Shown here: piece by piece, positions 1 through 64,000 of the stretch
Position numbering within the stretch: position 1 is the stretch's first letter
How the letters are laid out: each line of letters starts with the position of its first letter
From: Perna viridis
Taxonomy: Eukaryota
Assembly (NCBI GenBank): GCA_037379345.1
Contig: CM074523.1
Span: 31,573,678-31,637,677, forward strand
Reading direction: 5' to 3'
Length of the DNA stretch: 64,000 bases
Translations under genes and position numbers: made by a program
The notes under the pieces: generated by a model
What the model saw: the letters and a program-made list of their open reading frames with translations, nothing else
Databases searched by the model: none
Told to the model about the DNA's origin: nothing

Positions 1-589
1 CCGGGTGAAATTTCTCTAATATCACTCAATGCTGCTAAAGTACACCTTTATAGTTTTAAAATTTTGAAATAAAAACCACCATGCGACATTTTTGTCCATA
101 CATTAAGGCTAAAAAGGGCTACTTTTTCAAACATCAATTATTCAGTAGCCATTCTAAATTCTAAGTGCCCCATAAAATACACATATATTGAATGCCAGCT
201 TTCAAATTCGATATTTTTGGTTCCTTACTGTTCGTATAATGTTTTCATGAAAATATCTTTGTTCATTATCCACTAGTCATAAAAGTTTCTATATTATCTC
301 CTGGGCTTAAACATAGATCACACATTCATATTTGTTTGTTTGTTTCGTATTTTATTTCGAATTCATAGTATCTTTTTGTGCTAATGTTTGCTATTTTGCT
401 ACTTTCTAACCTGTTTTTATTTTAATATCAATTGTGTGTTATTCCTTTACTTTTTTTTTGGCTCGTTTAAAAAAACAACCTTAGAGAAAACATGCACCTT
501 GCGTGACATTACATTTGAATCTGTCCTTGAACAATATGTCAAGCTAATGAAATAATGACTTTACAAGTAACTAATATGTTATTAGAAAC

Positions 590-1320
590 ACGTGCAAAAC
601 ATTTAAATTGTCATAATCTTTGAACAGACGCTCTGAACATATGTAAACTCAAAATTATAGGCTTATTGAGAAGGTCATTTCGTACGCTGCATGTATGCTA
701 CAGTATACATTTATCGTTTTCTAAATGTCAAGGCCTGTAGTTTACAGTTTCTAGAAGGCTTTCTGGCACTCTATGACCTTTGATCGTTGATGCAAATGAG
801 AGGTCACATGGACCAAAGATCACTGATGAAGGTCCAATTTCTCTACAACTTTCGGTTCTTGAAGTATAAATTTTTAAAATTTTAGTATGATTTTTCAAGG
901 ACTCTCGTACGGTTTGATAACAAAATACAAATTTATGTTTATTATTTGGTCGTCTGCGTATGTACATGAAACCGTTTCCAAATTTATTTTATCAAATATG
1001 TTTTTTAAGATATGAGTGATTGCAAGAAATTGTTGTAAAGGGACATAACTCTTAGAGATGATAATGAAATCATCATCAAAATCATTTCCTAATTGAATAT
1101 GATGTTATCTACATGTTTACCAAAAACGGTCATGATATCTTGAAAAATGAGTACGGGGGACCATGTAGAAAAATGGCCAATTAAAGGAAGATTACTTCTA
1201 CAAACGGATTTTGACAGGGTCGCCTAGTAAAAGTACTAAATAAGTCCTATCGATGGTCTACATTTGGTAATGATATCTTGAAAGATGAATAGGGGGACCA
1301 AGTAAATTTTGCAAATGGAG
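590..1320. repeat. Non-autonomous Helentron-associated (HINE-like) repeat, copy 1
   Basis: Aligns with 2493-3225 (TGCAAAACATTTAAATTGTCATAA...GGTAATGATATCTTGAAAGA); internal ~130-bp subrepeats with GGGACATAACTC-type motifs. Confidence 0.6.
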
Positions 1321-1351
1321 AAAAAATGAAAAAAACCTAGTATATCAAATG

Positions 1352-1566
1352 TCAAAGCAGAGGACGCTTACCCAACCGGTGCACCTGATCAATGCTCCCT
1401 GTTTTTAGTGGAGTCCGAGTTGCTCATTCCTTTTTGTTACTTTGTATGTATGATTTTAGTTACGTTATGTGCATTGTTGTGTATGTCTGTTTTCCATGTC
1501 TGGTCTTTGTCCCTGGATTACATTCTTTTGATTACCGCCATAACCATGGTTTCCTTAATTATTCTT
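1352..1566 (+). mobile_element. Naiad-type PLE 3'-end fragment
   Basis: AAAGCAGAGGACGCTTACCC...GGAGTCCGAGTTGCTCAT...GGTTTCCTTAATTATTCT matches the reverse complement of 41943-42155. Confidence 0.85.
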
Positions 1567-2399
1567 TGTTAAACATTTCAAAGGTCTCTCCCTCAAAAAC
1601 TATCTCTTTGTAATATAAACGTAAAGACATTTGGCTTCATGGATAACATGCTACCTTCTACAAAAGTTTTTATTTTTTTTTTGCATTTCGTAACCTACTC
1701 AAATGGAACTGTCGGTGTTTCCATCATGATTTTTGTAAATTAAACTTAACTATTTAAAATACTTTAGTTTTTACACTTAATGACCTCATCCAACTCATTT
1801 ATGTCGGGAAAAAATATCGATATTTCGAATGTACGCTTCAAGACCTTTCATCTGATATGCAACAACCTTACCTTCTAAGAACTTTACATTTTTGCACTTA
1901 ATGACCTACTCTTCGAACATGAATGAATTATCGAGGTAGAAACTCTGATTTGTTTTTTAATGTACTCATTTAGACCTTCAACATGATATATCACATGACC
2001 CCCTTCGACAAAGTTAAAAAAAAATGAAGCAATATCAAATTTATAAATATGTGTTGATGAAATATACATAATTTTTGGAAAATATGATAATTTTATGTTG
2101 TTGTAGTATCGTCGGTTTGTTACATTGGTCCTTAGTATTTTGTCAAAACTTACTAAGCAGATCTATCAATCTTTGTAATGATCATTTGTGTGTCGGTTGT
2201 GGATTTGAAAATATATACCCCCGCGCTAAAAACGTATAATTTCAATAAATCCAAAACTAGACAAGATATCTCAAATCTGAAAACTGTATAATAATCTTCA
2301 GAACATATGCAACAAAATGCGATAACAATATGGGCCATAGAAAAGCTCATTTTGAGCACAGTGATTATTGAAATATGAAGCAAAAACAACTCCAAAACC

Positions 2400-3305
2400 G
2401 AAAGTCGTATAGAGACATGAAACTACCACTGTACATCTCAGAATACCCTGACCTTGAAAAAACTTACAAGGTCAAGGTCACAAACCGGATTCTGCAAAAC
2501 ATTTAAATTGTCATAACTTTTGAACAGGCAGTCTGACAGTTGTAAATTTTGTCTCAAAATGTAGGGCTTATCGAGAAGGTCATTTCATACGCTGTATGTA
2601 TGCACTTATCTCTTATCGGTTTCATAATGTCACTGTAGTTTGCAGTGAGAAAGCTTTCTACCACTCTATGACCTTTGACCTTGGATGTAAATGTAAGGTC
2701 ACATGGACCAAAGATCATGGATGAAGGTCCCATGTTTCCACAACTTCCGGTTCTCAAATATAAATTTTAAAAACTTAAGTATGATATTTCAAGGGATATA
2801 ATTCCTGTATGGTATAATAAAATATATGTTTATGTTTATTCATTAGGTCTGCTTATATACAGGAGACCTTTTCTAGACTTAGTCTATCTATTATAGTTTT
2901 CAAGATATCAGCAATTAAAAGAAATTATTTTAGGGGACATAATTCTTAAAGATGATAATGAAATCCTTAGCTGGGTCATTTCCTAACAGAACATAGTGAC
3001 ATCTACATGTTCACTAAATACGGTCATGATATCCTGAAAAATGAGTTCGGGGACCACGTTGAAAAAAAAACCGCAAATAAAAGGGTGATAACTTCTACAA
3101 TGAATAATGGAATTCTTCACAGGGTCACTTTATAAAAGTCCTTAATGAACTCTATCGATGGTCCAAATTTGGTAATGATATCTTGAAAGACTAATTCGGA
3201 AGAGCTTGTCAAAAAAATTTTGCAAATAACGGAATAATAATAATAAAACAAAAACAAAACATTATAAAAACAATATTTTTTTTGCCATGTAGGGAAAGCC
3301 CTTAA
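2400..3305. repeat. Non-autonomous Helentron-associated (HINE-like) repeat, copy 2
   Basis: Paralog of 590-1320; ends with an (AAT)n microsatellite, then AACAAT and a short hairpin before CTTAAT, as in bivalve HINEs. Confidence 0.6.
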
Positions 3306-3738
3306 TTATAATCATTTCACAACAAATCAAAATTACCTCATGTAGTATTGAGGGTAGCAATATATACATTATATAAATTCCCAAAACCTGAAGGGAAGAT
3401 GCCAAATACATCTTTCTTTTTCCAGCAAATGAAGTAAAATCTGTTGTTCATCTATCAGTTACATATTCAGGTTATATTTCCGTTTCACCTACTTCACTGG
3501 GATCTCCATCTATTATTTACGACACGAAATTTACATTTTATGTAATCGTCCATGTAAGGAAATGAAGACAATATTTGAAACTTCCAAAACGAGATTTGAC
3601 TGGTGAAAAACATGTCCGACAAAAAATATAGGTCGCCCCATCTCGAATTTTCAACCTATGATTTCTAATACCAACATGGATAAATAATCGTAAAGTTTGG
3701 GTTCAATTATATTGATATACATGTAAAGTGAAACTAGC

Positions 3739-3771
<33 letters not shown>

Positions 3772-4774
3772 ATATCGAGAAGTCCTAATAACTGTCAATG
3801 GGCCGGAAACAATACCCTCACGAGAACGTATATTGATTTATGGTTACATTATATAAGGAAATAACAATACATACCAAGCTACATTAAAAAATAAAAATAT
3901 ATATCTATCTATAAGCGATAGCAGTTGATTGTTAGTCAAAGACTAGCCAATACAAAAACCATGACACAATTTGAGCAGTAATTTATCAGGTACGGATCAT
4001 AGTGGGTAGTACAATGAACTGAAGTAGTACTTTGTGAAGTAGAAGCTAAATGGAAAATAAATCTTACTTTTCTGCACAGAATTGTCCCTGTAGTATTCCC
4101 AATTAGCACAAAGTTAACTTCCTTGGAAAGCGCACTGTTGTTATGTTTTTTACTTCCTAGTTACAAACACGGTTGGTTGACCTCTCAGTGGTATTTTTAA
4201 CATAGTTAAATGAAGGAACATAGAAGATAACTAGCAACCTTTAAAATACAGGGCATGAAAGAAATTTGAAATGAGGGGCTTGAAATTAATTTGAATATCA
4301 ATTCTTATTACAGTTTCTGACATTAGACATTTGTGGATCCAGGGGATGCCGGTTGCATACTTTTGTGTATAAATCCGTGAATTTATAAAATGTTTTATCA
4401 AGAACTTTTTGCTCCCTTCTCCCTTAGATTATTTCTCTGTATCCGCTTCAGTTACATAGTAGTATGTGAAATATAGCATGTTCAGCAGATTTAATCAGAT
4501 TCGTTTTTTGGGGAGTGCAAAATGTAGGGCCGGGAGCAAGCTGTTTATTTTCATGAAATAGGAGGTTTCATTGCATATACAGTTGTTACTTTTAGAAGAA
4601 CCCCTTCCGGAATAAAAAGAAATTGTAAATCCCTTTAATTTGGTAGAAGGCCATTTCGTATTGTCCTTTGAAGAAGGTCAGTTTATTATAACAAGTGTTT
4701 AACTTCTAAAAATGTTACTGTCTAATGCTTTTCTACAATTTGCAGTGACACGTGACAGTACAACTATCTTTGAA

Positions 4775-5180
4775 TTTTCTGTCAGTCGAGAACACACGAA
4801 TTAATTGTGTTTGTTTCTGTTAGTCGAGAATACTTAAATTTTGAGTTATGTCAGTGTCTGTCAGAAGAAAATACATCGAGCAGTACATGTCAGTTTCTGT
4901 CAGAAGAGAATACACAGATTTGTGTCGATTTCTGTCAGTAGAGAATACACCGAGCTGTGTCGGTTTCTGTCAGTAGAGAATACACCGAGCTGTGTCGGTT
5001 TCTGTCAGAATAGAATACACCGAGCTGTGTCGGTTTCTGTCAGAATAGAATACACCGAGCTGTCTCAGTTTCTGTCAGTAGAGAATACACCGAGCTGTGT
5101 CGGTTTCTGTCAGAATAGAATACACCGAGCTGTGTCGGTTTCTGTCAGAATAGAATACACAGATTTGTGTCAGTTTCTGT
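4775..5180. repeat. 35-bp minisatellite (~11 copies), TTTCTGTCAGTAGAGAATACACCGAGCTGTGTCGG
   Basis: Direct tandem units; homogeneous core at 4929-5160. Confidence 0.92.
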
Positions 5181-5469
5181 GTATTGAAGTGTGACAAACA
5201 TTATATTGAACAATTGCCTTTTTTTTATCTGTGCACATTTCATAACAAAAATCTCAAATATTTACTGATATCACAGTGATATTTTTGTTGCTTATAAAAT
5301 AACCATTAAATGTGCATGTATTTACACAATTGTTGGTTAAGTTTCTTTTCTTTGTAAATTTCAAACAAATTCATTGCTTTCCTTTTTGTTGTGATACTAA
5401 GATACAAGTATATATATTGGTTTATATTTAGCAGTAGTTGGACTTGATGACATGTCTCTGTAAAGGTGG

Positions 5470-6135
5470 ACTTGATTTAGACAGATTTTTGGAATATTCA
5501 TGAGTTGGTTTAGACAAGTTTAAGGATTTACTAGGGCTTGTTTTAGACAGAGTTTTTGGATTATTCATGAATTGGTTTAGACAGGTTTAAGGATTTACCA
5601 GGACTTGTTTTAGACAGAATTCTGGATTATTCATAAATTGGTTTAGTGATTACTCGGGTTTTTGTTTTAACATATTTTTAGATTATTCATGGTGTGGTTT
5701 AGATAGGCTTTTAGATTATTCACGGTATGGTTTAGATAGGCTTTTAGTTTATTGATGGTGTGGTTTAGATAGGCTTTTGGGTTATTCAGGTTTACTCAGA
5801 CAGGTTTCTGGTTTATTCAGGGTTTGGTTAAAACATGTCTTTGGAGTATTCAGGGTTCACTTTAGACAGGTATTTGGATTACTCAGGATTGGTCTTACAT
5901 GTTTTGGGATTATTTGTGGTATTGATAAGACACGTTTCTTGTTTATTCAGGATTTGGTTTAGATACGTTTTTGGATCACTCAGGGTTTTACTTAGGCAGT
6001 TTCTGGATTGTTGAGGGTTTCGATAGACATGTATCTTAGATTATTCAGGGTTTCGATAGACATGTATCTTAGATTATTCAGGGTTTCGTTTAGACAGGTT
6101 TTTAAGTACTCGGGGTTAGATAGATTTCACTATAG
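5470..6135. repeat. Degenerate ~33-36-bp tandem array (GGTTTAGACAGG..GATTATTCAGG), probably expanded subterminal repeats of a Tc1/pogo-like MITE
   Basis: Ends in AGATTTCACTATA. The same GGTTTA(G/A)ACAGGT motif occurs in a short element at ~16836-16983 that begins CAGTAAAGCATGTCTGAACC. Confidence 0.6.
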
Positions 6136-7665
6136 CTATACATGACAGGACTGTTGCACATGTTTTAAGGCCAACAGCCGAAAAAAATTAAAACATCATT
6201 ATCTACATAATGCGTTAATGAAAATAAAGTTTGATGCCATTTCAACAATGTGCTTACCGATGTACTGTGTCCATTCTCCCACTTTTGGGTGAAGACCGAA
6301 TCACCTGTTAGATTTTGTTTCTTAATACGTGTTTTTTTTATTTCATTTTCTTTTACGTGTATGTCTTCTTTACTTTTTACTTGACAGCTGTGACATATTC
6401 AAGAGGCTGTCTATGCGAAAATCAGGCAGTGGGCATCACAAGGCAAATCACCCATTTCATATCACAATTTATCCTTTATCAAAGTTGAAAACTGGCTTTG
6501 GATTAACTGCAATGGCTAGAAATTACATTAAAAGCATTGAAATGCATTGAAAAAGGAAGATATCTCTATGTTTATTAGCAAAATGTGGTTGCTATGTTAG
6601 GTAAATTTAGAATCGTTGTCTGAGCCATCCATTGTCGATTTAAAAAAAAACCTAACTTTTTTGACATATGACATACATATGTTATATACATTGTAGTCAA
6701 TGGGAGATAACTCTATCTGTCATTGACAAAAATTGAGGTTCCCCTAGGAACAGTTTAGCGGTAACTATATCAAATCTCTGTTATTTGAGACAGATTTACT
6801 ATTGTTTTCGATTTGCGACAGTACGGCGCCAGAATTTTTTTCCTGAATGTATTTCAGATCCAGAGCTAATTACTGACAAAAACAGTGTAGAAATGTTCTC
6901 CAGGACTAGAATTCATTTATCCTAGAATATAAAATCTCAGTCAGTTGTGAAAAAGCCGTAGATCAACCTTTAACGGAATGAGAAACTCATTATGATGGGG
7001 AGGGGCGGGTGGGGGAGGGGGCTAATCTCAACGCCAATTCTACAGGTTGTACTTGTAAATGACAAAAATAAACATTCTAGTGACGAATACGTTGAAAAGG
7101 GGGTCCGTTCCAACGTCAGGACTGCCGACTTATAAGATTCAATTGCACAATTAAGGAAAGAAAACGAGACCCCTTGATTCATAATGATTTATGATGAACT
7201 TGCTAATAAAAACACAAAATTAAACAGTTGAAAATATCTAGGGATAAATATTCTAAAAAGAAGACTATCCTTCCGTGAAGTAAATAGTGCCGAAATAAAT
7301 TAAGACAAACTAAACTGGCATCAAAATTAGAGAAGGCAATCCTTGTTTAAAGCGCGAAAGCGATAGTCCGAATTTTAGAAACTGTGTGAGAAGTGGGAAA
7401 ATCCTTTTGATCCCACATATCGACATACCTGATAATCATGTCAGGTTGATTCAAACACGTGACTAGATGTCCCCTTCATATGCCATTCATCAGCGTCTAA
7501 TTCTATGGAAAAAACGTCTGAATATATATTTAATGTCAATATAACAAAATTTCTGAGATCCTATTTATGTAAAAGGAAAATATTGTTTATATGTAGTTGA
7601 TCCAAGGACAAAAATATACAGATTGATAATAGTAACATGTACATTTCCCACGAGTTGTCAGGGGT

Positions 7666-7990
7666 GGTATATCCATCTGCACCATGAAAACTGATTTATT
7701 CAACGGGTCATAGTTTTCCTTTCCTCGTTTGTCTACCCCGGATTTGACTTTTTATGAGCAACTCGGTGGGTGTTTCTAGAAAAGCAGACGCTTACCCTAC
7801 CGGTGTACCTGGTCCATGCTCCCAGTTTTCAGTGGAAACCGAGTGGCTCATTTGCTTTTGTTACGTTGTATGTATGATTTTAGTTACTTTATGTTCTTTG
7901 TTGTGTATGTCTGTTTTCCGTGTCTGGTCATTGTCCATTGATTACATTTTTTTGATTACCGCTTTAACCTTGGTTCCCTTGATTACTTTT
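7666..7990 (+). mobile_element. Naiad-type PLE 3'-end fragment (includes the last RT codons)
   Basis: Matches the reverse complement of 41943-42270. Confidence 0.88.
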
Positions 7991-8415
7991 GCACATCATG
8001 TGCCAAGTCATTTAGACACTCTTCCAAGTCGACATTAAGGTTCTGGTGAATTATCTGATGTTCACTCTACACAATTTACTTTTTACTTGACAGCCGAATT
8101 TAGGTGAGCACTCAGACTTGGATTCTGGTTTAGTTTATGAAAATATAGGTGAAGAGTTAGGATACCTTAGTTGCCAAAATGTAATAAGCAATCTGATATA
8201 CATTGCAATTTGAGTGATATTTTTGTCATGATGTGAACATAGACAGTGCTGGACTATAGTAGAATCTATGACAGTTACAATGTATGAATGTAGTTTGGAT
8301 AAATTTTGACATACAGGAGCTGATACTCTTTCAACATATGTATATCCTGATTTGTTAACCATTTTTTTTTGTCGATAGATTTCCATCTTTAGACTCTGAT
8401 GTTTTTGATATAGTG

Positions 8416-8768
8416 CTGCATGATAAAATTGCTCTGTCAGGCAGAACAAATTATAGCCATTGTCGTAGGTGACTTTTTACGGACTTAAATATCCCTTTAT
8501 TTAGGCAGTACTTAGGCGATTATTATGATCCGATAGTTGTTTTGGAATATGGCTGGCCGATTAATTATGTCAAAGATTCTTTGCCAAACCCGCCATCCCG
8601 TTCTGACTCCATGACTACACAACCGAAATCGACAATTATATTTCTAAAGAGATAGAGAATGGACATAGTTGTGGTCCTTTTGACAGTTACCCACTTAGTA
8701 TTAAACAGTCCATCGCCCAATATTTTACAGTTCCAAATAAAGGAGGGTGGCCGTCGCGTTACAGTCGA
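8416..8768 (+). pseudogene. DIRS/Ngaro reverse transcriptase N-terminal remnant
   Basis: LHDKIALSGRTNYSHCRR*LFTDLNIPLFRQYLGDYYDPIVVLEYGWPINY...EIDNYISKEIENGHSCGPF...TVPNK..GRRVTV, with stops and frameshifts. Confidence 0.8.
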
Positions 8769-9589
8769 ATGGAGGAAATTTAGCAGTGAACTATTGATTC
8801 TTTTATATGGATAAGAGTGTTTCAAGATCTGGAAATGTATCAACTATTTTTAGTTGACCAACATTACTACATGTATGTTTTTTTCTGTGTTTTAGATGGA
8901 GAGATAAGGTTTGTGGAGATAAAAGTTTGATTTTCGGAATAGTAATGCGATGTTCTCCTTAAGCTTGCCAGGAACAACAATTTCTTACAATTATATACTG
9001 AAATTAAATAGCATTATGTTTTTATGCACTTTGTGTAATCAAACATGAAGTATTTATGTGCTAAAAAGCTCCATCAATATTCAAAATACGTCTACATAAT
9101 TGAGCACATACAATTATGTACACCTCAACATTAGTCTTTACTTTCTAAATGCAATAAAACAAACACAAGTTTGGATCCTGAATGGCGCAGTGACCATCTC
9201 AAATTTTATTTCCTTAATACAATATGTATCTGATCTGGTTAAAAGTTCATCAAACTACAAAAATAAAGTCCATCAAAAACACAAAATACACTGCCTGACA
9301 GAATCTTTAACACGTTCTGTAACAAAATAATCTACAAAATAAATACAACAGATTTAAATACTGTACTACATGTATATAAAAACTTATATTACGTGCGATT
9401 GTGTGGTCACTACCGAGTTCTCGATAACTAAATACTAAGAGGGTTTTTAACGTCATTGACTACCCTGTCGGGTCTCGCACGAACGGTAAGTAAATACCCG
9501 TGCAAATAACTTAATATATACTAACATCCAAACCGGTTGACGGCAATAGTTATCCAACTTATACAACATCCCCATTAATAGATTAATGC

Positions 9590-10670
9590 GCAATCTTTCA
9601 AATTCCGCATAGCGCATATAAATTTATTAACTACATGAAGTATTAATTATATTGAGGATTTTGGAAGAGTGGATACATTACAATGCTAATACGATCTTTT
9701 ATCCATTGCTACAAAGATGTTTTATATTTATTTGATTTTTATTCGCTTATCTTAAATATTTTTTCTTGGATCGATTAAGAACTAAATGTATGTGTCCAGT
9801 TTAACGACTTAAGTCGAGTCTGGTGTCGTGATGTATCGGTGTTTCTTACTTGTTATGTTTCCTTACCTAAGCAGGGTATTCTAAAACTAATAACTAATTA
9901 CCGAAGACCTCAATTTCCATTCGCAACTTTACATATTAGACAAATGGTTATTAGACACCAGAATTCCCATAGAAGCTTGTAAGTGGATGTTTCTAACATT
10001 AGATTTTTTCGGCATGTTAAGAGCCTCAAATGTATTATGTTCTTCTGCCTTTTAAGAGAACCATGATTCGACGCAGTCCGTATAGGTTTACCCTTTAACC
10101 TTAAAGACGCTCTTCCATGGAAACGCAAGTCACCTGATCGCAATTCTGTTTTCCGATTGACCAAGTACTGATAACTTAGTGGCGTTCGAACAAATCTGTA
10201 TCGAAAATTGAAATTGCGTGTCATGTATTATTTCCTGAATGAAATGTAGAAAATTATAAGTAAAAAGAACAAATTTTATAGCGTCTGCTATTTTAAAAGA
10301 TTGTACTTGTTTTTATATATTGTTGTATTAGCTAGGAATGTTGATGATCAGATATTATGACCATATAGAGCATATATTAATATGCTGGAAGGGATTTCAG
10401 ATATGACGTCAACTCATCAATCATAGCTATCCCAAGGTCAGAAAGAAAGATTTAACTCCCCTTACAAAATCTAAATTTCTGCTTTTCTTCCATAGATTGT
10501 TGAGATGAAGATAGCCTGTCACCTTCTCAGCATAATTTTCATTCTCTTGGCCATGGGGTGCGACACTTGCCACTCAATCTGGGGTATCGGAGTAAATGTT
10601 AATGGCGCATGGAGACTGGAGATCATCCTTGTACCAGACATACATCAAGAATGATCACATCAGATTATTC
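9590..10670 (+). pseudogene. Tyrosine recombinase (YR) remnant
   Basis: GSIKN..VSS; WMFLTLDFFGMLRASNVL (~9984-10035); IL*PYRA; PLTKSKF; FHSL..GATLATQSGVSE*MLMAHGDWRSSLYQTYI (10537-10646). These correspond to the R, H-x-x-R, H/W and Y catalytic regions. Confidence 0.85.
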
Positions 10671-10756
10671 TTCTTCACATTAGTCAGATCTGTGTTTCCA
10701 TGTAATTAACAGACCTTCATTTACTAGAACTTAGCATCAATATACATGTATGTCTT

Positions 10757-10944
10757 AGACTTGACCTTAGTCCTGCTCTTCTCTTTGAACTCCGACTTTA
10801 CCATAGTCCTGCTCTTCTCTTTGAACTCAGACTTTACCTTAGTCCTGCTCTTCTCTTTGAACTTAAACTTTACCTTAGTCCTGCTCTTCTCGTCGAACCC
10901 AGAGACTTTACCTTTAAGTTAGTCGTGTTGTTCTCTTTGAACTT
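10757..10944. repeat. 36-bp tandem repeat (~5 copies), GACTTTACCTTAGTCCTGCTCTTCTCTTTGAACTCA
   Basis: Direct units immediately 3' of the YR remnant. Confidence 0.9.
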
Positions 10945-11222
10945 CTGATATGTTTTATAGTATTGCATTGTAGTTATTTCATTTGATTTTGTTAGTGTTA
11001 TGGAAATTTTTATAGGTCAGTGTCACATAATGTGCTGATTTGTATAAATGTATATGATACACTTCTTGAGACGTTTAGATTTCCTGTACGCACGATATCT
11101 AAACGCACACTAAACGCTCACCAAACGATCGATAAACAAACCTTCTATCGTGCGTATAAACGAACGCTCCTATCCAATCGTGCGTTAAAACGCACGATAC
11201 GATAAAAAAGCTCCTAGCGTGC

Positions 11223-13820
11223 TAGTACGAATTTCCTCTGACCCTGCAACCCTCCTCTTTTTTATTTGGATATTGACATGTCGGGTTGGGGTCAGGACGA
11301 TGTGCCATACAAAAAGTTGGAGATTCAGCGGTACCGCGGAGTATCGCCCTTCACGCGCTTCGTACGACTTTCATGTTAAAATCGTGTAGGTGATGCATAC
11401 CTAGTTCGATTCGGGATTCATTTTTCTTTATGCTGATGTACGTTTTATCGGCTATTTGTCATAAAATCTCGGTAAAAAGAAGTCTGAAAGCCTTAACCCA
11501 GGGTCAGCACTCATTTACTTTCGATTTCCAACTTTGAGTGACGCAAGCGAGATTTGGTCATCCTGTTAGAAACATATTCTGAAAAAAAAATATGTTTAGT
11601 TGCATATGATGAGGCACACTGCATATCAGAATGGTATGTTGTATATAGTGACAAAAAGAAATGTATGCAGTACAGTTAGAAATCTACATGTCTTGTGGAT
11701 GTACATAAAATGACAATTGCAACCTGGTAGCTGCCTCCCATGTGTAATAACTTATGTTTTACATGAAAAAGGGCATTTTTTGTAAAGGGTTATTGTTCGA
11801 GCTGGCACACATTGTATATTTATTTTTTTTACAATACACAATAAAAACCATATTTAATTTTACAGGTGATTAGATTTTAGGGAGGACCATAGAAAAGTTT
11901 GAATTATTCAAAGTGAAATAAATTCCACAATTCTCAATCTAACTGCAACTTCAACCAAAGACATAAGGACATATCTGTTGTATTGGAGCTAAGTGAGGCA
12001 TCTGATGTGTCAGTTTTATCGAACAATTAAAAGTTATATATACATGTACATGTACATTTGTATATCTGCAAATTGAAACAATTAATATTTGTGTTGGCTC
12101 TCAAATCCTAAAATCACAATGTTTTTGTACAGAATGATGTTTTTGGCATTGATACAAAAAAATAATTTGTAAAATGGACCATGTATTATGTTTTATTATT
12201 CTGTCTTCGTTCAATCTCTGAAGCATCGACCATTGTATTAGCAAGGGGCAAGTGATCCAAATTCCTGAAAGGAATATTTTACTCCTCCAATGAAAAGAAA
12301 ATAATGATTTTATGTTTCCCCAATTACTAAACAAGACATTTTTTTTCAAAATGAAATATTGATTTCAGTTGCTTCTGAGTTAAAACTAAATGTTTGTGCA
12401 ACATAAATTTCTTATTTGACATCAAATCCCTGCCCCCTAAATCCTACAAGAATATTGTCACTGGAAGATGTAACTAAGTTTACCAGTGTATAAACATGTT
12501 TTATTTATGATGCATGCACATAGTAATAGAGACAAGTGCAACATTTTGTTTAAACATGTAGGTACTCAAGTAAATTCCAAATCAACTTTTAATTAACTAA
12601 TGTGAATGTTATAACTCACCATAACATACTTAGGTGAAGAAAACTCCTCAGCAATTAAACAAATTGAAAGCAAATGCGAAACCCTACAGTACAAGAATGT
12701 GTCCAACTTAAAATAAAAAGCTTTGCCATATGCAGCATGATACAACCACAGTCAATTAAACTCTGCAAGTGTGGACACAATATTAGTTATTGACACACTT
12801 AATATAGAGTCTTACAGTTCATTATGGACATAACAAATCATTTGGACACAATATTGCACATTTTGAAATTCAATACAAGTATAAATGTCTGCTTTAGAGT
12901 GCATTCATGGATCACTTTGTACTTCATTATCTCAAAAAATATGATTTGTTAGGGCGTGACTTCCTTTATAATTTGAAAACTGCAAAAGATATTTGAAATC
13001 TAATTGAAAAAACGCAGGCAAGGATTTTGATGTGACATCTACAAAATTTTTCAAACCAAACCAGAAATAAACAAGTGTTTTTCCCCTTTATTTCTTGAAT
13101 CAAGGGGAAAAAATACTTGTTTAAAAAATAAGTGCAAAACATATTTATAAACTGCTATTTAAAAATATGAAGCAATTTAAAATCTAGAAGAAAATGTATA
13201 TGATTGCCTTCTGCCCCCCCCCTCCAACACACACACACCCAATGCATTTCCAATATTTTAATAACCTGCTCGAAAATTGAGTTTAAACAGTTGAATTAGG
13301 GTATTCTAAGGATGAGGTGCCACATGTACTATTTTACACATCTAAAAAATTCACAGTTCAACCAAAAGTAATTGTAATTTATAAATTGGATCCAACCACG
13401 TGTTTTCATATGTTGTTCCAGTGCACACGCTTGTTTAGACACACAAAGAAGGCGGTGTCTGTTGATCTCACGTGACGGAATTTCATTTGCATACGACCAA
13501 ATCTCGCTTGGGTCACTCAAAGTTGGAAATCGAAAGCAAATGGCTGCTGAACCTGGGTTAAGGCTTTCAAACTTCTTTTTACCGAGATTTTATGACAAAT
13601 AGCCGATGAAACTTACTACAGCATAAAGAAAAATGAATCCCGAATCGAACTAGGTATGCATCACCTACACGAAAGTCGTAAGAAGCGCGTGAAGGGCAAT
13701 ACTCCGCGGTACCGCTGAATCTCCAACTTTTTGTATGGCACATCGTTCTGACCCCAATCCGACATATCAATATCCAAATAAAAAAGAGGAGGGTTGCAGG
13801 GTCAGAGGAAATTCGGACTA
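11223..13820. mobile_element. Academ DNA transposon, AcademH-type (helicase-bearing), internally deleted non-autonomous copy
   Basis: Ends TAGTACGAATTTCCTCTGACC / GGTCAGAGGAAATTCGGACTA; TIRs ~11223-11559 and ~13495-13820; exact 9-bp TSD CTAGCGTGC (11214-11222, 13821-13829); RecQ-type helicase remnants inside. Confidence 0.88.
11590..12030 (+). pseudogene. RecQ-like SF2 helicase remnant (motifs II and III) within the AcademH element
   Basis: 11590-11633 reads ICLVAYDEAHCISEW, followed by a GTATGT...TTTACAG intron. From 11866 it reads LDFREDHRKV*IIQSEINSTILNLTATSTKDIR, with a stop and frameshifts. Confidence 0.85.
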
Positions 13821-14185
13821 CTAGCGTGCGTTTATACGCACAATAGACGAATAATGAAAAATAATAATATTAACAAATAATGACAAAAGAAAAAGTAGAA
13901 AATTGAAATAATGAAAATATATAAATTAATAAAAGCAAATAATATGAAAATAACAGTTGAATCAAGGAAATAATCAAAGTACAAATTAATAAACGAACGT
14001 TTCCTCGTGCGTTTAAACGAACGCTTGTTTCGTGCGTTTATCGTGAGTTTAAACGAATGCAAAACGATGTGTTTCCGTAGTCGAACTCTCCCGTCGAATT
14101 TCTGATTTTGCTTTGCAAGACATGATCTTAGTAATTTTAACCGAGTTTTGTCATTTTAATAATCATTATGAAAATTAATATCATA

Positions 14186-14635
14186 TTATAAAAGTTTTGT
14201 ATCTAATATATTCTGTCTTTGTATGACGTCACTGTTTGCCTCCACGTTATCGTTGGTACCTGCTTGAATAGCTTGATCAACCATATTGGTTACTCGGGTA
14301 TTCTCGTGTTCCTCTGATATTCCTATCATGCACGAAAACCAAGATGTCACTGATGGAAAAGTTTTTAAGAAAGATTTTTGAAAAATATCATTTAAAAATG
14401 CATAAATAAGAGGATTTAGGCACGAATTTGTGTACGACAGTGTATGTGCGAGCAACTTTATGATAAACAACACTTCCGTTTTGGGGAAATCTGGGTAAAG
14501 TTTGGTGTAAATATTTAGAACGTGAATTGGAAACCAGAATATGGCAAATAATAGAATGATTAGAGCAATCATTCTGGTTATCCTTTTCTTCCTTCTGTGT
14601 TGGGATTCTGGTTGGGTTTCTACGCATCTTCTTGT
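14186..14635 (-). CDS. GPCR coding exon 4 (ICL3, TM6, TM7, C-tail, stop)
   Basis: TTTCAG|TRRC...KKRITRMIALIILLFAIFWFPIH...NSCLNPLIYAFL...TKLL*. Confidence 0.93.
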   Translation of the reverse strand, partial: TRRCVETQPESQHRRKKRITRMIALIILLFAIFWFPIHVLNIYTKLYPDFPKTEVLFIIKLLAHTLSYTNSCLNPLIYAFLNDIFQKSFLKTFPSVTSWFSCMIGISEEHENTRVTNMVDQAIQAGTNDNVEANSDVIQRQNILDTKLL

Positions 14636-17600
14636 CTGAAATAAACAACAATATCGCAATACAAAACCAAAACAGGTATAAAGAGACATTGAAGAAAGGG
14701 TTAGCGACATATTATCCCTTAAAAATACTAAGTCTGGACCTATTTCTTTTTTTCTTGAGCAATCTTCACTTTGCACACTTCGGAAGCATTATATTATACG
14801 TAATTGTTCGTTTCTAACCATTGCATGAATCTAAACTGAAATCCTAATTGAAACAAAGCGGCTTTCTGACACCTACATGCATTTTTTTCATTATTTTTAT
14901 TCATAAACACATATTTGTTTTTCTGAAAATTCAAAAATGCTTTTTCGTACAATCAAATGTTTCATAATCAAATAAGATTTTAAAGTTGTTGTCCTCATTT
15001 TTATTGTAGAACATGAGAATTTTTAAAAGACGTGACAAATGCCGCAATATTTTTGACTTTTTATCTTAAAGATATCGTTTGATATCATAAAGACTGCATA
15101 TAGGAGTTTAACAAACCTCTCTGATGGATCAAGATTGCATACAGGAGTTTAACAAAGCTTTCTGGTGGATCAAGACTGCATATTTGAGGTTAGCAAAGCT
15201 CTCGGATGGATCAAGCCGATTTGAGCTGTTTTCTTTAATTGTTATACGAACTTTAAACAGAACTTAACCTGAATGTCAACTAATGCAATAACGAATTTTG
15301 TAGAATGCTAAAACTATAGAAATGACATCCAAAAGGCAAAATTTACTTGTCGTCTGTATCCACGATGAAGATTACGTAATATCCGGTAATAGCAGGCGAC
15401 AATAATTAACAGCGGGATGACGTAATTAGTTGCTGTCACTGTGATGAGGATGACTTTACCGAGTGTTTCATCAGGCCACACCTCCTGGCAATAAACATGA
15501 CTTTCTCTGTAAACTGTTCGGTGATACATTGCAAACGGAATAGATATAAAACACGCCACTGCAAAAGCAAATAACTAGTTCATCAAAAATTGGCAAAAAT
15601 ACAAAAGCGTAAATAATAAGACAACTCAGAGACACCGAAATCCAAATCGTTGCATGGCTTCAATGACGAAACAAGAAAAAAAGACGGTCTACATACAGAA
15701 TGTAACAGAAAAAAAATAAAAACTGAAGATTAGGGAACAAGAAAAAAAACTAAACCGTGAGTAACATTAGGTGAGCCGGATGGATCGAATCAGTTGATTT
15801 CATCAATATTCAATATTGAACAAACAACATTAAATATACAAGTTTTGAATAATCATTTTTCATATCTACGGAAGGCAAGCCATTTTAGCAAGGTTTTCTT
15901 TTTTTAAATGGACATAACCACCAACACACGACAATCTGGTTGGCGGTCTCGTTTGGAAGAACAATTTATTTTTCTTTGAACTATTTTACTTTGGTACATA
16001 TAATTACATGTTGTACCTAAATGGTTTGAAATAAATTAATGTATGAAATAATTTACCGTACATCATATATTTGAATTTGAAGTCTACTGCTGTCCATTGC
16101 TCTAACAGGAGAGTAAATCAGTCTGTCAGGTTGGAGAGTTACTGAGTTACTTCTTTTTTTAAAAAAAGTCAAAGTCGGGAATATTAATAAGGTCTATTGT
16201 AAAAGGACAATCACTTCTTCGTACTTATTTTTCTTTTATTAACTTCCCTCTTCACAGTCACAAAGCAAATGGTTGGTACCTCATCATTCGGGTTACAAAT
16301 GGTCTTTTCAAACATTTCTGAACAAAATTATATTTGTAATCATCTGCATGTGTTACCAAACTACATATGCCTACCTGTCCAAACAAGAAGACATGTGATT
16401 GTCGATATCCGTCGATTTCTCCAATTTATAGAACTAAGAGGGTGGACTATTGCGTAATACCTATCTATAGTCATCGCTGTTAGTGTGAAGGACGTGGCAT
16501 GTAATGTTACCTGCAACGATATAAAAAAAAACATTTTTTAAATCTTGATCTTTTCGGTACTTCTATACATACAATCCGTATTAAGCAATTACAAATGTAA
16601 TTTTACGGTAAGATCACATTTAAAAACAAAAAAAAACTGAAGCATCAGCATCATTAACATAAAACTCTTAAGGTTTAAACTAAGGTGTTCCGGAAGGATA
16701 AGCAGTAAACGGAAGAAAGTTGAAATAAAGCAGAGGTAATCATAGACAGAGTAAAATAAGCCGCATAAAAAATGACATCCGCAAACTTAAAATATTCGAC
16801 TATATCTCTAAAGCAAACTTTAACTTATACATGTAACAGTAAAGCATGTCTGAACCAAGCTGTAATTTTAAATTTATCGGTTAAGACAGGTACAGTGTAC
16901 ATGTAGGTGTTCGGTTTACCAAGGATCAAAATACATTAGAATTGATGTAAAAGTGTATGGTTTAAACAGGTTTCTATTCAGTGACCGGCACTCTAGCACA
17001 TTGCTTAAAAAATAACCATCGGGAACCTATCTTGCAGGTTGTACGCCAAGCGACTTCCGAGTTTCAGCACCTTCGGTGCTTTGATTTTTAGAAGAACTAT
17101 GCCGTACTAATACCTCGCAATGTTTTTTTTTTCATCTGATTATCATTAGCTCATCAAATTTCAGGTGTTAAATCAACTTGATAAACAATTACTCCTACTT
17201 AGTTAAGTGAGATCATACCTTTACAGGTTTTTTTTTAAATTTTAGTTTCTTTAGTTTAACAGGAAAAATATTTCGTTAATTGACCCCGATCATTACATGT
17301 ATATAATTTAATTTCACAAGTAACACGGATTCTGATTCGTCAATCATCATCTCACAGTTATCACTTCTGTATCCAAGCTTAAGGCTATTTTACATTTCAG
17401 AGAGCGTCCACAAAAAATCCAGAAAGTGGGTGGTATAAATGCACTTTTTTTCCCTTTGGGTCAGCCTTAACCACAAAACAATCGTCTAATACAGATATTG
17501 TATTCCCTGCAATGTTAACTTTAAGTAGGGACAGGTCTAGGAACGTCTTTGTGTTGTACTGCATTTTTTCATTCCGGGCTACTAGTTATCGGTATTTGAT

Positions 17601-20600
17601 TTCACTGGGTTTTTTATTTGCTTTTTTTGGGAGGGGGGTTGGGGTTTTGGGGTTTTTGTTAATGTTATTGTTTTTGGTTCAGAAATCCAGCATCCAGCCC
17701 AGCAGTTTAAGTTGTATCAGAAAGCGCGTCCTTAAAAAAAGCTGATAACATTCATCCTACCGGTGCACATAGGTCAATGTTTCAAATTTAAGTGGAGTCC
17801 GACTTATTCGTATACATTTGTATGTATGTGTTATATTTATTTAATGCTTGCTGTATGTGTTTATTTTGTCGTGTCGTTATCCCTGTATAATGTTACGTTT
17901 TTTATTATCCATCGAATACTGGTTCCTTTGCTTTCCTTCCCTTAAACACAAGCAAAACATGTACATGTAGCTTTTAATGAGGTCAGTAGAATATGCAGCC
18001 ATAAATGCTGAAATTGGCTGAGTAGATATGCTATGGTTATGTGACCCACGAAGATTTCCAGTTCTGGGCCCGGAAAAGAAAACGCCAGGTCTCGATACCT
18101 ACATGTATATTTTCAGCAGCATTACTTTTAGGTATACATTACATTCATTAAGTGTAAGTTAATGTAAGAATCAGAAATATGCATGTCAAAAACCCAACGA
18201 TCTGACAATATAATTTTACCCAAGGATGCTTTCTCTATTTGAAAAAACAATTATTTGATCTCTATGTAACTGATTTGCTCAGAAATTTTCAATTTTCAAT
18301 AGAATGTCAGAAATATGAGGTTTTTGACAGAGTTATCCCCACTTAAAACTGCTCAATTTCAGAGCATTTCAATGAAATCATAATTCAATTTACCAAAGTG
18401 ATATGGAAAATCTTGTCATTTCTCCTTGGTTTTGATGGTTCAAATGGTCAAATTAAACTTTCAAAATGGTGTTTTTTATACCATGTGTCAATCACTACCT
18501 TATTATTACAGAGACTGACACTTATCTGTACTATATTTGCCTTTTTTGTCGGATACCTCAACACTTAAGAAATTGAGCTGATTCAAAGACATTGTTATTT
18601 CTCCGGTACATTATCGTGAACAACTGATACAATGTATCTATTTCGTTGGTTATCATTTTGATCAAAAACCTTATAGAAGAGAAATATAATTATAAATTAT
18701 GTAATGTATATCACAAAGGTTTTTTTCAGGAACATTGATAACTATATAGAAGTTACAAATCATAAGACAAACAAGCAAAAGTAAAAGAAATTTGTAGCCA
18801 AAATAATTATAAATTAATAAAAAAAAATTAAGACAACACGTAAAATGGATCAATACTCAGTAAACCCTTCTTATTGCGTCGTAAGTGGACAAATTGTGCC
18901 GCTTTTGTTTTCAACACGGTTATGATTATATAACAAGTCTCGTAGGAGAAAGAAAGGGCACCGAACAAGTGACTGCCAAACAAATTATTCAAGTATCATT
19001 CCGTGTAAGAAACCGGCAATACGAAGCCCATTATTTTTCTTAATTTGTTTTTATAAAGATATTCAAATATATCCTGAAGCATCTGTGATGTAGATCGTAT
19101 TGGGAAAAGTGATGGAAGATTTTCCCGCCATTTTTCATCGTGCATTTCAACTAAATCTGACCTACATGTACATGTATCAATATCTTAAAAAGGCAAACTT
19201 AACAAATACGTTGATGGTTATTTCTGGAGGTAATGATGTGTAAATATTGAATAATGCAATTTGTTTCTTCATGTGCCTCACCTTATGCACATTTTGCCTT
19301 ATTCTTAGACCGAGAACTACTTAAGCAGAATTTGGATGTTAACTTTGGCCAATACTTTAGGAAAATGAAGATAGAGCTTGAAAATAATCACACTAAAGAC
19401 TGAAAGTATTCCAATTTGGAAAATTCTGGAAAAAAATATCAGTTTTATAGCCTAAGCAAAAATTGTTCCATTCTGTCTTCAGACCCTATTAATCACAATT
19501 ATTTCCGTTCAAAAAAATATCAGTCGAATACATCGTTTCATCGTTACGAGTTGACATTTTGGGAAAAAACGGGAGAAAATTGTCCCATTAGGTTGACTGA
19601 GATAAGATTCTGTCACAAGGTCTAATTCTTAGTCTGATAAATTTACAAACAGTACAGACAATTGTCAATTTATAAAATATAAGTATTCATTGTTGATCGG
19701 ATTGAGTCACTTACCCCACGAGAGAAGGAAAACAAATAAAATGGTTAATATATAAACCATAAATTGGGTAAGTTGTAAAAAATATCATTTTGGTAAAAGT
19801 TCCAAGAAGAACAGGGAAGTTTTATGTTAGATAAATTTTACAAAGTGCTGCGATTATATCAGATGTGCAGATAAAACCTAAGTACAGTCTCCTCCGCAGA
19901 CCTTTAACTGCTTTCTGGTTTACTACGTAGGACCCTTACCCTACTGGTGCACCTGGTTCATGCTCCCAGTTTTTAGTGGTGTCCTAGTTGCTCATTTACT
20001 TGTGTTACTTTTTATGTATCATTTTGGTTATTTTCTGTTCTTTGTTGTGTGTGTCTGTTTTCCATGTCTGGTCTCTGTCCCTGGGTTACATTTTTTTGAT
20101 TTCCGCCAGAATCTTGGTTCCCTTGATTACTCTAGCATCCGCCATCTTAATTCACAATTAAGACATGAGCACTACTTGTTAAAATCCGACAAGCTATTTC
20201 CTTTGGTACTGTAATATCTTGCATACATAAGGAGAAGGGATAAAGCACTGAGTGTTGCAGAGGTATAAAGCTTTGAAATAACGAATATACCTTCTCAACA
20301 GGAGATTGACCCATGTCATACAGGGTAACATGTTGCATTTTAGGTACCATTGTATATATACATGTAGGAAAACTATAGTAGTATTTATTTCTCTGCATTT
20401 GGGTTGACCAATCGTGTACCCTATTCAGATGAAAGGAAGTAGAACTTTGAAAGGACAGATTGGTATACTGACAATGTTTGTAATGATGATTTCTTTCTCT
20501 TAGAATTTTTAAGTATTAAAGTTAAGAAAACTTTTTTTTTCTTGGAAATACTTTTTTAATGAAACTTTGAAAAGACTGCATATTACAACTGAGTATGGAA

Positions 20601-23600
20601 CTAAAAAATGCAAAACTTACGGTACTTTCAAAGTTTTGGTGATGGTTAAAAAAAATCGTCAACCCCTATTGGCATGGTGATCCCTGAATGAAACAACAAC
20701 AACAAAGGTTTTTGAGTCCTACTTTAAATTAGAAATTACTAAAAACATAAAAAGGTTAGTATTGTCGGCTATGGGAATTTAAATACTACCATTTCCCTTA
20801 AAATGAGATATCCCGTACAATGTTAGTATCCAATTCATGGTCACGTGACTGCAGTGAAGAGTTATATTTCATAAACCATGTGATTAAAAAGGGCGGAGAA
20901 TACTGTCAAATTGTACACGACGTACATATCATAAAACCAATCGTAACTAATTTGCCTTTCTCCTTAAATGAAAGAAAAACATCGTACATAATAGGTGGCG
21001 GAAAAATCTGTGCGGATTTTTTTAAATTTTAGTCAATTTTGTATAATTTTTTATCATTAGTTTTTGCTTAGCTCCTCTTTGCTATGCAATTATAAGAGAA
21101 TTTACTGTTCACCTGTTTTAGCTTGGTCTGGGAGATAAAAATATTTCTGATTCACGAATAGCTACATTTTAAGATAAGAATTCCGAAAGATTTGTTTCTT
21201 CATACGAGGTTATTTTTAGTGTAGCGGAAATGGCCAAGTGGTTTCGATTGGATCTAATGCATTAATATTGATGGCGTCATAGACAGTAATGACCTTGCTC
21301 AGACTTATGAAATTTTTCACATTTGTGGCACATGGGCCCGATCGGCAGACTGAAGCGCTTGAGTTAAGAATAGGCAAAAAAAGGATAAATAAAAACACAA
21401 ATGATTATACATGTAGTACAAAACGTTTAAAAGTTGAGGGAAAATAATGTGTATAATATCAATGTTGTTTTGTTGAGTTCTCTATTGCCACAATTTTTTA
21501 TATTCACTTTAATGGAGCTACATTACCACAGATAAAAATAATATATTCTGATTAATGGACTGATCAGTCATCAAATTTTACTGAGAAATTCTTACAGCAA
21601 ATTGTAATACGTGACAAAACTATATTCGAATACTGTTTCGAAATGCATTCATAAATCAAAGACAAGCAATATCATTAGTTTCGGTTTAAATTGGAGACAT
21701 TCGTCAAAATTTTAGACGTGGAAGTTTGATTCTAATGAAACAAGTGCTAATTTGTTCAAGAATTTAAAAACAATGTCGATCGGCAAAAATGTCCTAGACA
21801 ACGTAAATAAATCCTAGCAATCAATAGAACCAACGGATTGCTAGTTTTTAGGTTGTAATTCGCTTCATTTGCATGTCCAAATATTTTTTATCTAATCTGT
21901 CGAATTGAATTGAAGTAAAACTTCTGAAACTGAACTCCACCAAGGCTTCAAATTAGATTTTGTGAAGACTAAGAGTATTCTTTTAACAAATCGAATAAAG
22001 CTGTACAATTGTAGATACATATTACTTTTAATCAGACGACGTCGGTTTGAAACGAATATTTCATTTCTAAGCTAAGGTTACCCTTGCTTCCCTATTTTTT
22101 TCTTCCTATCCTAGCACGTTTTATTGGTATTTTTCATGAAATGTCACTTAACTATTTTTTTTTAATTGAGCACTGTTAAAGTCAAGAAATCCTCCGATTA
22201 CTGTTTATGTAAAATAATCTATAAAAATGATTTTACCTACCTAAATGTACCTTCCCTTTATCTAATGTAACCTTAAATTGTTGTATTTAGATTTTCATTT
22301 TGCTTTTCATTTTCAATTGCACGATATTTTATTACTCTCAAACTGAAAAATAGCATGTTTTTTCAATGAGAAAAGCAGATCACTAGTGACGTACATGTAG
22401 CAATTTCCGGAGTTGATACATGTATCTAGAAAGTCTTTTACAAACAAGCCTTTCTCAGTAGAAAAAAACAAAAACAAAATACAAATCAAGACAAAACAAA
22501 AATGTTTCGTCAACGTTTCCAATTTTTACCTGTTTGTTATTTCAATTCATAAGAAATTCATCTATCATTCATCATCTTTTTGATCTATTTATTTCACTTG
22601 TTTCCATGGTAATGCTTTATTTCATATTCAACAATGATACAACATACGACCGATGAACACATTACAACCAATGTTGGATTAAGGGGATGAAGGGGCACGG
22701 GTTTTGAAATCACCTCGCTTTTATTGGATATTATGTTATCGCGCAGAATTTGAGTAAAATTAAGTAAACACATAACAGCCTTAACCACAACACATTTTGT
22801 CTTGTATCCACACATTCAAAATGCCTTGACAACTTTGACATGATATGACTCTTTTTTTGTCATTGCTATTGATTAGTCTAAGAAATCACAAATGACAGAA
22901 TAAATCAGTCATAAAACGGATCCATAAGTCAGAAGATCGCAATGAACGTCTAATTATTTACCAAATCCGGACTAGACATGATATCCGTTCCGGAAATTTG
23001 TAATAAAGAATTTAGATAATTGGCGTCGGAATGTTTGTTCACCGGCATTAACCTCTTTCTGATTGGTTTAATATCATCGCCATGTTGCCGTTTAATTTCT
23101 CAAGATGATAGTTGTTTTACAATCATACGCATTTTGTAATCCATCAGCATTTATTAGGATGACTGATTACTGAGTACAGATATAAATAAAAAGGTCATTG
23201 TTCTCTACTTAATTTGAAGTTCTTTGTACTGTTAATTCAAGAATATAGAGTAATAAGAAAATAAATGAACGATAAACTGAACCATCGACAAAATGAATGA
23301 ACGATAAACTGAATCATAGAGAAAAAGAATGAAGATAAACTGAACCATCACTGAGAATTCAAATTTCATTAATCATTACATTTAAGGGTTACTGAGATCT
23401 TTGCGATGAAAACTTTGGTATCTTTCAAAAAATTGGCCACAAAATTACCCCTACATACAGGAAGATAATGCGCAACAGTTACTGCACTAAAAAAGCTTAA
23501 AACATCATATTAGAATAAAGTGTCTCTAAATCAGTCACATGCATGCAGGTTTGCTGAGATGTATGAAACAAATTAACAGGTGAGCTATTATCAGCATTTG

Positions 23601-24949
23601 GCACTCCTCTGACACTACTTGTCCAATTTCAACCAAATTTAGTATGAATGTTTCTTAGGGTATCGCGCATAGAACTGATGTGGGGATATTTTATCCGTCA
23701 AAAAACATGACCGCCGTAACTAAAAATAGAACATAGGGCTCACGCAATAGTTTTTCACATATATCTCCAAAACCGTTAGGTTAAGCCAAATTCTCATGTA
23801 GGTAGAAGAGTTCAGCATAATGGGATCTATCTGTGGTCATATTTTTCTTTTTAATCTGTTATTTTCCGCCCGATTATTGCGCTAATTGTTTGTCTGGAAT
23901 TGCTTTAAACAGTGTAATGTCACTTAAAATTACGCTCTTTTACGATGTCTTTAACTAAAGCGCTTCACAACATGTATGTGCAACTATGAAAGTATTATGT
24001 TTTCGTTGCAATGTCTTTGAAAATGAATTACATGTACCAACTCAAACCCTGACTTGGGAGAATGACTCTGTGACTTTAAAAAGAACCGATCAAAATAGTT
24101 TTCGATATGTATAAAGTGGCAAAAACACTTGAGCTTTAAATCAATCCAAAGATAAATTGGGATCAGAAAAAAAGATACATGTACATTTGTTCTAACGTTG
24201 GGGTAAACGCTGAACAAGCGTAGAGCATGCTCAATATACGCTTCCGAGCGAAGAAAATTATTTTTGTTCTATCCAAGCCCTACCTCAAGGAAGTTAATAT
24301 TGAGCTTGCTCACCAACTTACCACAAAAGGGTCTATTAATATGTTAAAAAGGTGTGTGGTTTTAACGATAAGAAAAAGTAATTCGTAACTCGGCTGTTTG
24401 AAATGTATTTACATCCCTACTTTTGTTTAAATGTTATATGCAGTTTTACAACAGCTTCTGGTAAAAAAATATTTAAAACTTAAAAGATGTATTACAAATA
24501 CTCACATAGATCATGTAAGTTGTAATCCTGCAGATAAAATCCCCGAACAACCAGTCTGGGTTCGAGTAAGAGGCAGCGGTCGACGGAACTACGATGAGAA
24601 GAAAAGTCAGATCCGCTACGGCTAAATTAATTATGTAACAATTCGACGCCGTCATGTCACCATTTTTGCTAAGGGTATATATAACTAACCCGTTCCCTAA
24701 AGAACCAAGGAATACCAACAGAAACCAGATTGAAGGAACAAGCACTGTGTATACTGGACGACCAAAAAACGGGTCATCATCTCCGGAAACATTCCTTGTA
24801 TGTTCCTGAAAATTCTCTATCTGGTTATTAACCGTACTTATGTGGAACGTCATTTGGTAAACTAAAGATGAATTTTCTGTTAAAATCTCAACCTTGTCTT
24901 TCCGGTCTGAGAAAGTAGCCTCTTGAAGAAGTAAATTTGTCAAATTCAT
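14186..24949 (-). CDS. Class A neuropeptide GPCR, kisspeptin receptor (GPR54)/galanin/allatostatin-A receptor-like; 4 coding exons (24949-24506, 16510-16375, 15558-15347, 14635-14186), 413 aa
   Basis: The spliced translation gives all 7 TMs: GN (TM1), NLAVAD (TM2), WLFGDFIC, TLTAMTIDRY (TM3), VW (TM4), YVIPL (TM5), FAIFWFP (TM6), AHTLSYTNSCLNPLIY (TM7). All introns are GT-AG with consistent phases (0,1,0). Confidence 0.93.
15090..15215. repeat. 41-bp tandem repeat x3 in GPCR intron 3
   Basis: AAGACTGCATATAGGAGTTTAACAAACCTCTCTGATGGATC and two variants. Confidence 0.85.
15347..15558 (-). CDS. GPCR coding exon 3 (TM4 end, ECL2, TM5)
   Basis: TTGCAG|(V)ACFISIPF...YCQEVWP...NYVIPLLIIVACYYRIL...RRQ|GTAAAT. 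Confidence 0.92.
16375..16510 (-). CDS. GPCR coding exon 2 (TM3 DRY to TM4)
   Basis: TTGCAG|VTLHATSFTLTAMTIDRYYAIVHPLSSINWRNRRISTITCLLVWT|GTAGG; absent from the ORF track on this strand. Confidence 0.93.
17755..17940 (+). mobile_element. Degenerate Naiad-type PLE 3'-end fragment
   Basis: CCTACCGGTGCAC...AGTGGAGTCCGA...GGTTCCTTTG. Confidence 0.65.
18160..18502. repeat. Dispersed MITE-like family (copies ~44050-44390 inverted, ~49465-49680)
   Basis: Shared AATCAGAAA.ATGCAT.TCAAAA and GCTTTCTCTATTTGAAAA...TTATTTGATCTCT. Confidence 0.7.
19929..20133 (+). mobile_element. Naiad-type PLE 3'-end fragment
   Basis: GGACCCTTACCCTACTGGTGCACCTGG...GGTTCCCTTGATTACTCT. Confidence 0.85.
23262..23350. repeat. 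~32-bp tandem repeat x3
   Basis: AATGAACGATAAACTGAACCATC core repeated. Confidence 0.8.
24506..24949 (-). CDS. GPCR coding exon 1 (N-terminus, TM1-TM2, start of TM3)
   Basis: ORF 24473..24949; ends ...YMIY|GTGAGT donor, phase 0. Confidence 0.92.
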
Positions 24950-25190
24950 GTCCTCAGTATAGTAAATAAATTAAGTTTAGTAAAATTTGGAGGTTATTCA
25001 ATAATTAGCCGTACTTATCTAGAACGTCATTTGGTAAACAAGAAATAAATTGTCTGTTAAAATCCCAACTTTGTATTTCCGGTTGGAGAAAGTAACCTCT
25101 TGACAAAGTAGATCCGTGTAATTCATGTCTTCAATACAGTCAACAAATTAATTCTAGTAGAAGTCAGAAGTTATTCGATAACTATTAATC
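24832..25190. repeat. 177-bp tandem duplication spanning the GPCR start codon
   Basis: CCGTACTTAT..GAACGTCATTTGGTAAAC occurs at 24832 and 25009. Confidence 0.9.
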
Positions 25191-26408
25191 CAGACTCTAG
25201 AACCTTTATTGTTTACATGGTCCTTTCGTCCCAATCGACAGCTCATAATTGTTTTATGTCAGAACATTGTGCATAACTGAAGAATACCCCAAATGAACTT
25301 TCTTTCTTTTGCTTGAATAGGGATAGTATCTGATCTATTGATTTCCTGGAAAGTTTTTCTGTAATCTTTGACAGAATTTCTCTCGCTGGTGACACATTCC
25401 TGACACTTATTTAATTTGATTTAATCTTTTATTGCCTTTTTCTACACCATACATTGTACTCCGCGACAGTAATTAAACGAATTTCTGTGAAACATTGAAA
25501 ATAACATGGAATCAACTTCAGTATTGTTTTCACAATTGTTGATTTGAAGCGTTCGTTTTTATCCTGATTGCTATATCTGAAACTCAGTGATTTTTTTCCG
25601 GAAATCAGAGGACGCTCACTTGGTTACTCATTTATTATTTGTACCTATAGACGTTGAGTTAGTTTGCTGTTTACAGTAATGTATAGAATTTGCGTGTTCA
25701 TAACACCATTTTTCTCGTTCTACATTGTACTATCATGGTTTATTTGAATTTGACCATTCTGTGTATTCAGGCAATGGAAGGCACATTACAATTCTCAATT
25801 TGGTCTTTTTGCCTCGAACATATTCAAGACATCTAGAAAACCACTAAAACGCTATTTAAATTTATCCAGAAGCATTTTTGACGTTGATATTTTTCAATTG
25901 CTAATATAAGGAAAAAGTGTGGGGAAATTTTCCAGCCATTTTTCCATGGTGCATTACAACTAGACATGACCTTTCAATATCTTATAAAGGCAAATTATAC
26001 AAACGCTTTGATGGTTAATTTTTCTGGATGTTATCAGGTATAAATACTTGGTTGATGTAATAAAATCTTTGTGTATTTTCCATCATGTGCCACACCTTAT
26101 ATCCTTATATATTAAACATTTAGCCTGATTTGCCTGACTTAATTATTTTAGTCAAGTTTAAGGTCAATATCACCCGGCAGTCATACAAGTTACTACACAT
26201 GTAAAGAAGTATGGACGGGGCGTCAGCAACGTCCTACATTGTATATATGTAATATGTATAAGACCAGCACTATGAATGGCTAAAAACTATTCTAACGGAT
26301 ATCGAAATTTGTCAACTCGGAAGTAGTCTTTTAATACGTCGATGGATACGATTTTATACCTATTTTATTTAATAATAATATGGAAATTATTGGCTGTGTA
26401 GAAATGTA

Positions 26409-26760
26409 TTAAGAAGCAATCCACATAAGAATCATGCAAAATGTGATTCATGGTTAGAAAGCCTACATATTTTTATTTTGAAATTTTGTTTAAAATGTTA
26501 AAGTAAACAGAAAGTAACATTTGGTTTTTCATATAACCCATGTTCATAGGAGATAAAAATTATATGGAATGCACTGTAAATTTCAAAATTAAGGGAGATA
26601 ACTCTGTAAATGACACTCAAATACAATAGAATCTATTGGATTTTCAATGTTGATTTGAATGAATAATTACACATATCATAATATAGACCCATAAAGCAAC
26701 TTAATTACAAAAATAAAAAAATATGAAGCCTTTTTTGTGGTGTATCACCTTTTTTCAGAT
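26409..26760. repeat. Dispersed MITE-like family (inverted copy ~60195-60570)
   Basis: CATGCAAAATGTGATTCATGG...GGAGATAACTCTGTAAATGAC matches the reverse complement at 60365-60547. Confidence 0.8.
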
Positions 26761-28635
26761 TTTGCATGATTCTTACAAAGACAGCCACTTAAGCCTTCCC
26801 AGATGTAATTCTATTACACTATTCTCATCAAGTGATACTTCGCCCATATATAGCAACATGTGGTGGGTAGAAATAAAGATCAGAAGAATGCACGTTTTAA
26901 TGTCTTTTTTTCTTTACTTCTATCCACCCTAGCAACATGGCGGTGTACCGTAAACAAAAAATGGATCCCCTTCATTTTATGTATATACATAACCCAAAAT
27001 CATATTAGTTTGAACAAAATTAATCATGAAAAAAAAGAACTTAATGGTCTACGTAATTTATAGTCTTTCAAAAGACAAACTGATATGCAAGATTTGTCTT
27101 TAATTTAGAAAACAAAGCTTAATCTTTATTCTACAAACTTGGATTCGGAAACTGGAAGCAGATTACTGGATGCTTAAATCCAATATGAAATGTGGACGAT
27201 ACAAAAAGTTACTCTGTCATAAAATGATATATATACTTGAAATAATCATTAAAAAGTTGTGACAAAACACATCGAACAATGGAAAATAATTGTGTATGCT
27301 TTAGAAACGTCAATCATGATTCACATACATGTCTAAGACTTAGTTACCCTGGATCATATTACTTGCACATACGATACTCAATATTATGTTAGGTCTGGGT
27401 TGAACTTACCGCTTGAAAATTAACCCGCCTCGAAATTATTATCTTTATTTAAGTATAGGTAGCATGAAATTCGCGAGAGAGAAAAAACACGACTTCATAA
27501 TGGTGACGACTTAATATCAATGTATGTTTATCATGAAACAACAACATGAAAAAGACCAACATTAATCACGAGTGCTCACTTTGTGTATGTTATATGGACA
27601 CAATATGCATTTAAGCTGATACAGTCAAATGTATGTACGGTCCATTGTGTCAGTAGATGTCTGTTAGTAGTTGGAGGTAGCGAAGCCCAGTCGTTCGGGA
27701 TAAAAATGTACTTGACCGAAGAACTCAGACAGAGTACATGTATGTTATACTAGCAGTCGGGCTACTCTGTTGACGCTCTGGATACTCCCATATCTCACGT
27801 GGGTCCGAGAGCGTCTCCCCACTCTGTTTGATGGTACGTCAACGTGGAGAGAGTTAGTCCATTTGTTACTCTTACAGGCTTTATGTTCATGAAAGGGGTG
27901 GACCTAAAATATTGGGGTAGGGGTCGAGATCAAAAGCATTATACAAAGACGGTAAGGGGGGCATCCCTTCACCCTTATCCGCCTTTGTGTGTGTTATTTT
28001 TTGTTTAAACTTTTGTTAAACTTTTTAATTCATGTAAATGTCTATAATCCATAATTCCATTATTATGTCATCTTTTTCATTTACTTACATACTGGTAATT
28101 GATAACATTTCAAATGACATTGACAAACAGATATGTGAGATTTGTCTTTTAGAAAACAAAGCTTAATCAATATTCTACAAACTTAAAATCAGAAACTAAA
28201 AGCAGATTACTAGATGTTTATAACCAATATGAAGTGTGGACGATACAAAAAGGACTGAAACCTGAACTGTCTGATACATGTACATGTAACTCCGCCATTC
28301 AAATATAAAGAAAATCAAACCAAATCAGAAAAAACAACTTTTTAACAATGAGTTGATTGGTTCAATTTATAAATATAGATTTATTGTTACAAATTATCTA
28401 ACTGTCTGTTGAGGGATCAGAAATCCCCTATTTTGTTGGAAAATTTTGTAAATTCCGTGCAAAATATGCGCAAAGAATAGTCTGGAACCCCAATTGTTCG
28501 GGAACCTAATAATTTTTATTCCTATTTGTCTTTGTTTTTTTATCACAAACATTTAGATAACTCAATTCAATTTTTGAACGAACGCATTGCTCGTGAATAT
28601 GATTTTATACTAACGGCTAAGTTATTAACGGGTGG

Positions 28636-29083
28636 CTCCAGTGCGGGCTGGTATTGACGGCTAGCCTCCAGTGCGGTCTGGTATTGACGGCTAGTCTCCA
28701 GTGCGATCTGGTATTGACGGCTAGCCTCCAGTGCGGGCTGGTATTGACAGCTAGCCTCCAGTGCGGGCTGGTATTGCCGGCTAGCCTCCAGTGCGGGCTG
28801 GTATTGCCGGCTAGCCTCCACTGCGGGCAGGTATTGATGGCTAGCCTCCAGTCGGTCTGGTATTGACGGCTAGCCTCCAGTATGGTCTGGTATTGCCGGC
28901 TAGCCTCCAGTGCGGGCTGGTATTGCCGGCTAGCCTCCAGTGTGGTCTGGTATTGACGGCTAGCCTCCAGTGTGGGCTGGTATTGCCGGCTAGCCTCCAG
29001 TGCGGGCTGGTATTGACGGCTAGCCTCCAGTGCGGGCTGGTATTGACGGCTAGCCTCCAGTGCGGGCTAATATTGACGGCTAG
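28636..29083. repeat. GC-rich 30-bp minisatellite (~15 copies), GCTAGCCTCCAGTGCGGGCTGGTATTGACG
   Basis: Direct units; explains ORFs 28567..28821, 28654..28866 and 28863..29096. Confidence 0.95.
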
Positions 29084-29976
29084 ATTTTCACATTGATTTA
29101 TTTTAGAACCAGAATTGTTGCATGAACATATAGATATAGACGAACGATTGGGCTAACGGACTTAAGATTTACTTCTATCCCGGCCTCCCGTCGGAAGGTG
29201 CATAAAATTCTAAAATATTATATGATATACACAAATTTAATTTAACAATCAAGTTCCGTATTAAGAAAACATTATATGATGTTTTGTCAATTTAAAGTTC
29301 AATAATATCCAATTTTGCAATTATTTAAAGTACACAATATAGTAATTGGTTTTGTAAAAAAGATATCCTATCAATTTACAATTCAAAAGAAATGGTCACT
29401 TAAGGTCATCTGAGGTCCACGTGGATGTCAAACAAACGCTCAGGTGACTGCGTTTGGGGTCGGTAAAGGCCATCCTTCGTGCGGTTGTCAATCAAGAACA
29501 CAAACGACGGTATTCTTGGGTTTACAACTGTTTAATAACATATGTTACAACTAAATATAAATGTCAGGCAAATTTTGTAATGTTTGGAAACGCAAAAAAA
29601 AACAAAAAAAAAACAGCCAAAAGCCATAGGCGGACCCAGAAATATACAATATGTAGTTCTAGAAATAGGAGGGTCCCAGAATATTGTTTATTCCCTTAGA
29701 AATGAAAGAAATTAATGAAATCTTCCAACCCCAGGCGTTCACCCCACTCCTCATGGATCAATTTCTGCTACCAACAATTCCTTCGTGTAAAAAAATTGAT
29801 GTGACATTAAAAGGGGTCTTTGATGTTTTATATTGTTTGTTTTTATTTTAAATCTCAAAGTATTGTTTTTGGGTTTTTGTTCATACTATTGACAATATCG
29901 ATTTAGACTTACATATACAAGGATCCAGAAATAAAAAAGGGGTGTCGTTTCAGACAGTTATGCAAAGTGGTTGCAT

Positions 29977-30155
29977 CAGGGGCGGATCCAGACACTTCGA
30001 AAAGGAGGAGTACCATTCGGGGTTCCTCAGAAGAAAGGGGTGATTGGACATATTTTTTTTCTCGTTTTTTTTTGTTAATTATACACATGAAAATGACCAA
30101 ATTCCAACAAAATGGGGGTGCCAACCTCTTGCCCACCCCGCAGGATCCGCAATTG
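29977..30155. repeat. Short MITE with CAGGGGCGGATCCAG...GGATCCGC termini (decayed relatives ~4332-4450, 27895-27985, 29627-29760, 31661, 32930)
   Basis: Terminal inverted GCGGATCC motif. Confidence 0.6.
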
Positions 30156-31091
30156 GTTTTACGCTATCTTCTGTTAATTTTTATGACCTTTTGAACATCA
30201 TTACATTTATAAGACATCAAATAGCAAAGATTGGTCATGATAAAAACAAAAACAAAATTTCTTATTGAGATGTTAAGGTTTCCAGCACGCACGATACCTT
30301 AACGCTCGCAAAACGCTCACCAAACGCTATGCTCGTCCGATGAAAAAGTACTTACAATTAATGAAGAAATCGAAAAAAAAGTATCGTTAGAATATTTTAA
30401 AATAAACAAACGCTTCTATGGTGTTCAGCCAACGCACGATAATCGATGCAAGAACGCTGAAATTGGAAATCTTAATGTTTCAAGGAGTGTCACAAACAAA
30501 ACCATTTCCGGAGCCCCCGTATCCCTTTTTTAACAGCACTGCAAATCATACATGTACATGTACCTGTTACATTAAACAACATACGAAGGACGATTATTTC
30601 AAAGAATCTCTAAAATATAAGAGTTGCTTTATGCAAGCTGTTGTTTCTGTCAGCTACATTGATATTTTTATTGTTTTGTTCAACGTACATTTATTCGTCC
30701 CAATCCGCGATATTTTATTTCATGCCGCTTGCCTTTCTTTTAAACTGTCCATACTTAACTGTCCCATGCGATCTACGTTAAAATTTTGGCACGTGTTAAC
30801 GTTTGATCTCAGATGTTTATCTTACCAAAACTGTTGTTATCAATAATTAAAAATCTAACAACGGCGAAAATAGCACCCTTTCAAACAGTTTATAAAATAT
30901 AAAATTAAATGCGCATTATCTAATGAGGCTTGAAGATTTGTCCGTGTTCGGTATCGCTGTTCAGAATAAATTTCGATGCTCTCTGCTTGAACCAAGATTC
31001 GGAGGTGACCAGCATTGCCTGTGATCTTGCGTTTTCAATATATCTTGATAAATATGATGCTTGCGTGTATAACTTAAGAGAAAATTTGAAG

Positions 31092-31140
31092 ATGATCCCA
31101 GTTATATGGATAGTATCATCTTTCCGTCTCTATGTCTCAG
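31092..31140 (+). CDS. Cadherin-like gene exon 1 (putative signal peptide MIPVIWIVSSFRLYVSA)
   Basis: ATG, hydrophobic stretch, then a consensus CAG|GTAAGT donor, phase 1. Confidence 0.65.
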
Positions 31141-34100
31141 GTAAGTGAAATATATTTTCTTTAAAACAAATTGTACGTATCCTACTCCAGATTCCCGATT
31201 GCTCATATTGTTGATCAACCAAAGCTATATAATATAAGGACATTTTGAATACATACATGCAATGTTTTATTTGTTTTATTTTTATTTACATGTATATGAA
31301 CACCACGACAACAACAATAAACAACTGCCGAAAACTGTTGATCAGCAAAAAGTCCTTTCATGGTTATATATTTGATTATTACGAATTGTTCCAATCATAG
31401 GGCGCTCTTGCATGATATCTATAGTTTTGTTTTGTTTTTTTTTTTTTTTTGGTTTGTTTTTTTTTAAATTTTTTTTAGTAATAACTGTTTGTTGTTTTGT
31501 CTTGTTGTAATTTTTTTTATTTTGTTTGTTTTATTGTGCTTTCTTTCTGGCAGTCAATGAATTTTAAAATTTTTCTCAGTTTGCTATTTTTTGATTTCAG
31601 TTTTACATGTTACTTCCTAACATGTTCTGTATCAATGAGTCTTGCCACTTTGAAGTATTAAGGGGCGGATACAGGATTTTAAGGGTTAGGAAAATTTGGT
31701 GAACAAATTAGGTCGACAGTGGAAATACAAACGTATAGAGTTGATCGCCCTAACCGAAATATATACATTTTTCACTTTACTATCTGACCGATCGATCAGC
31801 TGCATTTCAATACTACATGTACATTTTGTAAATGGAGGTACATTACTTTCAATTCTGACAGATACCAATTCATCACAAGCACGTGGTACATGTAGATTTT
31901 GGTATTTTAGCCTATCATTTATATACATGAATGGAAAAATAAAATATTTGCATAATATGCCCCTAACGGTAAAAGGCATTTAATCTCCAAAAAAGAGAAT
32001 GTAAACTTTTAAGTGACGGGAAACACTACTTGAGAGCTTTTTTCCAAGAAAAGTTTTCATGCTGGTTGAATTGAATGAATAAAATAACGTTTTTTGAAAC
32101 ATTCAAAATCTGACATGGAACTCTTCGGTAAACCCCATACATCCCCTAAAACAACAAAATAAGAGTGACAATAATTATGTGCATTGTATAAACACAGATA
32201 CATGTGTACATGTGTATACACTACGTTTCTGGGTTACCGTATCCCTTGTTTCATCCAGAACCCAAGTTCTCAACTGGATATTTCTTTTTTTAAAATGAAA
32301 AACACCATAACGAACGATACTGAACCTATTACTGGGTATATTGTATTTATATTTACACCAGACCGTAACGTGTATATTCTGGTTCAAAAATTAAATAAGG
32401 ATGTCGAACACGCCAAAGAAAGACATTTAATTTACCAAAATTTAATTGAATTTTACAACAATAGTTTTTCATAAACAGATACATGTATGTTCCTTCTGTT
32501 TGTTGTTATTAAAGTTGTTTTTTTTATCTTCAATTCTTGCTTTGTTTAATGTGCGAAAACAAAAACCAAATCGGAAAAGTGAGCAGCCCAGTTAAAATTT
32601 TTGGAGTTTTTTCTTATTGAATTGGATTTTTTAAGGACAGAGAGGTTGTATGAGGTTTTATGCACTTGGTTATCTTTTGTCCTTGGTTATCTATAGGTTT
32701 TATGCCACTTTTGAATAGCTTTTTGTTTTTATTCATGTAAACCCCGGTATGGCTACACTCATACATAATGCAGTATTGTCGCTTGTACATACGACTTTTG
32801 TCTGTTAGACAAATTATTGCGGAGCGGAGATATCTCTTATTCCATATTTTACTCTACTTAAGTAACGTTTCGTGTAAGAAATAGGTAGAATTTTAAAGTA
32901 AATTATAAGTTTTGGGCAGGGGCATACTGGGATGGATCCAGAAATTTCGAAAAAGGAAGAACGCTGCTGTTGGTGTAAGGGGGGTGGGGATGGGTGGTGT
33001 GCTCTCGAGTTATTTCCAGTAGTTTTCCTATTTTGTGCATGGTCGTTTTTCTCTATCGCTGATTCTTAGATGGAATAATATTTCAAACCAATTCCATCAC
33101 AGTTTTTTACATCTGACCCCTGATCTTTGACCAATAAATAAACTATGTCCTTGTTAGCACTGGACATTTATCTCTCCTGTGGTAATGTAATCTTATTATT
33201 GCCTACATTGTATTTTCATCAGGCTATTTACTGTAATCTATGACATTTGATATTTAAATCTAAGTATGAATATGAAGACTATTTGTTTGGAACATTTGCA
33301 TTAATCAAATTTGTCCGCATGTAAGTTACACCTTACCGAAAGAGGTATTGCATGATAGAATTCAAGGATGAATCATTTGATTGATTCATTGATTTTGACT
33401 GTTTCTTTATTTTTGCTAATTCAATGATTTTTAGCATTGTAACAATAGTAACAATTCAGAATGACAGATACAGTATACAGTGGTGGGCCTAAAGGGAGGG
33501 GAGAGGTGTCTACAGGTTGGAAATATCTTATCAATTTTGTGGATTAAATTTGCAAAAAAATAAAGCAACATAATTTTTCTCAAAGATGACCTTGGACAAA
33601 CAAAATGTAAAATTTTAAGAAAAGAATATAGATCAACGTACTTTCAAACTAATTGAGCCTAATTATAGGCGAATTTTTACATCGTTTTATATAGATTCTT
33701 TAGGGACTTTTTCAAAGTTTCGCTTACTACTAAAAAAAACTGCATGGTAGGTAAAATTTCTTACAACATTATATAAAAGACACTGATGTACATTATTTCC
33801 TATTTAAAAATATATTGGTGTCAACGAACTTTTTTTCTTGTAAAATTGCATCTTTTCAAACCTTATTTGGTCATTATACATACTTTTGTAAGAGTGCTCT
33901 GTGTAATAGGTTTGTTCTACCTTAAGTAGCCGCTTGAAGTGTCATACTTATAAAGCTACCCTACCCCTTTTCCTCCAATTGGCCCGAGGGTCCCAAGTCC
34001 AAATCTTTCTGATGCAACAGAGTAATAAAAAAATAAGTAACTAAAGAGTGACACCTTATGTAGAGCCTAACAGAAAGTAGAAAAATATTACAAAATATGT

Positions 34101-37100
34101 GATGACCTATCATTCGATTATAAAACTAAAACGTTCAAAAAGTAACTGAAGACTGTGACACACGATAGTTAAATTTTGATTAAAAAACATAAGTAACTGA
34201 AGACTGTGACACGCGATAGTTCAACTTTGGATTAAACCCACTCGCTGTAGATCGTGGGTTGAAATCTAATATTTAGCTATATCGAGCGGAGAAATCTTGT
34301 CACCCCCGAGACTGAAGGATAATCTTAATTTCTCCCATTCTTAGCCAGTGATTTAAAGTACACGTGACTTTTTAACCACCTGGCGGTGACTAAATTTCTG
34401 CGAATTTACATTTTCCGAGCTTTACAAATTTTATAGGACAAACAGATTCTCCCTGAGCCTATTCTTGATTTAAATTATTTCTCCACTTCTGTGCTAAAAT
34501 TAAGATAGTAACATGCTCGCTAAAGCTCGCAAATTGAAAACAAACATCTTAATTTTGCCATCTCGAGCGGAGAAATAAAAAAAAATTCAATACTGAAGGA
34601 AGCTCTATATGTACACAAAAGATTAGAAACAAACTATCACCATTAACGGATGAGTCTAAGCTCTACCTATAAAGTTAATTTAAACTGAATTTTTCCAGAA
34701 AAATATTAAGCAATTACGAATTTTGAAAACAGGAAAATTATAACAAAATTTTGCATTAGGACCATAATTTAGAAATCGAAACAGGAAGTTATAAGAGTAT
34801 ACATTTTTGTACCTCGAGAATATGATTGTAACAATAAACTAGAAAATGATTTCCATTTTTTTTTCTTTACTGTCGAAAAAATAAAATAAAATAAACATTA
34901 TAAAGTCAAACTTTTTGAGATATGTAAAAATATAATTTCAGATTTGTAAACAGCTGTTGTCGGCTGTACAATGTATGTGCATGTGTACCTTCGTCAACGA
35001 TCATTATAGTCGGAAAAAGGGTCCACACCGGTCAAAGAGTAAAATTGCATTGACTTTTTATGAACAATGCAGCGGGGGTGTTCTATTGAAAAACAGAGTA
35101 CGCTGACCCTTCCGGTGCACCTAGTCCGCGTTCCCAGTTTTAGTGGAGTCCGATTTGCTCATTTACTTTTGTTTTCTTTGTACGTATTATTTTGGTTATT
35201 TTGTGTTTTTTGTTGTGCGTTTGTCTGTTTTCCCTGTCTTGTCTTTGTCTCTGGATTGTGTTATTTTGATTTTCACTAGAATCTTGGTTCCCTTTAATTA
35301 TTCTAACATTTGTCTAATTTGCATTTTGTTGTACATATTTTTTGTCATACCTATTATTGGTGTAAATTGCAAAATAAAGTTCTTATATATATTTTTTTTC
35401 TTATGTGTCGAGTTTTGTTTCCGTAGTGCCTGCACTTATTAATTTAGATATCTCATCTTGTGTTTATTTTATTTCATAAGCGGCAATTTACTCATATACA
35501 TGTATTGTGCATATTCGTCGCTGATGAGCTGAGTCTACAGTTTTAGCGATCTTAGGGTCGCTTATGATATTGACTATGGAACCAAAATAACACAAAATCA
35601 TACTGGTGTAACAATGCCTGCATAATTGTATAAAATAAACGTAGAACTAACAAAGATTTCTCTTCAAATAAACGTTTCAACTGGTTTACAAGTTTTTAAT
35701 GGTAAGTGTCGTCCACGAAGAGGAACGAATTTCCAGAACACCACTCGTTAAATGTCCGGCAACTATTCTAGCGAACATAATATATGGTGATTTTGTCACA
35801 AGTGGACGATCTGAATTACCATGTACAACAATTGACTGACATACATTGGCATAATGCATGTGCCATTTGATGATAACCCTGTTGAAGACTGTCTTTTAAG
35901 TTATTCCATTTCTCAAATGGTCTGATTAAATAAACAATCTCCTATTATGACGTTATTTTTTCATAAACAGAAGGAAAATATATTAGAGTTATACAAGTAC
36001 ATGTATGATCCTTTAATGATAATGGATTATTTATACATTTACCAAATTGAATTTTAGAAAAAGAGTATGAATGTCAAGTTTATATTCCTTTTTTTTAGCT
36101 TCCATTCAATGTACCACGTCGGATTACGCTGGAGTTGTCGACCCTGAGAGTTATCATGATAAATATGAAAACAAAGTCGGTTTGTAAACATAATTTATAT
36201 GTTTATCATTTTACAAAATATCGAAATAAAACCGAAGCGTGATCAATTGGACAATTCAAAAACAGAAAAAACACAAACAAAACAAAACAAGTAAACGAAA
36301 CACTTAAACAAAAAAGCGATCGAAACCTTTCTTGTTATGACCGGAATTAGATGTAGCCTCAAACTCCTTTAATTTTAATTGTTCCTAACTGATGTGTAAG
36401 TATTGCGTTAAATTGTACTCACTTGACTCCCTCTGATATTTATCAAAGTAACATCGTGTTAGAAAAGAAAATTAGAGAATTCACGATAAATTTTAAAAGA
36501 AGTCAACTAAGATAATTATGCATAAGCAACACTTGAACAAAGCATCGTGTCAAGCATCGTGTCAAACTTCGTGTCATGCATCGTGTCAAGCATCGTGACA
36601 AGCATCGTGTCAAGCATCGGGTCAAGCATCGTGTCAAGTATCGTGTCATGCATCGTGTCAAGCATCGTGTCATGCATCGTGTCAAGCATCGTGTCAAGCA
36701 TGTCCATTTCAGTATTGATCTCTAATACTTCTCTAATTCTAATACATATTTTGAGCTTTCCATTTGCAAGTTCAAATAGCAATTACATTATTCCCGAGAA
36801 TTAAAACAATTTTAACGAAAATAGTCATTCCTAGTACACGTAAGGCCATATTTAAAATAAATGTTGTTTCATGGTTCTCGTGAAAAATGCTCATTAACCA
36901 AAGTTGTATTCCTGCCTTCAAATGTTAATGTATCTGTTCAGTTTCTAAGTCTTGAAAGGGAACACGAAATAAACATGAATTATTACGTTTAGACTAATGT
37001 GTTCATGATTATGATTGGTCTATCATTTTTGTGGTTAAATATGACCCAATATGTTTATGACTATCTTCGTCCTAAAAGATCTATTATTTTGGGTGGCCTA

Positions 37101-40100
37101 ACATGTTTATAATGGTGTTTGGCCATATTTTTTATGATTATGTGGTCTGTAACTTTTTCTAAATAAGAACATTAAGTGAATACAGTGAGGCTTTCACATG
37201 TTTGAATCACTTCTCGTCTGAACTATATGTCGAGTGCTACTTTTAAAATACAGTAAAGACGGAACTTATTTGCCTTGGTTTCAAGTTGACGATATCTATA
37301 AATCCTTGAGTTTTTCCACAAATCTCGATTTCAAGTGGTGATTTGATTAATCAAAATTTGAGTTGAGGAAGGATTTAAGGAAAATCTCGAATTCGGAGAG
37401 TTTTATTTTATGAAAATCGAGCCATGAGAGAGCATGACAACAGACTACTAGACTAAGTATTTATTTCTTGATCTTTATAATATTTTCACCGTATTCATAG
37501 TATATCTACTGTATTCGACAATGCAAATGATATTAGTACAAATGTACATGTATTTGCAAATTTGATATTTGACGCTTCCGTTTAAACGGGCGTTGTTTTT
37601 TTTTAAGAACACTGTCTTTGTCAACTTGTAGGATGGGGCTTTGTTGTCCGACGACCGTCGTACGTTTTCCCATGCTGTGGCGTGGTCGAGAAATGGGAAG
37701 TTCACGTTGAGGAAGCCGGTACACTAGAAATGCAAGTATGGCGGGCAGATACTGGTTCCCAAGAAAAGCTTGTTGGAGAAAATTCCCTTTTAACAACCAT
37801 TGGTAAGTGTATAATATAATTTGTGTTATCGTTAAGGGAATTAACATTTAATTTTTCGGCTGTTACATATATTAAGATCAAAATCTTTGAATATGTCTTA
37901 CCTAATTTTATTATTTTTCACCAAGGACCATAACTCTGCTCAATCATATATACTTGTTCACCATACCCACCCACACTTTGAAAGCAAGAAGACATTTAGT
38001 GATCATTGTGTCCGTCCCTCCCTCCGTCCGTTTTCGCAATTTCCATTACAATTATCTCTGCAACTACTATATTTGAACTATTGTCTAGATTTAATCAGTT
38101 CGGTTTGTTTTTTACCTTCACTTATCATAGCCACTTGATATTTGTGCAAAAGATTTAATAATATATGCCATTTCACGGGATGCGATTTCAAACTAAAACA
38201 AAATCAACGATCTGTTTATCTTCGGTGATATTTTCACCATTTGGTTACAGAGACGAGGAGCGGGGGTATCCTTAGGAGGTAGACCTAGAGTAAGGGACTT
38301 AACTCACATGTACAAATCATTGAAACGTTTGTATTCAGCATTTTACATCAATCTCATGTAAGCGTCAAAGTAACTTGAACTGATTTCATTCTGTTTCAAA
38401 TGAAGCTTGATATGCTTTGGTGAAATTGAATATGATACAAACATATCACTGATTTCAAGAGTTGTGTCCCTTACCCTAGGTCTACCCACTTAAATGAGCG
38501 TTGGTTGTTAAATTTTTCTTTTTCTTGCATACTGTATAAAAATCTTTTTTTGCTAAAAGTAATGCGAGTCTACATGTGCATGAATGTCATGTAATATACA
38601 TGTGTATGCATTGCTAATCAGAAGATTTGTTTTACACAGGTACTTGTTGTGCTAACTCGGGAGAATGTAAACTATGTATGTTATTTTGTTAATAACCTCC
38701 GTTTGTAAACTAGTCCACCTAAGAAACAGGCATCTGATTTCTCATTTTGCATCGAATCATTCTGACCCAATTAATTGTAATTGTCACAGTTTTCAAATCA
38801 AATGTCGCACAAATTTAGCTGTAAAACATACATGCTTAATAATAGAAGTCAAACTTATTTGTTACATTGTACATATACATGTATACATGCATTTTTTAAA
38901 GGAATTATTCATAATATTAATAATTATGTTTGTTTTATACACAAATATTTGAAATTTTGAGCTGCCTGTTTCTTGAATAGATTAGTGCTCTGTATATAAT
39001 GTAGCTTGTAGGGTAGACTAATAGAAAAAATAATGTGACCCAGTATTGTAAATTATGTACACATATTGACCTTTACCGAAAAGAAATCGATGATATGCTA
39101 TGGCGACAATATGATTCGTAATAAATGTACCGAAAAATCATCATGAACTTGGGTGTAAGGTGGACACTTCCAGCCTATGTACTGCCTCTTTTCATTTACA
39201 TTTATTTTCACATTTCAATAATTAGAAAGCAGAAAGGCATAGCATGAGCATTACTCTAATTTTACTATATAGTCAGAATGGCAATACATTTTAATTTTCT
39301 GTAATTTTAGTTCTTAATAAATTCTACGATTCGCGTCAAACTTCTTGACAGAGTTATTGTTCTTTTCTTCTAGAGATACCTATCCAAATTTTTAGTGCCG
39401 TCCGATTGATGGAAGTACATTAGTCGAGTGTGAAAACAATCCCGGCGAAATTTTCAAGAAGGAATTCTCCTATCTGCATCCGAGGTTATTTTTTAGTAAA
39501 GCGGAAATGGCCGAGTAGTTCCGATTGAACTTCGGGTCTGCTTTCAGCACAGAAGTTAAATTGATTTGACAACTTGTCTTACAGACAAGTCGATCGTCCT
39601 AAGTCACTAGCTTATATCTTCGTCCTGTAAAAGAGTTTATACAGATCCATTGTACCTTTCTCATTTTATCCTCAAATTTGTCAAAACATTTGAGAAAACT
39701 TTAGTTGCACTGATGTTAAACGAACTTTTGTATGTACAGGTAGCGTTGCAAATGAGCTCATGTTCGTCATAAATATCACCAAGCAAATCACAGTAGTGCC
39801 AGGTGATGCTATAGGCTGGTAAGTACAATTTGTTTCGCATCATGTACTTACGTGATTTTTTATACAAACATGCATGCATGTAGTGATAGAGACGACGTAA
39901 ACAATCACTTCCGTTCTGGAAAAGTTTTCTCATTAATAACGAAATCAACTCATGTCAACACACATAAGACTTTGTGATGGGGCTATGGGAACAGAAACTT
40001 GATTCGATCACTACAAAGAATTGTCATACGTGTACATATGTTATCGAAGATTTTCATACTGAAAATTGACTGCCTACTTGTTTCTATGTACATGTATATA

Positions 40101-43100
40101 TATATATATCAAGTCTGAAGGAATCTGCCAACCAGCAAACGTATTTGGACATACATGTACTTTTTCTATATATGCACATACTTTTTCTAAATAAACTCAT
40201 ATTTTTTTTATGACGCATATAGTTCATTGTATGCACATTCTTTTTTTTCATACATAGAAAAGTATAGATGCATATATGGAAGCAATTACATGTATTAAGA
40301 CAGTTACACATATATACGGCGTTCCATACTATGACGTTTCATAACATAATCTTTTTTGTTTTTTTGTATATATGGGTAGTACAATTATAACAACGGTCAA
40401 CTTATTTGTGAAGCTAATCGACGGGTCAGGTAGAAGGGAGGTTTCCCGGGATTTTAAATACCCCCTTTCTAGATACCGACAAACAAATACCGGAGCGTCA
40501 ACAATGCTACAATCAAAATCCTAGTACACATGTTCATGGCCTGAACGTAAAAGCAGAAAATAAAGACAATTCGCATTATTATCCAAATGTATATAAAACT
40601 GAAATTAAGACATGCGAAACTTAACACACACACACAGAGCAAAACTAAGGAACTAGCACTGTATACTTTATACAAATGTTTCAGATGCTCCGGAAGGGTA
40701 AGCATGTATACCCATGCCGCAGCACCTGTCATGTTATAACTGAGTATAATTCGGTTATAATCTAACAACTATAACGCAGCTCCCTGATACAAGTCACAAG
40801 AGGCCTCATCATATTTTTTTACAACAGTGTTATCTTTGTGCATTTGTTGTTGCAAAAATGAATAATCAAATAGCCAATAAAACGTCTTTTAGTCTCACTT
40901 TTACATAATTAAGAATCTGCGCCTGGGCTTATATTTTCTTTATCGACATAGCTTTCGACTTCGAGCAGTATGCATTTAATGCATAGGGGACATCTCGGGA
41001 CGCGGACATACGGGTCCGTGCAGTGCAACTCGGACCGCCATCGATACAAAACGGACCGTAAAAAACAGGTTACTTCGCTTATCTGAAACGATATTTCGTA
41101 CCATAATAATGATGAAGGAGGTATAGAAAAAATCCTAAAACTTAACGAATTTCTAAAATGAAAACTCAGGCATTCCTTAAAAATAAAAGTTACACTCAAT
41201 TTTCTGTTTTTAAGGAGAACTGCTGGAACAGAGGTTCTAACATATAGTGACATCAAGAATGATGATAAATTAGTATATCACGACGAATCGATGCCGGATG
41301 TTCACGTCGGAGGAAAACATACATTTCCGAAGGATGATAAGAAGGACAGAATGTATGCTGTAAAAGCACATTTGGCGCCGGGTAGGTTTTGCCGATTTGT
41401 TTATATGCCTTTTTATCTAAATCGAACAACCATTTTTTTGTTTTATATTATGATTGAAGATCGGACATAGCAGTCACCTGAGCACGTTGATTTGTAAAAT
41501 CTGTCTGCACCCTTTGAGAGAAAAAGTTATATCGACATTGACAAAGTTGAGATTTCGAAGTCCACTGGATTAACATAGATTTTTGTACAATATCTCAGTC
41601 GTAACATGTATATTAGGTAACTTCGAATTATGAGAATAACCTACATGTACATATATATTACATCGTATGCACATGTGCTGATTAACCCTGATCTATTTGG
41701 AGTTTCGATTATTTATTTGGGTGCTTGTGACTTTCAAATCATTCACATGTGGCAGTGATCATTTCCATTTACATGTGTAAGTACGTTATCGCCCGGATGT
41801 TAAGACATTAAAGAAAATTAGTGACACTATGACAAGTCGTAGTGTTTTTACTTGATACCTTAATAGCATTCTGCATATACAGCTATCCGTTATTTGAATT
41901 GAAGTTCTGAGATTAAAGCTTATATTACTCATTCCATATCAAAGAGTAATCAAGGGAACCAAGGTTATAGCGGTAATCAAAAGAATGTAATCCAGGGACA
42001 AAGACCAGGCATGGGAAACAGACATACACAACAAAGAACATAAAGTAACTAAAATCATACATCCAAAGTAACAAAAGTAAATGAGCAACTCGGACTCCAC
42101 TAAAAACTGGGAGCATGGACCGGTTGCACCGGTAGGGTAAGCGTCCGCTGCTTTTCTAGAAACACCTGCCGAGTTGCTCATAAAAAGTCAAGACCGGGGT
42201 AGACAAACGAGGAAAGGAAAACTATGACCCGTTGAATAAATCAGTTTTCATGGTGCTGATAGATACACCATAACGATCCACGAGTTCATGATGACGACCA
42301 TATAACTTCTGTAGTGATGACTTCAATCTTGTAGCAACATAACCCTGTTCCAGAAGCCTCTTTGTTAGAGTTCTAGCGCGATACAAAAAGTCTGCGTAGT
42401 TTCGGCAAGCTCTGGCATAACGTATGAGTTGTGATATGAACACTCCATACGCAGGAGCCGAAGGGATGTTGCCACAGATGAAAGGAAAGTTGACAATTCT
42501 GAATGAAAAGTCATCACGTTTGTCGTAAAGTTTGGTCAATAGTTTTCCTTTACCATCGATTTCTAAGTGTAGGTCAAGATATGAGGCTGACTTCACAGTG
42601 TCTGTAGTATCCTTTATCTCAAGTTCTTTTGGGTAGATACGATGTATCAAATCCTCGAAATTAGGATTGTTTAAAATTGTTTAAAGATAACATGTCATCT
42701 GTATAGCGAAAACTGAGATTGAAGGATCTAGCTAAACAATATTCTTTCTTTCTGATCAGATCAGCTATAAAGTCAGCCTCATAAGAGTGAAGGAATAGGT
42801 CAGCTAGTAAAGGGGCACAATTTGTTCCCATTGGAATGCCGACCGTTTGTTGAAAAACACGTCCACCACACTGGACAAATATGTTGTCGATTAAAAATTC
42901 CAGCATTTTGTAAACATCTTCCTTTGTATATTTGGAAGATGATTTGGAATTATTTCTTACAAAGTGTAAGGAATCTCTACCAGGAACTATATATTTGTAT
43001 CTAGGTGTACCATCTTTTTTGGAAAAACAACGATGTATAATGTTTTTAAGTCGGGATTTTAACTGAGTTTGGGGAATAGAAGTATACAGTGTTGAAAAAT

Positions 43101-46100
43101 CATAGGTTTTAATGCTATTATATTTAGATAATAGTCTTGAACTGATTGTCTCCAAAAGATCTTTCAAATTATTCAGGATCCACATTGAATTAATACCACT
43201 ACGGGAGTAATTTGACACATCACAAATGTACATGGGTACTTTGATATTTGTATGCAACGATATACATGTACATGTGCTTGTCAAATCTTTTCATTTTAAA
43301 GTGCTTTTAAAATCTAAGTCTAATTCTTTTTCTCAATTTTAATTCAATAACTCTTAATTAAAGGCTTTCTTTCTACTCTTTAAAGGATATCACATGCCAG
43401 CCTGCTAAGCTAGTAATTTGAATATGTTTTGTATACCCTTTGCTCATTTGTAGAACGTATGTTTGGTAATTCAAAGCTTTATCACCTCTACCACACTCGG
43501 TACAAAACACCTCTTTATGTAATTTAGTATAATACTCTGTAAACTATTTCACTTATTTTCCCCCTTTTTAGAGAGGTTAAAAGCTTATGGGATTATACGT
43601 AGCATTTCAGAAAGCGGATCGATATGTCTGCAGATGAGAGACAGAAAAAAAACCAGCAAAAACAGCAATTTGCTTGTAACGTGACTTACATATAATATAT
43701 AACTTCAGAAGAGACAAGACCATTCGGTGCATTCCGATTTCGGTGCATAAAAGATTGAATAATTCAAGGTTAAGAACTTCCTCTGTCATCTTCCAGTCGT
43801 TGTTGCATGATCACAAACTGTGTTTGTTTAAAATTTCAGGTTCACCGCCAAGCTTTGTTAACCTACCCGATAGCGTTACAATGACCGATTCTATATTTCC
43901 GGGTTTTACAGTCTTTTCTCCGGTGATTACCGATGCTAATCCATTAGACACACACAATTTTACACACGCTGGCAGCCTTCCGTCGTATTTTAGTATTGAC
44001 GTAAACACAGGTACAATTAAGTGTTTACCAGTCCCTGTAAGAATCAGGCAGTAGGTGAGACACGGTAACCCATCATTTTGAAAATGTCCTTTGACTGTTT
44101 GCACCATCAGAATAAGGAAAACAGACAAGATTGTCTATATCATGCTGGACCATTGAGTTACAATTTCATTGAAATGCGATGAAAATAAACATAACAAGGG
44201 CAGATAACTCTGTCAAAATTCTCATTTTTCTAACATTCTATTGAAAAATTTCTGAACAAAGCCAGTGGTGCAGAGATAAAAAAAGGTCTTTTCAAATAGA
44301 TAAAATATCCTTGAGTGATATTACATTAATTTGTCAGATCGGTGGGGTTTCGACATGCACGTTTCTGATTTTTCCCATTTTGCCTGATTCCTACAAATAC
44401 TTACATTTAATGTTGATTACATTGAACACAAAGGTCAGTGGAATGAACACTCTGGTTTTCACAACCAAAGTTTAGTAGTTTTATTACGGTTACTCATACT
44501 ATAAATTCTATCTGAACAAAACAATTCACTCGCAAACTTGAAGGGAAGGAGTAATCAAGGGAACCAAGATTCTAGTGGAAATCAGAAGAATGTACATTTA
44601 ATCCAGGCACAAAGATCACACATGGAAAACAGACAAACATAACAAAGCAAGTTTCATAATTGGACTGTTGTTTTGTTTAAAAAGATACCAACTATCTTAC
44701 CTCGCTTTGTTCAAATAGGTTAAACTTTAAAAAAAATCAGAATCCACTGATTTTATACTCCTCAAATGAGTTCATTTCTTTAAGTACAGTACTCATACAG
44801 AATGTAAATTATTTTGATGAAATTCAGATTGCATTACATGTAAAAGTAGTGGTTTCATAAACTAGTAAAACATAGAAAATCTTTCTTTGTTTCTGAAGGT
44901 GTAGTGAAAGTAGCTAAGGAACTATTGCCAGCAACGTTTACCATATATCTTGTTGTGACTGATATCTGTGGACTGCAGGATACCCAACAGCTATCGATAA
45001 CTGTGACAGGACCTAATCACGTACGTACAGGGACGATCAGTTCTAGCAATCTCTGTACATTAGGATAAAGATTCAGATTAAGCTGGTTTATATCATAGTA
45101 CGTGGGCTGAGATAATCTCACCCACCACTGATCAACCAAAATATGATTTTCAGGTACCATTATACCTCCCTTTTACGATTTTTTTTGTCGCCAAAATTAA
45201 ACTGAAGCATTTTTGTATTTTTTGGTAATTTTTTATATCTCGTTGAAGCAAAAATCCATTTTTTACGTTTTTTGATTCTTTGAACTTATTCTTTCTTCAA
45301 AACGAAGTTAACTGACATACATGTATTTATAAATCATCATGTCTCAGCTTTACAATGGTACTAAGAAAGTTGCGGTAACACTTGGGGTTTTGGGGTAAAG
45401 CTAAAAAAATGTACCCCATACCCCACCGAAAAATTGCTTAAATTTAGGAATGTTGAATACATCGATATATGAAACGCAAGTATCCATCATTGATTATATG
45501 CTAAAATTGTTGTTTTATTCTTCTCGTAAGTGGAGGTAGCAATGTTTCGCTTAATTGGACTTGAACAAATTCAAATATTAATTACTCCGGCGCATTAGAC
45601 AAATTTAAATGTATTTGAATGTAAAATAGCTCGTTAGAGTATTTGAAAAAAATTGCCAATTACCGGTGAAATTGAAGGAAAAATGAAATTCCGAAAATTC
45701 ATCTTTTTATGAAAAAAAACTCATAATTGGCATAATGAATCTTGAATAATACGCACCTGAAAATAGCAGGTATACTGAATACATTGATGATTAAAGCACT
45801 AGTACCCAACTTGTATTTTTGTTATCGATTACAATGTATATGCAAAAAAATAACATTTGAGATCATGTTGAGGTACTTTCAGGGTTTTGGTTGGCAATAT
45901 TTCACCCATTAGTAATTGGTCGTTGAAAAAAGTTCAAATATTTATTATTTATTATTTATTATTTATTATTTGGGCTCATAAAAAGCTAAAACAGTATATA
46001 ACTGTATTTGAATATACAAAAGCTTGTTTGAAATACCGTAACGGTGTTTGAAAAAAAAAGCAAATTACAGGTACATGTAAAATGGAAGAAAATATAAAAT

Positions 46101-49100
46101 TCCGAAAATCCCCCTTTTTTCTTAAAAAACACTGGGACATTGAAAACGCATATTGAAACTGAAAAAATACGCGCCTGAAATAAGAAGATATCTTGAATAC
46201 ATCGATAATTAAAACAATAGTATCCAGAATGACTTTTTGTATATTGTACAAAGCGTATATGCCAAAAATTAATATTTAGTTCATGTTGATGTATATGCAC
46301 CTATTTTGACTGGGAAAAGTTGAAATATTTATTACTTGGACTCATTTTGAAACTAAGACACTATTTATATGTACCGTGTCACCAAAAGCTTGTTTAATCT
46401 GCGGTATTCTGAAAAAAAATGACAATAACGAGTGACACAGAAGAAATTCTGAAAATTTTCCTTTTTCGACTTAAAGCAATTGTCACCCCAAAAGGAAAGT
46501 CCAAGCGCCCGACTTGATCAGTTATTTAAGTACATTATTATCTTAATTATGAAGCCTAAAATCATGGTACGGTATCAGTATGCTCAGAATGAGAATTCAG
46601 TTTGATACTGAGACTGGTTTTCAAGGAGTAGGGGTAATATTTTAAACATTAAAAAAAACATCTTCCTTGAAAATTACTTTTTTTTGTATTTATTTATTAA
46701 TTTCATGTCAATATGTTAAGCCCTGTTGGAGATATTGCCCTTTTCAACTTTTTTTTTCGCTATTTTTATTGTTAATTCTTCAAGTATTTTCTCCTTAGAA
46801 ACTACTGGAAACCAAGGTATCATAATGAGTGTACCGTTAGGAATTTTTAACCAAGAAAAAACATGGTGCTTTTACAAAAACAGAACGTTGTTTATCAAGA
46901 CACGTTCACGAGCAATTCAGGCTCTTAAGAACTTCTGGTTTTTATTGTATTTGTATTGAATTCCCTTTTACAAAATGGTTACTATTCACTTACGTATGTA
47001 TTTACTATTATGATTCATGTGCGCACGCACTTAACATTATGCTTAACTGTGATTTAATTCTTAATTACGTCTCAAAGGGATGGACGTGAACTCGAAGATA
47101 AATTAAATATGTACTCATGTACCCAAATAGAGGTGGGAAACAGGGTTAGTTGTTATTGAATAAACAATGAAGTAGTATTGAAAAAAATGTCTTTATACAT
47201 TTACAGATAGTGCAATACTGTTAAAGATCCATCTAAATTAGAACACTTAACCTTTCTAAAGGTTTTATGTGCATTAGAAGGCACATGGAATGCAATTACT
47301 GCATATGAACTGTTAAGTGCTTTCTTTGTTAGAATACGTTAGTCAGTTGACATTTCAATGTAAAGAGCACAATATTACATAATTCTTCGTAATTTTATTT
47401 TATTTTTTTTTTTTGCATATTCATTTTATTCTATGCAAGGCGTAAACACTTCAAGTTTAATTAATACCAGGAACCATACAAGTACAGTATGGGTGAAATG
47501 AGCATCATAAATAATGTTCAATAAAAAAGCAAGTCAAAAGATTGTTGACATTATTTAGGAGAAATCTATATTCTAAAACGCAGTTCGTTTCAGTCATGGC
47601 ACAAGTCACGCTAATGTTTTATGCTTCCCTGACAGCTTACATAAGGTGGGTCAAGATTGACACGACGATATCATTTAAGCTTGGTCAACTTTAAACAACT
47701 TTTATTCTTCTATTTGTATTGCAATATACCGGAAATCATTAACCTTATTGGAGGAGGGATGTTTTGTGTAAATACCACTCTGTCTAAGATTCAGGCAAAA
47801 CATGTGTAAGGTGTGTCACATGAAGACAAAAAAACATACAGAATTGTTTTTGCATTATCCAAGTATGTATACCTCATAACCTGTAGAAATATCCATTATT
47901 GTCTTTGGAAAAAAATTGATCGGTCAAATTTAGTTGAAATACATTATGTAAAATGGCTGAAAAATTTTTCCACACATTTTCCCTATTTAAGTAGTAAAAT
48001 AATATCTACGTCACAGATGCTTCAGTATAAATTTATAAAGCTTTTCACTTGTTTTCTAGATGTATTGAAAATGAGGTAAAAAAGAATAAATTGAGAAAAA
48101 TGATGTGTCACCCACTGTACTAAGTCATGACCGTATATTGGTTTCCAACTTTTAGTGTTTGCTTTAATATTTCAATTTGTTGTAAAAAATAGATTTTATT
48201 TTTTGACTTTTTCACGTTACCAAGTGTTCGGTTATTCCGTTATTGAAAACTGCGCCAGGAAAACTAATTTGTTCAACGTGTCATAGTTTTCCTTTCCTCT
48301 TTCGTCTACCCCGGACATGACGTTTTATAAACAACTCGGCGGGTACTTCCAGAAAAGCAGAGGGAGAGAGAGAAAAAAAAGAGAGTTGCTCATTTGCTTT
48401 TGTTCATTTATATGTACGATTTTAGTACTTTGTGTTCTTTGTTGTTTACATGTATGTCTCTGGTCATTGTCCCTGGGGATTACATTCTTTTGATTACCGC
48501 TATAACCTTGATTCCCTGATTACTCTTACATTTATTTTTCGTATCTTTAATGAATTATACACATTCTTATGTTTTTTAAACAAATCAATGATAAGTTGGA
48601 CCTGGTTATTTAAGGTGGTATTTAAGAAAATCGATTATAATTTAAAAAAAAAGAAACAAAAAAACTAATACATGTACAAGATACATTTATGATACATCAA
48701 ATTCTCAATTTTCTATTAAAGTTCGAAATAATTTTTTTAAAACAAGTCTCGCTTGTGTTACTTCTGGATAAATTTACTTTGAAAACATGTCTGTTTTTTA
48801 TTGTTTTGTTTTGTGTCCGTATGATTTTTATTTTAGCAACTTTTATGGTTTTTTTTCTTGCAAACATTCTAATTTGTATTTACACTGGTTCAACGTTGGA
48901 ATTATGTTGAACAAAAGTAAAAAAAAATTTGTAAACTTGAGCATAGAATACCTTCTCCATTCGCGCAAAACTTTTTAGTACATTTCTTATTGTTATATAA
49001 TGGAGAAATTTGTTTTTTTATAAACATGCGCTGCATCGTTTGCACAATTATGGTCTATCGTTGTCTCAGCAATGCTGACAACCCAATTTAAGTATATATT

Positions 49101-52100
49101 AATTCAAAGATAATCAAGTTTACTACATGTATCATAAAATCACTTCTACTGAAAACGAATTATTTTTGAAATTTTTTTCACGAGCTTCCTAAAAAAAAAC
49201 CCAGCTTTTAAACAGAATCTTTTGAATACCTTAATTATGGATGAGTATCAAAAATAAATGTACGATCGCTTGAGCTAAGCTGCAAATGACACCCGCTTCA
49301 AGGCGAAACATATATTATATTTTTTTGTTTTCCCATGAATTTTACCTGTTTCTATGCGCTGTGTTCTGTGCTGTGGTGTAAGGACCTCTGACGTTAAGGA
49401 TATGTCATAATGAATTTCGAATGTATGTCATGTAAGCGTCTGTAAATCAATTTAAGTGTAAGTGCTTGTAAGAATCAGGCAAAATGAAAAAAAAATCAGA
49501 AACATGCATATCAAAACCCCATCGAGCCGGCAATAAAATATCACTCTTTGTTGCTTTCTCTATTTGAAAAGGACATTATTTGATCTCTGAATTTCGCATA
49601 ATTTTATGTATAAATTTGTAAATACACCAAAATTTTGACATCAACCTCTAGAAAAAAAAGAAAATATGAGAATTTTGGGAATATTAATGGATTTTCTTTT
49701 ATTGACCTCGGTAAGAACATTGAATAGCCCACTCTCCTGTAAATAACACTGGTAAACATACGTAGTAGATAAAAATGTTCAAATAAAACACTGCAAAAAA
49801 CTTTATTTTTACAAAAGAACTTATTATTAAAGACATATTATGATATCTAAGAAAATAACAAGAGATACGATCCTTCTCTCTTAAAAAGCGTATTTTAAAA
49901 AAGTGTTACTTAGAATCATAAATCAAAAGTTAAACAGAATATTTGCCTGTACATCTATAGAAAAAAACATTATCCAGTAACTCATACACCTGATAAATTA
50001 CAAGTATCATGAAAATGTCGGAGCTAATAATTTCAAAGAAAGCCAACCAAATGACTTCAGCTTTTCCAAAAAGCTAATCTTATAACGACGTGTAATTTCC
50101 TCTAAAACGATATTCCAATCCCGATCCACCAGTGCTTACATGTATATAAATTTATAATAACTTTTAATTATAGTTCCCTTTTATCAATTTAATGGGTTTT
50201 AATATCAAATATCACTTATACATTATGAAAGAAACCTTGAAATCTGTGTCTTTTTCGTGCTGTTTCAAACTAAACGCAAGTGCTTCTTATTTTTCTTTGT
50301 TTCCCTCTTCATGTCATACTAATTACTATTAAAGTAAAGAATTTATTGACGTAACAATGTCCAATGAAATACACCAGGATTGTTTCCCTTCTGGCACAAA
50401 ATAGGCAATCGCCGTGTAAATTTAGTAACTAATGTACAAATTTAAGTGGACAATTATTGGCTGATTCAGGCGTTCGGATATAAAGGGGGCTGTTACATAC
50501 ATGTAAACATGTAGCTAAAGGCCGAACGGAGCGAGGCAAACACATTAATGAGGCTAGATCTAAAAAGAAAAATCAATGCATCATTCTTACATGACTTAAC
50601 TTAAGGGGAGTTTCGCTGGGCACGCCATTCCTTGATTCTACGCCTACGAATGTTTAACAAACAATAAAATGTGCAAGGCATACCCGAAGAGTAAATAAAC
50701 TTCATTTTACTATTTTTCTACAACAGGCACCTAAGCTCGAAAACATGCCGGGAATAGGTCATGTTAATGAAGACTTTGATACAGAGCAACTGGTGTATAA
50801 CCTTACTGTAACAGACAGTGATCCAGTCCAATGTTCCCTGTTTGATTCGGAACCAGACAACGCGCAGTTTTTACTGAAAATACACAAAGCCATTGCAGGT
50901 AATTATTTTTTATTTTGATCTAGGAGCAGAAAGGGACACATGTAATCTACATGTATTTTATACAAAAAATCAACAGTCTCACGCTTATGTTTCCGTTTCA
51001 AAGAGGGAAATGTAGCCACAAACGGAAATTTCTTACTTCTTATTTGAATGTTTTGCTTACAATCGTAATAAATAACTTACATGTGATTGCTTATGCAAAA
51101 CAAATTGATCTCGAACCCGTGATAAATATAATTAATTTAGTATCATGGACAAAACCCAGACATCGAAAACAGACAAACACAACCAAGCACATAAATTAAC
51201 CAAAATAGTACACAGTACATAGTAACAAATGTAAATGCGCAACTCGCACTCCACTAAAAAAACTGGGAGCGTGGACCAGGTGTACCGGCATGGTAAGCGT
51301 CCACTGCTTTTCTGGAAACACCCGCCGAGTTGCTCATAAAAAGGCTAAAGTCCGGGGTAGAAGCATATTCTCTTCTCAAGTAAATCTACCAAATAACCGA
51401 GCATATGTCGAGAAGATACGTGTATCTGTATCATGATAATATTTGTCATCAATGAATTTTTCTGAAATTCAACCATATTTAGTATGAGATATTACAGTAT
51501 TTTATGTAATGTTGATAAGATGCTTGCATTTGAAGGTCAAACCAATGGTAGTTTAGCATACGGTGAGTTATAGAATCCACTCTATTCTTCAACAAATATT
51601 TGTATTATATTGTGACACGTGTGATTTATAATTTTAATCACCTTGACTTAGGAAGAGTACACGTGACACTGTTTTCATCTTTATATATTTATTTCTTTAA
51701 TATTAATGTGTGATTTTTACACTTTTTTGTGATTTTCATCTTCAATTTTCAAGTTTTACACTTCGATCAGTATCATTACCCTGTAAACCGTAAAGAGAGT
51801 CCAATTAGTACTGTACACGTCCGAAGTCAGCAGTAAACATGCATCTGACACTTATTTCTACCGTTTTAAGTTTTAAAAGTTTAGTTACTGATTGATCAAG
51901 ATTATCTTTTAGTGTGTGAGATGCATTTAAATGTCGTTACAATTTGTAATGTGTATAATGTAACTCAAAAAATGTAAAATAGCTTTTTTGACATTTTATG
52001 GCACTGCTTATAAAAATGCGTGTTGGCGCGTGTGGTTGAAAAGATGAAAATTAACATTCAATTTGTCAATTTGGTTGATTGTACAAAAATGTACATGTAA

Positions 52101-55100
52101 AGTGTATTTTTTTTATGGTTTCATACAATTGAAATTGATTTGTGACAAGCTTTCTGGGTGGTTGGTTCTCTTTTAGCAATCCAGATTATTTCGTATATGA
52201 AACCTATACAACAAATTCGAAACATTTTAACCTTAATTTAGTATATGTCCAAAATGCAGTTTATATTTCGCCCCAATTTTTGTCCTGGATCTATTATACT
52301 ATATAAATATCAACCTGATTATAATATTTTGTTCTTTTAAATCAATTTATGTTTAAATATTTTTTTTTAATGTCCAGTTAACTGCCTGATTCAGTTCACC
52401 GTTTGATTCTCATAAAATCATCTCAACAAGAGACAGTTACAAGTACTTGCATTTATAACTAAAGCGCCATCATAGTTAAGGCAGTGTATTTATGAGGGCT
52501 AATGATTAAAAGCTACACTTACATGGAATAATAACCTGTTTTAATTTTTATTATTAATCTAGAATTTGGAGTATATCTAAAAGCAGGAGCAAATCTGTCC
52601 TACAGTCTGCAGTCTTCGTATGAATTGAACGTGACGTGCACGGATGGGTCGATGTGGTCGTCTGATATCATTTATGTTTATGTCAAATCAAATGCACCTC
52701 CAGTTTTCCAAAACTTACCAGGTAATAAAATATCAAATCGAACGCACTTTCAGTTTGCCAAAACTATCAGGTAATTATATATCAAATCTATCACACATCC
52801 AGTTTTCGGAAACGTAATCATTATATATCAAATCCAACGAACCTCAAGTTTGTTAAAACCTATTACGGTACGACCTCGGTCGTCTAAGGGTATCGTGCTA
52901 GCCCGAGTGCGAGAGGGTATGGATTGATCCCCACCAAGTCACATCAATCACTTAAACATTAGTTGTCTTCTCCGCCTATCACACGGTATGTTTTGGAGTA
53001 CAGTTGTTCCGATTGGGGTGGCATGCCTACTGTACCTGTGGTTTGTTGATTATGTGAGCTAGCAGAATAACAATCCGGTTCAATGTGTCGTCCTTAAAGC
53101 AAGGCCTTTTCAGTTGGTCAATCGTTGTTGTCCTGAATGCATAAAATATTATCCGTAGGACGTAAAATCATTCGAAATCAATCTAAACCTACTGGCCTGT
53201 TCGGGTAATGACATGTCGCATCGAATGCACATCCGATATTCAAACACCTACGTACATGTATACATTGGATTCTGTCCCTTTTGTTTTAGTTGATATCAGT
53301 GAACGTAACTGTCTTGGTTTGAGACAGTGGCTCCAACTTCCCGGGCGTCAACACAGTGTTCAGGAACAATTCGTACTTCTGGTTCCTAGTAATCCAGTTT
53401 TACTGGTCCTTTTATTTTAAAAAATCTCACGAATGAAACCAGGCTTTATACATGTGCTGATAAAGGGTATGATATGGATGTTCGGTGCTAAAATTTGTAT
53501 GAGTTTGTATGAATTATAAATGGTTATTTCTGTGTTTTCTTGATGTCAATGCTTCCGTACTATTTCAGGAAGTACTTCAATTTCTGCACGGACAGCAACT
53601 ACTGGGACATCATTTTTTACAATAGGTGCCACTGACGATGATGATACGAATTTAGTATTTACTATGAGTTGTGTTTTACCACAGTGTCCGTTCAACATGT
53701 CTAATGGTAATATTTAAACTACGAGCATCGCATCCTATTCAAACAGCCATGACTTCCAGAAAACATAAAGTAATAGTGAAAATAATATGAAATAAACGAA
53801 TCACAATTAACTGCATGGAGATTCTGCTTCAGTTATAAAAGTTTCAAATTATTTCTCCGCTCGAGATGGTGAGATTTTCAACATGCGTGCTTTATCGAGC
53901 ATGTCTTAAAGATTGCTTGTACCAAAAAGAGTGCAGAAATAATTAAAATCAATAAGAGGCTTTCTCCCATGAAATATGTACAAACCTATATGAAATGTAA
54001 AATGGCGGGAATAGGCTTGCGAACATTATATCACCGCCAAGTTGTGAAAACATCACGTGCATTTTTAATCACCGTCATAAAGAAGGAGAAATGGACTTCT
54101 CCGCTTCCTGATTTACATGTATTACGTATCTCTATGCAAGCTTATTGGTTCTGCTATACATGATGCTCATTAAAAAATCCGCGGAGTTATGTCTGATGTA
54201 TTTTATTAATTTGCATAAAGAGGCTGGGTTGAGTTCCGAATTAGGCAGAGGCGTTAAATTACAACCTCTGAGCAGGAGATGTGAAAATTTAATGTAATTG
54301 AAGGTTATCACTTAATTTCAATCAATTACTTATTATAATCCCCTCCCGGTAACATTAAACGCAGGGTCACTTAATCTGTTTTTCCTTATTCTTTGTAAGA
54401 AAACTTAGATACATGATTTATGTCTTTAATGAAAATTAGGCAAATGTTGATGTGGATGAAACTAAATATATATTGGAAGATATTTGAAGAAGAGTGTACT
54501 TTAAATTTTATTTATTAAGCTGAAGGAAATCTTCACTTCATTTCCACATGTATATAATTAGGTAATTTTGAATTTTCATTTATTCAACATGTATGTTTGT
54601 GTACAGATCTGTAGAACGAATCCCATGACCCAGTTGTTGAAATGATTTTGTACAAATTATTCAAGGTAATCAATATTAAGATTTTAACATTCAGATACAT
54701 TTTCTGCCCACAGGTGGTTATTTATATCCTACGTCATCATTGATTCACGATAAAACTGGTATATATGACGTCACAGTTACGGTGACGGACGGGAAGTACA
54801 CGACAGGTCCTTCTCTTTTGACCATCATTATTACAAGTAAGAACTGGACTGCGTATACATGTAGCTTGAAATTTTGGATTGATATTTCCTAAAATCATAT
54901 AAGAAAAAAACAGTTCTGATTCTAGATTGACGTAGGCTATCCAACAAATGAGGTAACTCTAACGTTTATTTGTATTGTGACATTATTTTGTAAATAGCAT
55001 AATGAATTCAATACAAACATCAATTGAATATAAACGTTACCCTTTCCTAGGATTACACTGTTCTAAATAGCGAACGATATGTTTTACTCCAGACAGAAAC

Positions 55101-58100
55101 AGTCCTCCAGTTATCAGCGGCGTTACAAAGTCCCTGCTTGTTTCGGAACATACGGCGCCATTGACGTCACTTTTGACACTCTCGATAACTGATGTTGATG
55201 CCCAAGATTCGCCAGTGTGTAGTGTTGACATTCAACCAGCAAGCGGTGTTTCCATATTCATTTTTGATTCACTAGGTAAGTGTGAACACCATGCAATTAC
55301 ATTTCCATGTTACTATTATCATCAGGTTGTTTCTAGAAAAAAAAAATAATACCTTGAGTGTTTAAAGTGAATCAGATTATTAAGAAGGGTTAATTTTTTC
55401 CAAGTTTGTACGAAATAAACAAAATATTCCAAACCTATTCCCTGTTGTTGGAATCCTTAACATGTGGTCCTGAGACATTGATACATATTTAATTTCTATT
55501 ATAGTTACATGTATCCCAAAACTACATGTATATAAAGTACACTATCTCGCTAACATACAATGTATAAAGGCTTCCAATGTATCGCGAAATCGCTAACAAA
55601 AGAAAAAATGTGATACATGCAACATTGGACTTGACGCTTAATTCAAAAATATATTTTCCCAAGAAAGAAAAGAAAATCCCAATTTCGTCCATTTGCATCC
55701 TTTCCTAATGTCATGTTCAGAAAATTACGGTCATATTGAGTGAAATTGATACAATGTAACAAAAAAAAAAAACACATGCACACACACACACAGATAGTAT
55801 GATCATTTGGAAAACTGTTGAAATACATGTAAGTACATATAAATTGTCAGGTTATATTGCTCCCGAATGGAGCCTTCGTAATTGTATTATAAACTTGGTT
55901 CATTATACCTATGACTTGGTTATTTCTTGTCAATTAGCTAGATATTTGTTTGCAAATATATTTTATTACATTAATTTTTTGCTGAATTTCCGAAAATTGT
56001 CCATAAACCCTGACCAACAAAGCCACTTGGGTCTAGGTCATCTCTGCTGTTTTTAATCACGATAAGATTCTTTATATCAATTCCCATAACAACCCTTGAC
56101 CTAGAGCTTGACTGTCCAGTTTGAGTGGGCGGTGTGTTATGTCTTTTTACGATGTAAGGAAGTCGATATGATGACTGAATTTCAGCCAACCGTGCAAAGA
56201 TCGGCATGTACCTAGTTTGGCCAAGTTATGAACGAAATTTACGCCTGCGCATTAGATCACTTCATATACAGCAAGTGTATCTATACAATTTAACATACAC
56301 ACTACATTTGTCTGTTTAGTACAGATCTAGGCCTGCTGTGAAGTATAAATTTAAATTATTTGTAAGTTATGATCTTTTATTGTTATATCATAACGTATGA
56401 CTAATTTCACAATTTAATACGTGCTTTTTTTGTGAAGTTTATCACTAATTGTAATTAATTGCATTTTTGTTGTTTCCCTTTAAATATGGCCTATGTTTTT
56501 TTCTTTCAGCATATAATCTACGTCTTGGACAGAATGCTGTCATAGATTACGAGCTGTTGACGGTTACAACATTTAACCTGACGTTTGTAGCAACAGACTT
56601 CATTGATGTCACATCCGTTTCCGTTTTAATTTCTATCAATGATGAGAATGATGCCCCCATGTTTACCTCACAAACAGCTTACATACAGATCAATGAATCA
56701 GACGTTGGTATAGTCTAATTGTAAAATATGATGTAGTCTAAGAACGTTTATTGAGTAGAAACAATGGTAGTCAAAAATTAAGAAAATTATTATTAAGACT
56801 TAAAAAAAACTTGTCTGTTTAAGTTATCCTACCTACCCTACCACATTATTTGGTTTGTTTTGATGAATGCCGCTAATCTATCATTTTTTTTTGGTTGAGA
56901 ATAATAATAAGTCAAGAAATTCTCCTATAAATGTCAATATAAAAAATATAAAAATATGAAATAATTTTACTTCTAACATAAATACGGATTTCATATGATC
57001 AAATTACAAACTTGAACATGTTAAAACTGCACAGTTTTAAACACCATGGTCCAACAAGATTTGATTAAATACCATGATTTTTTAAACTCCGCCCATCACA
57101 ACATGTAAATGGGGAACTCCCTCTTGATTTCCTCATATGGGCAATAGTATTAGGCTGCAATATGTTGGAATATTGAACTGTTTAAACTTTCAGAAAAATC
57201 AATATCAGGTGCTTTCGTTGAGGTACACGTTAAACTGGTGCGGCTTGTTACTCCACAATAATAAAATAAGACGTTAAACAATAGTACAATATAGAGACAA
57301 AACATGTTGTATGGTATTCATGATTTGTTGCATACATGTATTTGTGACCGGTTGAGGTGAGGTCTTACAATTAAGAAAATAAGGCGTTTTAAGTTGACAG
57401 AACATCCGTGTTTTATATTTGACTAAATAATAATATTAGTTAACGCCACCGAATTCGTAGGGATATTTTAGATAGGTACAGACCACGCCCATTTTAGCAG
57501 ATGCTTCACATATGGCGCTCGAAATGAAGCAATGGTTGTAGTCTCAAGTTTTAAGGACATTGTATGTCAGATACACTTTACTCTGAGTATTCAATGAATC
57601 TGTTAACTCGTCAATTTTAATATTCAGCCAAATTACGAACAAAGAAGCTTCATGGAACTAAAGCTCTATTTAAATTTAAATCAAAGGTATTTATAATTAA
57701 ACATTTAGCGTTTTCAGATATTGTGTCGTATCATAAGATGTCGACTTTCTTTTATAGGCAAATACCAAAATCGGAACAGTCCCCAGCCATGTAGACCAAG
57801 ATGTACATGAAGTTTTGCAGTTTAAAATTCTAGGTGGTACCGGAAGTGGTTTTTTCGACCTGAATCCAACTTCTGGTGATTTGTTCTTTAAAGTCGACTA
57901 TGATGTGGATGTGTCGTCATTTCCGTCTGATTTGTTTATTTTAATTGAAATTAGGGACGGTGGAGGGCTGACAGATAACTGTACAGTGTTCATCAATGTT
58001 ATTGACCTGAATGACAATGCTCCTCATTTCAATGCTACTAGTTATATTTTCAAAGTCAACGCAAACGCCCAGTCTGGTGTAACCATAGGGACTGTCCAAG

Positions 58101-60928
58101 CCGAGGATAGCGATTCTGGTATTAATTCTTTGTTAACGTACACAATTGATCCTGTGTCAAATATAAAGGGAAAGTTCTTAATTCCAAACAGCGGAGAAAT
58201 CATATCAATTGTACCTATGTCTGAATTTCAAGGACAAAATACTGTATCTTTTATTTTATTTGTGACTGACTCGGGATCACCTAGTCAATCTTCAAGCATC
58301 AACGTTACTGTAGTAATAGAAACATCTATTACCCCAGTTGCAAACTCTGGCAGTTCTGTAAACTCCTCTTTTCATAATACAGTTTTAGCCGTCGCTACAG
58401 AGACAGGGAGTGTCCCATCCCTAAAAGAGAGTACAGAATGGAAAGTGTTGATGTCGGTTTCGCTTTTAGGCTTAGTTCTACTGTTGGTTATGGTTGCGTG
58501 TCAAGTTCATCAAGTTCGACGTCGGTCTAAGGACAACAAAAGAGAAGGTGACGATCATCATCCTCAACGACGACAAATGTAAGACAAACACAAACATTAT
58601 ATAAATGACCAAGATATGTAATTATTGTAAATAAACATTGAAATAAACAAGTTATAATTTAACGCTTTGCAATAAGTCCACTATTTTATTTTGCATTACT
58701 ACTTAAAAGTTTTTCCTACACTCTTATTATGAAAAATATCTAAATAGTGTAGATAGAATTGCAAGAGAGAAAATATTTGTGTGGGGTTGACTTTCCATTC
58801 ACTGGAGTGTTAGTTGATAGAGAATTAAGGTTGGGAATGTGTATTTCTGTAGGGAGGGGTTTTGAATCTGGAAAATGGATAATTTAATTTGAAAAAGTTT
58901 TTTAATGATTTTACATAATGTTTTTGTGTCTGAAAAGAAAATGACTCAATCACTATGTGAACACTATATGATCTTCGAAGAATGTAATGTTCTGTGGCAG
59001 GACGGTTTACCTGCGTTGTAGTAGGTAGTGAGATTTAAATAGCCATTTCATTGACTTGGCTAAAGTATTAATTCTCTAGCCGAATCAGTTTGTCACTGGC
59101 TACGGTTCGATCCTCGGCGACGGAGTATAATTTTGGGAGTCAAATCATGCTCTCCCGTTACAGTTCAAGTGTGCGCACATCCTCGATGTTATTTCAAGCA
59201 GACAAGAAAATTATAGTAGTCCTTCATTGTAACATTAACTTTCATCATTTAGAAGATTGAGATTGATGACGTAAAATTCACATTACAAAATTAGGTCTAT
59301 GAGACGATTATTTGGACACATTAAATTAAAAATTAATTCATAACACAGATTTGACCCATGTTGAATTAGTAAATAACTGTTTAATTTGCGTAAATTTGCA
59401 TATTGCATGTGTTGCAGAAGGCTGCTTTAACTTTCCTAATCGGCAGTGTGGTAAATGATAACCGAGATTAAGTCGCTATGAAAGAGTAATCAAGGGAACC
59501 AAGGTTATAGCGGTAATCAAATGAATGTAATGAAGGGAAAAAGACCGGACATGGTAAACAGACAATCACAACAAAGAAAAGACGTAAAATTTGTAGACAA
59601 CAAAGATCAAGGACAACAGAAGAATCAAAGTCACACAACATAGGAGAACAACAACAACAACAACAAAAAAAACAAAAACAAATAACAGAAAGACATAAAG
59701 ACAAACTTGTTGTAAGCAGACATGCTCAAGACGTGACGAATTCCGGCTTTTTGCAAGACATCAATTGTGTTGTCGATGACCTAGTGCGGTGAAAGAAGAA
59801 AATATAGAATATTTGAAACTGCCTTCTAGCCGAATAAACTACTTTTAATGTTGACGTTTCGATACTTCTTTCTTTTCCATGGACCTTTTTAGTCTCATTA
59901 CATGTATTATGTTTTAATTGTAGAACACCAAAACCATTGTCACACCTTCACAGAATGAAGTCTTCTACGCTACTGCTTAAAGATACAGACTTCTGGAAAC
60001 AAGGTGGTTAACAAAGCGGTTATTTACTTAAAGAATTGTCTGTCATAAATGCGGTTTACTTCTGATATTTTTACTGAAAGATTAATGTATGTCAAGAGAT
60101 TAGGAGTGTAAGTTTTTGACTAGAGATGTCGTGATATTTACAAAATAGTTTTAAATTATCGAAAATTTAAGTAGTTGTCTATGTAAGAATCATGTAAAAT
60201 CTGAAAAATGTGATACACCCCAAAAAAGGCTACATATTTTTATTTTTGTAATTAAGTTGTTTTATGGGTCTATACTATGAAATGTGTAATTATTCATTGA
60301 AATCTGCCTGCTCTTAGGAGATAATCGATATTGAATATCCAGTATATTCTATTATATTTGAGCGTCATTTACAGAGTTATCTCCATTTATTTTGAAATCT
60401 ACAGTGCATTCTATATAATTTTTATCTCCTAAGAGCACGGGCTATATGAAAAACCACATGTTGATTTCTGTTTACTTTGACATTTCAAACAAAATATCAA
60501 AAATAAAAGCATGTAGGTTTTTTACCCATGAATCACATTTTGCATGATCCTTAGCTGGAGTGCTACTTATTTTTTGTTTAAATTGGTTTGTTGAATGTAG
60601 TTGTTCATTGTAAGGATATCAATGCCTTATTCATATATGTTCACTTCATCATCCTGTACAGATTTGAATTTGTGTATGTTATATATGATATTAAACTTTT
60701 TTATTCATAGGAAGTGAAAGAAACAGTCATGCGACCTTGAGTAGAACTATGTCAAACAGACAGTTTACACCAACTGCTCCGATGTCTACAAGAAGCATCC
60801 AATCGAGTTTGTCAAAAACAAGTACTGGGAAAGATGGTGAAACTTTTCCAAGAATTATCAGAGTTGATGGTGCTCATGAATACGGAAGTCGAAATTTACA
60901 TTCTGAAAGAACCGCATTACGGTTCTAA
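31092..60928 (+). CDS. Cadherin-related single-pass membrane protein (6 EC repeats, CDHR3/4-like layout) with an extra uncharacterised N-terminal domain; 16 exons, 975 aa
   Basis: Exons 31092-31140, 36099-36179, 37632-37802, 39740-39818, 41215-41381, 43840-44010, 44899-45020, 50727-50898, 52563-52721, 53569-53706, 54714-54836, 55093-55275, 56510-56703, 57758-58578, 59924-60003, 60711-60928 sum to 2928 nt. They are open throughout, all GT-AG and phase-matched. Cadherin motifs IDYE, DENDAP, DLNDNAP, AEDSDSG, VTDSGSP; TM VLMSVSLLGLVLLLVMVAC. Confidence 0.88.
34330..34580. repeat. Dispersed non-autonomous repeat (inverted copy ~53848-54095)
   Basis: CCATCTCGAGCGGAGAAATAA vs TTATTTCTCCGCTCGAGATGG; CACGTG..TGGCGGTGA also shared. 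Confidence 0.75.
35050..35304 (+). mobile_element. Naiad-type PLE 3'-end fragment
   Basis: TGACTTTTTATGAACAA...ACCCTTCCGGTGCACC...GGTTCCCTTTAATTATTCT. Confidence 0.8.
36099..36179 (+). CDS. Cadherin-like gene exon 2
   Basis: Poly-T AG acceptor; (A)SIQCTTSDYAGVVDPESYHDKYENKV; G|GTTTGT donor; phase 1-1. Confidence 0.7.
36538..36701. repeat. 12-bp minisatellite (CAAGCATCGTGT)n, ~13 copies
   Basis: Direct units; explains ORFs in 36503..36804. Confidence 0.95.
37632..37802 (+). CDS. Cadherin-like gene exon 3 (N-terminal domain)
   Basis: TTGTAG|(G)WGFVVRRPSYVFPCCGVVEKWEVHVEEAGTLEMQVWRADTGSQEKLVGENSLLTTI|GTAAGT. Confidence 0.82.
39740..39818 (+). CDS. Cadherin-like gene exon 4 (N-terminal domain)
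   Basis: TACAG|(G)SVANELMFVINITKQITVVPGDAIG(W)|GTAAGT; phase 1-2. Confidence 0.82.
40560..40735 (-). mobile_element. Related PLE subfamily 3'-end fragment
   Basis: The reverse complement contains CAGGTGC...GCTTACCCTTCCGGAGCATCTG, the same core as the main family. Similar short cores occur at ~16680-16706 and ~15765-15795. Confidence 0.6.
41215..41381 (+). CDS. Cadherin-like gene exon 5 (end of N-terminal domain)
   Basis: TTTTTAAG|(W)RTAGTEVLTYSDIKNDDKLVYHDESMPDVHVGGKHTFPKDDKKDRMYAVKAHLAP|GTAGG; phase 2-1. Confidence 0.8.
41943..43225 (-). mobile_element. Penelope-like retroelement (Naiad-type RT), 5'-truncated, frameshifted, complete 3' UTR
   Basis: RT motifs IKTYDFSTLYTSIP, QQTVGIPMGTNCAPLLADLFL, FRYTDD, YLDL, YDKRDDFSF. 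The ORF stops right after the thumb with no C-terminal GIY-YIG. A 10-bp tandem duplication (TTTAAACAAT, ~42667-42686) shifts the frame between ORFs 42661..43284 and 42222..42650. Confidence 0.9.
43840..44010 (+). CDS. Cadherin-like gene exon 6 (EC1, first half)
   Basis: TTTCAG|GSPPSFVNLPDSVTM...ITDANPLDTH...YFSIDVNT|GTACAA. Confidence 0.88.
44547..44648 (-). mobile_element. Naiad-type PLE extreme 3'-end fragment
   Basis: GAGTAATCAAGGGAACCAAG...ATGGAAAACAGAC. Confidence 0.8.
44899..45020 (+). CDS. Cadherin-like gene exon 7 (EC1, second half)
   Basis: GVVKVAKELLPATFTIYLVVTDICGLQDTQQLSITVTGPNH|GTACGT. Confidence 0.88.
45630..46470. repeat. Diverged ~400-bp tandem duplication (2+ units)
   Basis: AAATTCCGAAAAT...ATACGC.CCTGAAA...TGAATACAT.GAT.ATTAAA at ~45686 and ~46097; partial third unit at ~46444. 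Confidence 0.7.
47807..48118. repeat. ~310-bp dispersed MITE-like family (other copies ~19055-19285 and 25785-26099 inverted, 61045-61366 same orientation)
   Basis: Shared TAAGGTGTGTCACATG end, GTCAAATTTAGTTGAAA and GAGAAAAATGATGTG. Confidence 0.75.
48270..48527 (+). mobile_element. Naiad-type PLE 3'-end fragment with internal replacement
   Basis: TTCAACGTGTCATAGTTTTCCTTTCC...GATTCCCTGATTACTCT. Confidence 0.8.
50727..50898 (+). CDS. Cadherin-like gene exon 8 (EC2)
   Basis: AACAG|APKLENMPGIGHVNEDF...LTVTDSDPVQCSL...AIA|GTAATT. Confidence 0.88.
51140..51361 (-). mobile_element. Naiad-type PLE 3'-end fragment
   Basis: CTCCACTAAAAAACTGGGAGCGTGGACCAGGTGTACCGG...CCGAGTTGCTCATAAAA...CCGGGGTAG. 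Confidence 0.85.
52563..52721 (+). CDS. Cadherin-like gene exon 9 (EC2)
   Basis: TCTAG|EFGVYLKAGANLSYSLQSSYELNVTCTDG...VKSNAPPVFQNLP|GTAATA. Confidence 0.88.
52871..53187 (+). mobile_element. Degenerate tRNA-headed SINE (V-SINE-like central domain)
   Basis: tRNA-like head with decayed A/B boxes, TCTTCTCCGCCTATCACACGG core, GTGAGCTAGCA, and a GGACGTAAAA..AATC tail, resembling molluscan V-SINEs as I recall them. Confidence 0.6.
53569..53706 (+). CDS. Cadherin-like gene exon 10 (EC3)
   Basis: TTTCAG|GSTSISARTATTGTSFFTIGATDDDDTNLVFTMSCVLPQCPFNMSN|GTAATA. Confidence 0.88.
54714..54836 (+). CDS. Cadherin-like gene exon 11 (EC3)
   Basis: CACAG|GGYLYPTSSLIHDKTGIYDVTVTVTDGKYTTGPSLLTIIIT|GTAAGA. Confidence 0.88.
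55093..55275 (+). CDS. Cadherin-like gene exon 12 (EC4)
   Basis: TCCAG|NRNSPPVISGVTKSLLVSEHT...ITDVDAQDSPVC...FDSL|GTAAGT. Confidence 0.88.
56510..56703 (+). CDS. Cadherin-like gene exon 13 (EC4 to start of EC5)
   Basis: TTTCAG|AYNLRL...IDYE...INDENDAPMF...INESD|GTTGGT. Confidence 0.9.
57758..58578 (+). CDS. Cadherin-like gene exon 14 (EC5, EC6, TM, juxtamembrane)
   Basis: ORF 57815..58582 extended to the TATAG acceptor; VDYD, DGGG, DLNDNAP, AEDSDSG, TM helix; AT|GTAAGA donor. Confidence 0.93.
59482..59580 (-). mobile_element. Naiad-type PLE extreme 3'-end fragment
   Basis: AAGAGTAATCAAGGGAACCAAGGTTATAGCGGTAATCAA is identical to 41942-41980. Confidence 0.85.
59924..60003 (+). CDS. Cadherin-like gene exon 15 (cytoplasmic)
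   Basis: TTGTAG|(I)TPKPLSHLHRMKSSTLLLKDTDFWKQ|GTGGTT; phase 2-1 bridges exons 14 and 16. Confidence 0.75.
60711..60928 (+). CDS. Cadherin-like gene exon 16 (cytoplasmic tail, stop)
   Basis: TTCATAG|GSERNSHATLSRTMSNRQF...TALRF*; in frame with ORF 60737..60928. Confidence 0.78.
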
Positions 60929-61689
60929 TAGTACGTGTTGATTTGTTGTTGAGGTGAAAAAAAAACTACAAAACTTGTGCGATACTTGATCAGTGGAACA
61001 AGTATTAAGTACTTCTCTGACTAGGAATCAAGTAAAATGTTTGTTAAGTGTACTACATAAAAAACGCATGGATTTAATTGCATTTTCCAAGTTTTTATAC
61101 CTCATAACCTCCACAAATAATTATCGAAGTGTTTGTATAGATTGCCTTTTTCGAGATTTTGTTATGTCAAATTTAGTTGAAACGCACAATGGAAAAATGG
61201 CGGGAAATTTATTCCGCACATTTTCCATGTATGAGAAGTAAAAAATATCTAAGTCATAGAAGCTTCGGGATAAATTTTAAATAGCTTTTCAGTTTGTTTT
61301 CTAGATTTGTTCAATACGTGTGAGGCAAAAAAGACCAAACTGAGAAAAATGATGTGCCATCCATTGTTTGATTCTTTTCGGAAGTTCTAGTTTTTTTCGT
61401 TGTCTAATGTACAATTTGAAAAAAATGCTCCATCTTTTATTAAAAAAAAAACACATTTGTAAATATGTAAATTAAAGACTAAGTATCGGTTGTGTAGATT
61501 GTGTATAAATGGATACAGATTGTCATGCTGGATGTTTTCATTGCATGGTATATCACTTAACTGCCAGTATTGCTTTGTTTATTTATTTGTGTAACGTATA
61601 ATCAATTTCATTATTTCTGCTTCAAAAAGGGAGATAGACCTTTTAAACTAATTTTTAGGTGTCTTTAATGGTGTTATAAGTTTTCCACA

Positions 61690-62022
61690 ATGGCCAGGAT
61701 AAAAATGTGGATGGTTGTTATCACGAGTATTTAATCCCGCCTCATTTTGTTTTGCCTATTCCAAGTCAAGAAAGTGTGGCCGCTGTATGTATTGTTTGGT
61801 TTTCTACTTTAAGTTTACTAGTATGTTGCTGGAGTACATGGGGCAACTAATTCGCTACATACTTGTGTAAAATGGTGTTTTTGGGCCAGCTGCAGCCTCC
61901 CCTGATGTGTGGGTTTCCTTGTCATTTATTGAAGACCCGCTGGTGGCCTTGAACTGATATTTTTCATCCCGATAGGGTCGTTACAATTGATATCCTTGAC
62001 ATTTTCACCATATTCATTCTCG
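61690..62022 (+). mobile_element. Degenerate SINE-like repeat (Deu/Nin-domain-like)
   Basis: CCAAGTCAAGAA...TTGAAGACCCGCTGGTGGCCTT...TTGACATTTTCACCATATTCATTCTC resembles common bivalve SINE bodies; the family assignment is tentative. Confidence 0.45.
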
Positions 62023-62519
62023 TTATAATATCATAACAGAATGTGGCATCTTTACTATGAATGGACATTTAAGTATCGATTATAATTTCCAACGACAGTA
62101 CATTGAAAATTGTCAAAACTGAAATAATAAAAACCCCGAAAACCTGTCACTTTTTTAATATCCCTTCATATAAGTTGAAATATATTTTGAACCTTTGTAA
62201 ACCAAACATCTGGCCATACTGAACCATTTTTGAGCATTGAAAAGGTCTACTTTAGACAGGTTTTTCCGAATATTTTTTTTTAATTTCGCAGAAATATACG
62301 TACTCATGGTTCTCATAAATTAGCAAATAAGTGCAGTCGTCACGTGTCAGATCAACAAATGTAAGAAAAAACAGTGAATGATATCTATTTACATTTTACC
62401 GTTATTGGAGTTACCCTCGGACTATACTGAATTTTTCAAATCATAAGGAAAGACTATACTTTCCTAAAAAAAAGTAACGAGTACAAGGTAATTCCAGATG
62501 AGATTCTAATTTCTCATAA

Positions 62520-63005
62520 ACTGTCCTAAACTGTCAGAAGAACAGTTCTCAGGCTATTCTAGGGCCAGTTCCTCTGACAGTTCTAGCATAGCCGACTCTC
62601 GTAGTGCAGGTCTAGCATAGCCGACTCTCGTAGTGCAGGTCTAGCATAGCCGACTCTCGTAGTGCAGTTCTAGCATAGCCGACTCTCGTAGTGCAGGTCT
62701 AGTATAGCTGGGTCTAATAGTAGAACTGTTTTCGTAACGCCAGTCCTGCTAAAACTGTCAAAAGAGCTGGCTCTAGTAATAGAACTGTTTTCGTAACGCC
62801 AGTCCTGCTAAAACTGTCAAAAGAGCTGGCTCTAGTAGTAGAAGTGATCTCGTAACGCCAGTCCTGCTAAAACTGTCAAAAGAGCTGGCTCTAGTAGTAG
62901 AACTGTTTTCGTAGGGCCGGTTCTGCTTGAAGAACCGTCATAAGAGCTGGCCCTAGAACTGTTCTATGACAGGTGGCTCTTTGAGAGGTTAGAACTGATC
63001 CCATC
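62520..63005. repeat. Foldback-like composite: inverted outer modules enclosing a 29-bp x4 and a 59-bp x~4 tandem array
   Basis: (TCTAGCATAGCCGACTCTCGTAGTGCAGG) at 62582-62700; a 59-mer at 62713-62950; outer inverted matches 62531-62584 vs 62931-62972. Confidence 0.8.
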
Positions 63006-63007
63006 AG

Positions 63008-64000
63008 AAGACCACACATGGAAAACAGACATACACAACAAAGAACATAAAGTAATTAAAATTATACATACAAAGTGACAAAAGCAAATGAACAACTTGG
63101 ACTCCACTAAAAACTGGGAGCATGGACCAGGTGCACCGGTAGGGTAAGCGTCCTCTGTTTTTCTATAAACATCCGCCGACTTGCCTATATAAAGTCAAGT
63201 CCGGGGTAGGCAAATGACGAAAGGAAAACTATGACCCGTTGAATAAATCAGTTTCCATGGTGCAGATGGATACACCATAACGATCCACGAGTTCATGATG
63301 ACGACCATAAAACTTCTGTAGTGATGACTTCTATTCTATCTTGTAGCAAAATAACCCTGTTCCAGAAGCCTATTTGTTAGAGTTCTAGCGCGATACAAAA
63401 AGTCTGCATAGTTTCGGCAAGATTTGGTATAACGTATGAGTTGTGATATGAACACTCCATATGCAGGTGCTGAAGGGATGTTGCCACAGATGAAAGGAAA
63501 GTTGACAATTATGAATGAAAAGTCATCACGTTTGTCGTAAAGTTTGGTCAATAGTTTTCCTTTGCCGTCGATTTCTAAGTGTCGTTCAAGATATGAGGCT
63601 GACTTCACAGTGTCTGTAGTATCCTTTATCTCAAGTTCTTTGGGGTTGATGCGATGTAACAAATCCCCGAAATCAGGATTAGATAATACGTCATCTATAT
63701 AGCAGAAACTGAGATTAAAGGATCTAGCAAAACGATATTATTTCTTTTGGATCAAATCAGCTATAAAGTCAGCGTCACAAGAGTGAAGGAATACGTCAGC
63801 AAGTAAAGGAGCACAATTTGTTCCAGTTGGAATGCTGATCGTTTGTTGAAAAACACGTCCACTATACTGGACGAATATATGGTCGAATAAAATTCCAGCA
63901 TTTTGTAAACATCTTCCTCTGTATATTTGGAAGATGATTTGAAATTATTTCTTACAAAGTTTGAGGAATCTCTACCAAGAACTATATATTATATCTAGGT
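63008..64000 (-). mobile_element. Second Penelope-like (Naiad-type) copy, runs off the window end; extreme 3' terminus missing
   Basis: Closely similar to 42000-43000; ORF 63336..63662; YIDD at ~63690-63701; several indels. Confidence 0.9.

Follow-up and report, generated by a model that had tools for sequence, protein, structure and literature searches.

The eight-letter palindrome TACATGTA occurs in 55 exact copies in the 64,000-nucleotide stretch of the Perna viridis genome analysed here (the window; contig CM074523.1, GC content 33.7%). Merging four stacked doubles leaves 51 sites, spanning positions 3718-59906 (Table 1), and these are probably footprints left in the germline, over a long time, by the excision of cut-and-paste transposons that target TA (Tc1/mariner/pogo type). 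Their density is about one per 1,200 letters (about 0.8 per kb), or about 0.9% of all TA dinucleotides in the window.

The excess is real. TACATGTA is the third-ranking 8-mer of the window, behind T8 and A8, and thus the top non-homopolymer; the preliminary description of this DNA, which had put the count at about 50 by hand against 2-3 expected, was close on both numbers, since dinucleotide shuffles (n = 100) gave a mean of 2.09 copies (sd 1.62, maximum 6) and none reached 55. The palindrome is present at the example positions quoted there, although two of them were one base off (the correct starts are 28275 and 43263). In-sample Markov models of orders 5 and 6 would predict 30.6 and 45.2 copies, but we dropped these expectations as circular, because the motif itself trains the model. 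With the motif masked (leave-out models), orders 1 to 6 predict 1.9, 3.1, 4.1, 5.7, 5.0, and 4.0 copies, so that the excess is at least 10-fold at each order (range 10-26x) and survives the fifth- and sixth-order check that had been proposed. TACATGTA also tops the 136 TA-NNNN-TA classes (26x; the runner-up reaches 6.7x from 4 counts), and no other of these classes is significant after correction once the motif is masked. The 51 sites show no significant clustering in the window, nor does their density differ significantly among 4-kb bins (p = 0.11).

Inserted units, their flanks, and neighbouring words

Polarity was assessed by searching the 240-bp contexts of all 55 occurrences against the window; one self-inverted match and one weak 44-bp match were set aside. 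A paralog spans three of the 51 exact sites (19163, 48447, and 46072), and all three are length gains, of 6 or 12 bp, none of which is common to any sister copy. The motif had been described as derived, and every polarisable site is indeed a gain; with three of 51 exact sites polarised, the basis for that claim is thinner than was implied. The cleanest case is 19163, where 12 bp are added relative to all three sisters, which read AA, TC, and TA at this position (minus strand; TA is the column majority). Its flanks hold no CATG that could have served as template, it is the longest of 13 single-copy insertions in the multiple alignment of three repeat families, and it is the sole site free of other readings. 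At 48447, pairwise alignment gives a gain of 6 bp over all three sisters, but this needs one flank substitution and an 11-bp deletion follows within a few bases; the alternative, which needs no substitution, is TT plus an inverted copy of the adjoining TGTA. Site 46072 gains 6 bp relative to a single sister and adjoins a one-mismatch unit, and a 6-bp tandem duplication plus one substitution would be the alternative there. Among 108 variant sites queried in addition, 44593 (TACATTTA, one mismatch from the palindrome) has a gain of 6 bp over six of seven aligned sisters, and the CATT that it gained matches its left flank in reverse complement. Thus, for the three paralog comparisons originally offered as insertions at TA (19163, 48447, and 44593), the lengths are confirmed; an inverted flank copy would explain 48447 and 44593 as well, and the gain at 44593 produces a variant, not exact TACATGTA. 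The aligned repeat copies carry three sites in 9.68 kb (0.31 per kb, vs. 0.88 per kb elsewhere), a shortfall that is expected if scars accrue with age. In a minisatellite, a 4-bp insertion in one 35-bp unit (4884-4891) makes TACATGTC, which could be a truncated scar or a fold-back product.

For the flanks, TACATGTA was collapsed to TA at each site and compared with the other 5,527 TAs of the window. Adenine occupies position -3 in 60% of the 102 half-sites, compared with 35% of other TAs (p = 4e-7), and position -1 in 47%, compared with 34%; with the sides taken separately, A(-3) is found at 31 of 51 sites (p = 1.6e-4) and T(+3) at 30 of 51 (p = 5.7e-4), against a background of 35%. When 51 background TAs were drawn 100,000 times, no draw equalled the observed match to CAYA-TA-TRTG, and scars are borne by 0.26%, 1.14%, and 2.25% of TAs with zero, one, and two preferred bases, respectively. 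The bias at -3 is specific to A, with G depleted there, and is strongest at -3 instead of decaying as an RY alternation would; no enrichment is seen for C at -4 (G at +4) or for T at -2 at the 51 collapsed sites. In the controls, A(-3) stands at 37% for TAs within 150 bp, 38% for other TA-N4-TA words, and 45 of 108 for other ACATGT cores, and it still holds at 44 of 80 half-sites once the 11 sites whose period-6 extension is at least 2 are removed. One-mismatch variants, themselves in excess (91 vs. 44-66), have an intermediate bias (78 of 178, 44%, p = 0.013), which is consistent with about a third of them being decayed scars. The targets given in the accessible text of PMC2577343 (Table 1 of that paper) are CAYATATRTG for Tc1, RCAYATATRTGY for Sleeping Beauty (SB), and ATATATAT for Minos, and ZB likewise prefers ATATATAT (PMC7913693, accessible text). 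A new observation here is that, left and right alike, the collapsed flanks in the window agree with the target consensus of Tc1/Sleeping Beauty.

Stacked units exceed expectation, with four exact doubles vs. 0.93 (p = 0.015) and six degenerate second units vs. 1.24. Existing scars could plausibly be re-targeted, because both of their TAs have the preferred base on the inner flank; stacking would equally result if a scar slipped between its two TAs. The proposal that the same sites were repeatedly reused is therefore consistent with the stacking, as is slippage.

A companion pair of 9-mers, TACAATGTA/TACATTGTA, is found 12 times against 2.07 expected (p = 1.9e-6; 0.001 after correction), split 6:6, and is the only one of 512 TA-N5-TA classes to survive correction. 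Later slippage alone does not account for the pair, since none of the other nine classes made by inserting one base into the motif shows a comparable excess (best p = 0.02). In an enumeration of overhang overlaps, a 3-nt stagger at CAT ends leads to TACATGTA when 2 bp overlap without mismatch and to TACAATGTA/TACATTGTA when 1 bp overlaps; ends CAA also yield the 9-mer pair, and TACAGTGTA/TACACTGTA, the product of ends CAG or CAC, occurs 0 times vs. 1.07 expected. The companion word hints at source ends CAT or CAA, which is a prediction and not a result. The 9-mers have no flank bias (9 of 24 half-sites), and 45830, the sole one with a sister, aligns ungapped. Another pair, TACACATGTA/TACATGTGTA (5 vs. 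0.47), was rejected because it fails correction over 2080 classes, and the SB-type footprint TACAGTA/TACTGTA is not enriched in the window (18 vs. 14.0).

Sequence setting and the search for a donor

The window holds parts of two genes, several repeat families, and one full element with terminal inverted repeats (TIRs), as listed in Table 1. The last exon of the GPCR gene matches best a galanin-receptor-like protein of Mytilus galloprovincialis (75% identity over 74% of the query) among eight matches, seven of them named and all of them bivalve; for the last large exon of the cadherin gene, a word-based search returned no homolog beyond its own record. None of the 51 sites lies in the exon-bearing ORF stretches (about 3.1 kb; 2.0 expected, p = 0.13), so the in-frame 6-bp indels in genes suggested in the preliminary description are not seen in these stretches.

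Table 1. Features of the window (positions counted from its first letter).
Feature	Position	Strand	Basis or remark
TACATGTA field, 55 exact palindromes (51 sites)	3718..59906	.	Counts, shuffles, leave-out Markov
Double unit TACATGTACATGTA, 12-bp insertion in one of four ~350-bp repeat copies	19163..19176	.	Paralog alignment
6-bp insertion, retroelement 3' end copy	48447..48454	.	Pairwise sister alignment
6-bp insertion giving TACATTTA, retroelement end copy	44593..44600	.	Decayed scar or inverted left-flank copy
6-bp insertion relative to internal duplicate 45603-45781	46072..46079	.	One sister only
Stacked double unit within 2.6-kb TIR element	12041..12054	.	Element is scar host, not source
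Stacked double unit	28275..28288	.	
Stacked double unit	30549..30562	.	
TACAATGTA	8276, 18628, 34967, 45830, 55556, 55750	.	Candidate minor footprint
TACATTGTA	6687, 25450, 25721, 26235, 33204, 38863	.	Candidate minor footprint; companion field 6687..55758
Rhodopsin-family, galanin/allatostatin-type GPCR, four exons	14186-24970	minus	Pfam, homology
Cadherin-repeat membrane protein exons	43811-58582	plus	Pfam
2.6-kb element, ~340-bp TIRs (92% alike), ends TAGT..ACTA, perfect 9-bp TSD	11223-13820		The window's one full TIR element
High-copy RT-encoding retroelement	41937-43210, 63008-64000	minus	RT-like ORF, RVT_1 lead 16%
Retroelement 3' end fragments	1354, 7665, 19929, 35050, 44545, 48250, 51144, 59477		
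Non-coding repeat family	19065-19324, 25772-26100, 47769-48118, 61005-61367		
Non-coding repeat family	18166-18531, 44011-44373, 49445-49589		
Non-coding repeat family	26410-26792, 60167-60569		
Minisatellite arrays, periods 35, 33, 36, 30, 12, 29/59	4849-5180, 5468-6103, 10757-10914, 28636-29083, 36540-36701, 62578-62956		
Local duplication, 77% alike	593-1285 / 2493-3190		

The three non-coding repeat families have related ends near TTAA, one of them with clear TIRs, and may be Kolobok-like. The high-copy retroelement had been labelled a PLE; an RT-like ORF is present, with motifs that suggest a Penelope-like element. Its other copies continue differently past 43210 in contigs from other samples, which cover the element very deeply, so the copy at 41937-43210 is cut there. 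A 22-nt repeat pattern was found in one short metagenome contig with a related RT element and in none of the genome contigs, and a search of the RT ORF against viral contigs gave 0 loci. In the 2.6-kb TIR element, an intron-split remnant reads VAYDEAHCISEW, a DEAH helicase motif. For AcademH elements, a helicase gene and TSDs of 9-10 bp have been reported (PMC10045372, accessible text), and the element is likely a non-autonomous AcademH derivative.

The CA..TG-ended element that the preliminary description called for was not found: three TIR scans of the 64-kb window, which carries 51 scars, turned up no TA-flanked CA..TG TIR element. They gave only the element with the 9-bp TSD, TTAA-type repeats, and chance pairs (in one scan, 17 inverted vs. 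38 direct control pairs). Nor did Pfam place a transposase family in any of 228 of the window's 239 stop-to-stop ORFs of at least 55 aa (the 11 ORFs outside the scan overlap tandem repeats, exons, or scanned frames).

Four of 12 listed sequencing runs were compared with the window over 40050-60000, and the contigs of three are nearly identical to it. In one run, 51318-59022 lies in a single contig that spans eight motif sites with one other letter and no gap. Over 51318-59022 the other-sample contigs differ at about 0-4 letters per 1-8 kb, a diversity that we take to be unusually low for a bivalve. Among the 12 indel rows listed, of 132 from other-sample contigs in which high-copy repeats dominate, none was a 6-bp gap at a motif site, and these comparisons showed no filled, empty, or polymorphic allele; polymorphic scars are not to be expected here, since diversity in the compared contigs is too low. 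For the run from a second organism, the listed pieces all fall within a repeat.

Origin of the palindromes

Four of the seven features that define a Tc1/mariner footprint are present, and the remaining three hinge on the donor: a resident TA-flanked TIR element whose termini match the inner bases, an allele that still carries the element at a scar locus, and a matching DD[E/D] transposase. The site has two TA copies around a few bp (TA-CATG-TA, where sisters have a 2-bp site); it is derived, by insertion at an ancestral lone TA, in all three of the 51 exact sites that have a paralog, 19163 alone being unambiguous; its flanks follow the target-site consensus; and the inserted bases are independent of the flanking sequence. 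The earlier reading of the motif as a Tc1-type footprint at TA thus gains from the flanks, the lack of templates, and the excess of stacking, while the paralog evidence is thin and the donor was not found in the window. The definition of a footprint follows PMC3408717, and the mechanism of staggered cuts and end joining (NHEJ) follows PMC7827188, which gives the stagger of SB and mariner as 3 nt (accessible text in both cases). An element with ends CA..TG would insert at TA, preferring A(-3)/T(+3), and duplicate the TA; its transposase would then excise it by staggered cuts, after which a few of the element's end bases would stay on the flanks as 3' overhangs; and end joining that retained CA of one end and TG of the other would produce TA-CATG-TA. 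Such scars could be re-targeted, or could slip, into stacked units by way of their preferred inner bases. More speculatively, CAT ends with a 3-nt stagger might anneal via 2 bp of AT microhomology to give TACATGTA as the main product, and a 1-nt overlap might give TACAATGTA and TACATTGTA in equal numbers, as the 6:6 split has it.

The explanation that comes closest to this one, although we consider it unlikely, is a stereotyped error of repair or replication, independent of any transposon (fold-back, inverted templating, or RY slippage), that converges on TACATGTA. The inverted-flank readings of 48447 and 44593, the one-mismatch unit beside 46072, the 4-bp insertion in the 4884 minisatellite, and the missing source element in the window can all be cited for it. 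However, 49 of the 51 sites have no adjacent CATG, so slippage or fold-back cannot be the general origin, and a period-6 extension is missing from 82 of the 102 half-sites; nor is CATG any commoner than background within 30 bp (11 of 51 vs. 22.6%), and 19163 has no template at all. Copying of flanks predicts flank-dependent words, yet no TA-N4-TA class other than the palindrome is significant, and the A-specific peak at -3 is not the decaying alternation that RY slippage would leave. Two more specific forms do not fit: slippage of a (TACATG)n microsatellite requires an adjacent template unit, which most half-sites lack, and could account for second units only, and a hAT-type hairpin (P-nucleotide) footprint, which would fit only 44593 and 48447, does not agree with one fixed word over 51 different flanks. 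Still less probable in our judgement are scars of a TA-duplicating DNA element outside Tc1/mariner, or of a domesticated or orphan transposase with no standing copies. The ends of Tc1 and SB are CAG-type, and the stagger of Tc1/Tc3 is 2 nt. The 9-mer pattern, with the CAG/CAC product absent, does not point to such ends, and 51 scars with zero candidate donors in the window would suit this explanation; against it, TA duplication with an A(-3)/T(+3) bias is what has been published for Tc1, SB, Minos, and Mos (PMC2577343, accessible text), and a donor of low copy number could well be missed in 64 kb.

Selection on TACATGTA as a transcription-factor site of Irx or Myb type, kept at high density, seems to us very improbable. 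The word has been reported as a preferred Irx site (PMC3520976) and is bound by PsMyb37 in Phytophthora (PMC11134190; accessible text of both), and there is a mild excess in the two partial gene bodies (29 of 51 sites in 40% of TAs; p = 0.011, post hoc). But sites occur as lineage-specific insertions in decaying repeat copies, they are neither significantly clustered nor heterogeneous among bins, and selection would explain neither an insertion of exactly 6 bp nor a flank bias centred on the collapsed TA; single scars could possibly be co-opted as such sites later. Hardly credible at all is the decay of methylated CpG in TACGCGTA, TACACGTA, or TACGTGTA, or a HIP1-like substitution process, for which a CpG-depleted context, CG precursors, and an origin by substitution would be expected, and the window does not fit: CpG observed/expected in the window is 0.83, the three precursors number 0, 1, and 3 vs. 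0.18, 0.94, and 1.04 expected, scar density does not drop with CpG (Spearman +0.41, p = 0.11), and the polarised cases are length changes, not substitutions.

If excision footprints are the right reading, about 1% of the genome's TA sites record a full cycle of insertion and excision, and repeat annotation, which counts standing copies only, would miss most of the past traffic of DNA transposons. The scars would be a countable record of germline NHEJ outcomes and of transposase target preference in a non-model animal, with a sharp 6-bp peak predicted in the indel spectrum. They suggest a route by which transcription-factor sites could be seeded genome-wide, and motif finders would report TACATGTA as a regulatory motif, as in Phytophthora. 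Steady-state arithmetic (density x 8, with 0.7-0.8 perfect 8-mers per kb), which assumes gain and decay near balance, gives about one new scar per 150-170 point substitutions; what is odd is to see such a rate and yet no donor in 64 kb. A bolder version, which we put forward as tentative and on balance doubtful, is a hit-and-run TA-targeting transposase with CAT-type ends, active in the germline, whose excisions are so often repaired to one cohesive-end product that there are orders of magnitude more scars than standing elements. Were this true, CATGTA would be the commonest multi-base insertion in the genomes of Perna viridis and other marine invertebrates, and the word would amount to a mutational signature so far overlooked, one that serves as a clock for transposase activity in the past and turns out palindromes of Irx/Myb type; excision scars might then also be the origin of the AM-20 promoter motif of Phytophthora.

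Comparison with known systems

The closest counterpart is the excision footprint of Tc1 in C. elegans, the same 8-mer with a TA duplication around CA+TG; taCATGta is named as such in the accessible text of PMC3520976, citing Eide and Anderson (1988). The flanks in the window agree with the Tc1 target CAYATATRTG at -3/+3 and more weakly at -1/+1. Unlike the situation in the worm, where that source calls the footprint rare, the word here occupies about 0.9% of all TAs, no donor was seen in the window, and C(-4)/G(+4) is not enriched. With Sleeping Beauty, ZB, and Passer (PMC7827188, PMC7913693, and PMC9976928, accessible text) our sites share the TA TSD, a ATATATAT-like target preference, and, as proposed here, staggered cuts with an NHEJ footprint of a few terminal bases. 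They differ from SB, which leaves 3 nt between the TAs, in that the scar has 4 nt and is palindromic, and the 7-mer class of SB shows no significant excess. In rice, natural Mariner/MITE excisions were likewise read, there from genome comparison, but these are heterogeneous, with deletions, fillers, and 8 of 94 perfect (PMC4423477, accessible text), in contrast to the one product that dominates here, which is unusual. Among the papers listed in our literature searches we found no account of genome-wide TACATGTA scars in animals, nor of a density near 1% of TAs; this is a known kind of scar at an apparently undescribed density.

The same word is known from Phytophthora as motif-1 or AM-20, a highly abundant promoter motif (PMC3520976, PMC11134190; accessible text); the authors of PMC3520976 dismissed an origin from footprints and suggested Irx-type factors. 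Of the four sites in the motif-1 table of that paper, one is stacked and two carry T at both +1 and +3, and in several the word is followed by T or TAT; stacking and T(+1)/T(+3) are what a footprint origin would give. The palindrome in P. viridis is like AM-20 in sequence, in high abundance, and in having a stacked example, and it is unlike a promoter transcription-factor site in that it stands in introns, spacers, and decayed repeats, as insertions.

Follow-up and report, generated by a model that had tools for sequence, protein, structure and literature searches.

Long terminal inverted repeats (TIRs) and intron-containing genes are traits of AcademH elements. AcademH is reportedly a lineage of the Academ DNA transposons (Kojima 2020, Mob DNA 11:15). 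The two-sentence secondary description that we used as the criterion for membership gives a target site duplication (TSD) of 9 or 10 bp for AcademH and of 3 or 4 bp for AcademX, and links this difference to the presence of a helicase or a nuclease, respectively (PMC10045372). In the same description the role of the AcademH helicase appears as a correlation with TSD length alone. Academ elements have expanded in bivalves (Martelossi et al., 2023, PMC10294476). The curated bivalve families are autonomous, with a mean length of 5565 bp, and were chosen for an ORF that exceeds 300 amino acids; their consensi are all labelled Academ-1, and among the 39 listed in the part of the supplement used here (of 100) 36 begin with TAG and three with TAC. 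For deletion derivatives, abortive gap repair is the usual model in the section of PMC2213677 that we draw on.

The element described here occupies 2598 bp (11223-13820) of a 64,000-nucleotide stretch of Perna viridis DNA, the window. It is very probably the remnant of a TIR transposon and likely derives from AcademH by internal deletion; it would be mobilised only by the transposase of an intact relative. Like Ds-type and other internal deletion derivatives it has intact ends and a TSD, between which scattered pieces of the parental coding sequence are left; unlike these, its parent belongs to a helicase-carrying lineage with intron-containing genes. The following features were assigned:

11214-11222, plus strand: left TSD copy, identical to 13821-13829
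11223-11559, plus strand: left TIR, 337 bp, begins with TAG (blastn)
11560-11633, plus strand: 5′-truncated helicase exon with DEAH motif (SF2 motif II, RecQ type), from PDB and profile matches
11634-11865, plus strand: GT-AG intron, 232 nt, phase 2, splits a Trp codon
11866-12024, plus strand: second helicase exon (aromatic-rich loop, motif III region), 3′ end approximate
12620-12762, minus strand: candidate 143-nt exon, with splice signals and one stop in a 47-codon frame
13423-13494, no strand: GC- and CpG-rich stretch adjoining the right TIR on its inner side
13495-13820, minus strand: right TIR, 326 bp, closes with CTA (blastn)
13821-13829, plus strand: right TSD copy, identical to 11214-11222

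The element begins with TAG at 11223 and ends with CTA at 13820, and the next outer base adds nothing to the repeats. Its TIRs are identical at 310 of 326 aligned bases with one 11-bp indel (blastn, E 1.5e-140); the differences are eight transitions and eight transversions, corresponding to a K2P distance of 0.051. The TSD 9-mer CTAGCGTGC is present as exact copies at 11214-11222 and 13821-13829 and has no third occurrence in the 64-kb window, whichever strand is considered. It is the longest flanking duplication and lies in register with the TAG/CTA ends. The preliminary description had reported TAG..CTA termini, similar TIRs of about 330 bp and a perfect 9-bp TSD, and all of these are present. 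It had also stated that the element was missed by the ORF track, which agrees with our analysis: no ORF of 150 amino acids or more lies inside the element, so that such a track would miss the cargo. A search of the window with the terminal 18-mer, allowing up to three mismatches, returned the element's own two ends and no second copy. The TIR pattern had no match among 185,579 prokaryotic genomes, and Rfam gave no match across the window. The TAG start is that of the curated bivalve Academ families, and several of the 39 listed Academ consensi have the first seven bases of the element's right end. The TIR motifs were not found in the part of the bivalve consensus library that was compared, which comprised the first 400 bases of each entry.

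MULEs also have 9-bp TSDs and long TIRs and capture intron-bearing pieces of genes. The TSD and TIR lengths of the element would also suit the capture of a piece of an intron-containing helicase gene by a TIR element, Pack-MULE-like or other, and its cargo begins abruptly at the TIR edge, as such a capture might. We consider this origin improbable, because all 14 listed bivalve MULE consensi (of 39) begin with G and none begins with TAG, in contrast to the listed Academ consensi (PMC10294476 supplement), and because the cargo is no random host gene but the gene type described for AcademH. Helicase cargo and TAG ends could in principle also point to a KolobokH or an AcademX element: KolobokH likewise encodes a RecQ helicase (PMC9587614), and AcademX would have the TAG ends in common if Academ-1 corresponds to AcademX. 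The Kolobok TSD, however, is the 4-bp TTAA, and KolobokH is reported from fungi only in the sections of that source used here (PMC9587614), while AcademX combines a 3-4-bp TSD with a nuclease (PMC10045372), compared with 9 bp and a helicase at this locus, where no nuclease match was obtained. Both assignments are highly improbable.

The helicase remnant comprises about 78 residues. Spliced together, the two exon pieces give a single frame that takes in the DEAH motif, the aromatic-rich loop and the region of motif III, as named for RecQ proteins. The pieces reach 27.7 and 23.1 bits against a profile built from 13 related helicases, whereas the best score elsewhere in the window (432 six-frame chunks) is 4.4 bits with this profile and 4.4-5.7 bits across profiles of relatives, and thus the window contains no further helicase exon. 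The intron-containing RecQ remnant proposed in the preliminary description is therefore confirmed. The first exon matches WRN, BLM and bacterial RecQ structures in the PDB (E 0.007-0.6) and is 60-64% identical over 25-30 amino acids to short helicases of bivalves; the second has a weak match to RECQ1 (E 0.8). Two stops interrupt the second exon (11867-11869 and 11900-11902), both at positions where relatives have Gly, and a frameshift is located near 11962-11965. The approximately 20 codons past this frameshift align by collinearity only and score −1.5 bits on their own. Pfam returned no match for the exon pieces or for any of six frames read with X, which for the pieces can be attributed to their being too short and broken. 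With the first exon, the ESM Atlas returned DEAD-bearing clusters at scores of 0.84 or less, which serve as a lead only. On the 435-position profile, the remnant extends over approximately positions 116-185. Since Walker A and the entire second RecA domain are missing, no working helicase can be made from it.

A first homologue search with the 45-amino-acid ORF over the first exon gave no candidate, while phmmer with this ORF against 1.84 billion representatives gave four matches at E ≤0.001. Homology stops at the intron codon in the three of these relatives that were compared, and in the unnamed relative P0004 it resumes at the same residue after an intron-like stretch of its own; P0004 is identical to the second exon at 16 of 33 residues (E 6e-10). 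Unnamed close relatives of the short helicases thus have the intron position of the element, which is therefore ancestral to the group.

When the fragment was used as the seed of an alignment, 99 of 8000 scored proteins were found. The best seven named relatives are mollusc proteins of 305-468 amino acids from the genera Solemya, Mytilus, Ostrea, Mercenaria and Patella (E 1.7e-39 to 1.2e-11). They are followed by four proteins of this type without a name and then by ordinary RecQ proteins at E values of at least 1e-6. The short mollusc helicases, which were compared as proteins and are intact or nearly so, consist of DEAD, Helicase_C and a Cys-rich tail and have no RQC, HRDC, RecQ zinc or exonuclease domain. 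Over 72-74 residues the fragment is 50-56% identical to a Solemya/Mytilus/Ostrea group within the same clade (KAL5007298.1, Solemya; CAC5398329.1, Mytilus; XP_048755624.2, Ostrea), compared with 38% to WRN, 28-31% to BLM and 28-46% to 17 bacterial RecQ proteins. Near-identical copies are dispersed within genomes: nine Solemya accessions fall into one 90%-identity cluster, the nearest to the fragment, and lie on contigs of five different lengths, and two copies in Ostrea edulis and three in Mytilus trossulus are located on different chromosomal contigs. This distribution resembles that of a mobile gene. Five of ten clusters looked up have a single member.

NCBI labels some of the nearest proteins as host 'recQ' or 'WRN-like', and the best PDB matches are WRN, BLM and RECQ1, which would fit a pseudogene of a host RecQ gene (WRN, BLM, RECQ1 or RECQ5), or a domesticated short RecQ, that happens to lie between repeats. 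A maximum likelihood tree speaks against this. It contains 43 rows: 15 short helicases, the fragment and 27 host-type RecQ proteins (one WRN, six BLM, RECQ4, RECQ5, one fungal and 17 bacterial). All rows except four short helicases are named proteins; many other search matches were left out, and RECQ1, mollusc WRN and AcademH-labelled sequences are not among the rows. The short helicases had been found with the fragment itself as seed, and the fragment, which fills 18% of the columns, was added to the fixed alignment. It is placed inside a seven-row group of short helicases (support 100/99), and a long branch with support of 100/100 separates the 16 short helicases, fragment included, from all 27 host-type rows. 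AU tests rejected the fragment as sister to WRN (one sequence, p 0.0026) and to BLM (six sequences, p 0.0033); placement with the second short-helicase group was not rejected (p 0.068). A grouping with host helicases had been named in the preliminary description as an outcome that would refute its AcademH reading, and no grouping with WRN or BLM was found in a sample of one WRN and six BLM sequences. Taken together with the dispersed, near-identical relatives, this leaves a host RecQ origin very improbable. In a search for longer proteins, which returned host WRN, BLM, RECQ4, RECQ5 and bacterial RecQ, no helicase-transposase fusion was recognised by Pfam label among the 120 matches listed of 384. 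Helicase-subfamily patterns gave 40 pattern matches in prokaryotic genomes, none of which was confirmed.

The assignment to AcademH, made already in the preliminary description for a deletion derivative, is thus supported by the ends, by the length of the TSD and by a helicase that is placed apart from host RecQ, WRN and BLM. As far as the sources used describe AcademH, the likeness comprises the 9-bp TSD (9 or 10 bp expected), the long TIRs (337 and 326 bp), the Academ-type TAG..CTA termini, an animal host and an SF2 helicase that is RecQ-like but differs from host RecQ, of which a remnant is left. The combination of TAG ends, 9-bp TSD and non-host RecQ-like helicase fits AcademH, and none of the rival families accounts for all three. 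The element differs from AcademH in that it is non-autonomous, 2.6 kb long, carries about 78 broken helicase codons and has no identified transposase. It is a non-autonomous addition to a lineage already described.

On the minus strand, the candidate exon at 12762-12620 has a CAG acceptor, accompanied by a branch-like motif, on one side and a GTGAGT donor on the other. One of 41 other GT(A/G)AGT donors in the window has the same set of features, which was fixed post hoc. A second gene, which faced that of the helicase, probably contributed this exon. The segment had no match in Pfam, and its top score in the ESM Atlas was 0.78, with no family. Scored by hand against nodes 386-415 of the Academ RNase H profile, as far as this profile is given in PMC5751038, it reaches approximately +6 bits, which is not significant; in an overlay by eye a few positions match, among them an invariant Tyr, and two other strongly conserved nodes are missed. 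A remnant of the transposase is the most economical guess for what the segment possibly encoded. The preliminary description had tentatively placed a transposase exon on the opposite strand at about 12620-12780: the 143-nt exon looks real, while the transposase label found no significant support. That the segment might be the helicase's Walker A exon in inverted orientation (0.1-1.8 bits) was also considered and was rejected because its scores against six helicases were equalled by 97-418 of 500 shuffles. All three stops in the candidate exons are TGA, which raised the question of TGA recoding. Recoding was rejected, since host genes give no sign of it and the pieces have deletions and a frameshift as well.

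Helicase homology begins in the middle of an exon, at the first base past the left TIR. On the other side, the bin 13423-13522 has 47% GC and six CpG, compared with 23-38% and 0-2 CpG in the interior bins. The stretch 13423-13494 likely continues the right TIR, which would then have been longer, the matching part on the left having been deleted. A mid-exon start at the left TIR, together with about 70 bp of TIR-like composition inside the right TIR, indicates that the left TIR was likely cut; its inner end (11559) is probably a deletion breakpoint and the true TIR was probably longer than 337 bp. Altogether, at least two and more likely three deletions probably occurred: from the left TIR into the exon, in the 3′ half of the helicase gene and 5′ of the minus-strand exon, so that this half and most of the second gene were lost.

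The preliminary description had called the cargo badly decayed and had concluded that a short derivative was probably mobilised in trans. The first statement is overstated, because the cargo is heavily deleted but has two stops and one frameshift only. Moreover, the fragment is as close to its nearest intact relatives (41 of 73 residues identical to Solemya, 39 of 72 to Ostrea) as these are to each other (39 of 71, 55%). The argument for mobilisation in trans needs a cargo that looks older than the ends; the protein divergence fails to show this, and therefore only the breaks count. Neutral decay was simulated over 77 codons, counting two or more stops. The probability of at least two stops is 0.029 at 2.5% divergence per lineage, which is the face-value age of the TIRs, 0.093 at 5% and 0.26 at 10%. 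At the matching pairwise divergences a TSD is expected to be still perfect with probabilities of 0.63, 0.39 and 0.13. Since two stops would seldom arise in place, these values lean towards stops that predate the insertion and thus towards mobilisation in trans, without proving it.

Alternatively, a full-length AcademH element might have inserted here and have been deleted and inactivated in place, for instance through abortive gap repair with this locus as donor, and neither a trans-mobilised short form nor a living partner would be implied. The TIRs could appear too young if conversion took place between these closely spaced inverted repeats. The left TIR that abuts the middle of an exon and the extra TIR-like sequence retained on the right side would agree with such a history, as would a perfect TSD and two stops at 10% pairwise divergence (P 0.39 and 0.09, respectively), and the section of PMC2213677 used here names abortive gap repair as the usual source of deletion derivatives. 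Several separate deletions would be required, however, and two stops would be expected only rarely at the face-value TIR age. We regard decay in place as a possibility to be taken seriously, though not as the probable course. The earlier claim of mobilisation in trans is plausible and mildly favoured, with decay in place only mildly disfavoured (P 0.03-0.09), and we lean towards a deleted, already inactivated form having moved to this site in trans, decay at the site accounting for the remainder. A partner that was alive at the time of insertion need not survive today.

The parent would have been an autonomous AcademH element in which a RecQ-like helicase gene with introns was read inward from the left end; in relatives this helicase has approximately 460 amino acids and consists of DEAD, Helicase_C and a Cys-rich tail. 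A transposase gene reading inward from the right end was probably also present. Abortive gap repair of an excised copy likely produced the present patchwork. Insertion most likely proceeded by cut-and-paste through a 9-nt staggered cut with the gap filled by host repair. The element would now be mobile only if its cognate transposase, and probably also the helicase, were supplied in trans. An intact AcademH helicase is predicted to act in target opening or in clearing of the strand-transfer complex, based on RecQ biochemistry and on the TSD correlation given in the description cited above (PMC10045372).

The locus adds one well-bounded non-autonomous copy to the AcademH lineage, and its clean ends and TSD supply cis sequences for testing the role of the helicase. 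If the 2.6-kb helicase-dead copy did move in trans, it would be a ready-made donor for probing helicase function. Many mollusc proteins annotated as 'recQ' or 'WRN-like' that have approximately 460 amino acids and no RQC, HRDC or exonuclease domain are probably transposon genes, which is of importance when the DNA-repair genes of bivalve genomes are counted.

The element lies inside an older repeat, 11062-11127 matching 30261-30326 at 83%, and its flanks have short repeated motifs in common. The reconstructed empty site folds into a 97-nt hairpin, an imperfect palindrome, one arm of which contains the 9-bp target. Its folding energy is −30.0 kcal/mol, compared with −10.8 (sd 2.3) for shuffles, none of 200 being as low; the hairpin limits were set post hoc. 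This might reflect an AcademH family that was active until recently and in which the helicase directs insertions to DNA that forms hairpins or cruciforms, an idea that we consider rather unlikely and for which this single site can demonstrate no preference.

The animal DNA of the window is rich in AT (30-38% GC), and its genes contain introns. It comprises a cadherin-domain ORF, reverse-transcriptase-like remnants and, on the minus strand, a rhodopsin-family receptor (Pfam 7tm_1) whose best PDB matches are the KiSS-1, apelin and galanin receptors. The last exon of this kisspeptin/galanin-type receptor is located at 14788-14186 on the minus strand, and its stop codon is 365 bp from the right end of the element. 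The sole poly(A)-like signal between the receptor stop and the element is ATTAAA at 14155; inside the element, AATAAA is found on the receptor strand at 13087, 12500, 12192, 11819 and 11261. Given its distance from the stop codon, the element could touch the 3′ end of the receptor gene, and a read-through transcript would contain a 326-bp stem.

An older dispersed repeat, rich in short repeated motifs, encloses the element (11223-13820) on both sides (11062-11222 and 13830-14066). A related repeat copy is present at 30261-30326 (83% over 66 bp). When the empty site is reconstructed by joining 11144-11222 to 13830-13847, it folds into a strong but imperfect hairpin, one arm of which holds the 9-bp target; this concerns one site, and the hairpin limits were chosen after the repeat had been seen.

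Both TIRs carry an outward-facing AATAAA approximately 40 bp from the TIR end (11261-11266 and a matching site near 13777), which could terminate transcripts exiting the element. Its AT-rich interior contains a further hairpin:

13068-13123, internal hairpin of 56 bp, 27-nt arms, 81% complementary

The candidate exons contain three premature stops (11867, 11900 and, in the minus-strand exon, near 12752); each of them is a TGA codon, which is probably due to chance. In helicase exon 1, a run of nine A residues (11582-11590) is located where there is one extra residue compared to the nearest relatives; the frame is kept here.

Among the helicase proteins related to the fragment in the element, the mollusc proteins of about 460 amino acids (P0005-P0011 and P0104-P0119) carry the public labels "recQ" or "WRN-like". 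Because they form a separate long-branch clade of their own and are often multicopy, these helicases are likely transposon-borne. In one gene model from Solemya (P0105), the helicase is fused to a C-type lectin domain, which is probably a modelling artefact.

The gene next to the element encodes a rhodopsin-family receptor, and its stop codon is separated from the element by 365 bp. Three of its exons were identified, and the nearest PDB entries to the receptor are the KiSS-1, apelin and galanin receptors:

24970-24476, minus strand, first receptor exon
15574-15317, minus strand, receptor exon
14788-14186, minus strand, receptor exon

The upstream frame of the first exon is overlapped by a 177-bp tandem pair, and the receptor exon bearing the DRY region was not located.

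The window also contains the following ORF and repeats:

42001-43290 and 63008-64000, reverse-transcriptase-like retroelement remnant, two copies, 89.5% identity over 1011 bp
57758-58582, plus strand, single ORF of 274 amino acids with two cadherin domains
26410-26792 and 60167-60569, inverted dispersed repeat pair, 83% over 406 bp
593-1285 and 2493-3190, direct dispersed repeat pair, 77% over 717 bp
4849-5180, 5468-6103, 10757-10914, 15090-15215, 24827-25181, 28636-29083, 36540-36701 and 62578-62956, tandem arrays with periods of 12-177 bp

The protein encoded by the cadherin ORF likely has one transmembrane segment. The match of the retroelement remnant to RVT_1 (E 0.0024) is below the cut-off, and short end pieces of this remnant are scattered at 1354, 7665, 19929, 35050, 44546, 48250, 51144 and 59477.

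Follow-up and report, generated by a model that had tools for sequence, protein, structure and literature searches.

Gene model and exon structure

The window (the whole 64,000-nucleotide stretch of Perna viridis contig CM074523.1 that was analysed) harbours a gene whose 16-exon model, devoid of internal stops, codes for a single-pass membrane protein of ~965 residues. Its domains are, in this order, a leader, an N-terminal region hereafter called the head, six cadherin (EC) repeats, a membrane helix and a short tail. The exons are as follows:

31092..31140, + strand: exon 1, start codon, likely signal peptide (aa 1-16), phase-1 donor
36099..36179, + strand: exon 2, start of the head (aa 17-43), conserved Cys21, weak donor
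37632..37802, + strand: exon 3, core of the head (aa 44-100), Cys58-Cys59 and most conserved strands
39740..39818, + strand: exon 4, head aa 101-127 (splice model, profile match)
41215..41381, + strand: exon 5, end of the head (aa 127-182), phase-1 donor (splice model, profile match)
43840..44010, + strand: exon 6, first half of EC1 (splice model, repeat alignment, EC1 fold of a relative)
44899..45020, + strand: exon 7, second half of EC1, conserved Cys263 (16/16 covering rows)
50727..50898, + strand: exon 8, first half of EC2 (splice model, repeat alignment)
52563..52721, + strand: exon 9, second half of EC2 and start of EC3 (splice model, repeat alignment)
53569..53706, + strand: exon 10, EC3 (splice model, repeat alignment)
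54714..54836, + strand: exon 11, end of EC3 (splice model, repeat alignment)
55093..55275, + strand: exon 12, first half of EC4 (splice model, Pfam scan, repeat alignment)
56510..56707, + strand: exon 13, second half of EC4 and start of EC5; of its two possible ends, 56703 keeps exon 14 in frame and 56707 does not
57758..58578, + strand: exon 14, EC5, EC6, Ser/Thr-rich spacer, transmembrane helix (~aa 832-852), start of the tail
59954..60003, + strand: exon 15 (inferred), 17 tail residues including the sole tail Trp; one of six phase-compatible candidates
60711..60928, + strand: exon 16, end of the tail and stop codon

The initial annotation proposed four phase-compatible exons between the leader and EC1, and splice ends, phases and profile matches bear this out at the DNA and homology levels. 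The four exons have AG/GT ends, phases 1-1, 1-1, 1-2 and 2-1, and a single open frame with the motifs quoted in that annotation; the donor of exon 2 has the weakest score in the whole gene. In the 11 kb that precede exon 2, an ATG can be paired with a phase-1 donor in 67 ways, among which the donor of exon 1 ranks first, and the short leader that this exon encodes is a likely signal peptide because of its hydrophobicity and of the leaders seen in relatives. The Trp motif of exon 15 resembles that found in some relatives.

Exon 3 has a relative at 67% identity. A protein search with exon 3 alone yielded 64 matches; P0041, P0048 and P0053 were dropped as spurious, having no profile match above 20 bits. 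From 20 of these relatives, leaving out the window, we built a head profile of 163 positions. In a six-frame ranking of 2,975 window segments against it, exons 3, 5 and 4 took the top three places, in that order, exon 2 came ninth, and the spliced head scored 144.6 bits over profile positions 1-162. At the sequence level, this agreement is more than chance. The same six-frame analysis revealed no second copy of the head within the window. A separate upstream gene for the head was ruled out, since in relatives a single chain contains both head and stalk.

RNA reads from four runs over positions 30905-50904 were dominated by intronic repeats, and none of the 15 joints among the matches listed (of 560) corresponds to an exon junction. 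In two raw RNA runs, sampled at 19% and 24%, the depth in the exon-3 and exon-5 bins was at most 0.04.

The junction of exons 13 and 14 is ambiguous, with two weak donors four bases apart, only the upstream of which keeps the frame. Use of the donor at 56707 would cause a frameshift and a truncated or dead product, unless a one-base assembly error is involved. We find such a broken copy highly improbable, even though reads are nearly absent from the exon bins of two RNA runs and two relatives break or read through past the same Gly; the latter fits a phase-1 intron at that position. At 56703 the donor is no weaker in score (0.5 versus -1.4 at 56707), joining it to 57758 leaves a spacing of 15 residues, within the range of 15-19 of 15 complete relatives, and the resulting 16-exon model is open throughout.

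The head is an unnamed module with a predicted jelly-roll fold

The head is a ~165-residue, beta-rich extracellular module that has no name in Pfam, NCBIfam or PHROGs. None of the heads of 20 relatives had a convincing Pfam match, including to Lectin_like (PF18560) at E values up to 1, or matched the family models of PHR (PF08005) and DUF4082 (PF13313); the NCBIfam and PHROGs libraries gave only scattered single-member matches among them. A sequence search of solved structures with the head returned nothing better than E = 0.089. Atlas leads obtained from exon 3 by itself stayed below 0.9. For the head, the nearest named Atlas cluster is the Cwp84 lectin-like domain (0.88), followed by phage jelly rolls, PHR and DUF4082 (0.85-0.86). 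The latter three share 9-13% identity with the head, without consistent PHROG or Pfam matches.

The fold was read from the head of relative P0024, which is 32% identical to that of the window; its model is a jelly roll with a pLDDT of 91 and a pTM of 0.88. Its best structural match is the Cwp84 lectin-like domain (PF18560; PDB 4ci7 and 4d59; Z 11.6-12.1, rmsd 2.9, 146 residues aligned), which has the same ~165-170-residue jelly roll as that predicted for the head. Jelly rolls of phage tail tips and capsids come next (Z 9.9-11.2), with a predicted topology shared with the Douge central fibre, the Bxb1 tail tip and cyanophage A4, and then PHR domains (Z 7.2-7.4). Matches to F-type lectin, CBM32 and discoidin (Z 6-7.5, ~100-110 residues aligned) are in the range that the tool calls common. 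The Cwp84 domain is attached to a protease, as are some relatives of the head, but identity between the two is 8% with no Pfam match, and the head differs by its animal cadherin context and its cysteine pair. In the accessible part of their report, the authors who described the Cwp84 domain consider its function unclear, and the usual sugar site seems absent (PMC4089489).

The suggestion of a distinct, unnamed beta-rich head is thus upheld, and that of a jelly-roll-like fold is supported as a prediction on a relative. In classical cadherins, a prodomain of cadherin fold is cut at a basic site, whereas the window protein has a predicted jelly-roll head. The predicted jelly-roll fold, the absence of a prodomain match in Pfam and the fact that none of the basic sites for cleavage ahead of EC1 is conserved over 17 aligned rows rule out a cadherin prodomain, and no confident match to another named Pfam family was obtained. 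We found no description of the head or its cadherin family in the literature covered, which excludes most subscription papers; the portions available of PMC9848320 and PMC12465263 contain nothing on either.

The cadherin stalk and its calcium linkers

The layout of leader, head, six EC repeats, helix and tail recurs in 16 aligned relatives, with ~30% identity in each domain. Repeat alignment placed the six EC repeats over exons 6-14. In Pfam, exon 14 matched PF00028 above the cut-off (E = 1.9e-12), the other single exons gave weak or chance matches only, and PF00028 was detected in 12 of 27 scanned relatives. Models of EC1 and EC2 of relative P0031 superimpose on solved EC repeats with Z 12.7-13.2 and rmsd ~2.

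As anticipated by the initial annotation, databases label this family Fat/protocadherin-like: oyster proteins with the head-cadherin layout are called 'protocadherin Fat 4-like', and another label in the family is Cadherin-23. Fat4 has ~34 EC repeats plus EGF and laminin-G domains; Pfam and the repeat alignment rule out orthology, with six repeats and no EGF or LamG match. In protocadherins, EC1 is at the mature N-terminus and the ectodomain is mostly encoded by one large exon, whereas in the window protein the head lies ahead of EC1 and the repeats are spread over many exons. Its six repeats nevertheless fit the six or seven described for protocadherins in the available text of PMC6339937. 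More generally, the window protein resembles non-classical cadherins in its EC repeats, membrane helix and PF00028 match, and differs from them by its non-cadherin N-terminal head, its size of ~965 residues, the lack of EGF and laminin-G domains and the loss of distal calcium sites. The catenin-binding Cadherin_C domain of classical cadherins was found by Pfam neither in exons 14 and 16 nor in 12 cadherin-type relatives, and the tails of the latter have no known signalling domain in Pfam.

Calcium-ligand positions were mapped by eye on the cadherin consensus. On this mapping, the claim of three degenerate distal linkers and canonical proximal ones proved correct for the window as well as for the 17 rows of the alignment. 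Most ligands are gone from the EC1-2, EC2-3 and EC3-4 linkers: the first Glu is absent from all 17 rows in EC1 and in EC3, LDRE-type acids of the distal repeats remain in 2 of 14-16 rows, and the last linker acid is present in 1/16, 0/17 and 3/17 rows of the three linkers, respectively. The DxD motifs of EC3 and EC4 are retained. In the EC4-5 linker, nine ligand positions are kept in 16/16, 16/17 or 17/17 rows; in the EC5-6 linker, five are complete and the remainder are present in 9-14 of 16 rows.

A putative disulfide between head and EC1

Cys21 is present in all 14 covering rows, Cys58 and Cys59 in all 17 cadherin rows and Cys263 in all 16, while the Cys-Cys pair is absent from the 24 full head copies of non-cadherin proteins. 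In P0002, the sole single-Cys repeat precedes the sole cadherin-like repeat that lacks the partner Cys. The pair thus occurs only where a cadherin repeat with a matching Cys comes next, which suggests a disulfide tether, and on this sequence pattern the head is likely tied to EC1. Cadherin-type heads may form one clade in the head tree (support 59/78), in which case the co-occurrence of the cysteines rests on about two independent events. Complex prediction of the head with EC1 of P0031 gave no usable answer (score 0.08).

An EC1 devoid of its calcium ligands and likely disulfide-bonded to the head might suggest that the latter acts like a prodomain, capping a degenerate repeat or helping it to fold, with the cadherin repeats supplying any adhesion; assistance in folding was also proposed for the Cwp84 domain (PMC4089489). 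We deem this reading quite unlikely, as no processing site is conserved in the 17 rows, the predicted head fold is unlike that of cadherins and the head is found independently in many contexts.

Distribution of the head and paralogue diversity

The head is flanked by phase-1 introns on both sides and is also found without cadherins, as 3-5 tandem copies in secreted proteins, as 3-4 copies at the C-terminal end of astacin/ApeC/CUB/kringle/C-type-lectin proteins (P0007 and P0028), and as four copies in a collagen/EGF protein of an annelid; bacteria have it in secreted proteins too. These stand-alone occurrences fit an autonomous binding module. The possible lophotrochozoan family of the initial annotation thus needs a wider frame, the head being confined neither to cadherins nor to lophotrochozoans. 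Cadherin-type members bearing a species name are from oysters only. A prokaryote scan with P0077 mainly matched the calcium-binding repeats of that protein rather than the head, and a further scan matched none of four genomes. The domain list of P0007 and P0028 equals that given for the limpet pedal-mucus protein P-vulgata_14 (astacin, ApeC, CUB, kringle, two Sushi, C-type lectin and ShKT) in the source excerpt, which presents a secreted protease without cadherin, unlike the window protein.

The extra modules of hedgling, coherin and lefftyrin are hedge/VWA, cohesin and laminin-N, for which scanned head relatives have no Pfam match. These proteins of choanoflagellates and sponges likewise join cadherin repeats to non-cadherin modules (PMC6030884, in part).

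The cadherin-type proteins comprise several deep paralogue lineages with ~32% head identity, and two likely orthologue pairs with 68-75%. This pattern, together with the type I membrane topology and the cadherin stalk, could indicate that the head itself is a homophilic or paralogue-to-paralogue adhesion surface and the family a cell-sorting code; insect (Drosophila) cadherins with calcium-free linkers are homophilic, according to the available part of PMC8325961. However, trans-adhesion is not the obvious role for this head where proteases, soluble tandem proteins or secreted proteins of bacteria carry it, and we regard a sorting code as unlikely.

Head and stalk identities are 75% versus 71-88% in one orthologue pair, 68% versus 73-84% in the other, and 32% versus 27-36% on average between paralogues. 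The head is thus no more variable than the stalk, which, with tails devoid of known signalling domains, makes an immune pattern-recognition receptor for microbial glycans very unlikely, despite a lectin-like fold and the co-occurrence of the head with ApeC and C-type lectin domains, bacterial peptidoglycan binders in the excerpt of PMC7333891.

Discussion

We see an even chance that the head of this six-repeat cadherin, predicted to fold as a jelly roll and likely disulfide-bonded to EC1, is a binding tip for a non-self partner. The interpretation offered initially survives as regards the unnamed beta-rich head, its jelly-roll prediction and the Fat4-like labelling, and needs widening beyond cadherins and lophotrochozoans as regards the range of the head. 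The head would cap the N-terminus of EC1, the part that many cadherins use in adhesion. A Cys21-Cys58 bond may close the head, and a Cys59-Cys263 bond would pin it to EC1. Calcium would stiffen only the proximal EC4-EC6 stalk, leaving EC1-EC4 free to bend, and outward loops might bind a conserved extracellular ligand, such as a glycan or a mucus or matrix glycoprotein, with paralogues possibly differing in specificity.

Several observations speak against this reading: proven lectins reach only Z 6-7.5 with the head, the sugar site of the Cwp84 domain is seemingly absent, calcium-free linkers occur in the homophilic Drosophila cadherins mentioned above, and the window copy possibly carries an exon 13/14 frameshift.

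Tentatively, and with greater doubt, the family could represent cadherin-lectin receptors of molluscs, a class so far undescribed. An ancient jelly roll, common to phage tail tips and surface proteins of bacteria, would have been shuffled onto a six-repeat cadherin and acquired a new disulfide to EC1, with an expansion into paralogues reading different glycans; in sponges, annelids and molluscs, the same unnamed module would constitute a lectin family of wide occurrence.

The head represents an extracellular domain family overlooked by Pfam, NCBIfam and PHROGs, and a multi-paralogue cadherin group is hidden in oyster annotation as 'Fat 4-like'. Three 'protocadherin Fat 4-like' genes, possible members by their label, are among the oyster larval-settlement candidates of PMC6337334; expression or proteome studies that use such labels could be re-read. 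The model offers predictions on the head-EC1 disulfide, the bendable distal stalk and the ligand of the head. Should that ligand prove to be a glycan, the cadherin stalks would here be carriers of a lectin.

Gene model and genomic context

Reading window positions 30500-64000 and testing the exon boundaries yielded a plus-strand gene of 16 exons and ~965 codons, with GT-AG ends at every intron. The encoded protein consists of a leader (exon 1), the head (exons 2-5, residues 17-182), six cadherin-like repeats (EC1-EC6, exons 6-14), a single membrane helix near residues 832-852 and a tail of ~113 residues. The four head exons and their motifs, reported in the initial annotation, were found in the sequence where it had placed them. 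The donor of exon 1 is the best among 67 candidate first exons upstream. That of exon 2 is weak, yet this exon holds a cysteine (Cys21) kept in 14 of the 14 rows that cover it.

At the exon 13/14 site (window 56703-56707 with 57757-57758), two donors lie 4 bases apart, of which only the upstream one, 56703, keeps the frame into exon 14, the other, 56707, breaking it; both are weak (0.5 and -1.4, respectively, with a matrix built on the other 14 donors of the gene). This site is possibly a splice switch, a frameshifted allele or an assembly error, and that the local copy of the gene is broken seems highly improbable. Tails of the family members are short and devoid of Pfam domains, with at most a small Trp motif in common. 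Such Trp-containing motifs occur at window 59954-60003 and near the C-terminus of the relatives P0063, P0024, P0065, P0006, P0030, P0070 and P0071; this may be a docking motif.

Other features of the window are as follows:
14186-24970, minus strand: Rhodopsin-family GPCR of at least 3 exons (7tm_1 matches), transcribed away from the cadherin gene, which we take to resemble a neuropeptide receptor
42222-43290 (intron 5) and 63336-63988 (past the gene end), minus strand: disrupted reverse-transcriptase-like ORFs belonging to a high-copy element; the first ORF pair has very deep read cover and no Pfam match at 0.001
38311-38493: short, high-copy, MITE-like element with inverted arms and many opposite-strand joints among reads
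4838-5194, 28567-29152, 36503-36720 and about 62560-62960: tandem-repeat arrays, giving spurious repetitive ORFs

Homology and predicted fold of the head

Exon 3 alone, used as a query against 1.84 billion representatives, retrieved 64 proteins (E up to 0.001), 3 of which were discarded as spurious. A head profile was built from 20 relatives, leaving out the window, with a seed query devoid of exons 2, 4 and 5. Among 2,975 six-frame segments, exons 3, 5 and 4, in that order, take the top three places with this profile and exon 2 comes ninth; the four exons match along it in the correct order, and once spliced the head reaches 144.6 bits across positions 1-162. Because 31 of 41 short fragment matches, a set biased by its retrieval with exon 3, break off between profile positions 77 and 82, at the end of exon 3, the alignments suggest that the intron after exon 3 is conserved.

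No convincing sequence match to the head was found in Pfam, NCBIfam, PHROG or PDB, and its initial description as an unrecognised domain thus withstood the Pfam scan. The fold was predicted on the head of the relative P0024, 32% identical to that of the window, giving an almost wholly beta model (pLDDT 91, pTM 0.88). Its best structural match is Cwp84's lectin-like domain (Z 11.6-12.1, rmsd 2.9, 146 aligned), whose function is left open in the available text of the Cwp84 paper (PMC4089489). Further matches include the central fibre of mycobacteriophage Douge (11.2), a capsid chain of cyanophage A4 (10.7), the Bxb1 tail tip (9.9), esterase N-terminal domains (about 9), and PHR, F-lectin, CBM32 and discoidin (6.9-7.4). 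Because of these matches, the head is predicted to adopt a galactose-binding-like jelly-roll fold. The early guess of a lectin- or jelly-roll-like fold is supported for the jelly roll, but proven lectins score at background level. Although likened to the Cwp84 Lectin_like family, the head is not a sequence member of it.

A family of head-bearing cadherins

PF00028 was detected behind the head in 12 of the 27 longer matches scanned, and 16 relatives, including later-found matches and some incomplete gene models, align with the gene model at ~30% identity per domain. Members with a species name come from Saccostrea echinata, Magallana gigas and Ostrea edulis; their database labels read 'protocadherin Fat 4-like', 'Cadherin-23' or 'cadherin domain-containing', much as the initial annotation had anticipated of pipelines (Fat/protocadherin-like). 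Crassostrea virginica fragments are also among the matches. Judged by these relatives, the window is probably molluscan. The window protein itself fails the tests for classical cadherins, Fat and protocadherins and is a cadherin-superfamily protein. A head tree (58 rows, heads spanning 100 or more profile positions together with 9 bacterial rows) revealed several deep cadherin-type lineages, the window's head clustering with those of the relatives P0023 and P0002 (support 96/84); the sequences allow a single origin of cadherin-type heads, which is weakly supported (59/78). The literature searched held no description of the head or of the head-cadherin family. We regard the new cadherin architecture and the new domain family as real; invertebrates commonly have domains without a name, and the head's class of fold is already known.

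Cys58 and Cys59 are present in 17 of 17 rows and Cys263 of EC1 in 16 of 16, and none of the 24 complete heads in non-cadherin proteins has the Cys pair. The third head of P0002 has one Cys, and the repeat behind it lacks the partner Cys. From this pattern we infer one disulfide inside the head (Cys21-Cys58) and another linking it to EC1 (Cys59-Cys263); since the co-occurrence would represent about two independent events, it is a lead. At the head-EC1 border, no basic cleavage site is conserved among the rows compared. A role of the head as a purely structural cap appears quite unlikely.

The head in other proteins

Tandem head copies (3-5) occur in the secreted proteins P0003, P0004 and P0008. 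The astacin/ApeC/CUB/kringle/Sushi/C-type-lectin proteins P0007 and P0028 end with 3-4 unannotated copies, and the Owenia collagen/EGF protein P0054 harbours four. P0002 is a membrane protein made of three units of a head and one cadherin-like repeat, without any Pfam match. The head is a mobile module. In the gene model, it is flanked on both sides by phase-1 introns, the pattern of shuffled modules. No Pfam family is shared by the 30 Atlas matches that score at least 0.9, the top three being mostly sponge or annelid clusters. A limpet pedal-mucus protein is listed, in the accessible part of its report, with the same domains as P0007 and P0028.

P0068, encoded by a deltaproteobacterial MAG, has two copies of the head and clusters with the animal tandem-repeat members (support 96/81), by transfer, contamination or long-branch artefact. 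A related domain was found in 15 of 101 genomes, including the unpublished genome G040, on which none of the conclusions rests, of the order of the bacterial genome G001 (locus titled Solirubrobacterales), an order picked for a resemblance. A leader-like stretch precedes the domain in 9 of 9 bacterial loci read. The actinobacterial proteins encoded by loci L081-L089 are secreted and start with a related domain; behind it there is often an Asp-rich calcium-type repeat and then a basic C-terminal portion.

Stalk and proposed function

Structure prediction for P0031, a 461-residue relative (pLDDT 83.8, pTM 0.64), gave an EC1 and an EC2 that match EC repeats of known structure (Z 13.2, rmsd 2.3 and Z 12.7, rmsd 1.9, respectively); two-repeat matches have rmsd near 10, which weakly hints at a bent arrangement. 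Over 17 rows, near-duplicates and the gene model included, the first Glu is missing from EC1 and EC3 (0/17), where LDRE-type acids are likewise mostly absent. At the three distal junctions, 1/16, 0/17 and 3/17 rows have the last linker acid. The EC4-5 junction is almost invariant and EC5-6 mostly so; the contrast between degenerate distal and canonical proximal calcium linkers, initially noted in the window, hence extends to the family. Linkers without calcium are known bend points, according to the accessible text of PMC8325961.

A fast-evolving immune receptor is very unlikely, as head and stalk show about equal conservation. That heads would bind each other in homophilic fashion is somewhat less improbable, though still unlikely. 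Most likely, with about even confidence, the head would be retained on the mature protein as a binding module, carried by a partly flexible cadherin stalk, and would recognise a conserved extracellular ligand.
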